This document shows, one piece after another, positions 1-64,000 of a stretch of 64,000 bases of DNA; position 1 is the first letter of the stretch, and each line of letters begins with the position of its first letter. The DNA lies in the IMG/VR virus record IMGVR_UViG_3300028886_000066, positions 32,001-96,000 of that record; one strand, given 5' to 3'. Origin of the DNA: a virus (taxonomy: Duplodnaviria > Caudoviricetes). The translations under genes were made by a program, and so were the position numbers. The notes beneath the pieces are model-generated. The model worked only from the letters and a program-made list of their open reading frames with translations, made no database searches and was not told the origin of the DNA.

Positions 1-1
1 T

Positions 2-1465
2 AAGGAGGGACGTTTGAAGTATCTTGCCGCAAAGCCCGAAATGCTTGGTGAAGGTCTTAATTTCCAGCACCACTGCCACAAGGCAATCATGTTTATCGAC
101 TACCGGTTCAATGACAAGTTTCAGGCTGTTGCCCGCATACACCGATTCATGCAGAAACACGAAGTGACGTTATATCTTGTTTATGCGGAGAGTGAGCAGG
201 AAATCCATAAGACATTTATGCACAAATGGGCACGTCATAACGAAATGATTGAGCGTATGGCTCAGATGCTTCGCAAGAACGGATTGTTTGGGACTGACAT
301 AACAAAGAAACTGGAGCGTTACTTATTCTCGCAGCGTGAAGAAGAAAGTGGCAAATTGTGGCGAAGTATCAATAATGACAACTGTCTCGAACTTCCGCAC
401 ATGGAAGATAACTCAGTAGGGCTTATCGTTACATCCATTCCTTTCAGCGACCAGTACCAATACACATCGACGTACAACGATATGGGCTTTAATGATGGGA
501 ATGATGACTTCTTTAAGCAGATGGGCTTCCTGACACCTCACTTGTTGCGTGTGTTGCAGCCTGGTCGTATAGCTTGCATTCATGTGAAAGACAGGGTATT
601 GAGTGGCTATAAGGGCGGTACATGCTTTCAGACCGTCGTTCCATTCAGTGACTTGTCCGTGCTGCATTACATCAAGCATGGATTCAAGTATTGCGGACGT
701 ATCACGGTAGATACGGACGTTGTGCAGGAGAATAACAAGTCGTATCGTCTGGGATATACGGAAATGTGCAAGGACGGAACAAAGATGTCGGTTGGCTGTC
801 CTGAGTATATTCTGATATTCAGGAAAGAGCCGTCAGATACGAGTGATGCCTATGCAGACGTTCCTGTAACGAAGTCAAAGGATGAGTACTCACTTGCTCG
901 CTGGCAGATAGATGCTCATGGCGACTGGAAGTCAAGCGGAAATCGTCTGCTTTCGTATGATGATGTAAAGAATCTTACACTTGAAGGCATACGTGAATAC
1001 TACAAGAAGTATGCTTCTGAGCATATCTATAATTACGAAGACCATGTAGCTTTCAGCGAGACACTTGAAGCGGCTGGCAGGTTGAGCAAGGAATCATTTG
1101 TGCTTGCGCCTATTTCTCATAAGGACTATATTTGGGACCTGAGTGAGTATCAGCGTGCCAAGACATTGAACACCAAGCAGGCGAAAGCCGACAAGCAGGT
1201 TCATATCTGCCCACTCCCGATAGACTTGGTAAACCGTTGTATTGAAAGATGGAGCAATAAAGGCGAGTGGGTATTTGACCCGTTCAGTGGTCTTGCCACT
1301 GTTCCGTATTGCGCTATCAAGTTAGGTCGGAAGGGAGTTGGTACTGAACTGAACTACGAATACTGGCGTGACGGTCTGACTTACCTGCGTGAGGCTGAAA
1401 TGGACGTTCTTTCGCCGACGTTGTTCGACTTCATGGGATTTGAGTCTGAAAATAGTCAGCCTTAA
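2..1465 (+). CDS. Helicase C-terminal domain fused to amino-DNA methyltransferase (5'-truncated by window)
   Basis: Frame open to window edge. Helicase-C-like GEGLNFQ...QAVARIHRF. Catalytic-like VTSIPF precedes SAM-binding FDPFSGLAT (beta-class order). Confidence 0.85.
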   Translation, partial: KEGRLKYLAAKPEMLGEGLNFQHHCHKAIMFIDYRFNDKFQAVARIHRFMQKHEVTLYLVYAESEQEIHKTFMHKWARHNEMIERMAQMLRKNGLFGTDITKKLERYLFSQREEESGKLWRSINNDNCLELPHMEDNSVGLIVTSIPFSDQYQYTSTYNDMGFNDGNDDFFKQMGFLTPHLLRVLQPGRIACIHVKDRVLSGYKGGTCFQTVVPFSDLSVLHYIKHGFKYCGRITVDTDVVQENNKSYRLGYTEMCKDGTKMSVGCPEYILIFRKEPSDTSDAYADVPVTKSKDEYSLARWQIDAHGDWKSSGNRLLSYDDVKNLTLEGIREYYKKYASEHIYNYEDHVAFSETLEAAGRLSKESFVLAPISHKDYIWDLSEYQRAKTLNTKQAKADKQVHICPLPIDLVNRCIERWSNKGEWVFDPFSGLATVPYCAIKLGRKGVGTELNYEYWRDGLTYLREAEMDVLSPTLFDFMGFESENSQP

Positions 1466-1470
1466 TACTT

Positions 1471-1546
1471 TTGCAACGTGTTTTCAAATAATTCTTCAAA
1501 AATTTTGGGATAGTGTGTTTTTTGTATTTGTGCGTGCGTAACTTTG
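1471..1546 (+). promoter_or_regulatory. Bacteroidetes-type promoter with upstream conserved box
   Basis: TTGCAACGTGTTTTCAAATAATTCTTCA at 1471; TAACTTTG at 1539-1546. Confidence 0.7.
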
Positions 1547-1551
1547 CATTG

Positions 1552-2150
1552 TGAATCAAGTCGTGACGGACAAGAAACACAGGTGCAAAGCGAAGAAATA
1601 CGACTATCAAGGCTTAGGCACAAGATATATCATCCAAGCGGAACACCTACAACTCCTTAGAATCACTTTTGCTTTGCATTAGAATTCGCAACCCGTCACG
1701 ACGAGAGTTGCAAGGGTTTCGCTTGCTTTTATGCCAGCACTCCCAAAAGACATAGAGGTTCCATCAGTGGCCACCTCGCGGAAACTCAACATTTCGCAAT
1801 ACAAAAGGCCCCTTATAAAAACATTGTCGGTGTAGATGCGGCAAGAAACATCTTCGGGGGAGCAAGCCAATTTCTCGCTCTGTGCGTAATCCTCACAACG
1901 AGAGACTTACATGACTCGACAACCCGCTTCTTTCTTGACGTAAACGAAAACAAAGATAAGCCCGAAGAAATCGGGGGAGTGAGGGACGGAAGTGCTACAC
2001 TGGCTTGAACGAAACTTGGAGCAACTGCAAAGTTGATGTTGAGCAAAGTCCAATGTTGAAGTTCATTCTCGAAACAAGCCCAAATAGGTTTTACATCTTT
2101 TTATGGGGGAGTGAGGGAATAAAGGATTAAGTGTGCATAAACGAAATTTT
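1552..2150 (+). ncRNA. Putative large structured non-coding RNA or long structured leader
   Basis: No credible ORF, directly after a promoter. Long-range stems 1560-1569/1693-1702 (perfect 10 bp), 1584-1595/1667-1678 and 1809-1821/2098-2109. Confidence 0.45.
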
Positions 2151-2171
2151 GTTTGAAAAGAAAAAAGAATT

Positions 2172-2432
2172 ATGAGAATTAGACAAGCAATACAGGTTGG
2201 CAATAACGTGACCAACATTATGAGTCTTCCGTGCATAGAAAAGTGCGTGAAGCGGAATGACAAGAATGGCTTGGAGTGGTTGGAGTACGTGACTACGGAC
2301 GGCGACATCGTTGAGCGTGGTGACTGGCTGTGTGAGACGGATGAAGACAAATGGATGCCGATGAGTGATGAGGAATATCAAAAGTTTGCCAAAAATGAGA
2401 ATACCGAAAACGAAACGATTAAAAGCGTATGA
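2172..2432 (+). CDS. Hypothetical protein
   Basis: A-rich leader ending ATTATG; coupled to next gene. Confidence 0.7.
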   Translation: MRIRQAIQVGNNVTNIMSLPCIEKCVKRNDKNGLEWLEYVTTDGDIVERGDWLCETDEDKWMPMSDEEYQKFAKNENTENETIKSV

Positions 2433-3106
2433 TAGTTCAAGCAATGACACCCGACGAGGTGTATAGGGAAATGGAGCTTGACATGCCAGAGGTGTCGCGT
2501 TGGTGGCTGAGACAGCGGGAGGTGCTTATTAAAAGAGCATTGAAGATGATGAAGTTCCCGATGAACGTCTGGTATGAGTACAAGAGCAAGCGGCATAACA
2601 GGTGGCTTGTGCTGGCGATGATAATGGGCAGGAAGTACAACAACACTGGCATGACGGCTGTTGTGACCCTGCAGAAGTGGGAGCGTGGCTACGCCATCTA
2701 CTACACGCGGTGGCCTTGGCAGGTGGCGGCAGACAGGATGGTGATTCAGCCGCACGTCTTCGACCGCTACGGCGAGCGCATGAAGGTGGGCAAGACAGGC
2801 ATTGAGCTGATAAAGCACTACATCGAGCGCAGTCCGCATGGCGAGCCTACGGACAACAGTCGCTTCTCTGGCAGGAGCGTGAGGTACGGCGGGCGTGACA
2901 ATGTTTGCCTGAGCATTCAGGACGGCGTGCTGCTTGGTGAGAATGTGAACGGGATTTTTGTTGCTCATACGTTCATTACCTACGACATGGCGGGTGGACT
3001 CCAAAAAGAGGAGTTCGAGAAAAACAGGGCGAAGGTAAGGAGCAATGAGCAACTGTTGAGAGATATTAAGAATTACATGGAATACTTAAAACAACAAAAT
3101 CAATGA
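2429..3106 (+). CDS. Hypothetical protein (225 aa)
   Basis: ATGA overlaps at both ends; coding-like composition. Confidence 0.8.
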   Translation: MIVQAMTPDEVYREMELDMPEVSRWWLRQREVLIKRALKMMKFPMNVWYEYKSKRHNRWLVLAMIMGRKYNNTGMTAVVTLQKWERGYAIYYTRWPWQVAADRMVIQPHVFDRYGERMKVGKTGIELIKHYIERSPHGEPTDNSRFSGRSVRYGGRDNVCLSIQDGVLLGENVNGIFVAHTFITYDMAGGLQKEEFEKNRAKVRSNEQLLRDIKNYMEYLKQQNQ

Positions 3107-3471
3107 GAAACGTAGAATTAAGTGAACAGGAACTGTTCGATTTGAGAGATGAAGTGTGTAGGCACATCGAAGAGAATGTTGATGACGTGCTGGCTGAACG
3201 TATTGGCGACGCGATTCTGAATGCGATGGTAGGCCCTGACGGTAAGGACACTGACGAACTGAGCACAAGGAAATGCTTTGTGAACCTTGTCTATGCCGTG
3301 GCGACGTTCCTTGACGCCCTGCTTGAGATTACCAACAGGACTCGCCCGAAGGACAAGCAGTTCAAGTGCGAGCAGTTCGGTGAGGAGTTTAGCGACCACT
3401 TGGATGCTTTCTGCTGCGTAAATGACTACAAGCGGGAAGATAGAGCGAAGATGAAGGAGAGTGAAGATTAA
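3103..3471 (+). CDS. Hypothetical protein
   Basis: ATGA overlap; followed by terminator. Confidence 0.75.
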   Translation: MRNVELSEQELFDLRDEVCRHIEENVDDVLAERIGDAILNAMVGPDGKDTDELSTRKCFVNLVYAVATFLDALLEITNRTRPKDKQFKCEQFGEEFSDHLDAFCCVNDYKREDRAKMKESED

Positions 3472-3477
3472 GGAGTT

Positions 3478-3512
3478 AGGGGCTGCGCGACGGTGCGCGG
3501 CTCTCTTCTTTT
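3478..3512 (+). terminator. Intrinsic terminator
   Basis: GGGCTGCGC...GCGCGGCTC stem then TCTTCTTTT. Confidence 0.65.
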
Positions 3513-3549
3513 GTTGGACTTAAATTACATTATCGGATGGAAAGTAACT

Positions 3550-4335
3550 TCACCACAGAGTAAGCTGCTGTTGCTCTCGTTGGATGCGTTTCTGTGCCCA
3601 ATCGACATAACGTGGCGATATTTCGCTGCCAATGTAGTTGCGCTTTTCGCGAATGCAAGCAATAGCCGTCGTTCCTGTCCCCATGAACGGGTCGTAGATG
3701 GTGTCGCCCTCCTTTGAGTACAACAGCAGGAGTTTTCTGCACAAGACCGTCGAATACGTCGCTTTGTGTATCGGACAAACCTCGTCATTGTTCGGAGCTT
3801 CCAAGAAGTTGAAGTAATTCTTGTAGTGCTGTTGACCATTCGGACGCTGCACGCCTTTCTCCTTGTAGCAGTTGAACGTTGAAAGCTCAGTCTTTCGGCA
3901 GAATACGAACACGAACTCACAGATGCGTGTCAGCTTGTTTGTGCTCTCGCTGTTCGGTGCTGCTGATTTCTTCTTCCAAATGATGCAATCGGCAATCGTG
4001 AACGGGGTGTTCTGCATGACGCTTGCAACTGTCAGCCACATGAGCGCGATGTTCTCCGATGAATAACTGAGGTTGTAGAGTATGCACCCGTTAGGCTTTA
4101 ACGTCTTGTCGAAAGCGTTGAAGATGTCGTTAGTCCATGCGATGTATTCCTCATTCGGTCGGCAGTCGTCAAACTCGTCGTACCTGATGTTTACGTCGGC
4201 AGCGTCCAACGATGACCCCTTGCGGCTTGTATTGTATGGCGGCGATGTCATTATGACGTCTACGGCCATAATCCTTTCCATCGTCTTTATGCAATCTTCG
4301 TTAAAAATCGTATTGATGTCTGCGTTACTTTCCAT
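3550..4335 (-). CDS. Orphan DNA methyltransferase, N4-C/N6-A beta class
   Basis: TSPPY catalytic motif; YDPFMGTGTT SAM motif; NEDC N-terminus. Confidence 0.92.
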   Translation of the reverse strand: MESNADINTIFNEDCIKTMERIMAVDVIMTSPPYNTSRKGSSLDAADVNIRYDEFDDCRPNEEYIAWTNDIFNAFDKTLKPNGCILYNLSYSSENIALMWLTVASVMQNTPFTIADCIIWKKKSAAPNSESTNKLTRICEFVFVFCRKTELSTFNCYKEKGVQRPNGQQHYKNYFNFLEAPNNDEVCPIHKATYSTVLCRKLLLLYSKEGDTIYDPFMGTGTTAIACIREKRNYIGSEISPRYVDWAQKRIQREQQQLTLW

Positions 4336-4478
4336 CCGAGAAAGTAGCGAATGAGCGTTACATTACGAAGATAAAGTAAGATTTAGGGAAATTTGCCTGT
4401 TTTTGCAGAAATGCTACAAAAACGGGACTTTGAATAGAGAATAATATGTTTTAGCAACGGCTAAACTCTAATTTTTGC

Positions 4479-4515
4479 GGGTGGGATTCCAACTAAGGAG
4501 TCTCACCCCTTTTTT
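4479..4515 (+). terminator. Hairpin plus T-run at the distal end of the early arm
   Basis: GGGTGGGATTCC-AACTAA-GGAGTCTCACCC followed by a T-run on + strand. Confidence 0.55.
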
Positions 4516-4520
4516 GTGTG

Positions 4521-4850
4521 TTAGCAGGCTGAGATTTCAGCCGTAAATCGAATTGTGTCCTTTGTCGCAAGCTTGCCGTCTCTGTTCCATATTAATGCTT
4601 CGCACGGCTCTAACAAAAGTGTCTCATTCCCTTCTTCATCGACATTTGCGAAGAAATCAAACTCGTATTCGTGCCGTCTGGATAAAAAGATTATGTTCCA
4701 TACACCCAGCTCGTTTGCTATGCCTGTTGTTACGTCGATTGCTTCATTGTCAGGATGATTGGTTATAACATCTGTCAGGTCATCGTTTAGCACTGCTACT
4801 TTTTCAATTTTGAGTCCATTGACCTCAAATCTAATGGTAATTTTTTTCAT
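4521..4850 (-). CDS. Hypothetical protein
   Basis: Last gene of leftward arm; hexaloop hairpin upstream. Confidence 0.75.
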   Translation of the reverse strand: MKKITIRFEVNGLKIEKVAVLNDDLTDVITNHPDNEAIDVTTGIANELGVWNIIFLSRRHEYEFDFFANVDEEGNETLLLEPCEALIWNRDGKLATKDTIRFTAEISAC

Positions 4851-4915
4851 ACATTTACAACGTTTAATCAGAGTAGTTATTGTGCTTTAGGGAGAAATTA
4901 ACCTCCCTGAAAGCA

Positions 4916-5761
4916 TTATGAGTTGAAGAACGACATCGCTTCGGTTGAAGCCTTCTGCTTGTTGACCTTTATGTAGCGTTCGGTCATGGAAAGCGATTGG
5001 TGTCCCATATACTGAGAAATCTCTGGAACTGGAACACCCTTTGATGCAAGGATTGAGGCGAACGAACGGCGAGCCGTATGTTGGCCAACTAATTCGTACT
5101 TCTCCTTGGTAATCATTGAGCCGTGGTAATAGAGCGTGACCAAATCGTCGATTCCGCACTTCTTGCACACTTCCTTTAGTATGCGGTTGGTCGTTGTGCG
5201 CGAATACTCCTTTGAGGGCTTGTGTTTGAACAAGTCCTTGATGCGGTAGTGTTCGGGAATGACGGCGAGCGTGTGAGTCTTCCGTGAGACGTAAGAGAGC
5301 AGTCCATCCTGAATGTTCTCGTAGTCCAAATCGGAGACGTCGTTTCCTCTTGCACCACAATAGCACTCGATGAGGAAAAGGTTGAGGACGTCGCGCGTGA
5401 TGTCGTTCTTCTTTTCGTGTGGCAGAGCCTGATAGTAGGCGTCGATGCGGTGAACCTCTTCTTCGGTGAGGGCGATGTTCTGCTGTGGCACTTTCTTGAC
5501 TCGGAGAATTTTGGCGAACTTCATAGTAGGTAGTTCGACTTCGTCGGACACCATGTTCAGAAAGCTCTTGACGATGGCGCAATAGGTAAATGCGCTGTTT
5601 GGCGTGACAGTCTTGGTGAGGTAGGACACGAAATCGGTGAGATTGATGGCCGTGAGGTCGCACCAGTTGACTTCTTCTTTCCCGATTGCAGCCCGCATAT
5701 ACCTTACGAGAAATTCGTAATTGGGATAGCGGTGAATGAACTCTTTTTCAAATTTTTCCAT
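4916..5761 (-). CDS. Tyrosine recombinase without arm-binding domain (281 aa)
   Basis: Catalytic R (CGARGND), K (SRKT), HxxR (HTARR), H (MGH), Y (TERY). Confidence 0.92.
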   Translation of the reverse strand: MEKFEKEFIHRYPNYEFLVRYMRAAIGKEEVNWCDLTAINLTDFVSYLTKTVTPNSAFTYCAIVKSFLNMVSDEVELPTMKFAKILRVKKVPQQNIALTEEEVHRIDAYYQALPHEKKNDITRDVLNLFLIECYCGARGNDVSDLDYENIQDGLLSYVSRKTHTLAVIPEHYRIKDLFKHKPSKEYSRTTTNRILKEVCKKCGIDDLVTLYYHGSMITKEKYELVGQHTARRSFASILASKGVPVPEISQYMGHQSLSMTERYIKVNKQKASTEAMSFFNS

Positions 5762-5931
5762 ATCATTTCAGTTTTAAATTAGACATAAAAAGGAGCGACA
5801 CCGCAAGCTGATGCGATGCCGCCTTACACTCAAAAAACTCTTGATTATGAGCCTCGCGGCTGATAAGCGTCCCGACTCTGGGTTGGCAGGGCGGGGACTG
5901 AATGGAAGTCACGGCGGGCGTGACGTGATGG

Positions 5932-6231
5932 TTAATCCTTGCACCATGAGGCACAGGGAACGCCGTACTTGTCCTGATTGTCAAGCATACGGTAGGCTTT
6001 GCGGACGGCCTCCATGCGCTGCTTGTAAGGCAGACGGGAGAGGCGTTCGCCAGCGTTACTGCATGACTGACAGTAGGCATCGTACTGCTGCTCCTGGTCT
6101 TCGCTCATTGCAAGGACTTCGTCGGTAGTCTTCTGATTTTCAACGTGGTTGAGGAAATAGAAGGCATCCTCTGTGTAGTCGTCAACGTCGATACACAGGT
6201 CAGGGATTGTGAGAGCTTGTTGTTTTTTCAT
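5932..6231 (-). CDS. Hypothetical protein coupled to ftsK-like gene
   Basis: ATG at 6231 overlaps FtsK TGA. Confidence 0.7.
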   Translation of the reverse strand: MKKQQALTIPDLCIDVDDYTEDAFYFLNHVENQKTTDEVLAMSEDQEQQYDAYCQSCSNAGERLSRLPYKQRMEAVRKAYRMLDNQDKYGVPCASWCKD

Positions 6232-7472
6232 ATATAGATGAAGCCTCCCAAGCGGCTTTTGATAACTTTGCATCCGTACTTGTTCACGTCGCTACACACT
6301 CCGTTCGGCAGTTGTGGGATTTCTTTTTGCTTCATTACCGTCTGTTCACAGTTATCGTACTCGTCGGCAACCTCGTCGCAGAGTTGGATAACCTCTTCGG
6401 TGGAGATATAGGCACACTGGCAGCGCGTGGTGTCGCCACCGTCGTAGAAGAGCATATCGCCCTTTCCCGTCAGTTTCTCAGCACCGATACGGTCGAGGAT
6501 GACGCGGGAGTCAGTACCCGTGACGGTACGGAAAGCGATGCGGGTGGGGAAGTTCGCCTTGATGCGGCCTGTTACGATGTCGGTTGACGGTCGCTGAGTG
6601 GAGATAATCATGTGGATTCCGACGGCGCGGGCTTTCTGAGCGATGCGGCAGATAGCGTTCTCCATTGCAGTTCCCTTTGTCTGCATGATGAGGTCGCCGT
6701 ACTCGTCGATTATTACGACGTAGTAGGGGAGTTTTCCGTTTTGGCCTGCGGGGGAAGCCGCAGGCACGGTGGCGTTGTACTCCTCGATGTTGCGGACGTT
6801 GGCCTGCTTCAGGAGAGTATAACGCTCTTCCATGATGTCGATGACGCAATCTAAGGCTTTCTGAGCGTTTTCTGTGTCGGTGATGATAGATTCGCCATCC
6901 GACGAGAGTTTCGCGATGTACGGCCTTGCTATGCGTTCGTAGACGGTCAATTCAACTTGTTTCGGGTCGATGAGAATAAGTTTCAGTTCGTCGGGACGCT
7001 TTTTATTGATGAGCGAGGCGATAATGACGTTGAGTCCGACTGACTTACCCATTCCAGTAGCACCAGCCACGAGCAGATGAGGCATCGTGGCGAGGTCGGC
7101 CATGAAGACTGAGTTGTCGGTACGGCGTCCCATGCAGAGCGGGAGAGCCATGTCGGTTTCGCGGTAGTCGGAAGACTCCAGCATATCGGCGAACGGAATG
7201 ACGTTGCGGCTGACGTTGGGGACTTCGATTCCGACCGTTCCGTTAGGCATCGGTGCGATTATCCGTACTGACGGCACTTTGAGTCCGACTGCAAATTCAT
7301 CCTTGAGATTGCGGATTTTGGAGATTCTGACTCCGTCGTTAGGTGTCAGCTCATAGAGCGTGACGGTAGGGCCAGCGACGGCATTGATGTCCTGATAGCC
7401 TATTTTGAAGCTATGCAGGATTTCGCCGATACGTCGCTTGGTCTCGATGATTTCCTTGTTACTGCGTTGCAT
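6228..7472 (-). CDS. ftsK: FtsK/SpoIIIE motor domain (no TM region, no gamma domain)
   Basis: GPTVTLYE, VRIIAPMP, GIEVPN, MPHLLVAGATGMGKS (Walker A), IIDEYGDL, STQRPS, GAEKLTGKGDML. Confidence 0.93.
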   Translation of the reverse strand: MQRSNKEIIETKRRIGEILHSFKIGYQDINAVAGPTVTLYELTPNDGVRISKIRNLKDEFAVGLKVPSVRIIAPMPNGTVGIEVPNVSRNVIPFADMLESSDYRETDMALPLCMGRRTDNSVFMADLATMPHLLVAGATGMGKSVGLNVIIASLINKKRPDELKLILIDPKQVELTVYERIARPYIAKLSSDGESIITDTENAQKALDCVIDIMEERYTLLKQANVRNIEEYNATVPAASPAGQNGKLPYYVVIIDEYGDLIMQTKGTAMENAICRIAQKARAVGIHMIISTQRPSTDIVTGRIKANFPTRIAFRTVTGTDSRVILDRIGAEKLTGKGDMLFYDGGDTTRCQCAYISTEEVIQLCDEVADEYDNCEQTVMKQKEIPQLPNGVCSDVNKYGCKVIKSRLGGFIYI

Positions 7473-7542
7473 TTTTTATTTTTTTGCATTGCCGAGTGAC
7501 TTCTCCTCAGCACAAGGCTTCACAGCAAGCCCGATTCGGCAA

Positions 7543-7550
7543 CAAAGTTA
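7543..7550 (-). promoter_or_regulatory. -7 promoter box for ftsK-recombinase genes
   Basis: TAACTTTG on minus strand upstream of ftsK. Confidence 0.55.
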
Positions 7551-7629
7551 AACAATAATTTTAAATAACACTTGTTTCCGCAAGGTAATTTAACACCTTT
7601 GCGGAAGATTTTCGGAATAGTTTACAAAA

Positions 7630-9330
7630 TTACGCCACCATTGACGTTTTCGGTGACGCGCACAGGATAACGTCGATGACATTGCATACTGAGCCGTCGG
7701 AGAGAGACACGACACCGTTCTCGATGCGCTCGATAGAAACGCCCGTGGAGAGGCTGACGAAATCGGCGAACCAGTCAGGGAGCGTACACTTGCGCTTGTC
7801 GGTAGGCAGCAGCAGCTCGGAAGAGACGTAGCAGAAGAGCCATCCCTTCAAGCGGATGAACGCCGTTCGCTTGCGCAGAGAAACTACTTTGACGATGCAG
7901 TCGTAGCCAGACGTCGTTTGCAGGATAGCAAAGTCGCCTGCATGGACACCATGAGAGTTGGCATCGACTTGCGGATTGTCTTCGTCAGAGACGTTCTCCA
8001 TGTCAATCTGCTGCATAGCGTCGAAGCGTCGGACGGTCTGAGCGTTACGCAGTTGTTCGCGTATCTCGGACTGAGAGCCGTACTTCAGGAACTCGCAGAC
8101 TTCACAGATAATGTCGGCCTTTGACTTGACTGAGCCGCCACCGAACATATCGCACATTCCAGATGAAGCGGATGACGCCTCGTTGTTGTAGAGGATGAAG
8201 ATACGCTTGAGCGTGTTCGTCTTCGCGCTGTTGATTGCATCGGCGAGAGCCTTGACGATAGGATTGGTGAAGTCGGCCACCGTCGATTCCTGATTGTCGA
8301 AAGCGAGATTGCTCTGACGAGAGAAACCAGACACAACCTGACCAAAGGCGATTCCCGTAGCGAGCGCGTGATAGCAGAGGTGGATGGCCTCGGCCATTTC
8401 GGACTCCAAAGAATACTCGTCGAGACTGATGTTCGTTGAAATCTCGGAGAGAGCCGTGATGATGTTCAGGCGCATACCAGCGAACTTGTTAATCTGACGG
8501 ACTGCATCGGGATTCTTCTGGAAAGCCTTGCCGATAAGCACGTTCTCCAGAATCTCCTTTGCCTTTGCGGAGATACGCTCGTTGCTTGCGCCGTCGAACA
8601 TTTCGGACATCTTCATCCCCGTGATGACCTTTGAGCGAATCAGCTCGGTCACGGCCTCGGATGAGGCTTTCTGACTGGAGTAGAACTCGGCGATAGTGTC
8701 AAAAGTATTGATAGAGCGGATGAGGCGTCGGAACGTCTCGTCGCTGACTTTCTTTCCCATTGACACGGCATCTTCGGTCTTGGACATTCCCTTTTTCTCG
8801 TCCTGATTGAACGCGGCGAAGATTTCCGTAGTGTACGGATATTCATCGTCGGCGACAAGGCAGATGCGCGGATGAGAGAATGACTTGACTTGCTCTTCGG
8901 TGAATCCGTACTTGTTGGGAAATTCTTGCAGGTAGCTAATGTACGCCTTGTCGGTGTCGTAGCGTGCTGCAATTATTCCCGCCATTGTACGTCCGTTACC
9001 AGAGAGGACGATTCCGTCCTTTGAGACGATTGGCGGTATTGTGAGAGCCTGCTCGTCGTAGTTGTCGGCTATTGAGCGCGTGACGGTCTGAGCGAACGTG
9101 TCGCGCTCGTAGTCTCGGTCGTTTACTGTCTGCCCGTTGGAATCGGTTGGGAATCCATCGGACTTGCAGAACGAGTCGAACGGATCGTGACTCGGAGTCA
9201 CTGCGCCCGATTCAGCCAGCAGGTAGCGTCCCTTGACTTTCAGTCCTGACGGCGTAGCGATTTTGTCGGCGTAGCCGTAGAGTTTCCGTGCATCGTCGAA
9301 GCGTTTGCGGATGAGTTGTAAGTTTTCCAT
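7630..9330 (-). CDS. ddrB-like ParB-superfamily domain protein
   Basis: PSHD...NDRDYERD...IA...PPIVSKDGIVLSGNGRTMA signature. Start at 9330 set by the conserved leader. Confidence 0.7.
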   Translation of the reverse strand: MENLQLIRKRFDDARKLYGYADKIATPSGLKVKGRYLLAESGAVTPSHDPFDSFCKSDGFPTDSNGQTVNDRDYERDTFAQTVTRSIADNYDEQALTIPPIVSKDGIVLSGNGRTMAGIIAARYDTDKAYISYLQEFPNKYGFTEEQVKSFSHPRICLVADDEYPYTTEIFAAFNQDEKKGMSKTEDAVSMGKKVSDETFRRLIRSINTFDTIAEFYSSQKASSEAVTELIRSKVITGMKMSEMFDGASNERISAKAKEILENVLIGKAFQKNPDAVRQINKFAGMRLNIITALSEISTNISLDEYSLESEMAEAIHLCYHALATGIAFGQVVSGFSRQSNLAFDNQESTVADFTNPIVKALADAINSAKTNTLKRIFILYNNEASSASSGMCDMFGGGSVKSKADIICEVCEFLKYGSQSEIREQLRNAQTVRRFDAMQQIDMENVSDEDNPQVDANSHGVHAGDFAILQTTSGYDCIVKVVSLRKRTAFIRLKGWLFCYVSSELLLPTDKRKCTLPDWFADFVSLSTGVSIERIENGVVSLSDGSVCNVIDVILCASPKTSMVA

Positions 9331-9396
9331 AATCTTGAGTTTTAGTGATACATAAATTGTACGCACAGGTTGTTTTCGCAGCCCATGCGCTTTGTG

Positions 9397-9579
9397 TCAG
9401 TCTTCAGTGAAGGCATTTGCTTTCTTGAATACTTCGTAGACTCTGTTCTTTGCCTCGGCAATAGCCTCGCAAGCATCTGCATCGGAAACGAGTTTTGTAG
9501 CGTCGTTGTAACGCTCCATTTCGTGCAGGAGTGCAGTCACGATGATGTCGATTTCCTGCTTGTTGAATGTCTCTTTCAT
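9397..9579 (-). CDS. Small hypothetical early protein
   Basis: ATTATG start; array orientation. Confidence 0.7.
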   Translation of the reverse strand: MKETFNKQEIDIIVTALLHEMERYNDATKLVSDADACEAIAEAKNRVYEVFKKANAFTED

Positions 9580-9625
9580 AATTCGTACTTAAATTGAGTT
9601 AAACTTTAGGTGAATTGTTTTTGTA

Positions 9626-9653
9626 GTTGCAAAAATATTCCTACTTTTGCAAC
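9626..9653. promoter_or_regulatory. Palindromic back-to-back -7 boxes
   Basis: GTTGCAAAA-N10-TTTTGCAAC contains TATTTTTG (minus) and TACTTTTG (plus). Confidence 0.55.
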
Positions 9654-9834
9654 CGAAAACCATGTGGGAGGTGTGCAAGACCTCCCTTTGGACTTACCGA
9701 AGCGAAACGGCCAACGTAACGCTGACGTGCCAAATTCTAATCGAAATGCTGAATCTCATAGAAACATGGTTTTTTATCCCTACACTTTACTATCTGGCTT
9801 TCGGGACTGCCAACCCGCTACACGTAACAGGATT

Positions 9835-10170
9835 TCATTCTGAGCGAACGAGACGTCTGACCTCGTCGTAGATTCGCAGCATATTGTCGATGGAGAGGAA
9901 GCAAGAACTGCCCCAGTACTCATCGTTGAACTGCGTGACGTAGAACTGGCTACCATTTCGGCTGTCCATGTAGGCAATACGGTCGGCAAGGATTGTCTCG
10001 CTTGTCTCGTTCTTGAAGTTGTGGAGAATCAGCGTATGACGAAACACGACATCCTGCCCGACTTCTGCTCCAAGCTGTTTCAGCAGCTCGATTGTCGATG
10101 TGGTTATTGACTCGCGGCACTCGGCTACGGCGTTGTTCACTCGCTTGTTTGTCTTAGTCTTGATTTTCAT
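9835..10170 (-). CDS. Small hypothetical early protein
   Basis: Conserved leader. Confidence 0.8.
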   Translation of the reverse strand: MKIKTKTNKRVNNAVAECRESITTSTIELLKQLGAEVGQDVVFRHTLILHNFKNETSETILADRIAYMDSRNGSQFYVTQFNDEYWGSSCFLSIDNMLRIYDEVRRLVRSE

Positions 10171-10237
10171 AATTGTTGAGTTTTAATTGGTTAGACATAA
10201 ATTCGTGAGCCGCCCCGCGATTGGGCGTTTGCGGCTC

Positions 10238-10528
10238 TTAGAGAGACTTGTACTCTTCGTACTTTGTCTTCATACCAACAGGAGCGTAGACGTTCAGGGC
10301 GTAGTCTACAAGTGCTTCCTGCAAGTCCAAGTCAAGTTCAACAAAGAAATAGTTCATTACCGCATGACTTCCGTAATCGTCGTAGATTTGGTTAAACTTC
10401 CCTCTTAGATGGTTTTTGAGGTAGTTTTTTCCAGTCTTCTCGCAGATGTAGTTGATAAACTCTTCTGGATTCGGGTAGTTGTAGCCGAATTTCACAAAGA
10501 TGTGAACAAGTAGCATTTCTTTTCTCAT
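10238..10528 (-). CDS. Small hypothetical early protein
   Basis: GTACGATTATG start. Confidence 0.8.
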   Translation of the reverse strand: MRKEMLLVHIFVKFGYNYPNPEEFINYICEKTGKNYLKNHLRGKFNQIYDDYGSHAVMNYFFVELDLDLQEALVDYALNVYAPVGMKTKYEEYKSL

Positions 10529-10543
10529 AATCGTACTTTTGTT

Positions 10544-10702
10544 TTAGAGTTCAACTTCCTGTTCGATGTCCATAAGATAGCCCTCTTTTCCGCAATTCGG
10601 GAAAGCACAAGTGCCGTAATCGACGTACATTTCCGTCATGCAGCTGTTGCAGATGACGTGGTCTGGGCAGAAGTAGTTCACGTTGGAAAAATCTTTAATC
10701 AT
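10544..10702 (-). CDS. 52-aa Cys-rich, Zn-ribbon-like protein (not in ORF track)
   Basis: MIKDFSNVNYFCPDHVICNSC...TCAFPNCGKEG; full conserved leader. Confidence 0.7.
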   Translation of the reverse strand: MIKDFSNVNYFCPDHVICNSCMTEMYVDYGTCAFPNCGKEGYLMDIEQEVEL

Positions 10703-10777
10703 AATTGTTTGAGTTTTAAATTGTTAGACATAAAATTCGTACTCGGCAGGCAACTTTCGTGTCTGCCAAGCAGGGAG

Positions 10778-11026
10778 TTACGCTTCGATTTCGTCAAGCG
10801 TCAGTTCGATGGAATACTTTTCGAGCGCTTCAAACATCCATTTCTTACGGCGGTACTGTAACTCTGCCCAAGACTCGCGGTAGTCTTCATCTTTGTCGAG
10901 ACGGTTGGCTTCGCGACGAGCAATCAGATACTCGTTGATGTCGTTCAGGACTTCAGCCGTTTCCTCGAAGTCGAAGTCACGGCACATCATCTCGTTCAGG
11001 AGTTCGATAAGTGTCTGTTGTTTCAT
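10778..11026 (-). CDS. Small acidic hypothetical protein
   Basis: ATGA-coupled to upstream gene. Confidence 0.75.
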   Translation of the reverse strand: MKQQTLIELLNEMMCRDFDFEETAEVLNDINEYLIARREANRLDKDEDYRESWAELQYRRKKWMFEALEKYSIELTLDEIEA

Positions 11027-11304
11027 TCTTCCTCAAAGTTTAGGTAGAGATTCTGTCTTGCCATGTCGCAGTAATCAATGGAGCCAATCGGCTCGCACAA
11101 TTCCCAATCCATTTCCTCGTCGGTATGAAATTCTGGATTGCGACCTGAATAGATGCAGTTCACGTTTGAGCAGTTGAAAGCGGAAAGTGAGCCGTCGCTG
11201 GTGTCGTAGACAAATTCGATGCCCTTGTTTCTGGCTTCGCAGAGGACTGCGTTAAGTTTCTTCAAAACTTCGAGATGTTCGGTAGTTAATGCTTTTTGTT
11301 TCAT
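11023..11304 (-). CDS. Small hypothetical early protein
   Basis: Conserved leader. Confidence 0.78.
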   Translation of the reverse strand: MKQKALTTEHLEVLKKLNAVLCEARNKGIEFVYDTSDGSLSAFNCSNVNCIYSGRNPEFHTDEEMDWELCEPIGSIDYCDMARQNLYLNFEEE

Positions 11305-11459
11305 AATCATTTGAGTTTTTAAGGGTTAGACAATAAAAAGTGACGGCAATGAGTTTTTCGCTCAAAGCCGACTGCAAGTTTAGCATCACAAAGTCCACAC
11401 CTGAAATGAGGTGGATAGCGTGGGAGCTGGCAAAGCTGATTGCCTGCGCCCTGAAGAGT

Positions 11460-11690
11460 TTAGATGTTTGCTGTGCAGAAGAAATCGTCGTTCACAAAAC
11501 AAACGCCCTCGTAGTTCCTGAAAATCACGCAGTCAGGAACAATTTCGTCGGCGTTTGCTAAATCGAAATAGGACGGCTCGTTGTAGTCCACGTCTAAGAC
11601 TTCTGCAAACGTTCCCTCATCGGCGAGCTGTTCGAGATAGTTACATTTCAGCTCAGTCAGTTGTTCTCTTGTTAATTCTGTTACGTCCAT
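11460..11690 (-). CDS. Small very acidic protein
   Basis: 18 D/E vs 3 K/R in 76 aa (manual count). Confidence 0.78.
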   Translation of the reverse strand: MDVTELTREQLTELKCNYLEQLADEGTFAEVLDVDYNEPSYFDLANADEIVPDCVIFRNYEGVCFVNDDFFCTANI

Positions 11691-11693
11691 AAT

Positions 11694-11900
11694 TCATTTC
11701 AGATTAAGTTCACATTTGATTCCTAATTTCATACAGAGAAGTTCGTACTCGGCAAAGTACTTGTGGTCACGCAGGATTCCCTCTTCGATTTCATGTCTGA
11801 GAGTTTTTTCTGCCCGTTTGATTGCATCGACGTTGTGGTTGTTCTGCCAGAAGTCCCACAGATATTCGCCGATTGCGATTCTGATTTTGTCTAAGGTCAT
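11694..11900 (-). CDS. Small hypothetical early protein
   Basis: Conserved leader before MTLDKIR. Confidence 0.75.
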   Translation of the reverse strand: MTLDKIRIAIGEYLWDFWQNNHNVDAIKRAEKTLRHEIEEGILRDHKYFAEYELLCMKLGIKCELNLK

Positions 11901-11951
11901 AATCGTTTGAGTTTTAAGGTGAAACAATAAGTGCAATCGGTAACGTTTCCG

Positions 11952-12201
11952 CTACCGAAAGCGTTTAGAACTGGACTTGCGACACGAACCATTCTTCGCG
12001 GAATCCGTACTTTGCGGCGACTTGATTCCCTGTGCGTTGAACATTGCGAATGTCTCGGCGGTGTAGTCGTAGTCATCATCACAGAGGAAGACGAGGCGGG
12101 AATGTGAAAAACCATCGAAATCGATGGGTTTAAAGCCGTACTTCTTGCAGGTTTTCAAGAGCTGCTTCGAGTATTTTTAGGCAGTTCAACTACTATTTCA
12201 T
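11952..12201 (-). pseudogene. Decayed fragment homologous to the ddrB-ParB-like protein
   Basis: KKYGF...FSHSRLVFLCDDDYDYTAETFAMFN vs NKYGF...FSHPRICLVADDEYPYTTEIFAAFN. Leader ATG followed by AAA TAG. Confidence 0.6.
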
Positions 12202-12213
12202 AGTCTCTGAGTT

Positions 12214-12447
12214 TTAATTGTTGATTAAATTCTTGATTTCTTCTTGTGTTTCGGTGACGCGGATTTCCTTATATTGGACTCCGTTGGTGTATTCGACTAA
12301 GGCGTAGGGATAGCCCCAATACTTCGCTTCGGATTCGTTTACATTCTCGAAACGGACGATGCAATCAGAGTTGAATGTCACCTTTGCGGTTTTCATCTCC
12401 TCTGTTGCGCCACTTGTAATAACTGTAAGGTCGATAAATTTTGCCAT
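12214..12447 (-). CDS. Small hypothetical early protein
   Basis: Partial leader. Confidence 0.78.
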   Translation of the reverse strand: MAKFIDLTVITSGATEEMKTAKVTFNSDCIVRFENVNESEAKYWGYPYALVEYTNGVQYKEIRVTETQEEIKNLINN

Positions 12448-12459
12448 AATCTTTGCGTT

Positions 12460-12690
12460 TTAATATTCAACTTTGATTCCACAACTTTTGATGATATTCT
12501 CCTGTGCTTTGTGTACGAAAGCAGGAGCGAAATAGCCATCAGTCCACATTATCAGTTCTCCGTGCATACCACGCTGATAACCGATGTAATGTGTTTCAAT
12601 AGCACCCGTGCTAAGCCCATGACTTTTTAGCACGTCAATAACTTTCTGTACGCACCCAGGGCGCGTTTCGAGATAATACAATTTGTTCAT
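12460..12690 (-). CDS. Small hypothetical early protein
   Basis: GATTATG start at MNKLYY. Confidence 0.75.
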   Translation of the reverse strand: MNKLYYLETRPGCVQKVIDVLKSHGLSTGAIETHYIGYQRGMHGELIMWTDGYFAPAFVHKAQENIIKSCGIKVEY

Positions 12691-12745
12691 AATCTTAATG
12701 TTTTGAAATGTATAGTAAGCCACGCCGAAACTAATCCGTGTGACT

Positions 12746-12889
12746 TTAGTGGGGTAAAGTAACGTAAAGTGGCCAGACAATCAGATTACGCTCGTTCTTT
12801 ACGTCTTTAACGTAATACGTTCCGTTGTAGCAGTGTTCGCAAGTCGAAATTCGTCTTGCAATACAATCTTTGCAGCATTTGTACTTCAT
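12746..12889 (-). CDS. 47-aa Cys-rich protein
   Basis: CCKDC...CEHC; ATGA-coupled. Confidence 0.6.
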   Translation of the reverse strand: MKYKCCKDCIARRISTCEHCYNGTYYVKDVKNERNLIVWPLYVTLPH

Positions 12890-13131
12890 AGTGCAGAAAA
12901 TTCCGTTGAAACATCTTTCCAGTCCGTAAACACCTTTGACACTTTGTCCCAATACTCTGTGCCGTTGTGTTTCCCCAGAGAAACCTCAATCGTGAAGAGG
13001 TGCATCGTCTTGAAATTTCCGTCATCGTAGATACGATAGGATTTTCCGTCCTTACCAGTCTTTCGCTCAATCTCTCTCGGAGCAAGCAGATAAGCCATTC
13101 TCTCAGCTTCGTTCTTGAAATTCTTTTTCAT
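12886..13131 (-). CDS. Small hypothetical early protein
   Basis: Conserved leader. Confidence 0.78.
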   Translation of the reverse strand: MKKNFKNEAERMAYLLAPREIERKTGKDGKSYRIYDDGNFKTMHLFTIEVSLGKHNGTEYWDKVSKVFTDWKDVSTEFSAL

Positions 13132-13197
13132 AATCTTTTGAGTTTAGTGAAACAATAAATTTGTACCTTTGCGGAAAACCGATTCCGCAAAAGTAGT

Positions 13198-13356
13198 TCA
13201 GGAGATTCTTTCGAGACGTTTGTTTGCGCCTATCCAGTGATGCAGGACGGATGACGGCGATAAGTCTGCACTGTCGAACTCGTAGGTTTTCACTTCGTCG
13301 GTGTGGTCGTGGTTTTTCGCGGACATGGGATTGTAGGTGAGTCTGTATTTGGACAT
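13198..13356 (-). CDS. 52-aa hypothetical protein (not in ORF track)
   Basis: MSKYRLTYNP...; fills the gap between two array genes. Confidence 0.6.
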   Translation of the reverse strand: MSKYRLTYNPMSAKNHDHTDEVKTYEFDSADLSPSSVLHHWIGANKRLERIS

Positions 13357-13360
13357 GGCC

Positions 13361-13573
13361 TTAGATATTTACGAAGTAGAGCCACGAATTAATCAGCGAA
13401 ATCTCGTCATCGTTGACTTTTTCAGAAAGTTCATCCAGAGTGAGGATGTCTGCCTCGTCATATCCGAAATTGGATGCAATGTTAGCGAGGTCGTACTTCT
13501 CTCTGTCGCTCATCTTTACCAACTCGTCACGATTGTAAGAGTCGGCGGAAAATAATAATGCGTAAGTTTTCAT
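13361..13573 (-). CDS. Small acidic hypothetical protein
   Basis: Conserved leader. Confidence 0.78.
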   Translation of the reverse strand: MKTYALLFSADSYNRDELVKMSDREKYDLANIASNFGYDEADILTLDELSEKVNDDEISLINSWLYFVNI

Positions 13574-13643
13574 AATTCTTTGAGTTTAATAAGTGAAACA
13601 TAAATTTGTAGAGTAGGGGAAACTAATCCCCAGACTCCGACGG

Positions 13644-13913
13644 CTACATCTTTTCGGGATTCCAGATGTCATCCTTTGTAGCCCATTTCTCAATCTTCTC
13701 GCCACAAACCATTGCGTGAACAAGGAAAAGAAGATTGCGCGTACTTGTAGAACTGCATTTCATCATGCAGAGTCCGACACCTCGTCTCAGGAAATACCAG
13801 AAATCAGGCTCATTTTCAGTTCCGCAATTATTGACGGTTGCGGTAATGAACACGTTTTTCTTTGCAGCGCACTTGATAGCGTTTGAAACCAAATTGTCAA
13901 TACAATACTTCAT
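13644..13913 (-). CDS. Small hypothetical early protein
   Basis: Conserved leader. Confidence 0.78.
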   Translation of the reverse strand: MKYCIDNLVSNAIKCAAKKNVFITATVNNCGTENEPDFWYFLRRGVGLCMMKCSSTSTRNLLFLVHAMVCGEKIEKWATKDDIWNPEKM

Positions 13914-13970
13914 AATCTTTAGAGTTTAGTGAAACATTTGCGATGTTTGGGACATTTCTGCCCCAAACTT

Positions 13971-14204
13971 CTACGCAGCAATCTTTTCGCGCACCTTAGC
14001 GACTTTCTCAGGTGTATCGAACCAGCACCGACCGTCAATGCAGTAATACTGCAAATCATCTTGTGGAACGTGATAGACTTCAATCACTTTCTCGTCAGTT
14101 ACTTTCTCGGCAAACTGCTTAACTTCTTCTTCTGTCAAATCGTAGGTGTAAACAAGGCAGTTGTCGCCATTCTCGAAATTCACGAATAAATTCTTTACTT
14201 CCAT
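13971..14204 (-). CDS. Small hypothetical early protein
   Basis: Leader places start at MEVKNLF. Confidence 0.78.
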   Translation of the reverse strand: MEVKNLFVNFENGDNCLVYTYDLTEEEVKQFAEKVTDEKVIEVYHVPQDDLQYYCIDGRCWFDTPEKVAKVREKIAA

Positions 14205-14271
14205 AATCTTTGAGTTTTTAAGTGAGACATAAAATTCGTACTTCGCAGGACATTCCAGCCCTGCAAAGCGG

Positions 14272-14610
14272 TTAGATACAAAAGTCCGATTCATACCCGC
14301 CTTTGTTGTCAGGCCACATCGGATAATTTGTAAGGATGAATCCAAGATGATAGAACGGGAACTTGAACTTTGCCACATTTGAGCCATCATCAAGCAATCC
14401 CAAAAGCGGCTTGACCATTTCCGTAGCCTTTTCGTCAATGTACTTTTCAGAATACCACCATGCCAGAGGCTCGTTTGCAAACATTGCACGCATTATATTC
14501 TTGATTGATTCTTTTATCTCATCAAGATTGTCACTGCTGGAAATGTTCAGAGAATGAGACTCTTGCGTGTGACAAGTGGTCAGGTACAGATAAAATGCTT
14601 TCTTTTCCAT
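14272..14610 (-). CDS. Small hypothetical early protein
   Basis: Conserved leader. Confidence 0.78.
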   Translation of the reverse strand: MEKKAFYLYLTTCHTQESHSLNISSSDNLDEIKESIKNIMRAMFANEPLAWWYSEKYIDEKATEMVKPLLGLLDDGSNVAKFKFPFYHLGFILTNYPMWPDNKGGYESDFCI

Positions 14611-14676
14611 AATTTTTGAGTTTTAAAGTGAATACTAATTTTGTACTTCGCAGGAAAATTGATTCCTGCAAAGTGT

Positions 14677-14877
14677 TTACTTTCCGTAATTTGGATTCGG
14701 CACTCGCGTTTCAGTTATCCGCACTCTTGCACCTGCCTCACGATAGCCAGCAACGTCACGGCGAACGTCGGAATACTTTTCTTCTGGCTTAAAGTAAGAA
14801 CATTCGATTTCCCATCCGTAGCCGTAGTTTGTCCAGATATTCCATCCGTACAGATACTTGTTTTCTTTCTTTTTCAT
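14677..14877 (-). CDS. Small hypothetical early protein
   Basis: Conserved leader; NYGYGWE motif. Confidence 0.78.
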   Translation of the reverse strand: MKKKENKYLYGWNIWTNYGYGWEIECSYFKPEEKYSDVRRDVAGYREAGARVRITETRVPNPNYGK

Positions 14878-14941
14878 AATTCATAAAGTTTTAAAAGTGA
14901 AACATAAGCGACTCAGGGAAGAATTAACCTCCCCGAATCTT

Positions 14942-15343
14942 TCAATGAAGAGTCAAGCCTAAAAGTTCGTATGTCGTCATACCCATTTCGCGGATAGGCT
15001 CTGCGAGAATGGCATGATTCAGATGAGGACATTTTGTTGAGCCGATTTTTTCATCCTCTGCAATGAACTTTCCGACTTTGAGAAGAACCCATCTCTGATT
15101 TGTTTCGGGATAGACTCTTTTCATCGTGCAGAGCAATTCCGTAACGTCAACATAAACATCGAATTTAGAATACTCGTAAGCCAGATAAGTCTCACGGTCA
15201 ACTTGTTTGCCGATTTCTTTTTCGTACTCGTCAAAAAGAGCTTGATGTTTCTTCCAGCTGATTTTCCCGTTTTTGTCAAGAATACTTTTGCTGAAAATCT
15301 CGCCTTCCAGACTCTTGATTGTTGAATAATCATACTTTGCCAT
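14942..15343 (-). CDS. Hypothetical early protein
   Basis: Conserved leader. Confidence 0.8.
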   Translation of the reverse strand: MAKYDYSTIKSLEGEIFSKSILDKNGKISWKKHQALFDEYEKEIGKQVDRETYLAYEYSKFDVYVDVTELLCTMKRVYPETNQRWVLLKVGKFIAEDEKIGSTKCPHLNHAILAEPIREMGMTTYELLGLTLH

Positions 15344-15405
15344 AATTCAATGAGTTTTAAGTGAAACAATAGAATCAGTGGGCTAAACTGATAGCCCAGA
15401 GATTT

Positions 15406-15666
15406 TTAGAACCATCCAAGAAATCCCAAATAACGTGTGGACTTCCTTTTCTGACTTGCGTTTACTTTCGGGTTGATTGCGCCGTGAGTGTAGCCGTAAG
15501 TTTCTTTGCGGTAGATTGCATCCATTACAGCATAGACTTCTTTGTAGTCTTCAACTTTGCTTAGGTCGATTGCGTTACGCTTGAATAATTTGTTCAGATT
15601 GCACTCAACCGTTTCCCAAGAGACAAACTGCTCTTTGCACATCTCCAAAAATTTCTCTTTTTCCAT
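15406..15666 (-). CDS. Small hypothetical early protein
   Basis: Conserved leader. Confidence 0.78.
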   Translation of the reverse strand: MEKEKFLEMCKEQFVSWETVECNLNKLFKRNAIDLSKVEDYKEVYAVMDAIYRKETYGYTHGAINPKVNASQKRKSTRYLGFLGWF

Positions 15667-15733
15667 AATTCAATGAGTTTAGATTGTTAGACAAATTTTG
15701 AACAATCGGGCAAAACTAATCGCCCGAAAGTTT

Positions 15734-16075
15734 TCAGCCGAAACGGTTCAGGTCGTAGGAAACAGAAACGAGACATTTGTTCAAATCTGTTACTACTTCC
15801 TCGAACTCGAATGTCTTCTTGACAAATTGCTGGTCGTACTTCATGATGATTTCCTTTGCAAGCGCAAAACTCTCTCTCTCGATATTCCCGTCTCTATGTC
15901 CAGAGTAAAGAGTGAATTTCTCATGCCAGATGTCTCCGTTGTTTGAAAGGAAAGTTTTCTCATCCCTTTCTGCAATACAAATCACACCATAGAAACCGTG
16001 AAAGAAGAAATAGTTCTTTCCAGTGAAGAGAATGTTGACTTCTCCACCAAATAATTCTGATTTAAAAAATTCCAT
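15734..16075 (-). CDS. Small hypothetical early protein
   Basis: Conserved leader. Confidence 0.78.
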   Translation of the reverse strand: MEFFKSELFGGEVNILFTGKNYFFFHGFYGVICIAERDEKTFLSNNGDIWHEKFTLYSGHRDGNIERESFALAKEIIMKYDQQFVKKTFEFEEVVTDLNKCLVSVSYDLNRFG

Positions 16076-16148
16076 AATTCATAAAGTTTTAAAGATTAAA
16101 CATAAATTAGCCACCAGAGCGAAAATTAATCCGCTCCGATGAAAAGAT

Positions 16149-16448
16149 TCAGATGATTTCTTTCTTTATCATTTCAGCCAAAGCCAAAAGCGTAAAGCCA
16201 GCGTTTCCGTCGTAGGCCAAATCCTTGCGGCAGACGACATTGTGATAGAAAGCGTTTTCGAAAACATCTTCATTGCAACTCAGGCTTGCGCCGACGGCGG
16301 TACGGTACGGGTCAATCATGTAAGCGATGAGGTTTGCGCGTTTTCCTAAGATTCGGATGACTTCCTGTGTACGATTGCGGACGATTTCGATTGCATCATC
16401 AATCTGCTTGTCGGTGTAAAGGCGACGCTTTTCGATTTTCTTTTTCAT
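16149..16448 (-). CDS. Small hypothetical early protein
   Basis: Leader places start at MKKKIEK. Confidence 0.78.
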   Translation of the reverse strand: MKKKIEKRRLYTDKQIDDAIEIVRNRTQEVIRILGKRANLIAYMIDPYRTAVGASLSCNEDVFENAFYHNVVCRKDLAYDGNAGFTLLALAEMIKKEII

Positions 16449-16526
16449 AATTCTGTGAGTTTTTAAAGTGAAACATAAATCGTAGGCACGCCAACTTCTC
16501 AGCCAGCGCACCCGAAACATTATCCA

Positions 16527-16730
16527 TTATGAAACTACAATTCCAAACATTTCAATTCTCCGATTGATTTCCGCTTTTGCTTCTTTCAGAGTATCAGTAA
16601 TCATCGGAATCATATAACCACAGGAATAGATTTCGTACTGCTTTGCAGGAATCCATTTCGTACCGTCAAATTCAACTACTCTTTTTCGCTGAATTTCATA
16701 ACCTTTGTAGGTGTAAGTCTTTGTAATCAT
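16527..16730 (-). CDS. Small hypothetical early protein
   Basis: Conserved leader. Confidence 0.78.
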   Translation of the reverse strand: MITKTYTYKGYEIQRKRVVEFDGTKWIPAKQYEIYSCGYMIPMITDTLKEAKAEINRRIEMFGIVVS

Positions 16731-16798
16731 AATCTTTTGAGTTTTAAGTGAATAATTCGCTCCCCGAAAATATTTCTCGTACTTTCGGGAAAATTGTG

Positions 16799-17248
16799 TT
16801 ACGCAGCTTCTTTTTCCTGTTCGCGCTCGTATTCAAGTTCGGAAATCCACTCGCCGAAATTGTAAGTGAGTCCCCAAGTTCCGAAAGCACGGAAAAACCA
16901 ATCAAACGCCCACGTCTGGAACTTCTTCAAATCTTCGTCGGAAATAGTTTCGTCGTCAATGCTTTTTATCACATCGTCAAACGTTCCCCACGGCTGAATC
17001 TCAGAACCGATAAACTCAGGACAATATTCCCAGTCTTCACGAATATTGCAGAAATTCCCGCACATCTTCGTATCTTTTCTGTGAACGTACTTTTTCATCG
17101 ACTCCAAAGTTTCAAACGCGGAGTTGGCAGCGTAATCTTCGGTTTCGGATTCCCAAGAACCGTAATCCATTCCGTAATTTTCGATTGTCTCCTTGAAGAG
17201 ATTCAGGAACGTTTCGTAAACGTCATCGTAATTCAAAAAATCTTTCAT
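16799..17248 (-). CDS. Acidic, aromatic-rich early protein
   Basis: About 35 D/E vs 14 K/R in 149 aa; conserved leader. Confidence 0.8.
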   Translation of the reverse strand: MKDFLNYDDVYETFLNLFKETIENYGMDYGSWESETEDYAANSAFETLESMKKYVHRKDTKMCGNFCNIREDWEYCPEFIGSEIQPWGTFDDVIKSIDDETISDEDLKKFQTWAFDWFFRAFGTWGLTYNFGEWISELEYEREQEKEAA

Positions 17249-17319
17249 AATGGTTGAGTTTTTAAAAGTGAATAAATAATTATCGTACTTTGGCGCAGGA
17301 CTGACCGCGCCAAAATAAA

Positions 17320-17649
17320 TCAGGATACTTCGATAATTTCGTCAATGCGTCCGCAAACAACATGACGCAGTGCAGTTTTATCAAAAGCATAATACTCAAA
17401 CCAACTTCCGTATTGGTTAATAATGTACCTTTTCAGGAAATCTTTGAAACCAAATAGCCAACCTTGCAGCGGAATAGAATGCTTTGAAAAGGTGTTGTGA
17501 AAAACTTTTTCGGAAATCCAGTTCTTTTCTTCGCGTGAAAGTTTCTCGCCATTCATGCACTTTTGTTTGAGTTGATAAACTTTGCTTTCTTTCAATTCTT
17601 CGAGCGCAGGAACTTCCCACGTTACGAACTTGTAAGCCATTTCTTTCAT
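17320..17649 (-). CDS. Small hypothetical early protein
   Basis: Conserved leader. Confidence 0.8.
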   Translation of the reverse strand: MKEMAYKFVTWEVPALEELKESKVYQLKQKCMNGEKLSREEKNWISEKVFHNTFSKHSIPLQGWLFGFKDFLKRYIINQYGSWFEYYAFDKTALRHVVCGRIDEIIEVS

Positions 17650-17715
17650 AATTATTTTGAGTTTTAGGGGTTAATTTTCGTACTTCCCGCGAAATCTCTC
17701 TCACGGGAAATAAAT

Positions 17716-17862
17716 TCAGCGCAAAGACGGATAACGTTTCATGATACGCTCGCACTCCCTGGATAAAGTCAGATACAACATAGAACTTTTTTCAAGATTC
17801 GCCATGATGTTACGATTCGCGTTCAACGAATTGCTCGCAACCAATTTGTCTAATTTGCTCAT
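17716..17862 (-). CDS. 48-aa hypothetical protein (not in ORF track)
   Basis: MSKLDKLVASN...; starts 3 nt after the upstream stop. Confidence 0.6.
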   Translation of the reverse strand: MSKLDKLVASNSLNANRNIMANLEKSSMLYLTLSRECERIMKRYPSLR

Positions 17863-17865
17863 AAC

Positions 17866-18084
17866 TCACGCAACTTTTGATTTCATAAGTTTGTCGTACA
17901 AAGTTTCTGGAGTATCTTTTTCCTCCCAGAACATTTCAAGACAGGCGCAAATCTCATTCTTCGTAGCGTTTGGGAAAACATCACGAACAACTTCCGACAT
18001 CTTTTTCGTACTCTCAGGATTAACCCAAGCAAGAAGAGGATCATCAAAAATCCTCTCCAGTTCCTTTCTTAATTCTTCTTTCAT
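17866..18084 (-). CDS. Small hypothetical early protein
   Basis: Conserved leader. Confidence 0.78.
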   Translation of the reverse strand: MKEELRKELERIFDDPLLAWVNPESTKKMSEVVRDVFPNATKNEICACLEMFWEEKDTPETLYDKLMKSKVA

Positions 18085-18148
18085 AATTATAAGAGTTTTA
18101 AGTGAATAAAAAATCGTACTATCGGTAAGATTTACCCTACCGATAATT

Positions 18149-18289
18149 TTAGAAACACAAACCTATATTCTGCTGAGAATTGAAAAACTTTTCAGCTTTC
18201 TCAAGCATTTTCGTACTACCACAACCGAAATTGTAATACAGTCGATAAACTCTTTCGAGCTGTTCGGAAATCTGTTTGAACGTTTTCAT
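18149..18289 (-). CDS. 46-aa hypothetical protein
   Basis: AAAATTATG start at MKTFKQ. Confidence 0.65.
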   Translation of the reverse strand: MKTFKQISEQLERVYRLYYNFGCGSTKMLEKAEKFFNSQQNIGLCF

Positions 18290-18351
18290 AATTTTCTCCT
18301 TTCTGAAATAAAATTCGTACTTCGTGCCAGCTCTCACCAGCACAAAGCAAA

Positions 18352-18795
18352 TTACCAGACTTTTATCGGCTTTCTTTTCGGATTCATCAACGCGCCACCT
18401 TTCAAGAAAGAATTGCAGGCGCGTTTCAGAGATTTCCCAGAATAGAATTGCCAAAGCTGACCGTCAATTTCATCGCCGTTTTCATTTATCGGCATGAAAT
18501 CGGAATTGTAACGGCCATCGGGTGAAACCTGAGTTTCATAATGCTCAAATTCATTTTTCCCGTCGTAATTCTCGTAGCCGATTGTTCCGACATAAAGTTT
18601 TCTTTCAGTGTCGAAAACTTCAGCGGTGAAATACGGATGACCAAAAGACAAATCTGAAAAATCGACATAAAATTTCGGATTCGGATTTTCTTTTGTCGCT
18701 CTCATCGTCGTCCCGTGACTTTCGTCTTTAATGTACGGGCAAAACTGCAAACCGAGATTCGCAGAAGTCTTTTCGCAAAATTCTTTGAAGTTCAT
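18352..18795 (-). CDS. Hypothetical early protein
   Basis: Conserved leader. Confidence 0.8.
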   Translation of the reverse strand: MNFKEFCEKTSANLGLQFCPYIKDESHGTTMRATKENPNPKFYVDFSDLSFGHPYFTAEVFDTERKLYVGTIGYENYDGKNEFEHYETQVSPDGRYNSDFMPINENGDEIDGQLWQFYSGKSLKRACNSFLKGGALMNPKRKPIKVW

Positions 18796-18867
18796 AATCT
18801 TTGAGTTTTAATTGTGAATAATTATCGTACTTCCAAAATATTTTTCGTACTTTGGAAGTGAAAAGTA

Positions 18868-18963
18868 CTATCCGAAAAACAGGATAACAAAGTAAGTCAG
18901 GACAAGCCAGCAGATGCAGCAGATGAAACCGCCACAGAAATCTAAAATCTCTTTTCTATTCAT
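18868..18963 (-). CDS. 31-aa single-TM peptide (not in ORF track)
   Basis: MNRKEILDFCGGFICCICWLVLTYFVILFFG. Confidence 0.55.
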   Translation of the reverse strand: MNRKEILDFCGGFICCICWLVLTYFVILFFG

Positions 18964-19030
18964 AATTTTCGTACTTTGAAATAATTATCGTACTCTGGAA
19001 GTAATTTTCGTACTCCCAGAATTTTCGTAC

Positions 19031-19240
19031 TTACTGATACGCTGCAATCAATTTCCAATCGTTACGGTTTTTCACGTAAACCTGAATCAGAAAAGCGTTC
19101 ACGTCGCGTTTCGCTTCTGCAAAAATCTTGCGGGCGTGTACCTGAGCATCGGCGTGACACTCAAACATTTCACGATGAAAATTAAAACCAGCGGTCAGAT
19201 TCGTGTTCTGAAAATGAATCTCGAACAAATAACTTTTCAT
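19031..19240 (-). CDS. Small hypothetical early protein
   Basis: Leader places start at MKSYLF. Confidence 0.78.
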   Translation of the reverse strand: MKSYLFEIHFQNTNLTAGFNFHREMFECHADAQVHARKIFAEAKRDVNAFLIQVYVKNRNDWKLIAAYQ

Positions 19241-19286
19241 AATCTTTTGAGTTTTTAAGTAAGACAATTAGCTTTCGCCACCTGAA

Positions 19287-19592
19287 TTAACAGGCAGCGA
19301 AATAAAGTTTTCGGTAAGTCTTGAAATCAATTCCGTTTTCTTTCAGGAACTCACAACTCCACCGAAATTCTTTCATAAGAGATTGCAAACGCTCGAAGTC
19401 GCAAAGGAAATCATAAAACTTTTGAAAATCCCTGGACTTTTCAATTCCTAAATTCTGAATCATTGAAAATTCAGCTTCCAAGTCACGCGAAAGAATAATC
19501 AAATATCTTTGTTCGCGCGAATAGTTCTTCACGAAATATTGTGCGGCCTGACTCCGCTGGGAATCAAGCCGTTTTCTATCTTCTGACATCAT
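19287..19592 (-). CDS. Small hypothetical early protein
   Basis: Leader embedded in the end of the upstream ORF. Confidence 0.75.
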   Translation of the reverse strand: MMSEDRKRLDSQRSQAAQYFVKNYSREQRYLIILSRDLEAEFSMIQNLGIEKSRDFQKFYDFLCDFERLQSLMKEFRWSCEFLKENGIDFKTYRKLYFAAC

Positions 19593-19717
19593 AACGCAAG
19601 AGTTTTGATTGTTTCAATACTTTTTGCGCCGCAAATTGCGCACATCATAACGTCACCGAACTTTGCGGAAATCTTTTCAGAAAGTTCCGCGAGCTTGTAA
19701 ATTAAATCGTCGTTCAT
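19589..19717 (-). CDS. 42-aa hypothetical protein (not in ORF track)
   Basis: MNDDLIYK...CAICG; full leader. Confidence 0.65.
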   Translation of the reverse strand: MNDDLIYKLAELSEKISAKFGDVMMCAICGAKSIETIKTLAL

Positions 19718-19747
19718 AATCTTTTGAGTTTTATTGAGTGAATAAAT

Positions 19748-20020
19748 TTAATCTCTCTCAAAGTGCTTTGTTGCAACAAATTCCGTAATTGCAGAAATCG
19801 GATAAACGAATTTTATTCCGTCATCATTCCGAGAAAAATTGCGCCCGACCGCAATCTGTGTGCGGACGATTGAATAAACCTTTTCCAAATCAGAATCTAA
19901 AATGGAATTGTGCCACTCGATTTCAATCTGGAAATCATTTACTTTCTTGATTGATACTCTGTAAAGAGTTACATTCCCGTCGATAGTGTCGATGGAAATA
20001 CGATAAACTTTTGTTTTCAT
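19748..20020 (-). CDS. Small hypothetical early protein
   Basis: First gene of the micro-gene array. Confidence 0.75.
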   Translation of the reverse strand: MKTKVYRISIDTIDGNVTLYRVSIKKVNDFQIEIEWHNSILDSDLEKVYSIVRTQIAVGRNFSRNDDGIKFVYPISAITEFVATKHFERD

Positions 20021-20339
20021 AATTGATAATGTTTAAAATTTATTGAGCTTTAATACGGAATCGAACCGCCGAGAAATTTCTAAAAGAAATCTTCAAACCA
20101 GAATAAAACAAAAAGGAAATGACAAAACGGAAATCTTTTAACCCGTCACTTTGTTTTTCAAAATCTTTTCGGAAAACTTCCGCTTTGTCACTCCAAAAAA
20201 TCTTTTCACGTTTCAACAAAAATGCAAACGCCAAAAAGATTTGCAACGAAAACTCAATTATGAATTTTTCTTTTGCCGTTTTTCGTCGCTTTTTTCGTTT
20301 TCCGCAAATATCACTTTTTAGAATCGGTTGCAAATAAAA

Positions 20340-21290
20340 CGCCGACGGGATCACCCGCCGACGAAACACCACCGCCACCGTCACCCGCCGCCCTGATATG
20401 GGCAGGAGTGAGGAACGGCAGCAGGGCAGCAGGGCAGACCACCCGCCACAAAGGGCAGGCAGGCCACCGCCGCCGCCGCCCTGATATGGGCAGGAGCAAC
20501 ACGACGAAACACGGCCGCCGGGAACATCATGCAGGGCAGGGAAACCGCCGACACCCGGACACCTAAACCCGCCGACCCACGCCGACAAGCCCCCAAGACA
20601 CCGACCCCACCACCGCACAAAAGGCAGCGGGGCAGGCCGAGGAACAACCCGACGCAACCGACGGAGGAACCAGGGCAGCAGGAACACCACCCACACACAA
20701 CGCCCCCAGCGTTTTAGTACACTCCCAGTTACAACCGACAAGACAACCGCCCGCCCTGATAGCAACCAGGAGGAACGGAAACAAGCCCCAGGGCACCCAA
20801 CAACCCGCCGCCACAAAGGGCAGCAGGGCAGCAGGGCAGGCAAGCCAACGCCAACCAGCAACACCGCCACAAGGGCAGCGCACACGATCAGCAAGCCCGC
20901 CACCAATCGACAACCAGGAACACCACCGCAGGAACCACGCAACCACGCCGGGCAATTTTCCGCCAACACCACCGAAACAAAGGGCAGGGAGGGCAGAACA
21001 CACCCAACGCGAACACGCAGCCAAAGGACACCCAAAGGGCACCCACAAGGGCAGCACCAACGCCGAAAGGGCAGGGAGGGCAGGAGCAACCGGGCAGGCT
21101 AAGCCCCGGAAACTCCCTACTTTAAGCAGGATAAGCAGTTACGGAAAGCCCGTCTAAACCGTAACAGTCGATCGTCAAAAAGTAACTTTTGCGCCCTGAT
21201 GAGGAAACGAACCCCAACCGCCTAAAGGCAGGCCACCAGGCCAGAGCAGGAGGCAGGCAGCAGGAACACCGCCCACCCTGATAGGGTGCA
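20340..21290. repeat. GC-rich, T-depleted non-coding tract with polarised GGGCAG repeats
   Basis: 18 GGGCAG on + strand in 20400-21097, none on minus. 24-bp direct repeat at 20385 and 20473. Confidence 0.85.
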
Positions 21291-21291
21291 A

Positions 21292-22371
21292 TTACATCTG
21301 CAATAATTTATCAATAGTAGAGGCCACCGAGTAAGCCCGTGAACGCTCTTTTAACGCGCTCTTAATAGTCCGCGCAATCTTCGCAGGGCAGTTATCAGTA
21401 TCAAGGACGGTAACACCACCTAACGACAAGATAAGATCATTTGCGCCGTTAATACGTGCAACCGCTTTCTCTAAGTTGGCGCGTAGTTGTTTGCGCTCTT
21501 TATGGTCAGAAGTTGAGCTATAGTTATAATCCCGCCTCACGTCTGAAAGTACACGATCCATATCGTAACCCAGACGCTTCGCAAGCCTAACGGCGAGGCC
21601 GATATATGTCGTATAATCAAAGCGATCAGAAGAACGAGCCGCCGACAAACGGCGATTAAATTCCGACACTTCACGAAGCGATAACAGGGCAGCGACAACG
21701 GCAGAAGCAGAAGCCCCAGCCGCGACTGGTACACTATCGACGAAGTCAGAAAGAACAGAGTTAGAACGAACAACCGACACCGACAAGCGCCAAGAATAGT
21801 TATTTAAGCCGTTTTCCCTGATATGGGCAACCACGGCAGCGAACGACATACCAACCAACGAAACAAACTCCTTAAGATAGGAACGACGAATAACAACCAA
21901 CACACGCCCAACGGTACAAGCAGGTGCCGACAAATCTAAACCCGCTTTTTTGGCAGCCCCAGCAACGGCGGCATTTATCATTTCGTCCGACCAGTCGGGG
22001 AACGTAGCCCGAAGGGCGTTTTCTGTTTTCTCTTTTTCCGACCACTCAGGAGCCGCAAAGTTACTAACAATGTCGGCAGACAATTCACGAACACCACGCG
22101 ACAACTTAAAGCCCTCAAAACGCAAGGAACTTTCTAATTTTGCCCGCATATCGAGACGTGCAGCACGACGAGAAGAAGCCGAAGAAGAACCGACACCGAC
22201 AACAGGAGCAGAGTTAACAGAGCCAGAAGCCGCCGAGCCAACACCCGACCCAGCAGGAGCCGACACCGACACACCATTTACAACCATCTGCAAATCCTTT
22301 GCAGATACTTTTTCACTCTTGCGAGATCCGCGAGTTTTGCGGGACATCTCTTTTTTGTTTGTTGTAGCCAT
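21292..22371 (-). CDS. Hypothetical protein (359 aa; S/A/V/R-rich)
   Basis: Long ORF with ATTATG start, near the head of the leftward arm. Confidence 0.75.
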   Translation of the reverse strand: MATTNKKEMSRKTRGSRKSEKVSAKDLQMVVNGVSVSAPAGSGVGSAASGSVNSAPVVGVGSSSASSRRAARLDMRAKLESSLRFEGFKLSRGVRELSADIVSNFAAPEWSEKEKTENALRATFPDWSDEMINAAVAGAAKKAGLDLSAPACTVGRVLVVIRRSYLKEFVSLVGMSFAAVVAHIRENGLNNYSWRLSVSVVRSNSVLSDFVDSVPVAAGASASAVVAALLSLREVSEFNRRLSAARSSDRFDYTTYIGLAVRLAKRLGYDMDRVLSDVRRDYNYSSTSDHKERKQLRANLEKAVARINGANDLILSLGGVTVLDTDNCPAKIARTIKSALKERSRAYSVASTIDKLLQM

Positions 22372-22418
22372 AATAAATAATGATTAAATGATTAATAACT
22401 GATTTACTTATTTATATC

Positions 22419-22619
22419 TTAATACCTTTCGAAAGTATTTATATAACTGATAGAATCCACAAGAGGAGCAACAACCAACAACGCCCAACCGATAAGGGCT
22501 AAATTTGTCCCCGCTAATGTAAGAGGAGTAAACAGACCAGCCGCGATAGCGACACCCAGAAAGGAAACACCACCCAACAGCAGGGAAGCAACCAAAAACG
22601 ATAAATCATACTTTTTCAT
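22419..22619 (-). CDS. Small two-TM membrane protein
   Basis: Two hydrophobic stretches; -7 box about 40 nt upstream. Confidence 0.6.
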   Translation of the reverse strand: MKKYDLSFLVASLLLGGVSFLGVAIAAGLFTPLTLAGTNLALIGWALLVVAPLVDSISYINTFERY

Positions 22620-22658
22620 ATTCTTGAAATTTTTAGTGAATAAACCAATTTAACGCTG

Positions 22659-22910
22659 CAAAGTTACATAATAATAAGGTACGATATTTCCCGAAGATAG
22701 ACAAAAAGAATATAAAGTAACAACTAACAACCACAAAACAAAATAACAACAACAACAAAAAGAAAGTAAAGAAATTTGATAACAAAATAAGAGTATTTGG
22801 GGTGGAGAAAGGAGGAGACAAAAGCCTTATTTTCAGGTATTTACGTCAATTTTCGAGGTGCAAAAGTAACATTATATATAATAAAGTAATAAATCTTTTT
22901 TGCAAAAGTA
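22659..22910 (-). promoter_or_regulatory. Three leftward -7 boxes heading the early arm
   Basis: TAACTTTG at 22659-22666; TACTTTTG at 22861-22868 and 22903-22910. Confidence 0.55.
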
Positions 22911-23073
22911 GGGGGTAACCCCCCGATGCACAAAAGCCGCGGGCATACTGACCCCTTCTCGGAATTTTTTAATTTTTCAAATTTCATTCCGTTAAGATTT
23001 TGACTTAACGTTTTTAACATTCTTAAAGTTTTGAAGAAAAGTTAGTGCATAATGTCGAAAAAATGGTGTAGTG

Positions 23074-23105
23074 TTTGGAGAATGGTTTAAAATGGGGTAA
23101 TTTTG
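23074..23105 (+). promoter_or_regulatory. Promoter for primase-helicase operon
   Basis: TTTG (-33), 20-nt spacer, TAATTTTG (-7). Confidence 0.65.
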
Positions 23106-23193
23106 CGGCAATAGTGTAGTATATGTAGGATAATACTTCATATATAGATGGATTTAAGTATTTGATAAATATAATATTATAAGGGTTTACATA

Positions 23194-24663
23194 ATGGTCA
23201 TGTTATCAGAAAATAATGTACTTAACTCACGTATTATCAGTGACTTACGTGAGTGTATAGATACTACACAGTTAATGCGTGCTTATCAGCATCCTCGGAA
23301 GAATGGCCGTTTATATGGTTATTGTGACGTATTGCGTAGTGCTTGTGGCAAGTGTTTTTACTGGCGTGATGGAGTTGTTTACGTGTTTGACGGCAGGGTA
23401 TGGGTACCGTTTAGTCCCGATGTATTGAAGTATTTGGTTCGCGATGTTTTTGTTGATGTTGCCGGTATTGGTTCTGAAGTTGTGAAGAGTGACTGGGTAG
23501 ACAGTGAGCGGAAGTTATGGGGTTATGCTTTGGATGGTATTATGAGTCATGTATTGGAGTACAATGTGTCGCTGGTAGGTTTCAGCAATGGTGTATGGGA
23601 TTTCAGTGACATGAGTAATCCTGTTCGTCATAGTTTCAGTGAGCGTATGCCTATTACGTCGTTGTTAGGTTACAAGTACGACCCGTCTGCTGTTTGTCCT
23701 GTGTGGTTGAATTTTCTGAAGATGATGTTACCGAGCCAGCGTGACGTTGATATGTTGCAGAAGTTCATGTCGTTAGGGTGCTGTAATCGCGGTTCTCTTG
23801 GCCAGAAGGTTGAGGAGAGTTTATGGTTGATAGGTGATGGTGCTAATGGCAAGACGACGATACAGAATGTCATTCGGATGTTGTATGGTGAGCAGAATGT
23901 ATCATCCATCAGTTTTGATGCTTTGTTGGATAGGTTTGTTGATTCTCGTTTTCGTGCCATTGGAGCCATGGAGGGCAAGTTGTTTAATATGTGTCAGGAG
24001 ATAAGTGGTACTGATATTGAGAAAGGCAGTGATGTGTTCAAGAGTGTTGTGAGTGGTGAAGAGCAGTCTATACGCAGTTTGGGTAAGGACATTCGTACCA
24101 CGAAGGCCATTCCTTATCTTATTTTCTCAATGAACCAGATGCCTTCCAACAAGCGTATGGACAATGCCTTCCGTCGTCGTATTGTTGCGATAAATTTCCA
24201 TTCGAGTGTCAAGCGTGAGGACATGGACAGGGGTTTGCTGATAAAACTGGCTGGTGAGTTGAGTGGTATCAGGAACTGGGTTATTGAGGGTTGGTTCAAG
24301 CTGGTCCGTGACGGTTACTCTATAAAGCCCGTGAAGTCTGGTGACAAGATGAGTTCTGAAGAGATTGAGTGGTGCATCATGAACGGTCAGACCGTTGATG
24401 TGTGGTTGGATCAGTGGGCGTTCATCTACCCATCCCGCCATGTCGGGCATGACGATGAGGTTTGTCTTGAGATTCGTGGTATTGACTTGTATAATGACTA
24501 TAAGTCGTATTGCGAGAATCTCATTCATTGTGAAGAGGATAATCTGAAGGTGTTTGGTACGAACCTTCACGACCGTCTTAACTTCGAGAGACATCGTAAG
24601 GCTCAGGGAGTGTTCTATCGTGTCTATTGTGACAAAGATAATAAGTTTAACGTTAAACAGTGA
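23194..24663 (+). CDS. P4/D5-family SF3 helicase (primase-associated)
   Basis: D5_N-like FSNGVWD...YDPSAVCPVW; Walker A GDGANGKTT; FSMNQMP; AFRRR. Confidence 0.88.
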   Translation: MVMLSENNVLNSRIISDLRECIDTTQLMRAYQHPRKNGRLYGYCDVLRSACGKCFYWRDGVVYVFDGRVWVPFSPDVLKYLVRDVFVDVAGIGSEVVKSDWVDSERKLWGYALDGIMSHVLEYNVSLVGFSNGVWDFSDMSNPVRHSFSERMPITSLLGYKYDPSAVCPVWLNFLKMMLPSQRDVDMLQKFMSLGCCNRGSLGQKVEESLWLIGDGANGKTTIQNVIRMLYGEQNVSSISFDALLDRFVDSRFRAIGAMEGKLFNMCQEISGTDIEKGSDVFKSVVSGEEQSIRSLGKDIRTTKAIPYLIFSMNQMPSNKRMDNAFRRRIVAINFHSSVKREDMDRGLLIKLAGELSGIRNWVIEGWFKLVRDGYSIKPVKSGDKMSSEEIEWCIMNGQTVDVWLDQWAFIYPSRHVGHDDEVCLEIRGIDLYNDYKSYCENLIHCEEDNLKVFGTNLHDRLNFERHRKAQGVFYRVYCDKDNKFNVKQ

Positions 24664-24668
24664 ATGTT

Positions 24669-25124
24669 ATGGAAGAGAAGAAGCGTGTGCGTCCTACGTG
24701 GGCGCAGGTGAGGGAGTTGGAGTCTTTGGTTGGCAGTCTTCGTGAGGAGCTGCGTCTGAGTCAGCGTGAGTTGTCGCTAAGTAGCAAAGGTCATGATGCC
24801 TTGGTTGAGGAGTCCGCTGCGATGAGTGCTGAGATTGTCGAACTCCGCAGGAAGCTGGATGAGCAGATGGAGGGGACGAGCCGACTTGTGAAGGACTGCG
24901 ATGACTGGCGGGAGAAGTACCGCGTATTGTCAGAGAAGTGCGCTGGTCTTGGCGACATTGAGACCCACTGCAAGTCTTTGGAAGATTCCAACGTGGCTTT
25001 GAACAAAGAGCTTGACAAGTACCGTGAGAGTAATGTAGGGCTTGGCAAGAAGTGCGCCGAGCTGAGTGACGAAATCGAAAGAATGAAGTCCCGTGGATTC
25101 TGGGCGCGTGTGTTTAATAAGTAG
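24669..25124 (+). CDS. Coiled-coil protein
   Basis: Heptad pattern; C-terminal RGFWARVF. Confidence 0.75.
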   Translation: MEEKKRVRPTWAQVRELESLVGSLREELRLSQRELSLSSKGHDALVEESAAMSAEIVELRRKLDEQMEGTSRLVKDCDDWREKYRVLSEKCAGLGDIETHCKSLEDSNVALNKELDKYRESNVGLGKKCAELSDEIERMKSRGFWARVFNK

Positions 25125-25128
25125 TGCC

Positions 25129-25356
25129 ATGGAGTCAGGAGACAAGGAGATACTGGCTAAGATTCTCGCCCGCCCCATTGGTGAGGCTGTCTCTCAGTGG
25201 GCTAAGAAGAATGATGTGGATTCCCCTGTCGAGGTCTATGCGGAGCTGAGTACTCCGACGCTGTACCTTGACGAGAACGGTGTCGCTCACAACGGTAATC
25301 TTGTGACTGTGAACGTCACGCTTTCCGATGAGGATGACGATGATGATGAGTTTTAA
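25129..25356 (+). CDS. Hypothetical protein with acidic tail
   Basis: Operon context. Confidence 0.65.
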   Translation: MESGDKEILAKILARPIGEAVSQWAKKNDVDSPVEVYAELSTPTLYLDENGVAHNGNLVTVNVTLSDEDDDDDEF

Positions 25357-25375
25357 CTTTTAATATTATTGTATT

Positions 25376-25606
25376 ATGGCTATTATCCAAGAGAAGAGAA
25401 ATGATGCGCCGCGTCCTGAGACGAGAGAAACGGACTATGGTGCTCAGTATGTGACTGCTGGTACGGAGACTCCTATTGCTCCTGCCGCTGAAGAGAGTGT
25501 CGGGTCTGCTGAGGAGGTTATCACTGCCTCTGAGGTGGAGAGTGTTGTACCTGCCGCCCCTGCTTCGCCGAAGAAGAAGGGTGGTCGTAAGAAGTCTCGC
25601 CGATGA
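25376..25606 (+). CDS. Hypothetical protein with basic tail
   Basis: ATTATG start. Confidence 0.65.
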   Translation: MAIIQEKRNDAPRPETRETDYGAQYVTAGTETPIAPAAEESVGSAEEVITASEVESVVPAAPASPKKKGGRKKSRR

Positions 25607-25758
25607 GTGCTGACGAGATGGAGAGCAGGGTGCTGTTGCTTGAGGAGAAGGTTGATGCCGTTCTTGATGTCCTTGACTGTCTCCTGAAGAAGGTGTACGG
25701 CCCTGAGTTTATGAGTAAGGTGGATAAACTTGCGGCTTATGGCAAAGAAAATGATTAG
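25603..25758 (+). CDS. 51-aa hypothetical protein (not in ORF track)
   Basis: ATGA-coupled MSADEMESRVLLLEEK. Confidence 0.55.
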   Translation: MSADEMESRVLLLEEKVDAVLDVLDCLLKKVYGPEFMSKVDKLAAYGKEND

Positions 25759-26362
25759 TGAGGGTAGCTTGCCTACTATTCCCTACGGAAAGGCCGTTCG
25801 TGTGGGTAACTATAAGTTGTGGCGTGGCAAGTATGTGCTGTCTGGCAAGGAGAAGGCGAGTATCGACTGCATCCATGTGAGCAGTCTTGACGGTACGTGG
25901 ATGACGCGCGTTCCTGCTACGTCTGGTATGTTCACGACCATCTGCAACGGCTATGCTACTACTGAAGATGACCTCCGCGCTAAGTTCCTTGGCACGATAT
26001 TCTCCGATATGTATGACATTTGCAACCGTTCATCAGAGGCTCTTCACGATGCGTTCCATTTCCTGCTGGAGATGATGCAGTTCCCGTATCTTCTCCTGTC
26101 AGAGAAGGAGATGAGCCGTCGGATGAAGAGTACGATGCAGGCGGCTGGCATCGGCAAGGAACAGCAGAAGGAGCATATTGCGAAGATGGTGGAGTACCGT
26201 CGCGGTCTCTACGAGCTGATAGAGCGCAAGAAGGATGCTTTCCTTGAGGCTTACGAGCGTCAGCTTGCGGAAGCCCGTGACAAGGAGTCTGAGAGCCTTG
26301 ATGCGCTGCGCCATGACGAGATAGCGGAGCAGGCTGTTGACATACTGAATGAAACGGAATAG
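25739..26362 (+). CDS. Hypothetical protein
   Basis: Long ORF in operon context. Confidence 0.8.
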   Translation: MAKKMISEGSLPTIPYGKAVRVGNYKLWRGKYVLSGKEKASIDCIHVSSLDGTWMTRVPATSGMFTTICNGYATTEDDLRAKFLGTIFSDMYDICNRSSEALHDAFHFLLEMMQFPYLLLSEKEMSRRMKSTMQAAGIGKEQQKEHIAKMVEYRRGLYELIERKKDAFLEAYERQLAEARDKESESLDALRHDEIAEQAVDILNETE

Positions 26363-26391
26363 TATTCTGTGTTCTTGGTGGATGGATAAAT

Positions 26392-26426
26392 AAGAAGGCG
26401 AGGATTAAACCCCCGCCTTCTTCTTT
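26392..26426. terminator. Bidirectional terminator
   Basis: AAGAAGGCG...CGCCTTCTT between convergent genes. Confidence 0.65.
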
Positions 26427-26989
26427 GCTCTCTCAATCATCGGTGCTGCGTTCCGAATGATGCCGTCCATCTCAACAGGTCTTATCTCCCGCTGCCCCTT
26501 CTCGCTCACCCATTCGTTATAGGCGTAGAACAGCGGGCATTGGTTGCACTTCACGGGGAAGTAGAATCTGAACGAGTCCATCGCCTCGTTGGTGGCGGCG
26601 TCGTTCTTTCGGGTGAGGTCTGCGTATTTCATGAACATCTCGCCCCGCTCCTTTGAGCCTTCAGGCATCTTCTTGGCGATTTTCAGTATCTCCTTTGCCG
26701 TCATCTCATTGTCGATTAGCTCGATGTCTGCTGTGTCGCCTGAGAACTCAAGGATGTTGGCGTTGCTGAGCCTGCGTTTCTCGCACAGTTCCTTGAATGC
26801 CATGCTTGACGTTGTCTTCCTCTTGTTCGCGAGCTGTAGCTGCTGTCCGAGTCCTGCGTATTCCGGGAAGGCGATTGTGAATGCGTCGTTCTCCGTGTAG
26901 CCGATGGATAGCAGGTCTGCCATGACCAGCTCGCCGACGCTTGCGCCGAGCTTTTTTGCTTCTAATTTCTTGTTTGTTGATAGTTCCAT
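26405..26989 (-). CDS. Hypothetical protein, possible terminase small subunit
   Basis: In the packaging block; helical N-terminus; CNQCP. Function inferred from context only. Confidence 0.45.
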   Translation of the reverse strand: MELSTNKKLEAKKLGASVGELVMADLLSIGYTENDAFTIAFPEYAGLGQQLQLANKRKTTSSMAFKELCEKRRLSNANILEFSGDTADIELIDNEMTAKEILKIAKKMPEGSKERGEMFMKYADLTRKNDAATNEAMDSFRFYFPVKCNQCPLFYAYNEWVSEKGQREIRPVEMDGIIRNAAPMIERAKKKAGV

Positions 26990-27000
26990 GATTTGTTATA

Positions 27001-27867
27001 TTAACTGTTTAATGATTTCTCGAATACAGGAACAGCATAGCAGCAGCAGTGTCCGTGGAACTGCGGGAATGAGCCTACGTCATCTATCGTGTGCCATCCT
27101 ACGTGAGAGTCGCAAAGAGTGCATGGGTATGTACTTCCTCTGTTTACAATATATCCTGCCGCTCCTCTTTCTTTGAAGTTAAGGATCTGGTTTTTCATCC
27201 AAGCCATCTGCAGTGTAATCTCTGCAAAGCGTAGTATGTTATTTGCCTCGCTGTTTGAACTGCCTACATTTCCATGCTTAACACCTTTGTCGCGCAGGTA
27301 TTTTGCCTGCATCATAACCGACCGTCTAAATGCCGCTCTTACCTCTGGCATGAGATAGACAGCGTGGAGATTTGACTTCACTTTTGTAATGGCTTGTCCG
27401 ATGTTGACGTTAGCCAGCTTTAGTGATGCGACCATCGCCTCAATATCTCGCATGAACATTCTCAACCTCGACTCCAATGTTTGTTTCAGATTATTGTTTC
27501 CGCCCCCCAGTGCAAGAATCCAAGGAAGCAGTACTCCCCTTCTCTTTTCGCTTTTGGTGCATCGCGTGGCGTAATCGAGCGTAAGGCTAAGGATTTCATC
27601 TTCAAGGTCGTTTAGTACATCTGCTATCTCGCCAAACATCTGTTCGTTGTATTTCTGTGATATACTGAATGTCTTAGGGTCGATGTTGTACCGATAGCAG
27701 ATCCTTGTAATCTTCTCTGCTGCATCTTTAAGCAGCGCATCTATGAGCGCAGAAAGCCCGTGTGCCGCTGACTCTCTGCGCCCGATGTAGTTTTGTGCTG
27801 ACTGAATATCCTTGTCGGTAATCGGCTCGTAAATATCCATCAACTGTAAATCAATGCTTTCCGCCAT
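27001..27867 (-). CDS. Head morphogenesis protein (SPP1 gp7/Mu gpF-like)
   Basis: C-terminal CTLCD...PQFHGHCCC; downstream of portal. Confidence 0.7.
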   Translation of the reverse strand: MAESIDLQLMDIYEPITDKDIQSAQNYIGRRESAAHGLSALIDALLKDAAEKITRICYRYNIDPKTFSISQKYNEQMFGEIADVLNDLEDEILSLTLDYATRCTKSEKRRGVLLPWILALGGGNNNLKQTLESRLRMFMRDIEAMVASLKLANVNIGQAITKVKSNLHAVYLMPEVRAAFRRSVMMQAKYLRDKGVKHGNVGSSNSEANNILRFAEITLQMAWMKNQILNFKERGAAGYIVNRGSTYPCTLCDSHVGWHTIDDVGSFPQFHGHCCCYAVPVFEKSLNS

Positions 27868-27871
27868 AATT

Positions 27872-28945
27872 CTAATCTTTTGCGTATTTCCAAATATAGC
27901 CAAAGGCCGAGTGGCTTCTTCCTGCGAGGTTATTCCCTATACAAGTGGTAGTCCCTTGTCCAAGTTTTTTTATAGCATCGTTTATTGACTCGTATTTAGA
28001 TACGAATTTGCCATCCAACGTGTATTGTTCAATGCTTCTTTTAATTTTATTTTTAAAAGGCTTCGGGTCTGGACTCCCTTCGTAACTCCACAAATAACCG
28101 TATGCAGATTTCAGTTTGCCGTTACAACAATTCACAATATCACTGGCTCTATTCTCATTGTTGAGAAATATAGCAGCAAGCTTAACACTGTCAAATGTTT
28201 GTACGTATTCTCCGTTTTTCAGAAATTGACGCACTCTTTTAGATGCGCGTTTTGAAATATCAGGTCTTTCTCCTTTCTTGCCTTTAGGAATGTATTCGTT
28301 ATCTTTTTCTTCTACAATAAATATTTTGTCTTTTATAATTTTGACACCTTGGCGTGTTTTAGTGCGAGAAAAAAGATGTCTTTCGAAACAATTATCTCTT
28401 GCTGCTTCAGATACACTTTTATATTTCTTTAATTCCTCCCCCTTCTCGTTGACAAGAATAACGAATTTCTGATGACTTTTCTTTGTTTCGCTCAAATTAT
28501 CAAAAACCACACCGTTTTTCTGATAACGCAAGGATATTTCTGAAGCGTTGTACGGTTCAGAGGTAAGAGGTTTTTTCTTCCTCCTTTCTATTAGTGTTCC
28601 GTAAGTGTTATTGTACGAATAAGAACACCATTCAAGATTAGAAACGTTCGGGTTTAATTTATTCTCATCTTTGTGGTTGACGCATGGCAGATTATTAGGA
28701 TTTGGAATAAACGCTTGCGCAACTAAAACATGGACGCCCTTTGTAATACAAAAACCGTTCTCTTGGACAAGCCTAACGGTTAAATAACCATCACGCGAAA
28801 CGCCTGGTTTGATTATTTTCTGTCCATATATTAGTTTTCTGCCATTCACATCTATGGTCGTGCGTTTTAGTCGCATGACAACACCATTCTCGTTGATTTT
28901 GTAAATACCTTCAAAACCTAAAACATCCCTCCATTCTTCTTTCAT
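27872..28945 (-). CDS. NUMOD4-HNH homing endonuclease with NUMOD1 repeats
   Basis: EEWRDVLGFEGIY; VHVLVAQAFIPNP; VNHKDENKLN; NLEWC; SAYGYLW and SAFGYIW. Confidence 0.92.
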   Translation of the reverse strand: MKEEWRDVLGFEGIYKINENGVVMRLKRTTIDVNGRKLIYGQKIIKPGVSRDGYLTVRLVQENGFCITKGVHVLVAQAFIPNPNNLPCVNHKDENKLNPNVSNLEWCSYSYNNTYGTLIERRKKKPLTSEPYNASEISLRYQKNGVVFDNLSETKKSHQKFVILVNEKGEELKKYKSVSEAARDNCFERHLFSRTKTRQGVKIIKDKIFIVEEKDNEYIPKGKKGERPDISKRASKRVRQFLKNGEYVQTFDSVKLAAIFLNNENRASDIVNCCNGKLKSAYGYLWSYEGSPDPKPFKNKIKRSIEQYTLDGKFVSKYESINDAIKKLGQGTTTCIGNNLAGRSHSAFGYIWKYAKD

Positions 28946-29053
28946 TGTTGTAAGATTTAGCCAGAATGAGTTAGTCCCCATTCTGGCTACAAATGTACGA
29001 TTTTTTTCTGAATTAACCAAACTTGCAATATGATTATTAAAGAAAATTAAGAA

Positions 29054-30811
29054 CTAATTTTGAAGATTCCACTTCTCCCAATTATTTTCGCCTTCTCTAT
29101 TGCCCCACTTGTCAGTATTAACAGTTCGTGGCCTTCCTGCGCCTCTACCTGTCGCGACGCTTCCTTTCTTGCGAGAGACCTTGCGGGCTTGTTTTTCCTT
29201 TCCCTCTTCAATCTTGGCTTGGTTGGCTGCAATCTCAGTCTGTTGTTCCACCTGAATATCGGACAGTTCTTCTTGCATCTCAACGTTTGCGTCGTTCTGG
29301 ATTTCCAGTTTCTTTTCCTGCAGGAGAAGTTCGCGCATTTGTTCGTCATGCTTCTCGTTGTCAAGCCTTGCCTTCTCTGTTGCCGTACTGTACGGATTGC
29401 GCTCGCTTGCAGTCTCCTTGGACAAGAACCCGTTTTGTACGCCAAGAGCCAAATTCTGGCACAACTCGCTTTCGTTGATGGGAATGAACGGGATGCACCA
29501 ATGACTCATGCCGAGATTTACGAAACTAAGTCTTGTTTCTTTTTCGACACCTGCCCCATAAAGAAAGATTGCGACAATATCGTCTATCACTTCGTCGAAC
29601 TCCTGCGACTCATTCAGTGCTTTGTTGTAAGAGTCTGAGTACAAGAGCTTGATAGCTGCGGCAGGGGTGTCACCAGACTTTAGTTCGGGAGCCTTAACGA
29701 CCATCGACATCTCGTAGATTTTCTTCTTTAGTTCGTCGAGCTGAGACTTGTAGGCACCTGAGGCATCTTGTCTCTGCAGGAACTCTGCCTTTCCCTCGGA
29801 AGGAATGAGGAATATCTTCGCGGCGTATGTCATGTCACCCATCGCCAACTGCTCGATATTGCGGCCATTGCCCTTTGTCAGCGCGAGGATGGGTAGTCCG
29901 AATGCTGAATTACTCTGGGCGAGTCTGCTGAAGGCAAGTTCAAAATGCTCGATAGCCTCTTGGCTGTTAGACCAACAAGGGCCGCTGTCCTTTCTCATGT
30001 AAGCAACTGGTATGCGGTCAAATCCGTGCGGCGACTTTTCTTCAAGAGTATAACCTGAGCACTTAAAACCTCCAATAGTGAATTCTTCTTTCTTTTCTTC
30101 TTTGTTGGCATCACCTTCTGACGGAGCGGCATCGACAAGGCGATAGTAATATCTCTCATCCCATACGTCGATGTAATTATGTGAATCGCCGTCATCTCCA
30201 AAATTGACATACTTACGTGCAAATATTTTCAGTTTTCCTGTTTTTCTGTCATGGTGAGGGTACAACTCATCGCCTTTTAGGAAAGACAATACTTTCCAAA
30301 GAAAAACGCCATTATCCATGATGCCGATAAAAGCAGCATCTCCTGTTGCCAGTGTCGACTTTGCCACCTCGTACCATGCACGTTCCATTGACTTTTCAAC
30401 CCAAGTAGCCTTGAACTTGTAAAAGATTTCCCTGTCGGAGTCGTTTTCGGTTCTGTTAGACAGGTCGAACTGAATGTCATTTCCGGTCAGTCGGACGAGC
30501 CTGTCTTCAAGTATCTCCTGTTGGAAAGCAAAGGCATGGCGTTCCCACTCAGTCTGATAGTAGAGTCCGTCATCTTCGTTTTCCATCCAATTCTGATAGA
30601 TGTTCTTATCGTTGATGGCATGAGAGTTGGGGTCGAGTTCTCTGATAAAATCAGCCTGCGTTACGACCTCGTATTTGACGGCGTCATTCATGACAGGAGT
30701 TTCCCCCGTCTCTTCTCTTAGTACGCTTTCCCTTTTGCCTACATCTGCTTTGATTCGTTAACACGGCTTTTTGGTAAGCAGTTCCCGATGTTTAACTTGA
30801 TTTGTTGTCAT
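29054..30811 (-). CDS. Portal protein (in-frame TAA at codon 18; open from 30691)
   Basis: Follows TerL; size and SPP1-type features (HGFDRIPVAY, LSKETASE). Upstream in-frame ATG at 30811. Confidence 0.8.
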
Positions 30812-30865
30812 TGCTGTGAAGTTTAATTGTTAATATTTATCTGAACGTGTGGGCCTCACAGCAGT

Positions 30866-33586
30866 TCAGCTGAAAGAAAATGTTCTTATACTTTTCACAT
30901 GTTTGCGGAGGAACTCGGGCACTTCCGTGTCGGACTCTTTGACATCGAATATCTCGAACATGCAGAGTGCTTCGATGAAGTCTGGAGAGTGACCGACAAG
31001 CGAACGTCTCTTCATGGTGTCTTTCGGTATGAGGCACCACCCTTTGTCCACCTTGCTCATGTCCTGTCTGATAGCCTTGCGCTCTCTTTGTAGGATGAAC
31101 TGCAGGTCGTTGGTGGCTCGTCCAGACTTGAACTGCCTTTTGAGCAGTGTCGGTTCGATGCTCCATTCTCCCTGCTGTGTGTGTTGTGCGAACTTGTATG
31201 CGCACTGCGACTTCATGCAGTCGTAGAGGTTTCTGTCTTCTCGTGCCACCGCTTCCTGGTTGTTGAACGGCACTGCATTAGGGAAAGCGCCCTTGAATAT
31301 CTGCCCGATTCCTTGCAGGTCATACACGAAGTTCTGTTCAAGGACTCCCCATTCGCGCAGCTTAGCCTTTATCAACGGTACGGTATTGTATGGGTCTACA
31401 CGGCAGACGTACAAGTCCTGTACGTGATTCCCGATTTTAAGCCATGTCACGCAGTTATCGCCTCCGTCACCAGCGACGTCGCACGATGCTCTGCGCACAT
31501 GGTCACCCATCATGGCGGCATTACTAAAGCATTTCTCCAAGTGGTACGGCTGTATGAGGTCATCGCCGACGGCTATGGCATCCCAGTTACCTTCCCACTC
31601 CTTTGCGCGTTCCTCTGGCGATTTGTTCAGTATTGAGGCGATGTAGTTAGGGTCGTTCATCAGCAGTGCCTTGTTCTCCATTATGCTGGCCTTGATGAAC
31701 ACTGCTGATTTGACTGCAAAGGACATCTTGTCGTAACCGAAGTCCTGTAGTTTCGGGTCCCATGAAGCGTCAATCTCCTCTTTTGCCTGCTCGTAGACCT
31801 CTTCGGGTGTGTTTCCCCATACTATGTTGTCCACGGAATCGCCTGTGATGAAGAAATAGCGTACCACACCGTTACGCCAAGGTATAGGTAGTCCGTGACG
31901 TTCAGGGTGTTTCTCTCCATCGGGATAGACGGTATCCTTGTCGGCTATCCACCAGTCGACGAACTTCCTGAGCCAAGACAGCGGGTCTGGGTTACACGTT
32001 CCGAGGATGCGTGAGCGTATGCCCACCGTGTTACGGTTGCTGCCCATGAGTATCTTCACGAACTCAAAGGGGATTTGCGGCAGCTCGTCTATCCCGATAT
32101 ACGGGTACTGCTGTCCTCTGTACTTGTCCTCGAACTCTTTCAGTGTCATGTCGAAATGGTCGAATGACATCTTCGCTCCAGTGTAGAAGTTCCATGTCAT
32201 ATCGTCTTTCGACTTGTTGTATCGCCCAAGGTTAGCGAACCATCGGCTGCTCTCGTTCTCGATGTTGACGAAATCGTCCTTGTTCTTACGGAAGAGAACA
32301 CTGTGAGAGTGTTTCTTCGTTATGTCGTATGCCCCCTCCATCAGCATGAGGGCAGTGTTGTGGTTTATGGTGTAGGCGTCAGTCAGGTACAGGTGTTCAT
32401 TACCTGATATGGTGATACATCTGCATTTCTGCTTTGGCTTATCCTTCGACACCCACATGACTTTCTTTGTGAGACATCCGTCAAGCTCTTTGATACTCTT
32501 CGGTATCGGTGCTATAATCTTCGCTCTGTTTCTTCGGCAAACGCTTTCCCAAAGCTTCTTTGCGTCAGGAGCCTTGATGGAGACGCGGTAGTAACCTATC
32601 TTATCCGGGTCGGTAGTGTTCTCAACGACCATGACAAAGCACCCTAACGAGCGTATCATCTGGGCCAGTTGCTCTGCCAGTCTCTTGTTGGGGAACTCTA
32701 CGTAAGGGCACATGCTTTTTGAGTAGCCGTTACGGAATAAGACCCCCTTGACAAAGTTCAGCCTTGTCTCAATGGATGCGTATTGATATTCGTGTGGTAT
32801 GTAGGCCGGAGAACCATTTTTGGCAGCTGTGACAGCCATTCTTGCCTCATTTTTGATTCCGACCACGCGGTAATTGCCGTTGATGTCTCTCTTGGAGAAG
32901 TATCCTTCACGATAGAATGGATAGCCATAGAACCTGTTCCGAATAGGTACTCCTCTTACGCTCAAGTCCCATGTACCCTTTCCAACGATATATCCGAGAA
33001 GGAGCGGATGTATCGGCATTATTCCGGGGACTTTGTATTCTTCATGTTCCACTTCTCCGCATAGAGGGAACTCGATGTAGTCGTATTGTCCGCGTTTGAG
33101 CGAGTATGGCGGTCTTTCGTCCATGCGGTAGATGTCGAAAATGTCTCTTGCCTCCCAAACCATGAAAGGCTCGTCTGGGTGTGAACGGGCGTAGAACCTG
33201 TGATTGTCCATGCACTTCACGGTCGTACCGTCATCGAAATGCAGAGTATAGATAGTCTGCTCACCATGTTCGAAGATTTCCGTAACTTCCTGAATACCTT
33301 CGTAGGGTGTGCATACAGGGTCTCCTACTTGCAGTTCCCCCATTTTTCTGAATCCCGTCGGTGTTGCCACCATCGTACTGTAGGGATTCGCTTTCCCTCC
33401 ACCTCGGTTTCCTCCGTAAATAATCAGGTCTGCATCGCTGTGAAGTCCGTCTTCCTGTGCACCCTTGTTTGGTATGAAAACCTTTGAATACTTGTTGTTT
33501 CCCTCTTCCCGTCGCAGTTCCTCTACGAACTCTGAGGTGCGGATGGGTCTGCCATCCCGCATGTTAAGTCCACTAAATTCTTGCAT
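30866..33586 (-). CDS. terL: Terminase large subunit containing an intein
   Basis: Walker A GGNRGGGK|T; Walker B YIGIDE; GTCNP; nuclease CDVAGDGGD and SPDFIEAL. Confidence 0.92.
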   Translation of the reverse strand: MQEFSGLNMRDGRPIRTSEFVEELRREEGNNKYSKVFIPNKGAQEDGLHSDADLIIYGGNRGGGKANPYSTMVATPTGFRKMGELQVGDPVCTPYEGIQEVTEIFEHGEQTIYTLHFDDGTTVKCMDNHRFYARSHPDEPFMVWEARDIFDIYRMDERPPYSLKRGQYDYIEFPLCGEVEHEEYKVPGIMPIHPLLLGYIVGKGTWDLSVRGVPIRNRFYGYPFYREGYFSKRDINGNYRVVGIKNEARMAVTAAKNGSPAYIPHEYQYASIETRLNFVKGVLFRNGYSKSMCPYVEFPNKRLAEQLAQMIRSLGCFVMVVENTTDPDKIGYYRVSIKAPDAKKLWESVCRRNRAKIIAPIPKSIKELDGCLTKKVMWVSKDKPKQKCRCITISGNEHLYLTDAYTINHNTALMLMEGAYDITKKHSHSVLFRKNKDDFVNIENESSRWFANLGRYNKSKDDMTWNFYTGAKMSFDHFDMTLKEFEDKYRGQQYPYIGIDELPQIPFEFVKILMGSNRNTVGIRSRILGTCNPDPLSWLRKFVDWWIADKDTVYPDGEKHPERHGLPIPWRNGVVRYFFITGDSVDNIVWGNTPEEVYEQAKEEIDASWDPKLQDFGYDKMSFAVKSAVFIKASIMENKALLMNDPNYIASILNKSPEERAKEWEGNWDAIAVGDDLIQPYHLEKCFSNAAMMGDHVRRASCDVAGDGGDNCVTWLKIGNHVQDLYVCRVDPYNTVPLIKAKLREWGVLEQNFVYDLQGIGQIFKGAFPNAVPFNNQEAVAREDRNLYDCMKSQCAYKFAQHTQQGEWSIEPTLLKRQFKSGRATNDLQFILQRERKAIRQDMSKVDKGWCLIPKDTMKRRSLVGHSPDFIEALCMFEIFDVKESDTEVPEFLRKHVKSIRTFSFS
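32357..33391 (-). mobile_element. 345-aa Ala1 intein with degenerate LAGLIDADG endonuclease
   Basis: ANPYSTMVATPTG...LQVGD; block B KCMDNHRF; block F CRCITI; terminal HN followed by T. Confidence 0.88.
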
Positions 33587-33613
33587 AGTAACAATTCTTT
33601 TGTTTACATGTGA

Positions 33614-33713
33614 CAAAAGTATTGATAAATAGCTCTCTTGCAATGTGTTTTCAAATAATTCTTCATTTTTTTCTTTAAACATATTGTATGAAAACCTCAA
33701 TTATATACATTTG
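33614..33713. promoter_or_regulatory. Divergent late promoters (terL and scaffold)
   Basis: TACTTTTG on minus at 33614-33621; box at 33638; TACATTTG on plus at 33706-33713. Confidence 0.7.
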
Positions 33714-33773
33714 TAGCAGAAAATGGCACACGGAGTGCCGTTACCAACACAAAAACTAAACTTTTTAGGAATT

Positions 33774-34577
33774 ATGGAGAAAAATCTTCTCATTGAAAAT
33801 TTGAAGACTAAGGCTGGAATCGACAACCTTAGCGACAGGACGTTAGACGAGGTGGCAACGGTCTTGCAGCCCATGTTTGCCGATGACGAGAAAATTACCG
33901 ACGAGAGTTGGAATCTTCCGATTCAGATGCTCAAATCGATGAGCGGCCAGCTTCGCCACGAAGTTGCCGATGGCATCAGCAAAGGCAAGGCGCAGTGGGA
34001 GAACGAGCAGAAGACGTCGCAGCAGAAGTCAATCGACGATGCCGTGGCTGCTTTCAAGGCTCAGTGGGAGAAAGACCATCCGTCCGACACGCCTCCCGCA
34101 GATGAAGGCAAGACTGACATTGCTGCACTTGTTGCAGAGCAGGTCAAGGCTCAGATGGCTGGGCTGACTGGCGAGAACAGCGAGTTTGCCAAGCTCAGTA
34201 AGCAGTTCAGCGACTACTTGAAGTTGCAGGCCGAGAAAGACAAGGCCGCAGCCGAGGCAGACGTCCGTTCGCAAATCAAGGATTTCCTTATCGGTCGCGG
34301 CGTGGAGGAAGATGACTACGCGCTTGAGATCATGCTGGAGAAGCTGGTTATCGGCGATAAGCCCGATGTGGTCGCTTTGAAGGCAAAGGCAGAGAAAGAC
34401 TATGAGGCTATCTACAAGCGGATGCACAAGGGCGAAAATGCCCAGCCGTTCGCTGGTGGTGGCGGCAGTGCAAATACTACAGTATATGGCTATGACGCTT
34501 GGGAAAAGAATCTTGATGCCATTGCTGCAGGTCAAGCCGCAGCCGCAGCCGAACTTGAAAAGCAGATATTCAAATGA
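33774..34577 (+). CDS. Capsid scaffolding protein (probable)
   Basis: Helical and charged; directly upstream of head genes. Confidence 0.65.
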   Translation: MEKNLLIENLKTKAGIDNLSDRTLDEVATVLQPMFADDEKITDESWNLPIQMLKSMSGQLRHEVADGISKGKAQWENEQKTSQQKSIDDAVAAFKAQWEKDHPSDTPPADEGKTDIAALVAEQVKAQMAGLTGENSEFAKLSKQFSDYLKLQAEKDKAAAEADVRSQIKDFLIGRGVEEDDYALEIMLEKLVIGDKPDVVALKAKAEKDYEAIYKRMHKGENAQPFAGGGGSANTTVYGYDAWEKNLDAIAAGQAAAAAELEKQIFK

Positions 34578-34662
34578 GGAATTTATCTGACTGCTGAAGG
34601 ACTGCAGTATGAAAGACGCGATTTAAAAATAAAAGTATTAACACACAAAAACAAAAAAGGAC

Positions 34663-35289
34663 ATGATTAAAGGTTATGACCAGACGGTAAAGGCCAGCGG
34701 CAAGATGGGCGGTGCGCTCGTCGTGTTCGAGGGTCATCCGTCACTGCTTGTCGGTGGTTTCGACTTTAATATGGCCGACCTTCCTGATGCAAAGGACGTG
34801 CTGCCCTGCGGCACTTACCTGAACTGCGACGATGTTACGCGCATCGCTACTCCCGTCATCACTGCGAAGGTAAAGGCTATTGACGGTACGAAGGTCACCG
34901 TTGAAGACCTTGGTTTCGGTAGTACTCCCTTCAAGGTCGGTGCTACTGTAGCCGAGTTGGGCGACAATCTTGCAAATGCCGCCACGTACTACGCAACCGT
35001 TTCCTCCAAGGAGGGCAACGTGCTTACTCTTAGTGGAGCCGTAACAGGTCTTGCCGTCGGTGACATCCTCGTTGAGGTTGACGCTACGGACAAGAAGGTG
35101 AAGGCTATACCCAATGCCATTCTGCCCTACGACAGATGGTATGATGCTGACGCCATCGCCGTCCGCTGTGACGGTATGTGGGCTAACGACCGTCCCATTT
35201 TGGAGCGTCGCATGCCCGCCTGCAATGATGCCATCAAGACGGCTCTCGTCAATGCTGGCTGTCAGTTCAAGTGGTCGAACCGTAAGTAA
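34663..35289 (+). CDS. Head decoration/auxiliary capsid protein
   Basis: Between scaffold and MCP; LPCGT and ERRMP motifs. Confidence 0.6.
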   Translation: MIKGYDQTVKASGKMGGALVVFEGHPSLLVGGFDFNMADLPDAKDVLPCGTYLNCDDVTRIATPVITAKVKAIDGTKVTVEDLGFGSTPFKVGATVAELGDNLANAATYYATVSSKEGNVLTLSGAVTGLAVGDILVEVDATDKKVKAIPNAILPYDRWYDADAIAVRCDGMWANDRPILERRMPACNDAIKTALVNAGCQFKWSNRK

Positions 35290-35305
35290 AGAAAGGAGTT
35301 AGATT

Positions 35306-36505
35306 ATGGCAACTACAAGAGCAATATCAGCCTACAACGATTACGACTATCGTAAGTACATGGATAATGCCACTTTCCGTAAGATCCTGGATAAGGCTAA
35401 CGACAAATACAACAAGCCAGGACTCGGTTGGCGTATGCTTGGCGACTGGGACCAGCCCAGCGACAGTAAGATTTGGTCGCAGGGTCATCGTACCGTTCCC
35501 ATCATGGCTCGCGCCTCGCTGCTCTCAGCCCACGGACTGAAGCCGATGCGTAACACCTCTGGTTGGAAGTTCTACACTGGCTCGACACCGAAGTTCGGTC
35601 ACGGCTATACCTTCGACGAGGATGACATGTTCCTGCTCCGCGACGTGCGTAACAATACTGGCCGCGACATGCAGGACTTGATTTACGACTCGCTGTTCGT
35701 AAACGCCCAGCAGATTATCGGCGGTATTCATAACGAGCTGTCTCACATGACCTTCGAGCTTGCCTCTACGGGCGGCATTAACGAGGCCAGTGTTGACGGT
35801 GTGAAGTATCAGTTCGCATTCGACTTTGAGGCTAACCAGTATCAGGAGGTTTCTCCCGCTTGGTTCACCGAGTCCGTTGACGGTACTATCACTGCCGAAG
35901 AGACAGGCGTGAACATCATCAAGGACATCCTCGACTTGCAGCGCATGCTCACCGTCAGCCAGAACCGTGACGTGAATGCTTGGCTTGTGAATATTGATAC
36001 GCTGTATCAGATTCTCGACCATCCTTCGGTACTGAAGTCATACCTTGCCAACAAGGATATTCAGACAGGCAACCAGGCTGCTTATATCGCAACGCGCACT
36101 GAACTGGTTCAGTTCCTCTACAACCGCGGTGTATGGCCTATCATCCCTGTTGACTTCAAGTCGGTACATGAGGAAGACGGTAAGCCTGTGGCCGATGCTC
36201 CCGCCTTTGACCCGCGCTACATGATTGCGTTCAACCGCAACGAGCGCATGTTCTCCATCAAGAACACCAATTCGATTTGGAAGGATCGTCAGGCATACGG
36301 CGGTATCTCTCAGAGCACTATATACTCGTTCATCGAGGGACGCATTGCCGCACTGAGCACTTGGTATGAGAACCCGATTCACAACACCGTCGAGTTTGAG
36401 TTGTACGCAGGCCCCGTGTTCAATAATATGCGCAACTGGGCTCGCGTGAAGGTCATCGGTGTGGCGAGTTCTTCGAGTTCATCTGCAAGTTCTTCGAGCG
36501 AGTAA
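35306..36505 (+). CDS. Major capsid protein with C-terminal SSSSSSASSSSE
   Basis: 399 aa; position in head module; PKFGH motif. Confidence 0.8.
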   Translation: MATTRAISAYNDYDYRKYMDNATFRKILDKANDKYNKPGLGWRMLGDWDQPSDSKIWSQGHRTVPIMARASLLSAHGLKPMRNTSGWKFYTGSTPKFGHGYTFDEDDMFLLRDVRNNTGRDMQDLIYDSLFVNAQQIIGGIHNELSHMTFELASTGGINEASVDGVKYQFAFDFEANQYQEVSPAWFTESVDGTITAEETGVNIIKDILDLQRMLTVSQNRDVNAWLVNIDTLYQILDHPSVLKSYLANKDIQTGNQAAYIATRTELVQFLYNRGVWPIIPVDFKSVHEEDGKPVADAPAFDPRYMIAFNRNERMFSIKNTNSIWKDRQAYGGISQSTIYSFIEGRIAALSTWYENPIHNTVEFELYAGPVFNNMRNWARVKVIGVASSSSSSASSSSE

Positions 36506-36524
36506 ACTCTAATCACTTGGAATC

Positions 36525-36929
36525 ATGGCTACATGCACTCACTCCAACGGTATGCTGACCATCAGGAAGTACTTAGGTGGCAAAGTCAGGAATATTAGGA
36601 TTCCTGACGATGCCATTCTGTCGATATGTGCCGATGCAGGCGTAGACCCCGACACTCTATATGCTAAGGCGACTCAGCGTCAGCGAGACCTGTCGCTTGC
36701 GTGGCTCTATGTATGGGTGGCAGGCAGTCCGACGCAGACGGGCGGTTGGACTGAGGAGAGTGCCGACTGGAGGAGTACTGACGGTGGTGAGCGTATGTCT
36801 GCTAGCGTACTCAAACAATACCTTGCTATGGCCAACAAAATCTTCGAGGAATACGACCTGCCTTGTGTGGGTGAGGAGTCTTGGGGATTTGTTGGCCGTG
36901 GCATCCGTAATCCGAGGAGATACTGCTGA
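36525..36929 (+). CDS. Head-tail adaptor (probable)
   Basis: Synteny after MCP. Confidence 0.55.
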   Translation: MATCTHSNGMLTIRKYLGGKVRNIRIPDDAILSICADAGVDPDTLYAKATQRQRDLSLAWLYVWVAGSPTQTGGWTEESADWRSTDGGERMSASVLKQYLAMANKIFEEYDLPCVGEESWGFVGRGIRNPRRYC

Positions 36930-37276
36930 TGTTAGAGAGACCTGATAACCCGCGCTTCCCTCACAGCTGCCGCATTACCCGTGCTGTAGATGAAGACCCG
37001 ATGGTCGATGAGAGCGAAAGCAATCTCATCTATGAGGGAAAGTGTCGAGCCTACGAGAAGAACACCACTTCGGACAAGGGAGACGTCCTGAACTCCTTCA
37101 GGGGTCTGGCTTTGCCTATAGACAGGGAGGGATGGATTCGGTATGGTAAGGTTCCACGCGAGGGCGATGAGGTTGTTGTTGATAGAGGTGGTTACACGGA
37201 ACGCGGACGTGTGGTTGACGTCAATCCCGCGAATTTCGGAGGAACACATTTGATTTGGAAATATGGCAGGCACTAA
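36929..37276 (+). CDS. Head closure protein (probable)
   Basis: Beta-rich; RFPHSC...IYEGKCR; synteny. Confidence 0.55.
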   Translation: MLERPDNPRFPHSCRITRAVDEDPMVDESESNLIYEGKCRAYEKNTTSDKGDVLNSFRGLALPIDREGWIRYGKVPREGDEVVVDRGGYTERGRVVDVNPANFGGTHLIWKYGRH

Positions 37277-37868
37277 TAAGACAATCGTAGAGAAGGCTTT
37301 CAGGGATTTTGAGAAGCGTATGGATCAGCAGGTATTCGGTCAACTCGACAAATACTGCAGGGACATCCTTCGCAAGGCCGTGTGGGAGCGTCAGCATTTC
37401 ACTGGCGGTCACAACTTCACGGGAAACCTTGTCAACTCGATTGTTGTCTGCATGTTCCGCAAGTCAACGGGCAAGAAGTACAAGTACTTTGCCTATGACA
37501 CCATCAAGCTTCCGATACGGCGTGAGCTGTCGGCATTGACATCCCGTGGCAAACGAAGGAAAAACAGGATTATATTCCACCCAGGCAGCAGGTATGGAAG
37601 TCAGGACTGGTCGGGAGAGTGGTCAACGCTCAAGCCCGATAATCTCATTCCTACGGATGAGAGCTGGGGTCAGAACGATGCGGTTCAGTTCGCGAGTATC
37701 TGGTATCCGACAAATACAAACATCGACTTTACGATTTGCGTGGCCTATGCTTCAGAGTATGCGTCCTTCGTCGAACACGAACGCCACACGACAGGTTACA
37801 TTAATACGCTTGACTATGCCGAGCGTATGGCTGTTGAGTATTACGGATTGAAACCCGCAACAAGATAA
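37263..37868 (+). CDS. Neck protein, HK97 gp10-like
   Basis: TGNLVNSI...EYASFVE. Confidence 0.65.
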   Translation: MAGTNKTIVEKAFRDFEKRMDQQVFGQLDKYCRDILRKAVWERQHFTGGHNFTGNLVNSIVVCMFRKSTGKKYKYFAYDTIKLPIRRELSALTSRGKRRKNRIIFHPGSRYGSQDWSGEWSTLKPDNLIPTDESWGQNDAVQFASIWYPTNTNIDFTICVAYASEYASFVEHERHTTGYINTLDYAERMAVEYYGLKPATR

Positions 37869-37872
37869 GGTA

Positions 37873-38286
37873 ATGGCAGAGAAGACAACCATAGCAAAGA
37901 TGTACGATGACCTCGTCAACGCCTTGGATGGCATTGTCGAGCGCAAGTTTATCTTCACAGGGGGCAGGCCAGACATCAAGGATGCCGACTTGGAGACGAT
38001 GCCGAAGTATATCGTCGTTGAACTCCCAGTCGCTATTGATGATATGGTGTTTGGAAATCACAAGTTCCACCTGACTACCACTGGAGTCTTCTACCTTATC
38101 TCGAAGTCAAAGAAAAACAGGACGTTCAACGTCAATACTCTTTCCGACTTCATTGAGGAGGTGACGGACTTGTTCCCCATCAGCGGGACTCACTTCGCAG
38201 CCGTAAATCCTGTCGTGCTGATGCGTGGTATGGATGAGTTTGGGTATCAGCTGGTAACAATCACATTTGATTTACATTCTAAATAA
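37873..38286 (+). CDS. Tail terminator (probable)
   Basis: Precedes tail tube; size fits. Confidence 0.55.
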   Translation: MAEKTTIAKMYDDLVNALDGIVERKFIFTGGRPDIKDADLETMPKYIVVELPVAIDDMVFGNHKFHLTTTGVFYLISKSKKNRTFNVNTLSDFIEEVTDLFPISGTHFAAVNPVVLMRGMDEFGYQLVTITFDLHSK

Positions 38287-38313
38287 TTTAATAACTATAA
38301 AAACAGTACGATT

Positions 38314-38880
38314 ATGGCAAATATTTTAGCAAGCGAAACCAATAAATTTGTTGGTATCAGCGCACTAAAGGTTGTGAAAGGCGGTTTTGCTGCCGGGTTC
38401 ACACTAGGCGGAAATAGCCTCGTAGAGGTTCCTGTTGCTGAGGACGGTGGCTTCACCTATACTGGTGGCGAGCCTTCCATCGAGCACTACAAGATTCACG
38501 GTCTGTCTGCCGACTGGACGAGCCGCACGACTCCGGGCGAGACGCAGATTAACCTCTTCATTCCGAGTATCACCAGCACTCTGCTGACCTTGTTCGGATT
38601 CTCTGTGACTACCGCAGACTCTGCAAGCGGAATCTCTGCCAATGCAAGCGGTTTTACGTTCCAGGAGAGCGCACTGGCCGTTACTCTCGGTATCGTTGCC
38701 TTCAACGACGAGGGTACCAAGGCGTTCGCCATCAAAGCAGCCAAGCTCTCGGCTACCATCGTATTCGACGAGGCCAACAGTGCAAAGCCTATCGGCATTA
38801 GTCTGACAGGTTTTACCTCTGCTGGTGAGGACGCCGATGCTATGGGTATCTTCGAGATCAGCGGTTCTTCGAGCGAATAA
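38314..38880 (+). CDS. Major tail tube protein ending SGSSSE
   Basis: Synteny; beta-rich 188 aa; followed by terminator. Confidence 0.7.
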   Translation: MANILASETNKFVGISALKVVKGGFAAGFTLGGNSLVEVPVAEDGGFTYTGGEPSIEHYKIHGLSADWTSRTTPGETQINLFIPSITSTLLTLFGFSVTTADSASGISANASGFTFQESALAVTLGIVAFNDEGTKAFAIKAAKLSATIVFDEANSAKPIGISLTGFTSAGEDADAMGIFEISGSSSE

Positions 38881-38900
38881 CTCAATCCATTCTAAACGAT

Positions 38901-38945
38901 GAGCGGTGGCGGTGAGGTTATAGTCACCGTTGCCGCTTTTTGTTT
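38901..38945 (+). terminator. Intrinsic terminator
   Basis: AGCGGTGGCGGTGA...TCACCGTTGCCGCT followed by TTTT. Confidence 0.75.
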
Positions 38946-38971
38946 GGGAAGGATTTTTAATTTTGTGAGGA

Positions 38972-41212
38972 ATGGATATTGACTACGTTGTCCCTATGGT
39001 TTTCGATGATGATGAGCAGTGGCGAAAAGATTATGTCACGGCGCATCATGTGCTGCGTTATGGCGGCGGTAATGTGAGGTATCGGTCGTGGGGAAATGAG
39101 GAACTTTTGATTAGGTGTATCAGAAAATTCATGCCCTTCGTGCGTACCATATATATTATATTGGCGCGGGAGAGTCAGAAGAAGGCGTGGATGGATGGTG
39201 AACATTTCGGAGAAGCGAAAGGCACGGTGAGGGTTGTTTATCATCGTGAGTTTGTGCCTGAGAAGTATTTGCCTTGTTTCAATAGCTGTACGTTGGAGAT
39301 GTTCGTACCGTTTATTGAGGGGTTGTCGGAACACTTCATTTATGGGAATGATGATATGTTCCCCGTGTCTCCGTTGAAAGAGACGGACTTTTTCGTCAAT
39401 GGATTGCCCGTGCAGCATCTTAGTGAGAAGGCTTTCCCTGATAATCCGAGCATATTCCATAAGAAATGCAAGAACCAGCAGAAGATGATTGCCTCTTCTC
39501 TGGGCATAGAGATTGGTGACACCCACTTACATAACGGGCATAATCTCGCACCTATGCTCAGGAGTTCATGTCTGGAGGTAAGGGAGATATTTGATAAGGA
39601 AATAACTGACGGTATAACTCCGTACCGTTCAGAGACGAGTTATAACCAATATCTTTATGTGTTGTGGCAGCATTTTACGGGAAGATATGTTGACGGCAGG
39701 GCGAAGAGTACCTACGTTTCGGTAAAAGAACCAGTCTCGCGTATCAGAGAGGTTATATGTAAATCAAAAGGGGTTGTTTGTGTGAATGACAATGAGCGTG
39801 CTGGCGACATAAGTGAACACGCCGCGCTTGTAAGAAGAATCCTTAACGAGAAATTGATGAGTAAGAAAGAATCTGATTATAGAATATGGGTCACGTACCA
39901 CCGTGACGAGTTGGTATCTCAGTATGGCTTATTGGATGATGACCACCATAAGTTGTTTGCCAGCCACAAAGATATTGAAGGTAAGAACATCAATCATCTG
40001 AATCCTGTATATTCAGAGATGGTGACGATGTGGTATGTGTGGAAGAATAATATCAAGAGTGAATATATTGGCTTTGAACATTACCGACGCCACTTGAATA
40101 TCCGCAGGATGCCGCGAAAAGGCGAATGTCAGGTGTTCAGGGCGATCAACTTCGGCAAACAGACGATTTACGAGCAGTATGCAAAATGTCACAATGTGAA
40201 GGATATTGACGTGATGCTTGGCATACTTGGGGGAAGGTTTGGTAAGTCTAATCCGTATGCAAGACATATCACAGAAGACAGTGTTCTGATTGCCAACTGC
40301 ACGTTCCTGATGAAATGGACTGATTTCAAGAAGTTGTGCGAGTTCATGTTTCCACTGTTGGAAGATTTCGCTGTTTTGTCAGGAATCAGGAACAACTCTT
40401 TAGAGGAATGGAATAATAAAGCTCAAAAGGATTTTGGTAATAATAGGACGGCATACCAGATGCGCGTAGTGTCTTTTTTGGCCGAGCGACTTATTTCCGC
40501 GTGGATAAATACGCATATGAAGTGGTGGAATGGTATTGATGTCGCTATCGTTCACTACAACACCCCTGAACTGACAGATGCGGCCATACGCTCTTTGAAT
40601 AAGTTTACGCCGGGATGTCGGGTGACTATCTTTGACAATAGCAACGAAAAACCTTTTGTCAACAGCTACAAGAATGTCTCTGTCATCGACAATACAAAAG
40701 GGCAGATAATCGACTTCGAAGAAATACTGAGCCATTATCCTGACAAGGAACTTAGCGAAAGAAACAAGAGTGATTTTGGTAGTGCCAAACACTGCAAAAG
40801 TGTTGACATATTGATGGACTACATACCTGACGGTTTTCTACTGATGGATTCTGACGTTCTTGTCACGAATGATGTTCGTAAGTTAGTACGTTATGACGTA
40901 GCCGTGTCAGGCATGGAGCATACGAAGGACGGCGTTACGCTGTTTCAGCCTTTTCTCTGTTGGATTAATGTGCCGATGCTCCGTGTGAATGACATTCGCT
41001 ATTTTAACGGCGACAAGATGTGGGCTTTGAGCCGTATATTCCCGAATAACAGATATGACACAGGTGCGTGGTTGTTTGAGGAAGTACGGAACAAGAACCT
41101 TGAATGGCTTGCGGTCGATATTTGGCGGTTTATCATTCACTTCGGTCATGGTAGCTGGCGAGATAAGAACGGCAGGGCATGGTTAGAGGAACACAAGGAT
41201 TTGTATGAGTAA
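38972..41212 (+). CDS. Tri-domain Stealth hexose-1-phosphate transferase, DUF4422 and GT-A (GT2-like) glycosyltransferase
   Basis: Stealth CR1 IDYVVPMV, CR2 YLPCFNS...GLSEHFIYGNDDMF, CR4 CVND. DUF4422 NHLNPVYSE...YIGFEHYRR. GT VAIVHYNT...FDNS...MDSD. Confidence 0.85.
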   Translation: MDIDYVVPMVFDDDEQWRKDYVTAHHVLRYGGGNVRYRSWGNEELLIRCIRKFMPFVRTIYIILARESQKKAWMDGEHFGEAKGTVRVVYHREFVPEKYLPCFNSCTLEMFVPFIEGLSEHFIYGNDDMFPVSPLKETDFFVNGLPVQHLSEKAFPDNPSIFHKKCKNQQKMIASSLGIEIGDTHLHNGHNLAPMLRSSCLEVREIFDKEITDGITPYRSETSYNQYLYVLWQHFTGRYVDGRAKSTYVSVKEPVSRIREVICKSKGVVCVNDNERAGDISEHAALVRRILNEKLMSKKESDYRIWVTYHRDELVSQYGLLDDDHHKLFASHKDIEGKNINHLNPVYSEMVTMWYVWKNNIKSEYIGFEHYRRHLNIRRMPRKGECQVFRAINFGKQTIYEQYAKCHNVKDIDVMLGILGGRFGKSNPYARHITEDSVLIANCTFLMKWTDFKKLCEFMFPLLEDFAVLSGIRNNSLEEWNNKAQKDFGNNRTAYQMRVVSFLAERLISAWINTHMKWWNGIDVAIVHYNTPELTDAAIRSLNKFTPGCRVTIFDNSNEKPFVNSYKNVSVIDNTKGQIIDFEEILSHYPDKELSERNKSDFGSAKHCKSVDILMDYIPDGFLLMDSDVLVTNDVRKLVRYDVAVSGMEHTKDGVTLFQPFLCWINVPMLRVNDIRYFNGDKMWALSRIFPNNRYDTGAWLFEEVRNKNLEWLAVDIWRFIIHFGHGSWRDKNGRAWLEEHKDLYE

Positions 41213-41232
41213 CAAAAAAAAAGTTGGATAGA

Positions 41233-41772
41233 ATGGAAAAAGAACCTAAGATTGAGCAGCCGTCCATTGAAGCACAGAGGACGTATGCCAGCATGAGAGA
41301 CAATGACGCGACTATTGTTCCCGTGTTAGGAACAAAGAAGAAATACAAGATTCGTTGGCTGAAGAAGGGGCAGATAAACAAATTGTCCCGACTTCTGATA
41401 CGTAAGTCCGGAACAGATGAAAAAGACGGTGCAAACGACTCACCTCTTGATGCTATTCGTGAGGATTCAAAGCTAACGTGCAAGGCCGCAGCTATTTATA
41501 TCCTTGACGGCTATTGGAAACTGAAGTTCCGCTACTGGTTCCTGTGGCGGTGGTTCTACTATATTAGGCAGTACGATGACGTACAACTTCAGGCTATACT
41601 TACGGAGGGTCAAAAAAAAACTCCGCTCACGCCGTTCTTGATAGCTACCATGTTACTGACAGAGGCAAGGGTTTCGCTAATGAATATGAGGACGGAAGAA
41701 GCCGAGCGTATCCTTCTCGCACAGCCTTCGGCGCAGCAGCAGGAGACGGAAAAGCCCGCCAATGGCTCCTGA
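41233..41772 (+). CDS. Tail assembly chaperone (G-like)
   Basis: After tail tube; A9 slippery run at 41612-41620. Confidence 0.6.
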   Translation: MEKEPKIEQPSIEAQRTYASMRDNDATIVPVLGTKKKYKIRWLKKGQINKLSRLLIRKSGTDEKDGANDSPLDAIREDSKLTCKAAAIYILDGYWKLKFRYWFLWRWFYYIRQYDDVQLQAILTEGQKKTPLTPFLIATMLLTEARVSLMNMRTEEAERILLAQPSAQQQETEKPANGS

Positions 41773-42077
41773 TGCCGAGGTACTTCCTGTTCGGCTTCAT
41801 TGAAGTTCCTATGTGGGACTATTATTGGGGGCTGACGGCTGCACAGGTAGAGCTACTGACAATCGACCAGCCTATTGTCGTGTATAAGGCCGACAAGGAT
41901 AATGACAAGCCATGGAAGAAAGGCACTGTATCTGAGGGGTATGCCAACAAGCAGTACCAGAAGTGGCTTGAGAAGAAGAAGAAGCGAGAGGCAGAGGGTA
42001 AAGACCTCGATTTCAGGACTGGCAGGAAAGTAGACTTCGGTCATTTCATTGCCACTGGAGAGAAGAAAGAGATTTAA
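41772..42077 (+). CDS. Tail assembly chaperone T-like part (probable -1 frameshift product)
   Basis: -1 frame is open from 41619 into this ORF. Confidence 0.55.
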   Translation: MPRYFLFGFIEVPMWDYYWGLTAAQVELLTIDQPIVVYKADKDNDKPWKKGTVSEGYANKQYQKWLEKKKKREAEGKDLDFRTGRKVDFGHFIATGEKKEI

Positions 42078-42093
42078 GCATCACATTTTTATT

Positions 42094-42152
42094 AAAGTCC
42101 ACACCGAGAAGAGCGATGGTATAGCCGCCCGTTCTTCCCAGTGTGGGCTTTT
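42094..42152 (+). terminator. Stem-loop plus T-run
   Basis: AAAGTCCACAC...GTGTGGGCTTTT. Confidence 0.55.
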
Positions 42153-42200
42153 GCCTTCCTGTGATGCGGGTGCATTGTTGAACATATAAATAATGTGTCT

Positions 42201-42428
42201 ATGAAGGCAGTAGAATTATTGAAAATCTTTAGAGAACCGTTAAATTTGATGTCAAAGAATGGCATCTTACTTGAAGACTACAAGTATGTTGAGGCTTACG
42301 AGCATTTTCTGCAGATGCGAATGTATGGCGTGAAGTACCGTGCTGCAATAGCTATTCTTGCAAAAGAATGGAATGTCGGAGAGCGCACGTTGCAGCGGGC
42401 TTTTAATAGGCTGTCCCAGGAGTGTTAA
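42201..42428 (+). CDS. Small HTH protein
   Basis: LAKEWNVGERTLQRAF helix-turn-helix. Confidence 0.65.
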   Translation: MKAVELLKIFREPLNLMSKNGILLEDYKYVEAYEHFLQMRMYGVKYRAAIAILAKEWNVGERTLQRAFNRLSQEC

Positions 42429-42560
42429 ATGCCGTCTTCTTGTGACTGCTGAAACGTGTCTGTATGCTTGCTGCTCGTTGGGTTAATGACTAACTTTGCC
42501 ATTGTCAAAGCGCGATGACAAAGAAATAATAGTATTAACCTAAAAATGCAGTATTTCGAT

Positions 42561-43493
42561 ATGGCAGAAATTTATAGTGTACCCGACAATTCGGGATCTA
42601 CTCCACAGTTTACAATCCCTATCGGTGGACTTGGTAATGGTGGTATGTTCGGCAATGGCTTTAACTCCATCGCTGATTTGTTCGGACTGGCAATCATAGC
42701 CTCAATGTTCGGTTGGGGTAACGGTAACGGCTTCGGCGGTGGCTGGGGCGGTGGCAATGGTGCTGCTGGTTTCCTTAGTAACCAACTCAATAACGATTCA
42801 GGTCGTGAGCTTATCATGCAGGCAGTGACCAATCAGGGCGAGGCTTCACGTACAGCGATTCAGTCACTTGCGACCGCATTAGGGCAGGATTTCACCCTTG
42901 TCAATCAAGGCGTACAGACCGTACAGAATGCACTCAGCAACCTTGCCTTGCAGCAGGCCGTGAGCGTACCTCAGATTATCAACTCCATACAGAGTGGTGA
43001 TGCAAGTCTTGCAAGTGCCTTCCAGAAGTGTTGCTGCGACCAACAGCTCGCTACTTGTCAGCAGACAAATACATTACAGAATGCTATCAACGGTGTAGGC
43101 AACCAAGTACAAGCAAAGGCTGCTGCCGACCAGTTGGCTATATGTCAGCAGACTTACGCTCTGACTGACAACATGAATCGCAACTTCCTTGCTATTGACA
43201 ACAAGCTTGATGCTATGGAGTCAAATCGCAAAGACCGCGAGATTACCGCTTTGACGGCAGAAGTCGCATCGTTGAAGTCTCAGAACTTCACCACAGGTGT
43301 TGTTCAGCAGGCTGTTGCTCCTATTCTTGGTCAGCTTGCTGGCATCCAGAATCAGGTTGATGACATCAAGAACAAGATGCCAAATACCATCGCAGTAACA
43401 TATCCAAATGTTACCGCCGTAAACAACACTCCATATATGGGTGGTTGGAATGGTTTTTATGGTAACGGGTTCGGCAACCAGATTGTGTTTTAA
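42561..43493 (+). CDS. Gly-rich TM and Gln-rich coiled-coil protein with CCC motif
   Basis: GFGGGWGGG; QKCCCD; own TAACTTTG promoter at 42491. Confidence 0.8.
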   Translation: MAEIYSVPDNSGSTPQFTIPIGGLGNGGMFGNGFNSIADLFGLAIIASMFGWGNGNGFGGGWGGGNGAAGFLSNQLNNDSGRELIMQAVTNQGEASRTAIQSLATALGQDFTLVNQGVQTVQNALSNLALQQAVSVPQIINSIQSGDASLASAFQKCCCDQQLATCQQTNTLQNAINGVGNQVQAKAAADQLAICQQTYALTDNMNRNFLAIDNKLDAMESNRKDREITALTAEVASLKSQNFTTGVVQQAVAPILGQLAGIQNQVDDIKNKMPNTIAVTYPNVTAVNNTPYMGGWNGFYGNGFGNQIVF

Positions 43494-43520
43494 CGATTAA
43501 GTGGATAGGAGGTATATAGC

Positions 43521-43853
43521 ATGTGTTTCAATAATGTAACAACAAATGCGGGAGGAATACCACTACTCGTTTCAACCGCAACCACTATTGGTACTGAGAC
43601 TATCGACATTGCAATGGGCTTCCGCAGGATTCAGCCTCTTGGCTATTTTACTCTCCGTATTTCGGATGTAATACCTGCCGATGCCACAACGACACTACCT
43701 GTTACTTTGACACTAAATGGCACTACACGTCAGTTGACACTCCCCAACGGAGAAAACGTCACTGCCGCAGAATTGCTGAACGTAAGTACAATTTTGGTGT
43801 GGAATGACAGATTCAACGGCTCGCTGATGTTAATGTCTCGTACCGTAGTGTAA
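43521..43853 (+). CDS. Hypothetical beta-rich protein
   Basis: Operon context. Confidence 0.75.
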   Translation: MCFNNVTTNAGGIPLLVSTATTIGTETIDIAMGFRRIQPLGYFTLRISDVIPADATTTLPVTLTLNGTTRQLTLPNGENVTAAELLNVSTILVWNDRFNGSLMLMSRTVV

Positions 43854-43885
43854 TACGCCCAAGCGTCTGGCAAGCGTTCTTTGAC

Positions 43886-44518
43886 TTACTGATTGACAAG
43901 AGATTTTTCGTAGTCGGATAGGTACATCCAACGTCTTTTTCTTACAGGTCTGCCTGTGTGTTTGATTGAGTCTATTATAGACGAACGTCCAAACCCATCC
44001 TTTCCTGCATCAGACATAGACTTATAATGCGTTACTGTTCCGTCTTTCGATATACATACCACTGGCTTCCATAGGGTAGTCATTTGCTTCCCTAAATGTG
44101 ATTCAGATTGCCGCTTTCTTGCAATTTGGTTCATGTTGTTTTCGGAGTGTGTACACCATCTGAGGTTAGACACAACGTTGTTCAGTCCATTTCCATCTAT
44201 ATGGTCAATTTCTGTCCTGTTGTTTGGATTTGGTATAAATGCAAAAGCAACAATTCTATGAACAAGAAATCGCTTCCGCTTGTTAAACTCGCTCAAATAC
44301 AGCATATAATATCTCTGTTTGCGACGTTTGATAACGGTTGGTTTAAGTAGTTTGGGGTATGTTACGGCAGTGTTATGACCATCAGACCTTGGTCTTGATG
44401 TAAACTTTCTAACCATCCTGCCAAAAGATGAAACCATGTAAGATTCCTCGTACCCAACTACATCTCGCCACTCTTCTCCTTCGAGTCTTATAGACTCAAT
44501 AAATTCTTTGTTTGTCAT
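43886..44518 (-). CDS. NUMOD4-HNH homing endonuclease
   Basis: EEWRDVVGYE; VHRIVAFAFIPNP; IDHIDGNGLNN; NLRWC. Confidence 0.92.
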   Translation of the reverse strand: MTNKEFIESIRLEGEEWRDVVGYEESYMVSSFGRMVRKFTSRPRSDGHNTAVTYPKLLKPTVIKRRKQRYYMLYLSEFNKRKRFLVHRIVAFAFIPNPNNRTEIDHIDGNGLNNVVSNLRWCTHSENNMNQIARKRQSESHLGKQMTTLWKPVVCISKDGTVTHYKSMSDAGKDGFGRSSIIDSIKHTGRPVRKRRWMYLSDYEKSLVNQ

Positions 44519-44664
44519 TTTTCTTTCTGAGTTAAATAACTTCTGAGATTTTAAAAAAGGGAAGAGCCTCAGAAATACTCTTGTCAGTCGGTGGCCAAAC
44601 CAACCTATCCCGATGCAAAGGTACAAATAAATTAGTGAATAAACAAAATTTAAAGTAAAAAACA

Positions 44665-45207
44665 ATGGATTTCAATGCCTTGGGAGCGGGTCAGCCGTTC
44701 TACGTTTTACAGAAAAGTGAGAAGCCTGTTTTACAGGTAGGTGTGGTAAAGTCAAAGAGCGAGCCCAAATCGCCCTATCAGACGAACCAGCCTGCGATAT
44801 TCAATGGTCTTGCCTCAATGCAGGTCCAGAACCTCGTAGTCGATATGGTGGTTACGCTCAACGGTGCTGACGTGCCTTTCAGCAACCTTCCAATGAATGC
44901 CGAGACGTCATCATACAACAATGGACAGACGTTTGTCAGTTGCAGCCGTGAGGCGATGCTTCAAGGCGTGGACTCGATGATACAGGCGTCAAGGAAGGCT
45001 CTTGAGCAGGTAGGTTATCACGAGTCCGTCCTTTCTGAAGGTGAGAAGATGCTTGAAACGCTTAATCCCCGCTACGCCGAGGAGAAGCAGCGTGACCGTA
45101 GTATCAAGTCCTTGGAGGAGCGTCAGGCGGCTACCGACAGCAAGCTCGACAAGATTCTCTCGCGTCTCGACGAGTTCTTTGCGCCATCCAAGAAACAGAA
45201 TCCTTAA
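44665..45207 (+). CDS. Hypothetical protein with C-terminal coiled coil
   Basis: Continues the cassette after the HNH gene. Confidence 0.8.
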   Translation: MDFNALGAGQPFYVLQKSEKPVLQVGVVKSKSEPKSPYQTNQPAIFNGLASMQVQNLVVDMVVTLNGADVPFSNLPMNAETSSYNNGQTFVSCSREAMLQGVDSMIQASRKALEQVGYHESVLSEGEKMLETLNPRYAEEKQRDRSIKSLEERQAATDSKLDKILSRLDEFFAPSKKQNP

Positions 45208-45220
45208 ACAAGTTACGATT

Positions 45221-45457
45221 ATGGGAAGACATTTTATCATTGTAGACGATAAGCACACTGATGACGGCTATCGTCGTGAGGAAATGTACCGTCGCATGAA
45301 TGGTGGCTATCGCAATGACGGTTACCGTATGCACGAAGGCAGCAAGGAGAAGGAGTACGACGAGGGCTACCGCACAGGTTATGAGCATGGCTATAAAGAC
45401 CATGAGCAGGATGAGAACTGGCGTCGTATGCGCGACTCTCGCGGACGGTATATGTAG
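45221..45457 (+). CDS. Low-complexity R/Y/G/E protein
   Basis: GYR repeats; RMRDSRGRYM end. Confidence 0.7.
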   Translation: MGRHFIIVDDKHTDDGYRREEMYRRMNGGYRNDGYRMHEGSKEKEYDEGYRTGYEHGYKDHEQDENWRRMRDSRGRYM

Positions 45458-45518
45458 TTAATAATGGGGTGGGTGTTTAGTTACGCCCATCCCTATATTG
45501 TATAAAAGACGGATAAAT

Positions 45519-45917
45519 ATGAAACAGTATATTTCAGAAGACAGGGCTATCTATGAAGACCTGTATAAAGGCCAGTTCAGCAGGAAGCTGGCTCAGTGGG
45601 CAATCTCTAATATGGAGGTGGAAGACCCTACTAATGGTGACATGAAGAAGATAACGCCTCGCTCGGCAGATGATGTCGCGGAAATTCTCTCTGCCAATAA
45701 GGTGAAGTTGCCAGACAGTATGTTCTATACGGCATGGTACTTGTTCAATATGGCCATCGCCGACTATCAGAAGACGTGCAAGACGGATGAGCAACGTGCA
45801 ACGTTTGTGGAAGAGACACTGCTTGACCCTGACGGTTGTCCTGAGAACACCCTTGACTGCTTTGTGACCAAGATGGGGAATGCTGGAATACCTATATTCT
45901 GGGAGAGATTCGTTTAG
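45519..45917 (+). CDS. Hypothetical protein
   Basis: Operon context. Confidence 0.78.
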   Translation: MKQYISEDRAIYEDLYKGQFSRKLAQWAISNMEVEDPTNGDMKKITPRSADDVAEILSANKVKLPDSMFYTAWYLFNMAIADYQKTCKTDEQRATFVEETLLDPDGCPENTLDCFVTKMGNAGIPIFWERFV

Positions 45918-45920
45918 CCT

Positions 45921-46328
45921 ATGGTAACGACTGGTTTTTGGATTGGTGACAGAGATTGGTGGATAATGGCATCTTTGGGTGTGTCTGACACAGAAGACCT
46001 GAATGATGTGTATGAGGCTTTGTTGTCCGTCGGTTGTCCTGACTATAAGGCGCGAGAGGTGTGTATGACGCTCTCTCAGCCGAACAATGGTTATACTTTG
46101 ACGGACTACGAGGGTAAGTACTCTCTGATGTTTGTCAGCTGGGCAACATCACCAGAGCAGATGTACGACTCCATCGACCATGAGAAGCAGCACGTCATTG
46201 CCCATATCAGCAAGTACTATGACATAGACCCGAAGAGCGAGGAGGCTGCGTATCTTGCTGGTGAGCTTGGGCGATTGCTTTTCCCCGCTGCATCGTATGT
46301 AGTCTGCCCGTTATGTCACGGTATATGA
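45921..46328 (+). CDS. Putative zinc metallopeptidase-like protein
   Basis: HEKQH (HExxH) plus EEAAY third-ligand-like motif. Confidence 0.55.
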   Translation: MVTTGFWIGDRDWWIMASLGVSDTEDLNDVYEALLSVGCPDYKAREVCMTLSQPNNGYTLTDYEGKYSLMFVSWATSPEQMYDSIDHEKQHVIAHISKYYDIDPKSEEAAYLAGELGRLLFPAASYVVCPLCHGI

Positions 46329-46537
46329 AGACTGGCTTATACCCTCTGAGCGACAGCGTCAACCTTCTCGTATTGAAGGGAGTGAACCTGTTGTCGCTTG
46401 ATGATGTAGACTCATGGCTATATGCTATCGGCATGAATGCCAGTGAGCGTAGTGAGGCGTGTTGTCAGTTGATTTCAGATGGTCATTTTGATGTGTGCAA
46501 CATCGAATATCGTGTCCATGTGAAGTGTTTGGCGTAG
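46325..46537 (+). CDS. Small hypothetical protein
   Basis: ATGA-coupled. Confidence 0.5.
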   Translation: MKTGLYPLSDSVNLLVLKGVNLLSLDDVDSWLYAIGMNASERSEACCQLISDGHFDVCNIEYRVHVKCLA

Positions 46538-46587
46538 TTAGGTTCTCTTTAATTGGAAGTGGGGTGGCATTCGTGTCACCCTTTGTT

Positions 46588-46663
46588 TTGCAATGTGTTT
46601 GCAAATATAATTGCTTGTTTTGCAGGTTGTTCGAGGAAATAGTTAAAGTTTTAATTATTTTTG
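46588..46663 (+). promoter_or_regulatory. Late promoter for tape measure gene
   Basis: TTGCAATGTGTTT box at 46588; TATTTTTG at 46656. Confidence 0.65.
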
Positions 46664-46688
46664 CCGTACAACACAAAAATTACGAGAT

Positions 46689-49600
46689 ATGGCAAATACA
46701 TTGATGTTCGAGGTCGGTGTAAAAGAGGCTGGCAACCAACTCTCCGATTTGGAAAAAAGATTAAAAGAACTTGTCGCAAAGTACGGCACGATGAAGATAG
46801 CTGTTGAGATAGGCAATCTTGACACGTTTATCAATGCACTAAAAACTATAGGCAACGGTGAACAGTTAAAGCCGCTATTAGACCGCATTCAAACTTTACA
46901 GAACCGATTGGGTGCGCTTGGAGACAAAGGCCAATACTTTGATATGCTAAGAGGTAACGCCGCCGCCGCCGCTAAGGAGGTTGAGAAAGCGGAAAAGTAT
47001 CTTGTTGCAATGCAGAAGACTGGTAACACAGGCTTTATAGCAAGTGCTAAAGATAGTTTGCAAAGGGCGCAGGTAGAGGCTACAAGAGCAAACGAAATGC
47101 TTGCTTCTGCTACAGAGCGTTTTGCTAAGGAGGAAGAGCGAGTTGCCCGCGAAACGAACAACACAAAAGCACGGATAGATGCACTTGGTACAAGTGTCAC
47201 GGAATTACATGCAAAGCTTGGAAGCGGCATAAACATTAACTTTGATACGAGTAAATTCAGTGCTTGGGCGTCAGAAGTTCAAGGCGTATCGTTAGCTGTA
47301 AAGGAACTGGTAGAGCAGCTGAAGAATATTACACCATTAGATGGATTAAAGACCATAACCACATCGGCACAAAGTGCAACAAATGCGTTGAAATATACGA
47401 CAGAAGAAATTGAAAGACAGAAGAATACAGTAGAGAAATACGAAGCACTTCTTGCGTCTCGCACGAGATGGGTAACAAATCAAAGGGAAGCTTTATCATC
47501 GGCTTATTATGGACTGAATATTGACGGCCCCAAGCGTCTGCTCGATATTGAAAAAGAACGTGCTCAAGTTCTTGACCAAATCAAGAAGAAAGAAAAAGAT
47601 TTGTCCGATGAAAGACAGGCATACTTAAAAGGTAGGCTTTCTGGTATATCTGCTCCAGAAAAGGCAGTTCTTCGGTCTATGGAGAAAGCCTACCAATTCA
47701 CTGTGAAGATGAATGCTGAAGCTCAGTCGTTTAAAGCCAATATTGGGAAAGACGCTATATATTCTCTGAGAAGTGAATTACAAAACTTGAATGTATCGAA
47801 TCTTTCTTCCACAATGCACGAAGTTAAAGATTATATATCATATTTAAAGGAAGAATTAAAAAGACTTGGAAGCAATTCATCCATTGACACAAGTGGATTA
47901 CAGACTTTAATACAGAAAGCAGAAGAAGCCTATCAAGCTTATAAAAAAATAACCAATGAGCATAATAAAGCTTTGGGAAAATATGCGGAAGCATCAGGTC
48001 ACCCGTCTTTTGGTTATATGGGAGCTGTTTCCGGTCATAACCAGTTGATGGGGTTATACGCAAAAAATGAATCTCTAAGCGAAGAATCAAGAAGCCTCAA
48101 GTATCATCTTGACAAAGAAACAGAGTCATTGGAAGCACAGGCGAAAGCATCTCAAAATCTTGCTCAAGCAAAACAAAAGCTTAATGAGATGCAGGCACAA
48201 AATGCTCAGTCTGCAGAGAAAGTGGCTCAAGCCACCCAACAACTCAATCAAGCAGAGCAAAAGATTGCTGAGACGCAACAAAAGGGAGCGCAACAGGGAA
48301 ATCTCTTTGACCCTCAAAAGTTTACGAGCCTACAGGAAGCTATAGACAAGATTATTTCAGAGATTAACAGGCTAAAAGAGGCGTTCTCTGGTATCGGTAA
48401 GATAGAAGGCTTGTCGCAGATGACGACCGACATCAATGGTCTGATGCACAATGTCAACAATCTGAAAGATGTGTTGTCAACGCTTAGTTCTGCTGTTAAG
48501 ATTGACCAGAGTTCTCCGCTCATCAAGAAACTGACTGCTGATGCCGAAGCCGCAGAGAAGAAGATACAGGAGTTAACGGAGAAGCTGAATGCCATGTCAG
48601 CGGCTCAGAACAAGGTCGCCGAGAGTGTTGCCAAGTCTGGTAAGAGCGAGACGCAGGTCACTGACTCTCAAACGGCAATGTTCAACAGGTACAGGAAGCT
48701 GATGGCCGACATCCATAATATCAAGCGCGAAATCGTTGATATTCAGCGTAGTGACGGTGGTGGTGGTGCTCTTGGTGCGCAGTTGGGCCAGTATTTCTCT
48801 GCATTGAACAGGGTACGCAATGAGATAGCAAAGATAACATCTGCACCCAGCCTTGCTGAAGCCATATCGCGCGGTATGAGTTCTGAGATGCTGAGTAAGC
48901 TCAGTTCGTCTCTTGCGGCCATCAAGTCTGAGTTCAAGGAAGTTATAAGCGGTGCAAAGGCTTTCAACAAAGAGTTTGATAAAGGTAGTGCTCAGTCAGA
49001 GGCGCGTATCAGAAAACTTGGTATGGCTTTCAATGAGCTAAAGAACTACATGAAGAAGAATGGTGGTTCTGAGGAGATGCGGAAGTTGCAGTCGGAGATT
49101 CAGGTTGCCATTCAGAAGATGCGTCAGCTGATGAACGCAGGCGACTATAGTGGTGCTATCCGTGTCTTTGAGCGCATGAATAGCACTATTAGGCAAACAT
49201 CTCAGGCCATTAAAGAGTATGAACGTTCCGTCCTTGGCGCAGCTGCATCAAATTCACACTTATCCGCTTCCGAACAACAGTTAGCCAACAGTATTAAACA
49301 TAGTACTGATTCTATGAGGAGTCAGTCACAAGTTTTAGGAGACCTAAAAACGTTGGCGACGCAATATCTCGGTGTTTGGGGCGCACAAGGATTCCTTCGT
49401 AATGTTATAGAAATTGGTGGTCAGTTGGAACAACAGCGTCTCTCTATTGGTGCCATTCTCGGAGATATGGCGGCGGGTCAGCATTTGTTTGACCAAATCA
49501 AGGAACTTGCCCTTACCTCCCCATTTGGCGTAATGGAGCTTGATAAAGACACTAAGCAGTTGTCAGCATACGGATTCAAGCAGAGCGAGTTGTTTGATAT

Positions 49601-52600
49601 GACAAAACGTCTCGCCGACATATCTGCTGGTGCAGGAACAGAGGTGTCACGCCTTGCGCTTGCATTGGGACACGTTCGTTCTGAAGGAGCTTTGACTGGA
49701 TATACGCTGCGCCAGTTCGCCATGAACAACATTCCTATGCTACAGAAACTGTCAGAGCGACTGACGAAACTTGAAGGACAGATTGTTTCTACAGCAGAAA
49801 TCCGCAAGAGGGTTTCCAAAAAGGAGATAGGGTACGAAGATGTTATAGCAGTTATCAAAGACCTGACCAATGAAGGTGGTATGTTCTTCAATATGCAGGA
49901 GACAATGGCTGATGCTGTCAATGCAAAGTTCAAGAACCTAAAAGACTCAATGGACATCATGTACGGCGAAATGGCCGAAGGAGGTATAGGCAGTGCGCTG
50001 AAATGGGTCGCCGAAACATTGATGAGTCTTACGAGGAATTGGGAGAAAACCGCGAGGGTAATAGGTTATGGTACTGCCGCATTTGTCGCTTATCGACTTG
50101 CTATCACTTCTGCGAATACACAGCTCCTTACCTACGGAAGCACACTTGGTGCAACGTCAAAAACTCTTAATGCGAAGGCTATCGCGCTTGGCGTCAACAC
50201 TGCTGCTGTAAAGAGGCTTACTGCAGACGAGGTCGATGAGTTGGTCACTCTGAAACTTGTCACCCGCGAACAGTTGCTCAATGCCGTTGCCACAAAAAAA
50301 CTGACAGTTGACCAAGCTGAACTTGCTGCTGCGACGTTTAACGTTACTCGGGCCGAATTGACATCCATTGCAAGCAAAGGAAAACTTGGTATTGCGTCTG
50401 CTGGGCTTAGCCTTCGTCTCAAGGGTCTCGCACTTTCTTTGCGTGGAGTAGGCACAGCGTTAAAGACTATGCTCCTGAATCCGGTCGGTATAGCACTCAT
50501 GGCTATCACAGCAGGCTTTGAGGTGTTTATGAGATGGAAACAGAAAAATTCGGAGATAGAAGAGAGTATAGAGCGGCTTGGGCAGAAAGGCTCAGAGGGT
50601 TACAAGAATATTGCAGCCACCATGGAGAAATACTCAGGCAAGGACGGCAAGATGAGTGAGTCTGAATATTCGACTGCTATTAGCGATATTATAGACACGC
50701 TGAAAAACTATGCGCCCAATATACATAACATACAAGAAGAGGCTCAGTCTATCGACAATCTCGCTGAGCGTTACATGTATCTACGTGATGAGCTTGAATC
50801 AACAAGGAACGCCTACGCAGACCTTGAACGGACGAAGGCTTTTGCAAGTAATGCAAATGAAGCAACTGGAAATATCCTTAATGACACCTTTACAGAGAAT
50901 GTCGAAGAATATATAGGTAAAGTCCAAGATTTGGATAAAGCAGAACAAGAGCTGTTACAGCATCGTGTGACTTTAGACAAGACTATCGGCGAATTGGAAA
51001 GGAAGACTGCATTTAAGCGTCGGATGGATTCCAACGGCAACGCCTTGCCATTGATTGAGCAGTTAAAGTATATAAAAAACACGGACTGGAATAAGGCGTT
51101 TTCTCCTATGCTGTACAGCAATTCGTCTGGCGCAGCGGAAGCTTTTAGTGATTTCGGTGTTGCGATAAAGAATATGAGCGACACCATGCACAACGAAGTA
51201 CTGCCTGACTTGCAGAATTTCGCTAATCGTCTCGATAATCAATATTCGGGTGTGTTTGGCAAAAACTGGAAGGAAAACGCGGATAATATAAAGACCGCGT
51301 GGATGGCCGTTGTGTCTGAAATTGATAAAGTTCCTGGTATGACGGATAGTGTCAAGCGTGAACTGCTTGAAAAGATATTCAATGAGACGTGGAAAATGAA
51401 TATTGACTTCAGTACGGGGGAGGTAACTGAAAGCCTGACTGGATGGCGTAAGGAGATGCAGGACTGGCTTGATGAGAATGGGCTTAAATTCAGAATTGGC
51501 TTTAATGACTCCCGCGAGGATATATACAAAAAGGCCAAGGCTGCTCAGGAGGCGGCTCAGACTGAAATGAATAATGCGGGAAAGGTGCTTATAAGTATAG
51601 GTTTCAAACTCGATAATCTACCTAAAGAATTACCGAGTCCGTTACAAACACCTTGGAACCAAAAGAATCTTGAAGATTATGCCGAGCAGAAAGTTATTGA
51701 TGATACGTGGGAAAAGTTCCAGAAGCATTTCGGAGCAGATTGGCAGACAAAGCAAGACAAGACAAACGCAAAGAAAAATAATGGGCGCAACGACGACAAG
51801 GAAGCAAAGCGTCTGCGTGAGGTTGTGAAGTTATATAAGGACGCTTTTGATTGGTATAATAAATACGAGAAACAAGTTGGCAAGGGCAGTGCGCTATCAA
51901 AAGTACAAGAACAATTCAAGCCCTTGTTTGACCAGTTTAGTGACCAGTTTAAACAGACTCTTTCTCTCGACTCTATTCCGCTTTACAAGGAGAATTTAGA
52001 GTCGTTACTTGCTGAGGCTGAGAAGCTGTATCAAGACCCGAAGCATAAGAACTCGTATATGGTCGAGGCCATTAAACAGATTCGCGATGCTATCAATAAT
52101 GTTGACTTTGAAGAGTTAGGGAATAAGCAGGAAGAGTTCCTGAGCAAGACACAAATACAGCTTGACAATCTTACGAGGTCGTGGGAGACGTTCAATTCCG
52201 TGCGTGACGCAACGGGTAACATTGAGTTGGCCGTACAGCTAAGTGGCGCAGGCTATCAGGCGGGGACAAATATCAATCTTGCCGATGCTCTCCGCAAGAA
52301 GATAGAGGGCGACTTTGCCGCTGCAGGTGCGATTGCTATACCGTTTGACATCAACTTCTCAGACGAAGAGATATTCAACCGTATTTCCGCTGCGATGCCC
52401 GAAAAGACGCAAGAGCAGATTAAGGGCATTGTCGAGGAGTACAAGAAATGGCGTGACTTGCAGCGCGACGTGGTAAAGACCGATATTCAGAACTTTGGCA
52501 AACTACTTGGCTCCATTGTCGATTACAAGAGCGAAATACAAAAGCTCAACGATGAGTATAACAAGCAAAAAGAAATGCTTGATGCTCTATATGCTTTGGG

Positions 52601-54401
52601 CATGATAGACAAAAATGCCTATGACAAGGCTATGGGCATTATCGCAACGAGCAAAGACGATGCGATTTGGCAAAAGTCTGCTACATATATCGACCTTATG
52701 AATCATTCGCTCGCAATGACTAAGCCAGAGATTGATGCAGCAGCCAGGGCACAGGAAGAAAACTTGAATGCGAGACTGACAGCTGGAACTATAAAAGCAG
52801 AAGATTTCTATCAAGAAATAGTTAAACTCCGCAAGATAACAACCGAATGGAATACCGAGGGTTTCCTTGGTAGTAAAGGGGCGTTTGGTTCTTTTGTCAG
52901 CGGCGGGAATCAAGGATTGATGGACTACTATGACAGGAGGAGAAATAGGGCATGGCGTGACTATTCTAACGCTGACGTAAAAGATAGTCCAGAAGCACAG
53001 GAGAAACTTATAGAAGCGCAACATTACGACAAGTTGTATCAGTCTCTTGCCAAGTTGACTGACAGTGCAGAAGACGTTGTCAATGCGTTCCAGACGCTGC
53101 AGGGTGGTGTAGACCTTCTTGGGAATCTTTTTGACTCTTTAGGAATGGGCAGTGCTGCAACTGCCATGAGTGACGCGGGTGGTCTGTTGAGCGGGGCACT
53201 GGGAGGGGCATCGTCATTAAGTGCGCTTGGCCCTTATGGTATGGCGGCTGGTGCTGCACTTGGTCTTGCTACCAGTATTGCCGAGTTAAATGACAAGGGA
53301 ATACAGCGAGAGATTGAAGCATTACAGGATAACGTTGAAGCTCTCGAAGCCAATACCAACTCCATCCGTGCAGCCCGCGAACGTACTTTGGGATATGATG
53401 CTGGAGTGCTGAGACGTGCGATGTCTGGACTTTACGAGGACACGACGAAGAATATTAATTTCTTCGGGAAAGACCTTACTGTAACCTCTGCAGCTAAAAA
53501 AACTATGCAGGAGTACTACAATGCGGGTACAAATAAAACTGGCTACGCAGCAGAACTTGAAAACCTTAAAGAGATGCGCGAAAACTATCTGGAGATGTAT
53601 GACAAGGAAAACAGCAAGAAGAAAACATCGAATAGTGCCCTTGAAGAATACAAGCAGAAGATGGCCGAGCTTGACGAGCAGATAATGTACTTTGTTGAAG
53701 ACCTCGCCAATGAGTTGTGGGGTATTGACTTCAAGGCTTGGGCAAGTCAAATCAGCGACGCTTTGTGGACTGCCTTTGAAAACGGTGAGAGTGCCCTTGA
53801 TGCCTTCCATGATGCCGCAAAAGACATCATTTCAGATGTTGCCAAGCGGATGATGAACATACATCTTATTGAACCTGTGTTCCAGCAGTTGGAAGAGCGG
53901 CTATTTGGGAAGATGGAGAATGGCAAGCGTGTGGGCGGTGCGGCATACAACTACGACACAGGGGAGTTTAATGAGAAGGAGACACTGAAAATTCTTGGAG
54001 AGGCTTTCGGAGAAAATGGAGAGTTCGCAAAGGTTATCAGTGCTGCCGAGGACTTCTATAACATGGCAAAGACGGTCACTGGATTTGACTTTGGGGAAGA
54101 CAGCACTGGTAGCCGCTCATCATCTGCAATCAGCAAGACTATAACCGAGGAACAATCGAACCTACTGATAGCACTTGTAAATACTATCAGAGCTGACGTG
54201 TCTGTCAACCGGACGATGATAGCACAGTACTTCCCGCTGTACTATCAGGCGCTTACGAGCGGTAACGAGACTCTTGGCTCTATAGCGATGAACACCCGTG
54301 CCATTATGGAGAGCAATGCAACGATAGCTCAGAGGGTTTCCAACCTTGATGACAGTATCAATGGACTGAAAAACAAGGTGTGGCGTTTGCCTGTGTCGTA
54401 G
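46689..54401 (+). CDS. Tape measure protein (2570 aa)
   Basis: Very long helical ORF; tape-measure core LALTSPF...QLSAYG...GGMFFNM. Confidence 0.92.
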   Translation: MANTLMFEVGVKEAGNQLSDLEKRLKELVAKYGTMKIAVEIGNLDTFINALKTIGNGEQLKPLLDRIQTLQNRLGALGDKGQYFDMLRGNAAAAAKEVEKAEKYLVAMQKTGNTGFIASAKDSLQRAQVEATRANEMLASATERFAKEEERVARETNNTKARIDALGTSVTELHAKLGSGININFDTSKFSAWASEVQGVSLAVKELVEQLKNITPLDGLKTITTSAQSATNALKYTTEEIERQKNTVEKYEALLASRTRWVTNQREALSSAYYGLNIDGPKRLLDIEKERAQVLDQIKKKEKDLSDERQAYLKGRLSGISAPEKAVLRSMEKAYQFTVKMNAEAQSFKANIGKDAIYSLRSELQNLNVSNLSSTMHEVKDYISYLKEELKRLGSNSSIDTSGLQTLIQKAEEAYQAYKKITNEHNKALGKYAEASGHPSFGYMGAVSGHNQLMGLYAKNESLSEESRSLKYHLDKETESLEAQAKASQNLAQAKQKLNEMQAQNAQSAEKVAQATQQLNQAEQKIAETQQKGAQQGNLFDPQKFTSLQEAIDKIISEINRLKEAFSGIGKIEGLSQMTTDINGLMHNVNNLKDVLSTLSSAVKIDQSSPLIKKLTADAEAAEKKIQELTEKLNAMSAAQNKVAESVAKSGKSETQVTDSQTAMFNRYRKLMADIHNIKREIVDIQRSDGGGGALGAQLGQYFSALNRVRNEIAKITSAPSLAEAISRGMSSEMLSKLSSSLAAIKSEFKEVISGAKAFNKEFDKGSAQSEARIRKLGMAFNELKNYMKKNGGSEEMRKLQSEIQVAIQKMRQLMNAGDYSGAIRVFERMNSTIRQTSQAIKEYERSVLGAAASNSHLSASEQQLANSIKHSTDSMRSQSQVLGDLKTLATQYLGVWGAQGFLRNVIEIGGQLEQQRLSIGAILGDMAAGQHLFDQIKELALTSPFGVMELDKDTKQLSAYGFKQSELFDMTKRLADISAGAGTEVSRLALALGHVRSEGALTGYTLRQFAMNNIPMLQKLSERLTKLEGQIVSTAEIRKRVSKKEIGYEDVIAVIKDLTNEGGMFFNMQETMADAVNAKFKNLKDSMDIMYGEMAEGGIGSALKWVAETLMSLTRNWEKTARVIGYGTAAFVAYRLAITSANTQLLTYGSTLGATSKTLNAKAIALGVNTAAVKRLTADEVDELVTLKLVTREQLLNAVATKKLTVDQAELAAATFNVTRAELTSIASKGKLGIASAGLSLRLKGLALSLRGVGTALKTMLLNPVGIALMAITAGFEVFMRWKQKNSEIEESIERLGQKGSEGYKNIAATMEKYSGKDGKMSESEYSTAISDIIDTLKNYAPNIHNIQEEAQSIDNLAERYMYLRDELESTRNAYADLERTKAFASNANEATGNILNDTFTENVEEYIGKVQDLDKAEQELLQHRVTLDKTIGELERKTAFKRRMDSNGNALPLIEQLKYIKNTDWNKAFSPMLYSNSSGAAEAFSDFGVAIKNMSDTMHNEVLPDLQNFANRLDNQYSGVFGKNWKENADNIKTAWMAVVSEIDKVPGMTDSVKRELLEKIFNETWKMNIDFSTGEVTESLTGWRKEMQDWLDENGLKFRIGFNDSREDIYKKAKAAQEAAQTEMNNAGKVLISIGFKLDNLPKELPSPLQTPWNQKNLEDYAEQKVIDDTWEKFQKHFGADWQTKQDKTNAKKNNGRNDDKEAKRLREVVKLYKDAFDWYNKYEKQVGKGSALSKVQEQFKPLFDQFSDQFKQTLSLDSIPLYKENLESLLAEAEKLYQDPKHKNSYMVEAIKQIRDAINNVDFEELGNKQEEFLSKTQIQLDNLTRSWETFNSVRDATGNIELAVQLSGAGYQAGTNINLADALRKKIEGDFAAAGAIAIPFDINFSDEEIFNRISAAMPEKTQEQIKGIVEEYKKWRDLQRDVVKTDIQNFGKLLGSIVDYKSEIQKLNDEYNKQKEMLDALYALGMIDKNAYDKAMGIIATSKDDAIWQKSATYIDLMNHSLAMTKPEIDAAARAQEENLNARLTAGTIKAEDFYQEIVKLRKITTEWNTEGFLGSKGAFGSFVSGGNQGLMDYYDRRRNRAWRDYSNADVKDSPEAQEKLIEAQHYDKLYQSLAKLTDSAEDVVNAFQTLQGGVDLLGNLFDSLGMGSAATAMSDAGGLLSGALGGASSLSALGPYGMAAGAALGLATSIAELNDKGIQREIEALQDNVEALEANTNSIRAARERTLGYDAGVLRRAMSGLYEDTTKNINFFGKDLTVTSAAKKTMQEYYNAGTNKTGYAAELENLKEMRENYLEMYDKENSKKKTSNSALEEYKQKMAELDEQIMYFVEDLANELWGIDFKAWASQISDALWTAFENGESALDAFHDAAKDIISDVAKRMMNIHLIEPVFQQLEERLFGKMENGKRVGGAAYNYDTGEFNEKETLKILGEAFGENGEFAKVISAAEDFYNMAKTVTGFDFGEDSTGSRSSSAISKTITEEQSNLLIALVNTIRADVSVNRTMIAQYFPLYYQALTSGNETLGSIAMNTRAIMESNATIAQRVSNLDDSINGLKNKVWRLPVS

Positions 54402-54426
54402 TCACATTACTCATCTAAAGTAACGA

Positions 54427-54463
54427 GAAAGGCGGCTGTTCATCACGAATTGCCGCCTTCTTT
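54427..54463. terminator. Terminator between convergent genes
   Basis: AAGGCGGC...GCCGCCTT followed by CTTT. Confidence 0.65.
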
Positions 54464-54502
54464 GAAACACATTACCAAATAACTAAGCCAAAGAAGTTGT
54501 AT

Positions 54503-55057
54503 TCAATCGAGATAATGGAACTCATCCTTCACGGTCACGACGCCCTCTTTTTTGAGCGAGCAATCTTGTGAGTGGCGTATAACGGTTACCTTGCTTACAA
54601 GATCCGTCTTTATGTTTGCCGACGCCTTGTCGAATAAGTGTATCAATGCGTATGCGCCGTATTTCACGTCAACGGTAACATGGGAATCATCGCGCACCCA
54701 CACGTTGCACATGTGCGGACGGAATGTATATCGTATAGTGGCGTTACTCTTTCCGAGAAGGACGTACTCGCGGATGTATATCAGTCTGCGGTCGTCTCCG
54801 CGTATGGGGTACGAGCGCGTGTCGTCGACAAGTATTCCGTGGTGACGGAGAAAATCTTGCGAAAAATGATGCTTGATAAAGTCCTTGCTGGGCCACTTGT
54901 GCTTGATGCAGAAATCCAAGCCGCGTTTATACATATCGACAAGATGGTCTCTATCGGTATTATCCTCCCATTCGGAGTACCATTTGTCGCACAAGCCGAT
55001 ACGCCTTGCATCCTCCCTGAGTTTTACGCTGAGTTCTTTTTCCGTCATTTTATCCAT
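54503..55057 (-). CDS. Hypothetical protein
   Basis: GLCDKW...GLDFC; own -7 box at 55072-55079. Confidence 0.8.
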   Translation of the reverse strand: MDKMTEKELSVKLREDARRIGLCDKWYSEWEDNTDRDHLVDMYKRGLDFCIKHKWPSKDFIKHHFSQDFLRHHGILVDDTRSYPIRGDDRRLIYIREYVLLGKSNATIRYTFRPHMCNVWVRDDSHVTVDVKYGAYALIHLFDKASANIKTDLVSKVTVIRHSQDCSLKKEGVVTVKDEFHYLD

Positions 55058-55071
55058 GTTCTAAATCGTTG

Positions 55072-55172
55072 CAAAAATAATTATTTCCAATGACTTGCGC
55101 AATATGTTTTAAGAAAAAGTTGAAGAAAGCTACAAAAGTTTGTTGAATACGTGGCGGTTTGCGTTATTTTTG
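55072..55172. promoter_or_regulatory. Divergent promoters with late box
   Basis: TATTTTTG on minus; GCGCAATATGTTTT at 55097; TATTTTTG on plus at 55165. Confidence 0.65.
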
Positions 55173-55220
55173 TAGCGAAATTATCGTGGCATAGCCACAA
55201 TAAGCGTAACACAAAAGGAT

Positions 55221-55715
55221 ATGGATTACAAGAAACTTCTCATCCAACAGCAGACGGTGTCTGGCTCTACGTACACCAATGTAGGCGTTGCAGTTGACAC
55301 GCAGACAGCGTTTAATGTTGTCTGTCAGGAATTTCCGTTCAAGTACTTGCCAGAGATAAAAGATTTGGCGAGCGAAGATTGGACTGACGAGGACGGCGAA
55401 GACGTCTTTATGCCCACTGAAGGCTTAAAATTCAAAGCTTATGACTTGGATGCTACATTCCTGTATGTTGGCACACAAGAGAGTATGGCAAATGATTTGA
55501 GCCAATTTATCAATTTCCTTTACGGGAGAAATCAGTATGGTTCGCCTTGGCTTGCTGTCTATGACGAGTACACGAAAACTGGCAGACGAGGTATTTACGT
55601 GAAAGAGGTCGGTAATGAGCTGATAGCATACGACAGCGCGAATGTAGAAGTGATAGGACAGTTTAAGGTTAAATTCCGTGTGACTGACCCGATAACAAAT
55701 GTGGTACTTAGTTGA
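55221..55715 (+). CDS. Distal tail protein-like
   Basis: After TMP; DWTDEDGED...FRVTDP. Confidence 0.6.
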   Translation: MDYKKLLIQQQTVSGSTYTNVGVAVDTQTAFNVVCQEFPFKYLPEIKDLASEDWTDEDGEDVFMPTEGLKFKAYDLDATFLYVGTQESMANDLSQFINFLYGRNQYGSPWLAVYDEYTKTGRRGIYVKEVGNELIAYDSANVEVIGQFKVKFRVTDPITNVVLS

Positions 55716-55723
55716 TAAATGAT

Positions 55724-58700
55724 ATGAGCAAGAAGGTAGACATAAAGCGTGGCAGTACGGTTGTTGCCGTCGGCGAGGGGCTGGAGTACCACGGCGAGTG
55801 GATGCAGCACGGGTATGTGACGGTGACGGTGAAGTCGGCGGTGAAGATTGACTTCCAAGTCGGCGACTACGTGGAGTACCGTGGTGAGCGGTTCTACCTG
55901 TGGAGCGACGAGAACTTGAAGAAGCAGGCGCGGAGCGGCAGTCACGGTGAGGCGTTCGTGTATGAGAACCTGAAGCTGATGGACGCTACGGCGGCACTGG
56001 AGCAGGTGTCGATGCACGACTTCGTGCTGGGCGGCTCTGGGAATGCGGAGTCGTATTCGTCGCTGGGACGGTTTTCGTTCTTCGGCGGGTCGGTGGATGA
56101 CCTCGCGGACAGGATTCAGGCGAACTTACTGAGGCAGGTGCCTGCTATCGGCGGGACGGAGTTTGCGTTTCGGGTGTTTACGCCGAGCCTTTCGAGGACG
56201 TTGCAGCGACTTGGCGGCGGTGACGATAGTAGCGACGGTGGTGATAGTAGCGATGCTGACGCATCGGACACGGTGACTGATGACTGGGAGGCGTATTATG
56301 ACGGGGATGAGGCAACGGGGAAAAGCGATGTGACGGTTGGCATCAGCGATGAGACGCTGTGGGGTGCGCTGGCACGTTGCTATAATGACTTTGAGCTGCC
56401 GTTCTATGTTCATGGTACGGATATTGTCATCGGCGGCAAGGCGGTGGAGGTCGGGCAGATGTTTGCGTATGGCAAGGGTAACGGCTTGAAGGATATTGAG
56501 CGGATGGCCGACCAGGAGCAGCGGATAGTGACGCGGCTGTTTGCGTATGGAAGTACGGAGAACATGCCGCTGAACTACTACGGAAACGTGTTCAAGACGG
56601 CCTACGTGACGGGCACTGCGGACATTTACAACAGTAGCTACTACTTCCTGAAAACGGGCATCCTGTTCGAGGCGGTGAAGGACGCGCTGGGATGGAGCGC
56701 TGAGGCATGGCGGCAGGTCGTGATGATAGGCAACTACGCAAAGGTGCCCATTACGGTCAGCATATCGACGGCCTTAGACCCCAACAACGGTTATAGCGAC
56801 AGCGGGGCGTATATATGCGCCTATGAAGAGAGCGAGCACACCTACCTTGCGCTGCTGACGACGCAGGCGGTGACGAGCCATGTAACGGCACAGACGAAGG
56901 TGTATATATTGGAGGGAGCTGACTTGAACAAATGGCCTTCATCGCTGACAGAGACGGCGGCGGGTTATGCTGCCGGTATGGCGATACAGAATCTGATGTT
57001 GCCCGGATTCCCGACGCAGACGCTTGCGGACTGGGTTTCGCATCGGCATGAGTATATGGCTGACGATGGGAAGAAAAATGCTTGGCTGGCGCGGAAGGTG
57101 AACTATGATTTTTCCGAAGATGCGAAGAATCCTTGGATTCAGTCGAAGGCTGGCGTGGCGAAGTACGGCGTGAGAGAAGGGGAGGTTTACTTTGACGGTT
57201 CGAACGACCGCGACGAGATTAAACCGACGATTGAGAACACGTCGTATGGGTACGCGAAGGGCGTTACTGGTATCAGCGATAACGGATGGGTGACGGAAGG
57301 CGGTAACTTCAAGCTGGCGGTGTATGATGACCAGACGAAGTTCTGGGACGCTGTTTTCAAGACGCGCACGGGTGACAAGATGCCGATAACGATGACATCG
57401 GGCTATCACAACGGACGGGAGTTCGAGGTGAGCAAGGTGACGTATAACGAGGGGAGTGATTTTGCGGTGCTTGAGATTGCGCGTGTGAAGGACGAGCGTG
57501 AGCGTTTTGTGCCGAACACCGAGGAATTGATTGCCTTGGACGATACGTTTATCGCGACGGGGATTCAGTTGCCCGACACCTATATAGCCGAGGCTTCGGA
57601 GGTGCTGTTTGATGCGGCACTGGATGCGCTGGACGAGGCTGACCATGCTACCTATACGCACACGCCACACATCGATGAGATTTTCATGGCGAGGGAGCGG
57701 GATGAAGCGGCGGCTAACGAAACGGTGAGCCTGCATGACACGATAAGGCCGGGTATGGTACTGGAGTGGCAGGACGTGGAGCTTGGCAACGTTAGTTCGG
57801 TAATTGACTCGCTGACGATTAAGGACGACGGCAATAACGGCATCCCGACGTATGAGGTAGTGCTGAGGAACGAGAAGGAGAAGACCTTGGCGCAGATGAT
57901 TGGCGCGGAGATTAAGAAGAGCAGTAGCGGCGGCAGTGGACGTGGGGAGAAGCCCACGGCACCGTCAGCGGCGAGCATTATTGAGGCGGCAAGCGGTGCG
58001 TTCCTGAGCAAGACGGAAGATGATACGGCGCAGGGGACTATCACGTTTGCTGCGGGTGTGGCTTTCGGGGACGGGAGTACTGGCATAGACGATAACGGCG
58101 ACGCCACCTTGCATGACGTGACGGCAAGCGGCGACCTTGAAGTTACGGGGGATGCGGAAGTCGGGGGCGACCTTGATGTGACAGGCACGACCAACGGAAC
58201 TGACGCGATATTCGAGAATTTGACGGTGACGAAGGCGGCGCACTTCTTCAAGCTGATTATCGACGAGGTGAAGGCGACGCAGGGACAGGTGATTATCACG
58301 GCGGCGAACGCGAAGCTGGATAAGGTGGTGGAAGTGACTGGCGGTTGGAAGTGCTACTTCCGTTCTTCGGACGCTGACGGTAACGAGATAAGCAACACCT
58401 TTGCCGCGAATGACCTTGTGCTGTGTCAGACGTTTAACGCGAAGAAAGGCGTAAGCGAACAAGTTGACAACAGATTCTACTGGCGCAAGTGTACGGCTGT
58501 TGGCTCTGAATCCCAAACTGTAGACGGGCAGGCGGTTGATTACCATTATATTGTCCTTTCTTCGTCGGTCGAGGATAGTAATTCTAACGCAGACCCGCAG
58601 GCAGGCGACGAAGTGGTACAGCTTGGAAATGACACGGACACCACCCGTCGAGCTGCTATCATCATTTCTGCATATAACAACACGTATTTAGATCCTGAGA

Positions 58701-61700
58701 TAGCCGCTCCGTCTATTGTTCAGTATGACGGCATCGATAAGTTTAGCCTTTCAGGGTTCAGGAAGAATGTCATTTCGAAGAATCTGAATAGTTTCACGGG
58801 AACGTTCTATGTCAGTGGAAACACGACCGTGACGGACTTGATAGAAGAGATTGAGCTTACTCCTGGGCCGCAAGGTGAGAAGGGAGATAAGGGTGATAAA
58901 GGTGATAAAGGTGATGACGGCGACGATGGCTCGACGATACGCAGTGTACAAGTGTTCAAGTTGTGTGCCAACCAGCCAGTAACGCCGACTGGCAGCGACG
59001 TGCCTCCGACTGGATGGAGTCTGTCGCCAACAGAACTTACGGACTTTTACGACGGTACTGGTGTTCACGCAGGATGGAGAGAAGTAAGCGGTAATCAACA
59101 GAATAGTATCTTTAAGAAGGAACGTTACTGGTTCACGACCAATGATGCCAATCAGGTGCTTACGATAGAGTTGATGGCTTCGTCGGAAAATACCTATGAC
59201 TATATTCAGGTCGGTGCGCTCGATACGTCTGTAGATTCCCGTCCCAGCCGTGTTGCCGAAAGGAGTGCAACAGGTACTTATGGAACAGTTACTACAGTAG
59301 AGATAACCGTTGCCACTGTTGGAACTCACTTTGTCGATATAGTCTATACGAAAGACGGTTCACAGTACAGCGGCGAGGACAAGGGTTGGTATCGTGCCAC
59401 CCTTGGCGGTGTTGTCATGAACACGCAATATGAGTGGACTTCATTCGCCACCATTGTTGACGGAGAGCTTTCTGGAACATGGAGCACCCCATACCGTTGG
59501 AGCCCGATAGACGGAACGAATGGTAAGGATGCCCACGACGCGAACCCGAATATCTTGCTACGGACGGTGTTTGAGAGCGGTTTGGATGCCGTGAAGGAGG
59601 CTTGGACGGCACCAGAGAATGGAGGCTGGGACAATATCAACATACCTGCCTCGCCGATGATAGGCGGTAGGAATTGCGTTGAGATTGATGCAAGCGAGGC
59701 TGGTTCATACGTTGACCTTAGACAGAACGTGGTAGCAAGATTACAGCCAAGCACATGGTACACGCTATCGTTTTACTGCTATGCCGACGGTCTTTTCCAT
59801 ACCTATATCTATTCGGGCGACGGCAGCCACCCGAGCGTAGACACAAGCGCAGGCTGCTATGTTGACGGCGTTTTCAATAGCAGCATAGGTACTGACGGTG
59901 CTCATCAATGGGCGGCAGAAGCAGACGGGGCACGGCATACGTTCACGTTCAAGACGGCAAGCAGCTTCACTACCAACAGTGCGGAGATAATCTTCCGTGC
60001 GCTGACGGGCGTAACCTTGGACGTTTGTATGCCTAAGTTGGAAACGGGCAAGGATGCTACGCCGTATATGCCCAACGAGCAGGACTTGCAGGGCAAGAAC
60101 GGACAACAAGGTCAGAATGGTACCGACGCCGAGTTTTACAAGTTAGTTCCCCTGAACGAGGCCGCAGTTGTGACCATCAACGGCACGTTGGGCGTGGTGG
60201 CTCAGTATAACATTGCGCACATCGTTGGTTCGACGAGCGAACTGATTACACCGGATGACGACGGCTATCATATACAGATTATCCCCAATGTATCGACGGG
60301 CGTTTCCATTAGCTACACGTATGACAGCATTCTTAAAATCGTGGAGTACAAAAATACACAGTACATGACGAACTGGCACACGGCGGCAGCAAACGCAAGG
60401 CCGTCGTACTTCACGGTGAAGTTAGTGGACGGGAATAATACGCCCGTCAGCGGTGAAGAGAGGCAGATTGCCGTGACGTTCGCCGTGGATGCTTCGTTTG
60501 CCATCAACAGCAAGACGGGCGAGATAGAGCTGAAGGCGCAAGGGAATGCCGACAACATTGCCAAGATTGAAATGACGGTGGGGCAGCAAAGCATTGTCAA
60601 TATGGAGTACGTAACCATTGACTATAGCTACTCTGACAGTCAGGATGCGAAAAGTACGGCATGGGAAAAGGGTTATTGGAATAACTATGGCAACTATGTG
60701 AGTGCTGACAATTGTATCTGTTCAGCACAGAACCCATACTTCATCGGGGAAACTAATGGTTTCGTCGTTAACGGATATCATGCCGCGTTCGCTATTTTAG
60801 AGATTGACAACACTGGTGTTACGCCGAAGCAGTATGTTTTAAGATACACCGTTCCTCAGAACTACACTGTCAAGGCGTATATCATGTCGTATGTCTATAA
60901 GAACAATTCTTGGGCGCGCGACAAACGAGTATCGGAAGTCAACGGCAACGGCGGCATGGTTATTATTACACCAACAACGGGAAAGATACGCTTCAAGGTA
61001 TTTTTTGAGGCTACAGGAAAGGATATTGGCGCAAACGCTACGGCCATCTCCGAAGCCTTGTCAGAGTTACAGCCACACTTCGGTTCGATAACGCTCAGCA
61101 ATTCGCTGATTCAGCAGACTGGTGCACAAATACGTTTCCGTGTCGAAGAATGCGGTATCGACATTACCAACAAGAAGATACTTGCCAAGACCGACAACTT
61201 CGAGATTCAGAACATAAGCGGACAGAAGACGTTCGGCATCGACGATGACGGAAACCTTGAAACACTTGGGAATGCGAGTATCGGTGGAACTGTTAGGGCT
61301 AAGAACTTTTTCAGGAGTCTTGCCGTAGTGTCAGAATATAGCAGCAGTTTACAGCCGAGAATCGTTGTCATCGACATCAATGGCAATCAGAATAAATGGG
61401 TGTACTTCAAGAACAACGTGGTATCTGGCGGTGTAACGATATTCGCCCAGCATAGTTACCATACTTTTGAAGAGATTGCCGAAATTGACCCTGACTATTC
61501 CGTAGATGATGAGGCGGGCGATTGTGTGGTATGCACATACGACGCAGAAGAGGTATTTGTCACTTACAATGCAAATGGAAATCCAAACGAACAGCGAGTA
61601 GTTCTTCCGAGGAGCTGCGACTTTGTAGGAAAGGTCGTAACGGTACGAAACGTAATCGGAGCAGCCGTGGTCAATGCATTTTCCGTAAAGGTCATGGCTT

Positions 61701-61849
61701 GTGATGACAAAATGCCAAATACTTACCTTACGATGAACAACTACACGATAGTGTCAGGCTCAAATAACACATACAAGTCTATAAGCAGCGGAAAGAACGG
61801 AGTGTTCTATGCTACGGCAGACAGGTGGGAATTTTTAGGCGAATTTTAA
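55724..61849 (+). CDS. Tail tip/hub and fibre protein (~2040 aa)
   Basis: YGKGNGL...TRLFAYGSTENMP hub motif; collagen-like GxxGDK repeats; CBM-like KLETG module. Confidence 0.8.
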   Translation: MSKKVDIKRGSTVVAVGEGLEYHGEWMQHGYVTVTVKSAVKIDFQVGDYVEYRGERFYLWSDENLKKQARSGSHGEAFVYENLKLMDATAALEQVSMHDFVLGGSGNAESYSSLGRFSFFGGSVDDLADRIQANLLRQVPAIGGTEFAFRVFTPSLSRTLQRLGGGDDSSDGGDSSDADASDTVTDDWEAYYDGDEATGKSDVTVGISDETLWGALARCYNDFELPFYVHGTDIVIGGKAVEVGQMFAYGKGNGLKDIERMADQEQRIVTRLFAYGSTENMPLNYYGNVFKTAYVTGTADIYNSSYYFLKTGILFEAVKDALGWSAEAWRQVVMIGNYAKVPITVSISTALDPNNGYSDSGAYICAYEESEHTYLALLTTQAVTSHVTAQTKVYILEGADLNKWPSSLTETAAGYAAGMAIQNLMLPGFPTQTLADWVSHRHEYMADDGKKNAWLARKVNYDFSEDAKNPWIQSKAGVAKYGVREGEVYFDGSNDRDEIKPTIENTSYGYAKGVTGISDNGWVTEGGNFKLAVYDDQTKFWDAVFKTRTGDKMPITMTSGYHNGREFEVSKVTYNEGSDFAVLEIARVKDERERFVPNTEELIALDDTFIATGIQLPDTYIAEASEVLFDAALDALDEADHATYTHTPHIDEIFMARERDEAAANETVSLHDTIRPGMVLEWQDVELGNVSSVIDSLTIKDDGNNGIPTYEVVLRNEKEKTLAQMIGAEIKKSSSGGSGRGEKPTAPSAASIIEAASGAFLSKTEDDTAQGTITFAAGVAFGDGSTGIDDNGDATLHDVTASGDLEVTGDAEVGGDLDVTGTTNGTDAIFENLTVTKAAHFFKLIIDEVKATQGQVIITAANAKLDKVVEVTGGWKCYFRSSDADGNEISNTFAANDLVLCQTFNAKKGVSEQVDNRFYWRKCTAVGSESQTVDGQAVDYHYIVLSSSVEDSNSNADPQAGDEVVQLGNDTDTTRRAAIIISAYNNTYLDPEIAAPSIVQYDGIDKFSLSGFRKNVISKNLNSFTGTFYVSGNTTVTDLIEEIELTPGPQGEKGDKGDKGDKGDDGDDGSTIRSVQVFKLCANQPVTPTGSDVPPTGWSLSPTELTDFYDGTGVHAGWREVSGNQQNSIFKKERYWFTTNDANQVLTIELMASSENTYDYIQVGALDTSVDSRPSRVAERSATGTYGTVTTVEITVATVGTHFVDIVYTKDGSQYSGEDKGWYRATLGGVVMNTQYEWTSFATIVDGELSGTWSTPYRWSPIDGTNGKDAHDANPNILLRTVFESGLDAVKEAWTAPENGGWDNINIPASPMIGGRNCVEIDASEAGSYVDLRQNVVARLQPSTWYTLSFYCYADGLFHTYIYSGDGSHPSVDTSAGCYVDGVFNSSIGTDGAHQWAAEADGARHTFTFKTASSFTTNSAEIIFRALTGVTLDVCMPKLETGKDATPYMPNEQDLQGKNGQQGQNGTDAEFYKLVPLNEAAVVTINGTLGVVAQYNIAHIVGSTSELITPDDDGYHIQIIPNVSTGVSISYTYDSILKIVEYKNTQYMTNWHTAAANARPSYFTVKLVDGNNTPVSGEERQIAVTFAVDASFAINSKTGEIELKAQGNADNIAKIEMTVGQQSIVNMEYVTIDYSYSDSQDAKSTAWEKGYWNNYGNYVSADNCICSAQNPYFIGETNGFVVNGYHAAFAILEIDNTGVTPKQYVLRYTVPQNYTVKAYIMSYVYKNNSWARDKRVSEVNGNGGMVIITPTTGKIRFKVFFEATGKDIGANATAISEALSELQPHFGSITLSNSLIQQTGAQIRFRVEECGIDITNKKILAKTDNFEIQNISGQKTFGIDDDGNLETLGNASIGGTVRAKNFFRSLAVVSEYSSSLQPRIVVIDINGNQNKWVYFKNNVVSGGVTIFAQHSYHTFEEIAEIDPDYSVDDEAGDCVVCTYDAEEVFVTYNANGNPNEQRVVLPRSCDFVGKVVTVRNVIGAAVVNAFSVKVMACDDKMPNTYLTMNNYTIVSGSNNTYKSISSGKNGVFYATADRWEFLGEF
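58865..58930 (+). repeat. Collagen-like Gly-X-Y repeat
   Basis: GPQGEKGDKGDKGDKGDDGDDG. Confidence 0.8.
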
Positions 61850-61865
61850 ACAAAACAAGTAAGAT

Positions 61866-62969
61866 ATGGGATGCGAAAGGTATAATAACTACGGTCACGG
61901 CGAACTACTGAGCTGGGTAGAGGGAAACGACGTTTTCCTGAAGGCGAGGGTGTATGAGAAGGTGGTGACGGAGCAGGATTCCTCTTCTTCGGAGGGGGAT
62001 GAACCTGCGGGAAATGCCGCAGGAACGGTTGAAGAGCGGGCGGTGGACTTGACGGCGTTCGATGACGTTGAGGTGGAACTGGTGAAGTCATTTGGAACAC
62101 GGACGGACATCGAGACGGCGATTGACCAGACGGAAGATAACTGCCTTGTGGTGCACTGTCCGCATACGTTGGAGAGCGGCGAGTATGCGCTGGAGATTCG
62201 GCTGATGAAGGACGGACTGCAAGCGCGTTCGTTCGACGTTCAGTTCACCGTGGTTCAGACGGACTGTAAGGCACAGACGACGTTCGAGGTGATTGACGGG
62301 TGTCGGTCGGCTTCGCTGAGGGTGACGTTACAGGTCGTCAGCCAGGCATTGGTACGCGGCAAGTCGGCGTATGAGCTTTGGAAGGAGCTGCCGGGGAATG
62401 AGGACAAGGGATTGCAGGATTTCATCGACGAGGTGCTGGACTTGAATACGATTGCAACAAGGGCGGCGACTGCTGCCGAGACGGCTGAGCAGGCGGCAGT
62501 CAACGCGAACGAGAAGGCAGCACTTGCTAACGAGAAAGCGGGGCTGGCGAATGAGAAGGCGGCTTTGGCTGACGAGAAGGCTGGACTTGCCGAAGAAAAG
62601 GCAGGGCTGGCGAATGAGAAAGCCGCATTGGCAGCAGAGAAAGCAGGCTTGGCAAACGAGAAAGCCGGGTTGGCGGCATCGGCTGCGGTGCTGGCCAACG
62701 AGAAGGCAGCACTTGCGAATGAAAAAGCGGGGCTGGCTGAACAGAAGGCTACAGAGGCTGGGAACGTGAACGCTTCGCTATCAGGAACGATACTGACGGT
62801 GACGAACAAATACGGAGAGTCGGAGAGCGTCGACGTGAAAGACCAGATGATGCTCTTTGAGGTGGATGACGATATGCAGCTATCGGTGACGAAGGCTGAC
62901 GACTCGACGGTGGTGTTCGGACTGGAGAACGGCTACCTGACGGTGGACGATACAGACAACGGTAATTAA
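61866..62969 (+). CDS. Baseplate/fibre-associated protein with coiled-coil repeat
   Basis: GKSAYELW motif; internal DSSSSE; ANEKAGL heptads. Confidence 0.65.
   Translation: MGCERYNNYGHGELLSWVEGNDVFLKARVYEKVVTEQDSSSSEGDEPAGNAAGTVEERAVDLTAFDDVEVELVKSFGTRTDIETAIDQTEDNCLVVHCPHTLESGEYALEIRLMKDGLQARSFDVQFTVVQTDCKAQTTFEVIDGCRSASLRVTLQVVSQALVRGKSAYELWKELPGNEDKGLQDFIDEVLDLNTIATRAATAAETAEQAAVNANEKAALANEKAGLANEKAALADEKAGLAEEKAGLANEKAALAAEKAGLANEKAGLAASAAVLANEKAALANEKAGLAEQKATEAGNVNASLSGTILTVTNKYGESESVDVKDQMMLFEVDDDMQLSVTKADDSTVVFGLENGYLTVDDTDNGN
62505..62750 (+). repeat. 21-nt tandem repeat encoding A(N/D/E)EKA(G/A)L heptads
   Basis: About 11 degenerate copies. Confidence 0.85.
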
Positions 62970-62983
62970 AAACGATAGATATT

Positions 62984-63454
62984 ATGGGTAGAACGAAAAC
63001 GATTATTGGTAAGGTCGGGCTGACACCGAAAGGGGCCTATCAGGCAGGGACGGTGTACGACAAGCTGGACGTGGTGACGCTGAACGGCGTGATGTACGTG
63101 TCGTTGGTGGCGGCGAACAGTAGTCTGCCGACGGATGCGTCGAAATGGATGCCGCAGAGTTGCAGGGAGGAAATCATCGACTACGACACAGAGACAGCGG
63201 AGATTCCTTCGGATGCACTGAACCGCTGGGGCGAGGTGACGGAACTGACGATCACACTGGCACAGGGTGACAACACGAAGGTGGAAGAGTATCGGCTGGA
63301 GTTTACGGTGAGCGGCGACAGCTTTGCGTTCCATTGCGAGGGCATCAGATGGATGAATGACGAGGAGCCAGACTGGAAAGACGGTTATACTTATCAAGTT
63401 AGCATTCTTAACGGCCTTGCTGTATATGGAGAGTGGGAGGCTCTTAATGTATGA
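62984..63454 (+). CDS. Tail-associated protein
   Basis: PKGAYQAGTVYDKLDVV...W small carbohydrate-binding-like N-terminus. Confidence 0.65.
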   Translation: MGRTKTIIGKVGLTPKGAYQAGTVYDKLDVVTLNGVMYVSLVAANSSLPTDASKWMPQSCREEIIDYDTETAEIPSDALNRWGEVTELTITLAQGDNTKVEEYRLEFTVSGDSFAFHCEGIRWMNDEEPDWKDGYTYQVSILNGLAVYGEWEALNV

Positions 63455-63555
63455 GTGAGTTTAGACGGAGATTGCTGATGATGGCGCAGGCTATCGGGAA
63501 GTATTTTGACGGATGGTTTCGCTCGGACGGGTGGTTTCGCTCGGACGGGTGGTAG
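63451..63555 (+). CDS. 34-aa peptide with (DGWFRS) repeats (not in ORF track)
   Basis: ATGA-coupled MSEFRRRLLMMAQAIGKYFDGWFRSDGWFRSDGW. Confidence 0.55.
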   Translation: MSEFRRRLLMMAQAIGKYFDGWFRSDGWFRSDGW

Positions 63556-63612
63556 CGCTTGGAAGTGAAGAGTGAAGAGTTAAGAGTTAAGAAATAATTA
63601 AAAGACAAGGAT

Positions 63613-64000
63613 ATGGCAAAAAGGATTATCATTAAGAACCCGCAAGGGTTTTCCTTCGGGTCGGACTGGGGCGGCGTGAACAACACGGGTGCAACAGTGA
63701 ATATCTACGGCACGGACATTCCCGACGGTGCGGAATGGGCCGTTGAGAAGGGCGCCGTGGAAGAGGTGGTGAAGCAGGCTACCAACGGTCGCGTTGGCTG
63801 CATCCGCATTGTAGAGAGTCAGGGCGGCATCGGTAACACGCTGCTGGGCTTCAAGGACAAAGCGGACTGGTTGACATGGAACGCATTGTCGGCGGCTGAC
63901 AAGTGGGGAACTGTGGGACAGGCTCTCATTGTGACACAACAGTCGATGCCGTTTGAGTCGAGCGACACGCGCTCGGTGCGGCTGACACTACAGTCCACAC
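63613..64000 (+). CDS. Tail-region protein, 3'-truncated by window
   Basis: MAKRIIIKNPQ...; frame open to window edge. Confidence 0.65.
   Translation, partial: MAKRIIIKNPQGFSFGSDWGGVNNTGATVNIYGTDIPDGAEWAVEKGAVEEVVKQATNGRVGCIRIVESQGGIGNTLLGFKDKADWLTWNALSAADKWGTVGQALIVTQQSMPFESSDTRSVRLTLQST

Follow-up and report, generated by a model that had tools for sequence, protein, structure and literature searches.

Along one arm of a 104.7-kb (~105-kb) phage of Bacteroidales-type host bacteria, small unrelated genes are separated by a repeated ~70-base unit composed of a hairpin and a multi-part leader. Comparison with close relatives shows that genes have been swapped precisely at these units, which makes them joints of gene exchange. 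In the reading that we favor, and that we hold to be fairly probable taken as a whole, the array represents a non-structural arm that is hyper-variable in a clade of Bacteroidales-type siphophages of ~100 kb, one standard intercistronic module (~60-75 nt) joins each ORF or translationally coupled ORF pair to the next, and the modules are standard expression joints that double as recombination joints.

The window analyzed here is a stretch of 64,000 nt of this genome (G000 in the comparisons). Its initial annotation had pointed to a repeated leader in front of ~24 ORFs in an array of ~35 micro-genes. The repeat is real: AAACTC-N3-6-ATTATG matches 21 times in the window, with 20 of the matches on the minus strand within 9328-19731 (chance expectation 0.02), and the whole genome has 20 minus-strand matches versus one on the plus strand. 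We count 23-25 ORFs with the multi-part leader and ~33-35 ORFs overall. The unit as first described was correct for the leader but lacked its other half, the hairpin.

Layout of the array and the two halves of the module

Every array gene is coded on the minus strand, to which the ATG coordinates in Table 1 refer. The array has no intergenic DNA besides the modules, and the gaps are almost uniform (57-78 nt) because each leader follows a hairpin starting 0-8 nt past the previous stop codon; ORFs that have no leader overlap the one before them or lie directly next to it (gaps of -4 to +15 nt). No paralogues were found inside the arrays when array ORFs were compared. A PHROG scan of 28 array proteins plus two neighboring ones gave two matches to families without known function, and for 27 of the 28 a PHROG with function is absent; none of the seven array proteins scanned against Pfam had a match. 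The host-takeover and anti-defense roles initially proposed for these genes are conjectural.

Table 1. Coordinates of the array, its modules and neighboring features in the window
Feature	Position	Strand	Remarks
Xer-like tyrosine recombinase, 281 aa	4916..5761	-	generic Xer-like
Weaker module	5759..5830	-	hairpin and TTTTTATGTCTAATTTAAAACTGAAATGAT, ahead of recombinase gene
FtsK/SpoIIIE-like motor, 414 aa	6228..7472	-	
ddrB-ParB-domain protein, 566 aa	7630..9330	-	last large gene of the arm
Array	9328..20020	-	small mutually unrelated ORFs (31-149 aa) and intergenic modules; ORF map, gaps
Leader-bearing ATGs, first part	9330, 10170, 10702, 11304, 11900, 12447, 13131, 13573	-	
Leader-bearing ATGs, middle part	13913, 14204, 14610, 14877, 15343, 15666, 16075, 16448	-	
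Leader-bearing ATGs, last part	16730, 17248, 17649, 18084, 18795, 19240, 19717	-	
Module, ATG 9330 (ParB-like gene)	9328..9399	-	L100 homology begins at TGTATCAC box, 22 nt upstream of ATG; hairpin different
Canonical host-type promoter	9577..9660	-	box TATTTTTG at 9630-9637, then 5'UTR with TTCAC, TTTAACTC, GTACGAATT directly before ATG 9579
Module, ATG 10170	10168..10240	-	slot with four arrangements among close relatives
Module, ATG 10702	10700..10780	-	
Module, ATG 11304	11302..11380	-	L100 identical as far as ATG, then another gene (3-gene indel)
Module, ATG 11900	11898..11954	-	GAAA tetraloop
Decayed cassette	12193..12230	-	degenerate leader, then ATG AAA TAG TAG (dead 2-codon ORF at 12201); nonsense codons and frame change
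Module, ATG 12690	12688..12760	-	hairpin kept in L100 and L103; leader and ORFs different
Module, ATG 13131	13129..13200	-	
Module, ATG 13573	13567..13638	-	hairpin GGGGA-ttagtt-TCCCC and leader; 94% to L100 7001-7072; flanking ORFs unrelated
Module, ATG 13913	13911..13973	-	GAAA tetraloop
Module, ATG 14204	14202..14274	-	
Module, ATG 14610	14608..14679	-	
Complete module, ATG 14877	14873..14944	-	TGA stop, hairpin GATTCGGGGAGG-ttaatt-CTTCCCTGAGTC, leader GCTTATGTTTCACTTTTAAAACTTTATGAATT, ATG
Module, ATG 15343	15341..15408	-	
Module, ATG 15666	15662..15738	-	kept in L100 (87%); flanking ORFs unrelated
Module, ATG 16075	16073..16151	-	
Module, ATG 16448	16444..16538	-	hairpin GGGTGCGCTGGCT-gaga-AGTTGGCGTGCCT, G.U-rich
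Module, ATG 16730	16728..16801	-	GTACGAGAAAT inside hairpin loop
Module, ATG 17248	17246..17322	-	hairpin retained in L100 by compensatory changes
Module, ATG 17649	17647..17718	-	L100 keeps hairpin (92-94% over 34-40 nt); leader and both ORFs different
Module, ATG 18084	18082..18151	-	
Module, ATG 18795	18793..18870	-	GTACGA in hairpin loop and at hairpin 3' base
Four tandem GTACGAWAATT copies	18961..19033	-	17-20 nt spacing; final copy abuts ATG of 31-aa hydrophobic ORF
Module, ATG 19240	19238..19305	-	
Three tandem consensus Bacteroidota -7 boxes	22659..22910	-	TACTTTTG, TACTTTTG, TAACTTTG, directed into leftward arm; third box followed by TTATTCAC-TAAAAA...AAT-ATG

A hairpin of 12-14 bp lies ahead of nearly every leader, its stem closed on the 3' side by the 'GTA' of GTACGA. 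Across 135 modules from 11 phages, folding of the hairpin region gives -17.6 kcal/mol for the sense strand, -14.0 for the antisense strand and -10.2 for shuffled sequence; the sense strand is more stable in 106 of the 135 (Wilcoxon p=4e-14), with 293 G.U pairs versus 162 in antisense. As the message strand folds better, the hairpin most likely acts in RNA. GNRA tetraloops are present, and compensatory changes separate orthologous hairpins (at ATG 17248, GGCGCGG/CTGCGCC against GCAGCGG/CTGCTGC in the relative L100). Loops are lineage-specific: UUAGUU in G000 and in G005, where it is almost invariant (16 of 26), AGCAAU in G001 and none in L021-L026. Such a near-invariant, lineage-specific hexaloop hints at a dedicated binding partner. 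The hairpin was also considered as an intrinsic terminator and rejected: the true phage terminators at convergent junctions run A-tract, GC stem, T-tract, and the module stems show the opposite polarity, CUUU...AAAG.

The 3' half of the leader matches the Shine-Dalgarno-free start context of Bacteroidota, for which work on Flavobacterium johnsoniae (PMC6847099) identified A at -3, -6 and -12 to -14 as positive determinants. In G000 modules, A occupies -3 in 100%, -6 in 83% and -12 to -14 in 96-100%, with zero G from -20 to -10 and few from -23 to -6; the trend is shared, more weakly, by the phage's other genes. In the 165 modules of all 11 phages, A is found at -3 in 80% and at -12 and -13 in 81-84%, T at -1 in 89%, and positional information is strongest relative to the ATG, not between boxes. 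These frequencies support the view that in its 3' half the leader takes the start-site context of Bacteroidota to an extreme, in keeping with the standardized expression units first proposed. Start-site context alone leaves unaccounted for the 5' boxes AGTACGAWWATT and TGTYTMAC, which are kept clade-wide and possibly reflect an unrecognized promoter or a protein-binding role. GTACGA is enriched (56 observed vs 25 expected), and the array holds 22 of the genome's 27 minus-strand GTAC[GA]AWWW sites.

Gene exchange among close relatives

Ten related phages share the module design and have almost entirely different genes. With the ParB-like gene as bait for finding close relatives, we could compare the array with that of L100, in which this gene is 94.6% identical in DNA. 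Only four of 29 array ORFs are common to the two phages, and eight hairpins or modules of G000 have colinear positions in L100, where whole modules persist as islands. The module at ATG 14877 matches L100 5989-6060 at every one of its 72 nt (100%), from the stop codon to ATG+2 (the ATG plus the following two bases), between unrelated flanking ORFs. At ATG 16448, the module is 92% identical in L100, its stem is recognizable in G005 too, and the downstream ORFs are different; at ATG 16730, the downstream gene is kept (93.5% aa) and the upstream gene replaced. The leader of ATG 18795 is identical to L100 693-733, where it has another context. Insertions in L101 and L108 are bordered by repeated leader ends: L101 carries a 95-aa gene between two copies of a 36-nt leader at the 9330 module, and 203-aa and 84-aa cassettes are inserted in the 10170 slot in L101 and L108.

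Overall, 17 of 18 homology boundaries fall inside a module or <=6 nt from its edge, and junctions occur at the stop codon, at the 3' base of the hairpin or at the ATG, three distinct points of the module. The position of breakpoints relative to the leader had been set as a test beforehand; run on close relatives, it came out in support of the idea, placing them at or inside modules at base resolution. Gene order, whose invariance had been named as speaking against the idea, varies between relatives, with massive turnover of array content. The position of breakpoints is partly a selection effect, because modules are the sole intergenic DNA here and viable recombinants need intergenic junctions under any mechanism. 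The retention of complete modules (hairpin and leader) between two changed ORFs is not simply predicted by crossovers within modules.

Promoters, integrons and trans-acting factors

The leader had been said not to be a host (sigma-A) promoter, and we likewise reject the module in that role: only 10 of the 165 modules (6%; 11 phages) have TAnnTTTG, the GTACGA-to-AAAACTC distance varies from 11 to 19 nt, and neither Sigma70_r2 among the phage proteins nor a T7-type RNA polymerase in the phage was found (nor a DxDGD-type motif in the giant proteins). For much the same reasons, strict PeSL-type terminator-promoter cassettes are unlikely. There, the hairpin would stop transcription and the leader would hold a non-consensus promoter for host RNA polymerase retargeted by a putative phage factor, making each small gene an independent transcription unit. 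The PeSL layout, in which a conserved A/T-rich block comes after a hairpin, is indeed present, some hairpins have a U-rich run within 2-4 nt, TATGTTTC differs from TAnnTTTG in its last base only, and the clade-conserved AGTACGAWWATT and TGTYTMAC sit where the promoter of a 5'UTR of 15-23 nt would be expected (23 nt is the mode in Bacteroides). However, the strongest positional information is anchored by the ATG and not by inter-box distance, stem polarity is wrong for intrinsic terminators, and canonical promoters at other sites of the phage match the consensus perfectly and twice (9637 and 22666) lie upstream of leader boxes, which fall inside the 5'UTR.

The tyrosine recombinase with a weaker module copy is present as initially annotated, but an integron-like system, in which it would move leader-ORF-hairpin cassettes with the hairpins as attC-like folded sites, strikes us as very improbable. 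The enzyme is generic, scoring 25 bits against an integron-integrase cut-off of 265, and an Xer-like enzyme with an FtsK motor is the usual dimer-resolution pair. It is encoded beside FtsK in 10 of the 10 relatives that bear the module, compared with 0-1 among 70 FtsK loci that are more distant; this co-occurrence comes from one clade and hence amounts to a single evolutionary event. Hairpins recognizable at long range track the upstream gene (7/45 vs 0/26, Fisher p=0.03), which is integron cassette topology, and some junctions lie exactly at the hairpin 3' base (17649, 17248, 12690), yet this is one of three junction places rather than a single crossover point, and whole modules outlast cassettes, persisting while both neighbor ORFs change. 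The variant TGTCTAAC fits RYYYAAC, but this box lies outside the hairpin and has CAC in most copies; the bases of the stem read (T)ACTTT/AAAGTA and so differ from the complementary RYYYAAC/GTTRRRY boxes of attC. It is also distinctly unlikely that a dedicated trans-acting factor controls the whole arm at once by binding or cleaving the conserved elements, with exchange as a by-product. Such a factor could be a repressor of the stoperator type that binds AGTACGAWWATT as DNA, a translational repressor like RegA acting at the leader, or an endoribonuclease cutting the hairpin base (cf. RNase III in the T7 early message). No candidate factor was found, and a good GTACGA box is present in only about half of the modules. 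AGTACGAWWATT is discrete, asymmetric and in a single orientation, occurring at hairpin bases, in loops, immediately ahead of ATGs and as four tandem copies at 18961-19033, and CGA-AUU presumably conforms to RNase E sites of the RN-WUU type. Loops near-invariant within and different between lineages are expected under co-evolution with a phage protein, but distant relatives hold the hairpin without a conserved loop. Such a factor is compatible with, not exclusive of, joints of expression and recombination.

A model for the modules

With the modules as joints of both kinds, long messages of the arm would start at host-type promoters outside the modules, namely the three tandem TAnnTTTG boxes at 22659-22910 and the internal one at 9630-9637. 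The hairpin would insulate the upstream cistron by closing it off and would stabilize its 3' end; together with the AGUACGAWWAUU element next to it, it may form a processing or protein-binding site. The G-free, U/A-rich leader would leave the next start site unstructured and set A at -3, -6 and -11 to -14, the context favored by Shine-Dalgarno-blind Bacteroidota ribosomes, and would therefore allow efficient translation of each cassette, whatever its origin. In the DNA, the universal leader makes any one cassette homologous to any other over a short stretch, and the hairpin stem, specific to its slot, does so for alleles of that slot, so that ORFs are replaced, inserted or deleted precisely from ATG to stop while modules persist. 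The exchange would most likely be catalyzed by the phage's own Sak-type single-strand annealing protein (genome coordinates 17416-18024; E=1e-42), not by the neighboring recombinase.

The system thus appears not to be integron-like. The analogy drawn at the outset with the PeSLs of T4-type phages is apt for how it would work, with the difference that these modules have no host promoter. The modules may be to Bacteroidota phages what shuffling cassettes are to the T4 type.

Anatomy of the intergenic modules

The phage under study (G000) is a 104,673-bp IMG/VR record, and the window covers its bases 32001-96000. The array of G000 holds about 33-35 small ORFs, of which the initial annotation had assigned a conserved multi-part leader to some 24. 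Listing every ORF with its upstream sequence bore this out, with 23-25 leader-bearing ORFs and a leader laid out as (G)TACGAAWTT - TGTTTCAC/TGTCTAAC/TATTCAC - (T)TAAAACTC - N4-6 - ATT - ATG. Its core, AAACTC-N3-6-ATTATG, occurs 21 times in the window against a chance expectation of 0.02, and 20 of these copies are minus-strand ones that fall within 9328-19731; genome-wide, the minus strand has 20 copies and the plus strand one. Gaps that contain a leader are near-constant in length (57-78 nt, mostly 62-71). The remaining array ORFs, which have no leader, overlap or directly adjoin the ORF before them (gap of -4 to +15 nt) and are therefore taken to be translationally coupled.

The leader is real, but a description confined to it missed the hairpin that precedes each leader and starts 0-8 nt past the upstream stop codon. 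We refer to hairpin and leader together, up to the next ATG, as a “module”. All modules share one orientation and lie between small ORFan genes of the hyper-variable region. Their stems are 12-14 bp long, unlike in every module and rich in G.U pairs; the outer pairs, (T)ACUUU...AAAGUA, are conserved and place the “GTA” of GTACGA at the stem foot. Three loop classes are found (hexaloop UYRRUU, GNRA tetraloops and CGARAAA), and loops are lineage-specific: UUAGUU accounts for 16 of 26 in the related phage G005, AGCAAU is the commonest in the relative G001, and the related loci L021-L026 have no common loop. Rfam returned no family at the gathering threshold or at E<=1. In one decayed cassette, the leader is followed by ATG AAA TAG TAG and then by an ORF in another frame that ends right before the next hairpin.

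Several other readings of these units were rejected or set aside. Mobile, MITE-like multi-copy elements do not fit, as every hairpin is found a single time in a genome, in a colinear position. A mini-ORF starting from the ATG of TATGTTTCAC has neither conserved frames nor conserved stops, and its ATG is absent in many modules. Kissing between loop and leader (UUAGU with ACUAA) would involve 4-5 bp at most and is absent in G001.

Both strands of the hairpin region were folded for 135 modules, drawn from 11 phages. The sense strand folded at -17.6 kcal/mol, the antisense strand at -14.0 and shuffled sequence at -10.2; the sense strand was the more stable in 106 of the 135 modules (Wilcoxon p=4e-14) and carried 293 G.U pairs versus 162 on the antisense strand. 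Such a strand bias is unexpected for a symmetrical DNA site, which argues that the structure is selected on the message strand. Compensatory changes are seen in a close relative's orthologous hairpin (GGCGCGG/CTGCGCC vs GCAGCGG/CTGCTGC). Judged by sequence, the module hairpins do not look like terminators: G000's own bidirectional terminators at convergent junctions run A-tract, GC stem, T-tract, whereas module stems read CUUU...AAAG followed by CGAA, the opposite polarity, and no U-run directly abuts a module stem. The UUAGUU hairpin and AGUACGAAAAUU may be protein-binding elements, as RNA or as DNA.

Host, start-site context and transcription of the arm

The portal protein of G000 is ~40% identical to those of Bacteroides and Phocaeicola phages, and perfect Bacteroidota -7 boxes (TAnnTTTG) stand at its operon starts; we therefore take the host to be of the Bacteroidales type. 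No tRNA was found. Among the proteins of the structural arm is a tape measure protein of 2570 aa. At 944 aa, the large terminase subunit is of unusual length and matches DnaC/AAA-like proteins at its N-terminus, and an HNH endonuclease gene lies directly downstream of the portal gene. Outside the window, at locus L109, a Mom-like DNA-modification protein is encoded, as is a Sak-family annealing protein, near a DnaB-like helicase and a GIY-YIG (T5orf172) protein.

Anchored on the ATG, the 23 modules of G000 have A at -3 in 100%, at -6 in 83% and at -12 to -14 in 96-100% of cases, with zero G from -20 to -10 and scarce G from -23 to -6. The other genes of the phage follow a weaker form of this trend at -3 (53%) and at -12 to -14 (67% at -13), and A at -6 (26%) is not raised. 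Across 165 modules of 11 phages, A is found at -3 in 80%, at -6 in about 53% and at -12 and -13 in 81-84%, T at -1 in 89% and at -2 in 79%, and G in <=4% from -20 to -11. In Flavobacterium johnsoniae, whose ribosomes disregard Shine-Dalgarno sequences, initiation is favoured by A at -3, -6, -12 and -13 together with low structure (Baez et al. 2019, PMC6847099). Since the leader positions are these measured determinants, the 3' half of the leader is an extreme form of the host's start-site context; the modules combine the A positions, AUG start, low structure and lack of a Shine-Dalgarno sequence that mark Kozak-like initiation in Bacteroidota. Separately, a Shine-Dalgarno-like GGAGG/AAGGAG motif precedes the capsid gene, and some eight other genes with left-arm ones among them, at a distance of 6-12 nt. 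Two start-site styles, Shine-Dalgarno-like motifs and G-free array leaders, are thus seen in one phage of a Shine-Dalgarno-blind host.

That the leader is not a host promoter, as initially annotated, holds across the clade: TAnnTTTG occurs in only 10 of the 165 modules. Canonical promoters stand outside the modules, three of them in tandem facing into the arm and one near the array's downstream end, and at both places the leader boxes (TTCAC, AAAA..., ATT-ATG) are in the 5'UTR, downstream of the -7 box. With canonical promoters outside the modules and TAnnTTTG rare inside them, we infer that the arm is transcribed as a few long messages. Neither a Sigma70_r2 domain nor a T7-type polymerase was found in G000 or G001, and a DxDGD-type motif is absent from the giant proteins. 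Three further promoter candidates were discarded. A fixed -35/-10 geometry from GTACGA to TAAAAC is at odds with the distance from GTACGA to AAAACTC, which varies from 11 to 19 nt; a scan for sigma-70 type promoters, which are not relevant to this host, gave no excess (30 vs 26 expected); and an antisense promoter, suggested by the good -7 box TAAATTTG in the reverse complement of GTACAAATTTA, was confined to three modules and is not conserved in G001 or the related locus L022.

The sequence AGTACGAWWATT is a discrete one-orientation element, and 22 of its 27 minus-strand genome copies are inside the array. Copies are found at hairpin feet, in loops and immediately before the ATGs at 9579 and 10528 and that of the tail-tube gene. 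A 31-aa hydrophobic ORF is headed by four tandem copies of AGTACGAWWATT/GTACGAWAATT, of which one sits in a hairpin loop. At three operon starts, consensus -7 boxes stand just 6-9 nt before the ATG (TACATTTGtagccagaATG, TACATTTGtagcagaaaATG and TAATTTTGtgaggaATG), and their messages would therefore be leaderless or near-leaderless. The 255-nt gap before gene 9579 contains a palindromic -7 box pair, TACTTTTGCAACC on the plus and TATTTTTGCAAC on the minus strand, in a region conserved in the related loci L020 and L101; it is possibly an internal divergent promoter or operator.

Between a 359-aa ORF and the first array gene lies a 961-nt non-coding stretch with just 5.7% A on the minus strand and many CCTGCCCT, CTGCCCTGCTGCCCT and ATATCAGGGCGG repeats, a candidate replication origin or structured non-coding RNA; its G005 equivalent differs, being T-rich with TTAGATTTTA and GAGGCTGCTGC repeats. 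Also upstream of the first array gene, three phages carry an element resembling a tRNA T-arm (GGCGGTTCGATTCCG; GAGTTCGATTCTC; GTAGGTTCGATCCCTAC), at which ARAGORN detects no tRNA. It may be either an attP remnant derived from a tRNA gene or the tRNA-like end of an RNA.

Coordinates of the features discussed (window positions unless marked otherwise)
Feature	Position	Strand
Tyrosine recombinase gene	4916..5761	minus
FtsK motor gene	6228..7472	minus
ParB-like gene	7630..9330	minus
Small-gene array	9328-20020	minus
Palindromic -7 box pair	9620-9665	both
Single canonical promoter	9630-9637	
Decayed cassette	11952-12230	minus
31-aa hydrophobic ORF	18963..18868	minus
Four tandem AGTACGAWWATT/GTACGAWAATT	18961-19033	minus
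T-arm-like element	~20045-20075	minus
T-arm-like element, G005 (L098)	~5230	
T-arm-like element, G001	~91080	
Low-A non-coding stretch	20330-21290	minus
Three tandem canonical promoters	22659-22910	
Portal/HNH region	27872-29020	
-7 box close to ATG	28990-28997	minus
-7 box close to ATG	33706-33713	plus
-7 box close to ATG	38958-38965	plus
Large terminase subunit gene	30866-33700	minus
Shine-Dalgarno-like motif, capsid gene	35286-35305	
Left-arm genes with Shine-Dalgarno-like motifs	2488-3225, 5030-5626, 27177, 30385 (genome)	
Sak-family gene	17416-18024 (genome)	plus
Mom-like gene	29365-30045 (genome)	plus

Exchange of genes between modules

Megablast of the array against GenBank phages returned no close DNA relatives, and in IMG/VR neither the ParB-like protein as a single query nor a 24-base exact leader pattern had a match. 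A leader 20-mer hit seven IMG/VR loci, one of them a true relative, G001 (108 kb). Alignment of FtsK yielded ten contigs (FtsK 50-67% identical), all ten with a small-gene array of identical module design upstream of FtsK; no such array was found at more distant FtsK loci. Among the relatives, synteny holds for the FtsK, recombinase and primase genes that flank the arrays; the arrays themselves have few genes in common, one between G000 and G001 and eight between G000 and G005 (of about 35 and 45), with no paralogues within any array. Gene order is not invariant, in keeping with the shuffling that had been proposed: the arrays are mostly colinear, with rank inversions in 15 of 55 phage pairs.

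Close relatives, obtained by a metagenome scan with the ParB-like protein, allowed the junctions to be placed. The most telling comparison is with L100, whose ParB-like gene is 97.5% identical to that of G000 in protein and 94.6% in DNA (FtsK, 87% in protein). The 10-kb array of L100 has 29 ORFs, and homologues of only four of them are present in that of G000. Of the G000 hairpins, eight are found again in L100, once each and in colinear order. The module before ATG 14877 shows 100% identity between the two along a 72-nt stretch that opens with the T of the stop codon and closes at ATG+2, and the ORFs on both sides of it are unrelated (no BLASTP match at E<=10); the modules at 13573, 15666 and 17649 are likewise kept between unrelated ORFs. 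Breakpoints do fall at these joints, as the initial annotation had suggested for the leader: 17 of 18 informative homology boundaries are inside a module or <=6 nt from its edge, and they form three clusters, at the stop codon, at the 3' foot of the hairpin and at the ATG. Indel or replacement junctions were located in modules in comparisons of G000 with L100, L101, L103 and L108. The slot before ATG 10170 has four arrangements among G000, L108, L101 and L103 that differ by whole cassettes, with junctions at ...ATT|ATG or within TTTAAACTC, and in L101 the 36-nt leader that belongs to the ParB-like gene occurs twice, once on either side of an extra 95-aa gene. Some L100 ORFs are common to the more distant G005 and absent from G000, and two adjacent L100 cassettes are in reversed order in L023. 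At long range, a recognisable hairpin stays with the upstream gene (7/45 vs 0/26, Fisher p=0.03).

The array resembles an integron in its one-orientation, promoterless small genes, the imperfect variable-centre hairpins between them and the tyrosine recombinase at one end, and the initial annotation had named integron cassettes as an analogue. The recombinase gene adjoins FtsK in each of the ten relatives that bear modules and is nearly always missing there in the others; this co-occurrence is that of one clade and therefore reflects one evolutionary event. The best NCBIfam match of the recombinase is XerA-like (56 bits, cut-off 220), and it scores 25 bits as an integron integrase, far below the cut-off of 265, so that by its domain scores it is best classed as a generic Xer-like enzyme beside an FtsK motor. 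A Xer-like recombinase and FtsK are the usual dimer-resolution pair. Complementary RYYYAAC/GTTRRRY boxes were not found at the hairpin base, which reads (T)ACTTT/AAAGTA and is not an attC R box; unlike an integron, the array is without an IntI-type integrase, R''/R' boxes or a single crossover point, the message strand folds better, and modules outlast the cassettes they separate. The integron analogy did not survive these comparisons, and we regard it as very improbable.

Another proposal treats the modules as a fixed addressable scaffold, with stem-marked slots and a universal leader, in which ORFs are swapped from ATG to stop by a dedicated mechanism and not by ordinary homologous recombination. 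Such a mechanism might be guided by the hairpins, or it might involve the clade-specific Xer-like recombinase/FtsK pair or a loop-binding protein. If true, it would be a new gene-cassette system in Bacteroidota phages, with joints that outlive genes, but we consider it unlikely. We favour reading the modules as cassette joints that, like the stem-loop elements of T4-type phages, need no dedicated recombinase because the phage's own homologous recombination can suffice. G000 encodes a Sak-family single-strand annealing protein (E=1e-42), and proteins of this type are able to recombine short homologies.

Relation to known systems and significance

Two described systems come closest. The promoter-early stem-loops (PeSLs) of T4-type phages (Arbiol et al. 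2010, PMC2839356; Comeau et al. 2014, PMC4122927) likewise place a stem-loop and a conserved A/T-rich block between small ORFans of a hyper-variable arm, where related phages vary by gene insertion, deletion and replacement. In T4, however, the units carry a host sigma-70 promoter of consensus type together with a terminator of proven function, whereas the modules are without the host promoter consensus, have by sequence the wrong stem polarity for a terminator, are best conserved in the ATG-fixed translation start context and belong to another host phylum, one without Shine-Dalgarno recognition. The PeSL analogy that had been drawn initially therefore stands for location, orientation and the junctions within the elements and fails for the host consensus promoter (10 of 165 modules). 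The SAS and extended SAS (ESAS) of cluster K mycobacteriophages (Pope et al. 2011, PMC3203893) are asymmetric sequences a few nt before the ATG of many genes, in the non-structural arm only and in one orientation, often preceded by an inverted repeat, conserved across subclusters before unrelated genes and suspected of a role in translation. SAS differ in having a Shine-Dalgarno core where the module leader is G-free and A-positioned, and no cassette-exchange role is shown for them; the arms of ESAS keep their sequence and lack compensatory support, whereas module stems are slot-unique, co-vary and fold on the sense strand. As both the PeSL host promoter and the SAS Shine-Dalgarno core are missing, we assign the module to neither family.

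Other likenesses are partial. The early arm of T7 is headed by three strong host promoters in tandem, and its early message has intercistronic RNase III hairpins that do not terminate and through which every message ends in a protective 3' stem. G000 similarly has three tandem host promoters and, by inference, a polycistronic transcript with hairpins between cistrons, but T7 has five sites rather than about 25, longer irregular stems and no common leader. In Botstein's modular theory of phage evolution (1980), and for lambdoid phages, short conserved linkers at gene boundaries are said to give the homology for swapping non-homologous genes; the modules share this boundary homology between related phages but are a defined multi-part expression signal, about 25 per genome and clade-wide. 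The stoperators of mycobacteriophage L5 are asymmetric intergenic sites that are bound by repressor and block elongation, and AGTACGAWWATT matches them in form and orientation. The module is a variant form of the standardised intergenic cassette joints of phage early arms, with PeSLs and SAS/ESAS as its closest analogues by mode of action. In the literature searched, modules of this kind are not described for Bacteroides or Prevotella phages, and a cassette joint of this design, serving a host that lacks Shine-Dalgarno recognition, is new relative to it.

The genes themselves are mostly anonymous: 27 of the 28 array proteins scanned (along with two neighbouring proteins) had no PHROG with a function, two proteins in that scan matched families of unknown function and one match was marginal, and none of seven array proteins scanned had a Pfam match. 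A role in host takeover or anti-defence is a reasonable guess. Together, the arrays of the eleven phages amount to several hundred ORFans, a catalogue of rapidly exchanged early genes and natural candidates for host takeover or counter-defence.

The close relatives give junctions at base resolution and an unusual picture in which joints are kept and the genes between them replaced, extending the modular shuffling worked out in T4-type phages to another phylum and another type of signal. Translation in Bacteroidota does without Shine-Dalgarno pairing, and the clade offers a natural, highly standardised solution for expressing foreign small genes, a putative hairpin insulator followed by a leader that is free of G and has A at -3, -6 and -12 to -14. 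The module is a potential portable expression part for Bacteroides engineering.

Follow-up and report, generated by a model that had tools for sequence, protein, structure and literature searches.

Serine-rich ends of the capsid and tail tube proteins

The window, by which we mean the whole 64,000-nucleotide stretch of DNA analysed here, comes from a rumen phage with a 105-kb genome (104.7 kb in full, with 138 non-overlapping ORFs and a serine content of 6.4%) whose host probably belongs to the phylum Bacteroidota. Its head and tail tube region includes the following features:

35306..36505, + strand: major capsid protein (MCP) gene, 399 aa, assigned by a phrog_29 match and gene order
36467..36502, + strand: capsid C-terminal tag SSSSSSASSSSE, with an internal 11-mer duplication
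38314..38880, + strand: tail tube (major tail) protein gene, 188 aa, assigned by an AlphaFold model and Foldseek
38860..38877, + strand: tube C-terminal tag SGSSSE, the protein ending in EISGSSSE

Residues 90-312 of the MCP match the phrog_29 major head protein family (E 2.6e-9), which points to an HK97-fold capsid protein, and tblastn finds a distant match to Parabacteroides phage proteins. The gene lies between a scaffold-like gene and the head-tail connector genes. The tube gene in turn follows the connector genes and precedes that for the tape measure, and a 2570-aa ORF has weak matches to tape-measure PHROGs. Both the position and the fold of the tube protein are those of a siphophage tube: the top Foldseek matches of its model (pLDDT 77, with the last four residues disordered) are the tail tube proteins of Bxb1, SPR, YSD1, lambda (gpV) and chi, at TM-scores of 0.35-0.55.

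The MCP ends in GVASSSSSSASSSSE, a tail within which AGTTCTTCGAG occurs twice, and the 13-mer GTTCTTCGAGCGA is common to both tags, starting at 36489 in the MCP gene and at 38864 in the tube gene, all as the first-pass annotation had described. When synonymous codons are sampled according to codon usage in this genome, the chance (P) of a run of at least 13 bases shared between the tags is about 0.005; for an internal repeat of at least 11 in the MCP tail it is about 0.025. Only these two of the 138 genome ORFs have a serine-rich C-terminus; internal SSS and SSSS runs, that of the 61866 protein included, are near background (for SSS, about 8 expected and about 13 seen in the genome's ORFs).

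A three-domain transferase gene behind the tube gene

The next gene after that for the tube protein (38972-41212) encodes three predicted transferase domains, and a terminator-like hairpin and a candidate promoter lie between the two genes:

38901..38938, + strand: terminator-like hairpin (15-bp stem and T run), 3' of the tube gene
38958..38965, + strand: TAATTTTG box, candidate promoter, 6 nt upstream of the transferase ATG
38972..39856, + strand: domain 1, Stealth hexose-1-phosphate transferase (Pfam Stealth_CR2, CpsY alignment)
39869..40531, + strand: domain 2, DUF4422 (Pfam PF14393, WbbM similarity)
40529..41212, + strand: domain 3, GT-A fold, GT8-like glycosyltransferase (predicted structure)

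Domain 1 matches Stealth_CR2 with an E of 3.6e-25 and 88.7 bits (cut-off 39.4; relatives score 82-108 bits), and its residues 2-273 align with residues 2-279 of Mycobacterium tuberculosis CpsY (PDB 8j2n; E 1.6e-17), spanning the conserved regions of the 320-residue crystallised fragment. Residues E109, N126, D128 and R219, invariant in eight phage homologues, are identical to the aligned CpsY residues E305, N322, D324 and R419, mutation of which lowers or abolishes activity (PMC10668966); this suggests that the catalytic core is retained. Domain 2 is a DUF4422 domain both by its match to PF14393 (E 2.3e-23; 83.7 bits, cut-off 25) and by its likeness to WbbM (chain 6u4b; E 1.6e-8). In phage L089, DUF4422 adjoins the gene for a UDP-galactopyranose mutase (Glf); no glf gene was found in the phage studied here.

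Neither domain 3 nor its profile has a sequence match in Pfam, NCBIfam or PDB, the GT8 family (PF01501) included; PF01501 is present in a few of its homologues. Its model (pLDDT 95, pTM 0.92) finds LARGE1, LgtC, GlyE, glycogenin and WbbM in Foldseek at E 5e-6 to 1e-4, with a probability of 1.00 for the first four, and D107 and D109, the aspartates of its D-x-D motif, do not vary among 32 homologues, as predicted for a GT-A enzyme. In the modelled structure the likeness to GT8 is at the level of the fold only.

The enzyme as a whole matches no PHROG family. It looks both active and cytoplasmic, since the CpsY residues are kept, the D-x-D motif is invariant and no hydrophobic segment is present (maximum Kyte-Doolittle mean over 19 residues, 1.23). 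The TAATTTTG box fits TAnnTTTG, the Bacteroidota -7 promoter motif, and falls within a segment absent from the closest relative, L047. The hairpin is also kept in relatives without the transferase, as seen in the L047 alignment.

Tails and transferase among related rumen phages

The locus was set against some 50 lineages of related phages from the rumen. At 92-94% nucleotide identity, L047 runs collinear with the window and breaks from it at three points only: the MCP tail, where YSHYGE stands in place of the tag right after K383; the tube tail, which ends in EIGS; and the 2.3-kb transferase insertion. Sequence between the breaks is conserved, with 2.2 kb at 94% identity from the MCP tag to the insertion. 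L047 is thus a natural knock-out, lacking exactly the enzyme and both tags.

When the co-occurrence that the first-pass annotation had proposed as a check was followed across relatives, the capsid and tube tags proved strongly associated with the transferase. The MCP tag is present in 9/10 transferase-positive and 0/8 transferase-negative MCP variants (Fisher test, 4e-4) and the tube tail in 12/13 and 0/19 tube variants, respectively, a negative here being a lineage with no transferase on its contig, many of these contigs being fragments of genomes that may encode other transferases elsewhere. Tags on distinct MCPs or tube proteins lacking the transferase, which the annotation had named as the observation that would count against it, are therefore absent from this set. 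The location of the transferase gene is constant: its neighbours are the tube gene on one side and the p41224 homologue on the other, and in the negatives these two are directly joined. Its state changes at least seven times on the tube tree (four changes being forced by strongly supported branches) and five times on the MCP tree, with at least four independent switches on each, and in every independent pair in which the tag differs, on either tree, the tag tracks the transferase; the pairs are too few for sign tests to reach 0.05 (p 0.125). A second MCP backbone, 37-40% identical, is also tagged (L079, L087, L096 and L097), its transferase-negative members being untagged. The transferase-positive L079 has a weak tube tail (VSDGSN), and two lineages (L005 and L116/L117) are tagged on the tube only.

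A scan for the Stealth domain added about 16 further phage lineages, most of which have Ser-tailed proteins of MCP size and tube size. L089 combines Stealth, GT-A, DUF4422 and Glf genes with tailed proteins, and its ORFs other than the transferases have no BLAST match to window proteins; the three domains lie scattered in G012, which is a complete provirus. In two lineages that have Stealth only (L112 and L114/L115/L119), neither capsid nor tube carries a Ser tail. Tags in the relatives comprise 3-14 serines and usually close in E or D, some closing in SS or SSN and so lacking an acidic residue, and serine is retained in them through codon turnover, including TCN/AGY switches.

The first-pass annotation had pictured a portable tag copied from protein to protein. 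The shared 13-mer supports copying at the DNA level weakly, but the relatives' tags differ in codons, and the similar sequence 3' of both stop codons is flank of ancestral origin, which the untagged L047 has as well. A history in which short serine runs repeatedly grew de novo and were lost fits better than a portable cassette.

Three features further downstream also bear on the extent of tagging:

55221..55715, + strand: tail protein, untagged here and ending in NVVLS (phrog_6305 tail protein, E 7e-6)
56222..56290, + strand: insert DDSSDGGDSSDADASD..., acidic and of low complexity, in the hub/tail protein (2045 aa)
61977..61994, + strand: DSSSSE (residues 38-43) of the fibre-like protein 61866, within an acidic, variable loop close to the N-terminus

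The DSSSSE motif and the DDSSDGGDSSD of the hub/tail protein (55712-61849, from residue 171) are present where they had been annotated, but neither has support as a tag. The first is non-terminal, and its loop is absent in the transferase-negative L042 and T/E-rich in L043, a relative represented by a 20-kb fragment on which there is no Stealth gene. The hub insert is missing from one transferase-negative (L124) and one transferase-positive (L125) relative. The acceptor reading is thus supported for the capsid and tube tags, which behave as a functional unit with the transferase, and not for these two sites. Across the wider family, the virion protein that joins capsid and tube in being tagged is the 55221-55715 homologue, Ser-tagged at its C-terminus in five of the further Stealth lineages, all more distant transferase-positive phages (ending in SESSSS in L020, TSSSSD in L098, SSSSSS in L105, SSSSSSSD in L110 and NPSSSS in L103).

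For a tail protein encoded beyond the downstream end of the window, a match to CotH reached 12.5 bits, short of the 23.8-bit cut-off, and a Pfam scan of the region does not list CotH.

A possible glycan coat and its relation to known systems

We consider it likely that phage-encoded O-(phospho)glycosylation of capsid and tube uses the Ser tails as its C-terminal acceptors, and the particle is probably coated with phosphate-linked sugars, since the tails occur in relatives only alongside the transferase gene. The tags, disordered in the tube model, would presumably face outwards on the two most abundant virion proteins. Late in infection, the soluble three-domain enzyme would be expressed from its own transcription unit and would build an O-linked glycan on the tag serines; the enzyme set includes a Stealth phosphotransferase, and a phosphodiester-containing glycan is therefore predicted, giving a negatively charged sugar coat over head and tail. 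The DUF4422 domain of WbbM is linked to Galf, and if domain 2 behaves likewise then Galf may be the sugar. Candidate benefits include shielding from proteases, antibodies or defence sensors of capsid and tube, colloidal stability and adhesion.

The reaction could be ordered in two ways. Stealth might place sugar-1-phosphate directly on serine, or a glycosyltransferase domain might start, with Stealth then adding sugar-1-phosphate to that first sugar; the first step is uncertain because the acceptors of known Stealth enzymes are sugar hydroxyls, not serine (PMC7729866). A version in which Stealth acts straight on the tag serines and the glycosyltransferase domains extend the product into a phosphodiester-linked repeat, making a 'proteophosphoglycan' virion, seems possible to us but rather doubtful. 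We know of no earlier case of protein serine phosphoglycosylation outside eukaryotes.

The transferase might instead be a lysogenic-conversion 'moron' that modifies a polysaccharide of the host's capsule or surface (by attaching hexose-1-phosphate branches, for instance) and blocks superinfection, the Ser tails being unrelated hydrophilic ends. Capsule synthesis is the best-known role of Stealth enzymes (PMC1285062). Like a moron, the gene follows a terminator and has a promoter-like box of its own; two of the related contigs carry a provirus classification, transferase genes are found among non-structural genes in Prevotellaceae and Bacteroidales MAG contigs, and the Stealth-only lineages lack tags. 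We nevertheless regard this as improbable: it leaves unexplained the tails on two or three virion proteins that come and go with the gene over at least four to seven switches and on two MCP backbones, and linkage is no explanation because 2.2 kb at 94% identity parts the MCP tag from the insertion.

Less probable again is that the tails are unmodified low-complexity ends (spacers, solubility tags or products of neutral slippage), associated with the transferase through shared ancestry or recombination modules. Such ends would hardly be confined to two of 138 ORFs, both encoding major virion proteins, nor keep their serines through codon turnover, recur in distant phages with the same enzyme domains and be missing from capsid and tube in the approximately 19 transferase-negative lineages examined, even though the tags are short, variable in length and locally duplicated, phage genomes are mosaic and the phylogenetically corrected test is underpowered. 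Least credible is phosphorylation of S-x-E tails by a phage CotH/Fam20C-like or host kinase to give a phosphoserine patch with no glycan: most tags close in S-S-S-E/D, fitting the S-x-E preferred by Fam20C-type kinases, but the CotH match is below cut-off, tags such as SS and SSN lack the acidic residue and the covariation with the transferase is left unexplained.

Phage-encoded glycosylation of the tags would most resemble that of mycobacteriophage virions. In Che8, Freeman et al. (2023; Cell Host Microbe 31:1216, cited in PMC11256854) reportedly found O-glycans on the C-termini of the capsid and major tail proteins, and the virions of Che8, Corndog and Myrna are said to be glycosylated by phage-encoded transferases. 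One experimental study is said to have found virion glycosylation only in actinobacteriophages, with little sign of it elsewhere, and to our knowledge it has so far been reported only for mycobacteriophages. The Che8 proteins gp6 and gp11 end in KTGS and SDGS, respectively, a C-terminal GS thus being common to capsid and major tail proteins; here too, phage transferases accompany a motif shared by the capsid and tube C-termini, their putative targets. In contrast to the mycobacteriophage systems, with their Actinomycetota hosts, the present one is from the rumen, probably from Bacteroidota, and is described from comparative genomics; its tag is a run of 3-14 serines, usually ending in E or D, its enzyme set includes Stealth, its enzyme gene directly follows the tube gene rather than lying at the far genome end and some relatives have a tag on a third tail protein as well. 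The mycobacteriophage-like layout recurs in a large set of rumen phages, whose hosts are probably Bacteroidota, with a different enzyme class, one that predicts phosphate-linked glycans. If true, this bears on gut phage persistence (through shielding from proteases, antibodies or defence sensors, or through adhesion) and, by pairing a short peptide tag with a single soluble enzyme, could give a compact tagging tool for protein glyco-engineering, with natural tag-minus/enzyme-minus controls available at 92-94% nucleotide identity.

Among Stealth proteins, whose named relatives include CpsY, the capsule polymerases of Neisseria meningitidis serogroups A and X, and GNPTAB, domain 1 is like CpsY in aligning across the conserved regions and keeping four residues important in that enzyme. 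Those already known use sugars of capsules or N-glycans as acceptors (PMC7729866), whereas here the partner by genetic linkage is the Ser tail of a protein, and domain 1 forms a fusion with two glycosyltransferase domains within a phage structural operon. Stealth proteins have been proposed as candidate enzymes for serine phosphoglycosylation in Dictyostelium and Leishmania, for which no enzymes had been identified as of 2005 (PMC1285062). The tags share serine-rich acceptor stretches with the proteins modified in Dictyostelium (GlcNAc-1-P-Ser) and with the proteophosphoglycans of Leishmania (Man-1-P-Ser), but those systems are eukaryotic and use the secretory pathway, and direct Ser-O-P is here one of two possible first steps; the phage enzyme is a candidate for this poorly understood reaction, which the tag-enzyme pair could define if the proposal is true. 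Serine-rich repeat adhesins, modified by GtfA/B and then by GlyE-type GT8 enzymes, likewise have a Ser-rich acceptor, and domain 3 is structurally near GlyE. No GtfA/B homologue was seen in the system here, however, and whilst the adhesins present hundreds of residues of SxSx repeats and use accessory Sec export, the phage tags are 3-14-residue ends on virion proteins assembled in the cytoplasm.

Serine-rich tails in the structural operon

The window covers bases 32001-96000 of a 104.7-kb IMG/VR record that is rated as complete. Only two of the 138 ORFs in this whole genome encode a protein with a Ser-rich C-terminal tail: the major capsid protein and a 188-aa protein. Both lie in a structural operon with the following order:

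34663-35289, + strand, scaffold-like gene, first in the operon
35306-36505, + strand, major capsid protein (phrog_29, E 2.6e-9)
between the capsid and 188-aa protein genes, + strand, four small connector genes
38314-38880, + strand, 188-aa protein (tail tube)
38972-41212, + strand, 746-aa enzyme
after the enzyme gene, + strand, two small genes, then an inserted module
46689-54401, + strand, tape-measure-like ORF, 2570 aa (weak PHROG tape-measure matches only)
55221-55715, + strand, tail protein, 164 aa (phrog_6305)
after the 55221-55715 gene, + strand, hub-like protein, 2045 aa
after the hub-like gene, + strand, fibre-like protein (the 61866 protein)

The 188-aa protein was modelled with a pLDDT of 77, and its best PDB matches are the tail tube proteins of Bxb1, SPR, YSD1, lambda (gpV) and chi; the last four residues of the tube are predicted to be disordered.

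A first-pass annotation had reported Ser-rich tags on the capsid, tube and 61866 proteins, together with a Ser-rich insert in the hub, and proposed that a portable acceptor tag had been copied onto surface-exposed virion proteins. All of these sequence features are indeed present where they were placed. Redrawing synonymous codons according to the genome's own codon usage gave a P of about 0.005 for the 13-mer shared by the capsid and tube genes, and of about 0.025 for the 11-mer repeated internally. Copying at the DNA level is favoured by the 13-mer alone and opposed by the different codons used in relatives' tags. Nor was the tag copied along with its 3' flank: the similarity beyond the stop codon is that of an ancestral flank, also found in the untagged closest relative, L047. 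A special codon pattern was likewise rejected, identical neighbouring codons making up 16 of 103 pairs, about the number expected by chance.

The two remaining features find no support as tags. The DSSSSE motif of the 61866 protein is non-terminal and sits in a variable acidic loop that is absent from one enzyme-negative relative (L042) and T/E-rich in another phage (L043), while the DDSSDGGDSSD insert of the hub is also non-terminal and is missing from one enzyme-negative and one enzyme-positive relative. Elsewhere in the 61866 protein, residues about 195-300 (window 62400-62760) hold a lengthy array of ANEKAAL/ANEKAGL heptad-like repeats that are nearly identical and probably form a coiled-coil stalk; homologues range from 481 to 675 aa, with variable repeat length.

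Several other properties of the region were recorded. If the 2570-aa ORF is the tape measure, an unusually long tail is implied. The terminase large subunit ORF (30866-33700, - strand) is 944 aa long with a Terminase_6N match confined to residues 449-706, and its surplus length suggests an inserted element. The structural region also contains two genes resembling HNH/NUMOD homing endonucleases (27872-29020 and 43886-44665, both - strand), and at 20001-22000 there is a composition anomaly, with an AT skew of +0.35 and a GC content of 0.53 against about 0.38-0.40 in neighbouring windows. No tRNA genes were found in the window.

The neighbouring enzyme and its association with the tails

The gene following that of the tube is preceded by a terminator-like hairpin and then a TAATTTTG box. 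Its product is a three-domain protein with no match to a PHROG family. Residues 2-273 comprise a Stealth domain that aligns with residues 2-279 of the Stealth phosphotransferase CpsY (8j2n, a 320-residue crystallised fragment; E 1.6e-17); its match to GNPTAB is weaker. In the alignment E109, N126, D128 and R219 correspond to E305, N322, D324 and R419 of CpsY, mutation of which lowers or abolishes activity (PMC10668966). Residues 329-514 form a DUF4422 domain, also present in WbbM. Sequence searches found no family for residues 520-746, the model of which (pLDDT 95) has a GT-A fold whose nearest matches are GT8 enzymes, among them LARGE1, LgtC, GlyE and glycogenin; on these structural grounds an initial GT2 label was dropped in favour of GT8-like GT-A. 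The D-x-D aspartates of this third domain are invariant among 32 homologues. No hydrophobic segment was found in the enzyme.

Relatives of the phage, from rumen and bovine metagenomes, were drawn from IMG/VR and JGI metagenomes, and many of the contigs are fragments. Among them the enzyme is polymorphic, being either present or absent at a single precise position that lies between the gene for the tube and the homologue of the gene after the enzyme (p41224). In enzyme-negative phages these two genes are either joined directly or separated by another small insert. At the position of this junction (window 38880-41223) L049 carries a 408-aa reverse-strand gene and L074 a 98-aa ORF; the junction is an insertion hot spot.

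In the enzyme-negative L047, collinearity with the window, at 92-94% nucleotide identity, is interrupted by just three separate breaks. Its capsid carries YSHYGE beyond K383 where the window has the Ser tail, its tube ends in IGS rather than ISGSSSE, and it is without the 2.3-kb enzyme insertion. The same pattern extends across the relatives, where the test suggested by the first-pass annotation, co-occurrence of tag and transferase, revealed a strong association. Counting distinct sequences, the capsid tag is found in 9/10 transferase-positive and 0/8 transferase-negative variants (Fisher, 4e-4), and the tube tag in 12/13 and 0/19, respectively. On trees built with the tail columns left out, the enzyme state changes at least seven times for the tube and at least five times for the capsid, with at least four changes per tree forced by well-supported branches. 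The tag tracks the enzyme in each independent pair in which the tag differs; since there are four well-supported independent pairs, a sign test can reach no lower than p 0.125. Tags recur on a second backbone of the capsid, with identity of no more than 37-40%, and are again restricted to enzyme-positive phages.

The wider family and its exceptions

Scanning with a Stealth-domain alignment identified about 16 further phage lineages, most of which encode Ser-tailed capsid-size and tube-size proteins a short way upstream. In five of them (L020, L098, L103, L105 and L110) the homologue of the 55221-55715 protein, untagged in the window, ends in four to seven Ser residues, sometimes plus D. L103 also encodes, directly after its capsid gene, a 149-aa protein (3729-4178) ending in ESSSSSSSSVSDSSEG that may represent a fourth class of tagged virion protein.

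From phage to phage, the domains of the enzyme are found shuffled, split up or dispersed. In L089, a 114-kb bovine-metagenome contig, positions 6719-12276 encode Stealth, GT-A, a 794-aa GT92/GT11/DUF4422 protein and UDP-galactopyranose mutase. Apart from the transferases, none of its ORFs has a BLAST match to window proteins, and about 6 kb upstream of the cassette lie Ser-tailed proteins, L089 endings including STSSSSD and SATSE. The complete 39-kb phage L022 has DUF4422 only, and S/T-rich tails of a different style. Between the DUF4422/GT-A and Stealth genes of its split cassette, L020 carries a 286-aa gene (11332-12192) whose product has a phosphoribosyltransferase-like domain (PF00156) at E 6.5e-5, below the cut-off.

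Stealth relatives also occur in Prevotellaceae and Bacteroidales MAG contigs (L126 and L128) as Stealth, GT-A and DUF4422 homologues of about 44% identity. These lie among small non-structural phage-like genes and not beside a tube gene, thus the cassette moves between modules. Together with a TAnnTTTG-type box and the distant similarity of the capsid to Parabacteroides phage proteins, these relatives weakly suggest a host of this affinity, rumen Prevotellaceae being the likely candidates. No relatives of the tube were found in reference bacterial genomes.

There are exceptions to the association. Two Stealth-only lineages are untagged (L112 and L114/L115/L119), the tag is on the tube only in L005 and L116/L117, and the tube tail of L079 is weak. 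It cannot be claimed that Stealth alone suffices: the contigs with Stealth as the sole domain are mostly fragments, and in G012, a complete provirus, the other two domains lie at different places in the genome. An alternative genetic code in L021 proved unneeded, its true capsid and tube both being tagged.

A proposed modification and its nearest counterpart

From these gene-level patterns we consider it likely that the tails serve as acceptors for phosphodiester-containing O-linked glycans. The phage enzyme would build the glycan in the cytoplasm, the chain being started either by a glycosyltransferase domain or by direct Ser-O-P transfer by Stealth. The acceptors of known Stealth enzymes are sugars (PMC7729866), which favours the glycosyltransferase start. 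In favour of direct transfer, Stealth is the most constant component beside the Ser tags and was proposed long ago as a candidate for protist Ser phosphoglycosylation (PMC1285062); this option is nonetheless tentative, and the less probable of the two.

That the enzyme acts instead to convert the host surface seems unlikely. Across the relatives Ser is kept in the tags despite codon turnover; that the tails are simply left unmodified appears more improbable still. Least plausible is phosphorylation of the tails, the signal for a CotH-like kinase lying below the family cut-off and not being recovered by hmmscan.

The proposed glycan acceptance by the tails has its nearest known counterpart in the glycosylation of mycobacteriophage virions. 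In Che8 the capsid and major tail proteins each end in GS, and Freeman and colleagues reportedly found in 2023 that both bear C-terminal O-glycans from phage enzymes; the same work is said to have seen little sign of virion glycosylation beyond actinobacteriophages. In the literature searched, we found no paper linking Stealth to phage virions. The system proposed for the rumen phage would share the same logic. It differs in phage and host group, tag chemistry, enzyme class and gene placement.

Follow-up and report, generated by a model that had tools for sequence, protein, structure and literature searches.

A fused Stealth transferase gene co-varies with C-terminal serine tails on the capsid protein and the tail tube protein of a siphovirus-like phage: a candidate virion glycosylation system

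Virion glycosylation of some actinobacteriophages blunts antibody recognition. To our knowledge, experimental cases of phage particle glycosylation are limited to these phages, and serine phosphoglycosylation is known so far only in protists. Among the described systems, mycobacteriophages carry glycans on the C-termini of their capsid and tail tube proteins (Freeman et al. 2023, Cell Host Microbe 31:1216, as cited in PMC12619734 and PMC11600133). The GlcNAc-alpha-1-P-Ser of Dictyostelium and the phosphoglycans of Leishmania have been raised as candidate activities of Stealth proteins, the link from Stealth to a serine-phosphate-sugar being a proposal only in that source (PMC1285062). WbbM of Klebsiella pneumoniae O2a (6u4b) is a bifunctional galactan polymerase consisting of GT111 (DUF4422) and GT8, and the only characterized member of family GT111 uses UDP-Galf (PMC12269835). 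In the literature searched, we found no description of serine phosphoglycosylation in bacteria or phages comparable to that of the eukaryotic systems, of Stealth or DUF4422 proteins in phages, or of glycosylated capsids in Bacteroidales or Prevotella phages. Here, we describe a phage gene that encodes Stealth and DUF4422 domains in one polypeptide, and whose presence in related loci is associated with serine tails on two virion proteins. Positions refer to the window (the whole stretch of DNA analyzed, 64,000 nucleotides), and all features lie on its plus strand.

Genomic setting and domain anatomy of the enzyme

The source genome is that of a complete, siphovirus-like phage of ~104.6 kb with 132 ORFs. 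Its closest genome matches are rumen Bacteroidaceae/Prevotellaceae MAGs, which supports, only indirectly, the assignment to a Bacteroidales phage made in an earlier note on this DNA. The region from 35000 to 47000 has no megablast match in the phage collection, and PHROGs offers no family for the enzyme, tail tube, or chaperone-position genes. A candidate intein in the long terminase was not confirmed by Pfam.

The enzyme gene (38972 to 41212) starts 91 nt after the tail tube gene and ends 11 nt before a pair of genes in the position of tail chaperones. Upstream, the major capsid protein gene (399 aa; 35306 to 36505) matches the phrog_29 major head protein (E 2.6e-9), and capsid homologues in related loci show a weak Phage_cap_E match. 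The tail tube gene (188 aa; 38314 to 38880) is assigned from the structural matches of its AlphaFold model (pLDDT 72): the top VIA matches are the JBD30 tube (Z 9.0) and the YSD1 major tail protein (Z 8.0), followed by Bxb1 (Z 7.8) and then numerous tube/Hcp chains, such that tail tube or Hcp proteins make up nearly all of the best 40 structural matches; Foldseek returned no match for this model at E ≤ 0.001. Between the tube and enzyme genes, a consensus scan detects a hairpin with a 15-bp stem followed by a T-rich run (38901 to 38938), which is also kept in a relative that has no GT gene (L037) and is probably an attenuating, terminator-like element. Downstream, the two chaperone-position genes (182 and 101 aa; 41224 to 42077), so named from their position only, occupy ORFs 41224 to 41772 and 41772 to 42077. 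The second uses the −1 frame, which is open over the end of the first gene and stays so for 60 or more codons upstream; slippery-like heptamers occur at 41615 and 41669. In two relatives without the local insertion (L026 and L169), the equivalent genes lie directly between the tube (or GT) gene and the tape measure gene. The tube fold on one side and the −1-frame gene pair on the other agree with the placement of the enzyme between tail tube and tail chaperones that the earlier note had read from the sequence.

As that note had also claimed, the ORF encodes a three-domain transferase of 746 aa: Pfam detects Stealth_CR2 and DUF4422, and the AlphaFold model (pLDDT 79) contains three domains. The protein is predicted to be soluble; it has no signal peptide or TM segment, its CR1-like motif begins at residue 2, and its highest 19-residue Kyte-Doolittle mean is 1.23, in keeping with the prior statement that no signal peptide is evident.

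(i) The Stealth (hexose-1-phosphate transferase) domain spans residues 1 to 297 (38972 to 39862). Searches proposed for Stealth_CR1 to CR4 and DUF4422 succeeded in part: CR2 (PF11380; residues 36 to 143, E 3.6e-25, 88.7 bits versus a cutoff of 39.4) and DUF4422 score above their cutoffs, and the CR1, CR3, and CR4 models have no match at E ≤ 0.1. A phmmer alignment to CpsY (8j2n; E 1.6e-17) nevertheless runs through residues 2 to 273 and includes the IDYVVPMVF start (the CR1 consensus is IDVVYTF; PMC1285062), the GH..AP block, which contains R219, and the C.ND block. By VIA, the modeled fold matches GNPTAB and CpsY at Z 25.5 to 28.6 (9bgf, Z 28.6, rmsd 2.6 over 277 aligned residues; 8j2n, Z 25.5, rmsd 2.3 over 247). 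The CpsY activity residues E305, N322, D324, and R419 correspond to E109, N126, D128, and R219, which are invariant across 18 full-length and 10 stand-alone homologues. The catalytic residues are intact, and sugar-1-phosphate transfer is the predicted activity.

(ii) The DUF4422/GT111-like domain spans residues 301 to 516 (39872 to 40519), with a Pfam match at residues 329 to 514 (E 2.3e-23, 83.7 bits versus a cutoff of 25) and a sequence match to WbbM (E 1.6e-8). Together with the third domain (residues 301 to 746), it aligns to WbbM residues 7 to 564 over 387 residues (VIA, Z 17.5), with a high rmsd (18.8) because the two domains differ in relative orientation.

(iii) The third domain spans residues 518 to 746 (40523 to 41209) and is an unclassified GT-A domain by fold, matching WrtF, glycogenin, LgtC, and SpsA at Z 11 to 12.5 (VIA); its DSD motif (D626, S627, D628) is invariant among homologues. 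The earlier designation of this domain as GT2 was not supported: on its own, it returns nothing significant from Pfam or from a profile search of PDB sequences, and nine homologues give a GT2 match in one (E 0.043) and weak, below-cutoff GT8 matches in three (best E 0.0015).

At 90% identity, homologues of the enzyme fall into about 500 clusters. Among 50,697 phage records, tblastn (E ≤ 1e-5) finds only two weak matches, both in uncultured human-fecal phage records and both confined to the DUF4422 domain. In related phages, the GT-A domain is also found as a separate gene of ~230 aa, and Stealth, DUF4422, GT-A, and GT92 modules occupy the same position, either unfused or fused in other combinations, suggesting a modular system that yields different glycans.

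Co-variation of GT genes and serine tails

The capsid protein ends in ...VASSSSSSASSSSE and the tube protein in ...EISGSSSE. The proposed acceptors, read from the translations, are the capsid tail SSSSSSASSSSE (36467 to 36502), encoded by mixed serine codons, and the tube tail SGSSSE (38860 to 38877), whose last residues (185 to 188) are disordered in the AlphaFold model; the two tails have the 13-mer GTTCTTCGAGCGA in common. Only these two of the 132 ORFs in the genome have at least three serines among their last five residues, in agreement with the earlier description of Ser-tagged structural proteins near the enzyme.

Across 45 nonredundant (deduplicated) related loci, the tails follow the GT genes. 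Tube tails with SS occur in 14 of 20 loci that have a GT gene and capsid tails with SSS in 10 of 13, versus none of the 25 and none of the 12 GT-less loci, respectively (Fisher p = 2.3e-7 and p = 1e-4). On the tube tree, GT status has switched at least 11 times, and on the capsid tree at least 8; the co-variation holds on both. Among independent pairs on the best tree, eight show a Ser-tail change that matches the direction of the change in GT status, none an opposite change, and three no change (p = 0.008). When only well-supported branches are used, four to five of five pairs change in the same direction, for which the sign test is underpowered (p 0.06 to 0.125). Capsid and tube genes recombine independently of each other, as seen in near-identical tubes that accompany capsids only 39% identical, and the capsid tails follow the presence of a GT gene all the same.

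The closest comparison is provided by L037, which has 91% DNA identity to the window from 33001 to 38914, with the alignment resuming at 41218. Relative to the window phage, it is missing precisely the GT gene and the two Ser tails: its capsid protein, 93% identical, ends in RVKLYSHYGE and its tube in GIFEIGS. The same pattern appears in distant relatives whose genes are split (L004, L005, and L169), and L004 has a third Ser-tagged protein besides capsid and tube. In L028 and L031, Stealth is the only GT gene and the Ser tails are present, which suggests that Stealth performs the step nearest the acceptor. Other relatives fit less closely: L002 has a GT gene and a tube tail without a capsid tail, and the tails of L167 are weak.

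The pattern could also arise from linkage or shared ancestry within a mosaic module, with the enzyme acting on some other molecule and the Ser tails serving as linkers or as sites of another modification. The tube tail and the GT gene are only ~90 nt apart, and their co-transfer could therefore reflect physical linkage, the more so as structural modules of phages recombine as blocks. Some Stealth-bearing phages also lack Ser tails: members of one tube clade (L024/L025, L026, L069, and L070) encode an intact stand-alone Stealth, with no Ser tail on capsid or tube, or on any other protein, within the DNA covered. The statistics restricted to well-supported branches, moreover, stay above 0.05. 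Set against these points is the capsid tail, which lies 2.4 kb from the GT gene with four conserved genes between them, follows GT status within two capsid clades that are only ~38% identical, and is stronger evidence than the tube tail. Linkage likewise leaves unexplained the absence of even one Ser tail among the GT-less loci and a 91%-identical pair that differs at three separate sites simultaneously, and we regard it as improbable.

Proposed mechanism and alternative substrates

The co-variation in 45 loci, the L037 pair, and the intact catalytic residues argue for what had been suggested from the gene itself: a phage transferase that acts on Ser-tagged virion proteins. We consider it likely that the 746-aa enzyme O-(phospho)glycosylates the C-termini of the capsid protein and the tail tube protein in the cytoplasm. 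With gene anatomy and co-variation as the observations, we infer the remaining steps as follows. A soluble, late-expressed enzyme would modify the disordered C-terminal Ser tails of the capsid and tube proteins, the two most abundant in the virion. Its gene, which lies downstream of the hairpin (a probable attenuator of expression), would be co-transcribed with the structural operon, so that the enzyme would be made in small amounts in the cytoplasm, beside its substrates. With a nucleotide sugar as donor, the Stealth domain would then transfer hexose(-NAc)-1-phosphate either directly to the hydroxyl of a tail serine (giving sugar-1-P-Ser, as in Dictyostelium) or to a sugar already attached, after which the other two domains (GT111-like and GT-A), in an arrangement like that of WbbM, would add or polymerize more sugars. 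In assembled virions, each subunit of capsid and tube would then bear glycan.

Parts of this scheme vary in strength. The phosphodiester link is suggested only by membership in the Stealth family, and we infer that the glycan is capsule-like or polymeric. That Stealth places sugar-1-phosphate straight onto the serines of the capsid and tube tails, and that GT111 and GT-A then polymerize a repeat glycan, is a version that we put forward only tentatively and consider rather doubtful. Immune or protease shielding and interaction with mucus are speculative purposes, and our guess as to the benefit is that the particle is shielded in the rumen or gut.

Slightly less probable than linkage is that the enzyme acts during infection or lysogeny on a polysaccharide of the host surface (capsule, LPS, or EPS), perhaps as a means of superinfection exclusion, and that the Ser tails are unrelated to it. 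Bacterial Stealth, DUF4422, and GT8-like enzymes usually build capsules and O-antigens (PMC1285062, PMC12269835), distant homologues with 25 to 30% identity are present in ordinary bacterial genomes, and Benler et al. interpret as host-surface modifiers the GTs that "Gratiaviridae" phages of Bacteroides encode in their structural region (PMC8008677). However, host modification would leave the gain and loss of Ser tails on two virion proteins along with the GT gene unaccounted for; the gene sits within the late structural operon, not in a lysogeny or moron position; and neither in the window nor in related loci do we see a flippase, a polyprenol-phosphate transferase, or a membrane anchor next to it. 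Glycosylation of phage DNA (hypermodified bases) that evades restriction, as with the GTs of T-even and other phages, is the commonest known role of phage GTs (PMC12619734; bioRxiv 10.1101/2023.12.21.572611) but is very unlikely here: a hydroxymethylase of the thymidylate-synthase family is absent from the complete genome (PF00303; a Tet_JBP search gave no match in the phage, and likewise none in its control), the gene is within the tail operon and not a replication module, Stealth and GT111 enzymes have no known DNA activity, and the Ser-tail co-variation would go unexplained.

Comparison with known systems and implications

With respect to other Stealth enzymes, the phage domain has the same fold as Mycobacterium tuberculosis CpsY (8j2n), the capsule polymerases of Neisseria meningitidis, and human GNPTAB, with CR2 matches, and it conserves the four critical residues of CpsY. 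It is minimal (about 297 aa), without spacer or membrane regions, and differs from other Stealth enzymes in being fused to two GT domains and in its proposed acceptor, which is a protein serine and not a glycan. If the assignment is correct, this acceptor joins the known Stealth repertoire.

The phage enzyme resembles WbbM in the order DUF4422 then GT-A within one chain, whereas sequence likeness is limited to about 50 residues, the C-terminal domain does not score as GT8, and polymerase activity is only presumed. No UDP-Galf supply gene accompanies it: GLF (PF03275, UDP-galactopyranose mutase) is absent from the phage genome, although the host could supply UDP-Galf. By Pfam, none of 10 further large ORFs in the window encodes a sugar-nucleotide enzyme.

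Dictyostelium, which places GlcNAc-alpha-1-P-Ser on a Ser-rich proteinase and on spore-coat proteins, offers a parallel in its Ser-rich acceptors and sugar-1-phosphate chemistry, whereas the Dictyostelium and Leishmania systems are eukaryotic and belong to the secretory pathway. Were serine phosphoglycosylation to occur here, one polypeptide would build a capsule-like phosphoglycan brush on every virion subunit, and the Stealth, GT111, GT-A, and GT92 cassettes of rumen and gut relatives would produce lineage-specific coats. If virion glycosylation is confirmed, the compact pairing of a tag (...SSSE) with one ORF could serve in studies of surface glycans, such as their effects on phage stability, on interactions with mucus or host capsules, and on immune clearance. 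Natural presence/absence pairs, of which the window phage and L037 are an example, open the virion glycosylation hypothesis to direct test.

The nearest counterparts are Che8, Corndog, and their relatives, for which phage GTs are likewise proposed, in the accounts cited at the outset, to modify the C-termini of capsid and tail tube. Here, that pair of features, a phage GT and C-terminal tails on both proteins, is present at the sequence level. The Che8-type enzymes are unrelated to the 746-aa protein (which has no mycobacteriophage match in the tblastn search of the 50,697 records); the present system instead combines a Stealth sugar-1-phosphate transferase and a single fused polypeptide with compact poly-Ser tails that end in E, N, or D, the modification being predicted from sequence, and it occurs in Bacteroidota-associated rumen phages, whose hosts belong to a different phylum. 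If this prediction is true, phages of animal-associated ecosystems would have adopted glycan coats on virions as a recurrent strategy. The locus points to an analogous, independently evolved form of virion glycosylation in a large group of rumen/gut Bacteroidales-associated siphophages, with enzymes that derive from capsule and O-antigen chemistry, a sugar-phosphate transferase included.

Organization of the structural module and its serine tails

The phage record that contains the window is 104,673 bp long, carries a 133-bp terminal overlap, is scored 100% complete by CheckV, and has no tRNA genes. A structural module surrounds the 746-aa enzyme ORF (38972-41212, plus strand). Large terminase and portal genes occupy the minus strand; the plus strand carries a scaffold-like gene, the major capsid protein gene (35306-36505; phrog_29), four small connector-position genes, a 188-aa gene with a tail tube fold (38314-38880), the enzyme ORF, and two small chaperone-position genes (41224-41772 and 41772-42077). 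Beyond these lie an accessory gene set of ~4.5 kb, including an HNH endonuclease, and a tape-measure-sized ORF of 2,570 aa.

The 188-aa protein has no sequence-family match; in its model (pLDDT 72), the C-terminus and one long loop are disordered. Its structural matches are almost exclusively tail tube or Hcp-type proteins (JBD30, Z 9.0; YSD1, Z 8.0; Bxb1, Z 7.8; and dozens more), forming a homogeneous list with moderate Z scores. At the chaperone position, counterparts of the two small genes directly abut the tape measure gene in related phage loci such as L026 and L169; the second gene lies in the -1 frame, and this frame is free of stop codons for 60 codons or more over the 3′ part of the first gene. 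An earlier note on this DNA had placed the enzyme gene between tail tube and tail chaperones, and the tube-fold matches, chaperone position, and -1 frame uphold that placement. A consensus scan locates a hairpin (15-bp stem and T-rich tail) between the tube and enzyme genes; it is kept in an enzyme-less relative (L037) and may be an attenuator that lowers expression of all genes 3′ of the abundant tube protein.

The same note's Ser-tagged structural proteins are indeed present near the enzyme: the capsid protein ends in ...VASSSSSSASSSSE and the tube protein in ...EISGSSSE, and these two alone among the 132 ORFs of the genome have at least three serines in their last five residues. A 13-mer, GTTCTTCGAGCGA, is common to both tails (window 36489 and 38864) just 5′ of the stop codon, and AGTTCTTCGAG is present twice inside the capsid tail, a combination compatible with a tag copied between genes. 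Ser codons are mixed in both tails and do not form a simple repeat.

Elsewhere in the window, the products of the accessory block (42195-46690) include several PHROG families without assigned function and a 315-aa protein (phrog_16490) that is Gly-rich at its ends. Within the structural region, two HNH endonuclease genes run on the other strand (43886-44665 and 27872-29020, both minus); L037, a 91%-identical relative, lacks the stretch 43930-44417, which suggests that this HNH-bearing segment is a mobile homing-type element. The large terminase ORF (30866-33700, minus strand; 944 aa) has its Pfam ATPase domain only from residue ~448 onward; a Walker-A-like GGGK lies near residue 100, and the next ~350 residues match no family. 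This N-terminal stretch could be an intein (for which Pfam gives no confirmation) or another insertion. Positions 20001-22000 have an unusual composition (GC 0.53; AT skew +0.35, versus about ±0.1 elsewhere) and overlap minus-strand ORFs 20040-21089 and 21292-22371, neither of which has a Pfam match.

Domains, catalytic residues, and relatives of the enzyme

Pfam assigns Stealth_CR2 to residues 36-143 and DUF4422 to residues 329-514, and an AlphaFold model (18-sequence alignment; pLDDT 79) resolves three domains whose folds agree with the Stealth and DUF4422 domains originally proposed. In this model, residues 1-297 form a Stealth catalytic fold (human GlcNAc-1-phosphotransferase, Z 28.6; M. 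tuberculosis CpsY, Z 25.5), and the bifunctional O-antigen polymerase WbbM aligns to residues 301-746 (Z 17.5). WbbM itself joins an N-terminal DUF4422 domain, the galactofuranosyltransferase on which family GT111 was founded, to a C-terminal GT8 domain (PMC12269835). Considered alone, residues 518-746 adopt a GT-A fold, matching WrtF, glycogenin, LgtC, and SpsA at Z 11-12.5, and carry an invariant DSD motif. The GT2 label given earlier to this third domain does not stand: the domain has no Pfam family, and homologues yield sub-threshold GT8 matches and a single GT2 match; as such, it is labelled "GT-A, unclassified."

By phmmer, the CpsY alignment spans residues 2-273. Mutation of CpsY residues E305, N322, D324, or R419 cripples or abolishes activity (PMC10668966), and their counterparts (E109, N126, D128, and R219) are invariant in every fused and stand-alone homologue examined. 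With a Stealth CR1-like motif at its very start and no hydrophobic segment, the protein should be a soluble cytoplasmic enzyme.

Its nearest genome matches (41 to 51% identity) are rumen MAGs labelled Bacteroidaceae, Prevotellaceae, Prevotella, or Bacteroidales, and some of the matching contigs carry phage genes; bacterial Stealth proteins proper share 25 to 30% identity. Clustering at 90% identity sorts the homologues within the length range searched into 496 clusters, which show five or more module arrangements.

Co-variation of serine tails and glycosyltransferase genes

Related loci were gathered from IMG/VR, JGI metagenomes, and encoding contigs (45 after deduplication) and scored for tube C-terminus, capsid C-terminus, and content between tube and chaperone genes. 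SS-containing tube tails occur at 14 of 20 loci with a glycosyltransferase-type (GT) gene in that interval, versus 0 of 25 without (Fisher p = 2.3e-7); for capsid Ser-run tails, the counts are 10/13 and 0/12 (Fisher p = 1e-4). Since relatedness could inflate such counts, we mapped states onto tube and capsid trees inferred from alignments stripped of their tail columns. The tube tree requires a minimum of 11 changes of GT status and the capsid tree a minimum of 8. When phylogenetically independent pairs are compared, the Ser tail shifts in the same direction as the GT gene or stays, and never moves the opposite way. The best tube tree gives eight same, zero opposite, and three unchanged (sign test p = 0.008); well-supported branches alone give 4-5 of 5 in the same direction, an underpowered comparison (p = 0.06-0.125). 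Capsid and tube genes are reshuffled, near-identical tubes being paired with capsids only 39% identical, and both deep capsid clades contain Ser-tailed capsids accompanied by GT genes.

The clearest single case of tags and enzyme varying together is L037: its DNA is 91% identical to window 33001-38914 and resumes at 41218, with 2.3 kb replaced by 47 nt, so that exactly the enzyme gene is missing; its capsid ends RVKLYSHYGE and its tube GIFEIGS. The pattern extends to distant relatives in which the same site holds the modules split over several genes: L005 pairs a Stealth gene with a stand-alone GT-A gene, L004 and L169 pair one with a DUF4422-GT-A gene, and L167 has GT92 as an additional gene. 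L004 bears a third tagged protein (13074-13604), a homologue (35% identity, E 4e-28) of the 164-aa protein encoded at window 55221-55715 between the tape measure gene and a 2045-aa gene; it ends with an extra ESSSS beyond the shared ...VTDPIT..LS end, so that in some lineages other proteins of the virion module can also acquire Ser tags.

That a Ser tail implies a GT gene fits without counter-example among the loci scored; the converse is true for most loci, not all. In one tube clade with ...GIF[DE]G... tails (L024/L025, L026, L069, and L070), an intact Stealth gene stands alone between tube and chaperone; neither capsid nor tube has a Ser tail, and the flanking DNA scanned contains no further Ser-tailed ORF. 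L002 has the enzyme and tube tail and no capsid tail, and L167 has weak tails only. In L024, the Stealth ORF continues into the chaperone gene. L039, whose tube lacks a Ser tail, has a 1.5-kb gap between tube and chaperone genes (4804-6330) with no plus-strand ORF of at least 100 aa and no homologue of any GT module.

Proposed reaction and related systems

The observed arrangement of enzyme and tags is confirmed, and comparative genomics, through the co-variation across 45 loci and through L037, supports the proposal that the transferase acts on Ser-tagged virion proteins. These patterns favour cytoplasmic glycosylation, before or during assembly, of capsid and tube subunits, whose C-terminal Ser tails would be the acceptors. 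Modification of host polysaccharide is the usual role of these enzyme families and has been put forward for GTs of other Bacteroides phages (PMC8008677), but this rival leaves unexplained both the Ser tags and the absence of any export or lipid-carrier partner next to the enzyme gene. Hitch-hiking of the tags by linkage could explain the tube tail, 90 nt from the enzyme gene, but accounts poorly for the capsid tail. Glycosylation of phage DNA is unlikely: the genome lacks a hydroxymethylase of the thymidylate synthase family, the enzyme gene does not sit where a DNA-modifying enzyme would be expected, and tag co-variation would go unexplained.

Within the proposed glycosylation of Ser tails, the Stealth step is probably the one nearest to the protein, since Stealth-only phages (L028 and L031) keep their tails; this makes direct transfer of sugar-1-phosphate to Ser by the Stealth domain plausible. 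Such chemistry occurs on Ser-rich proteins of Dictyostelium, and it has been discussed as a possible Stealth activity (PMC1285062). The pairing of DUF4422 and GT-A domains, as in WbbM, suggests that these would extend the glycan and perhaps polymerise it; the phage genome has no UDP-galactopyranose mutase.

We found no published description of such a Stealth-type virion-tag system in the searchable literature. The closest known system is that of mycobacteriophages, whose capsid and tail tube C-termini are reported to bear glycans made by phage GTs (Freeman 2023, as described in citing papers). The logic of the system predicted here is the same; it differs in that its enzyme is unrelated to the mycobacteriophage enzymes, its probable host belongs to a different phylum, and a sugar-phosphate transferase is involved.
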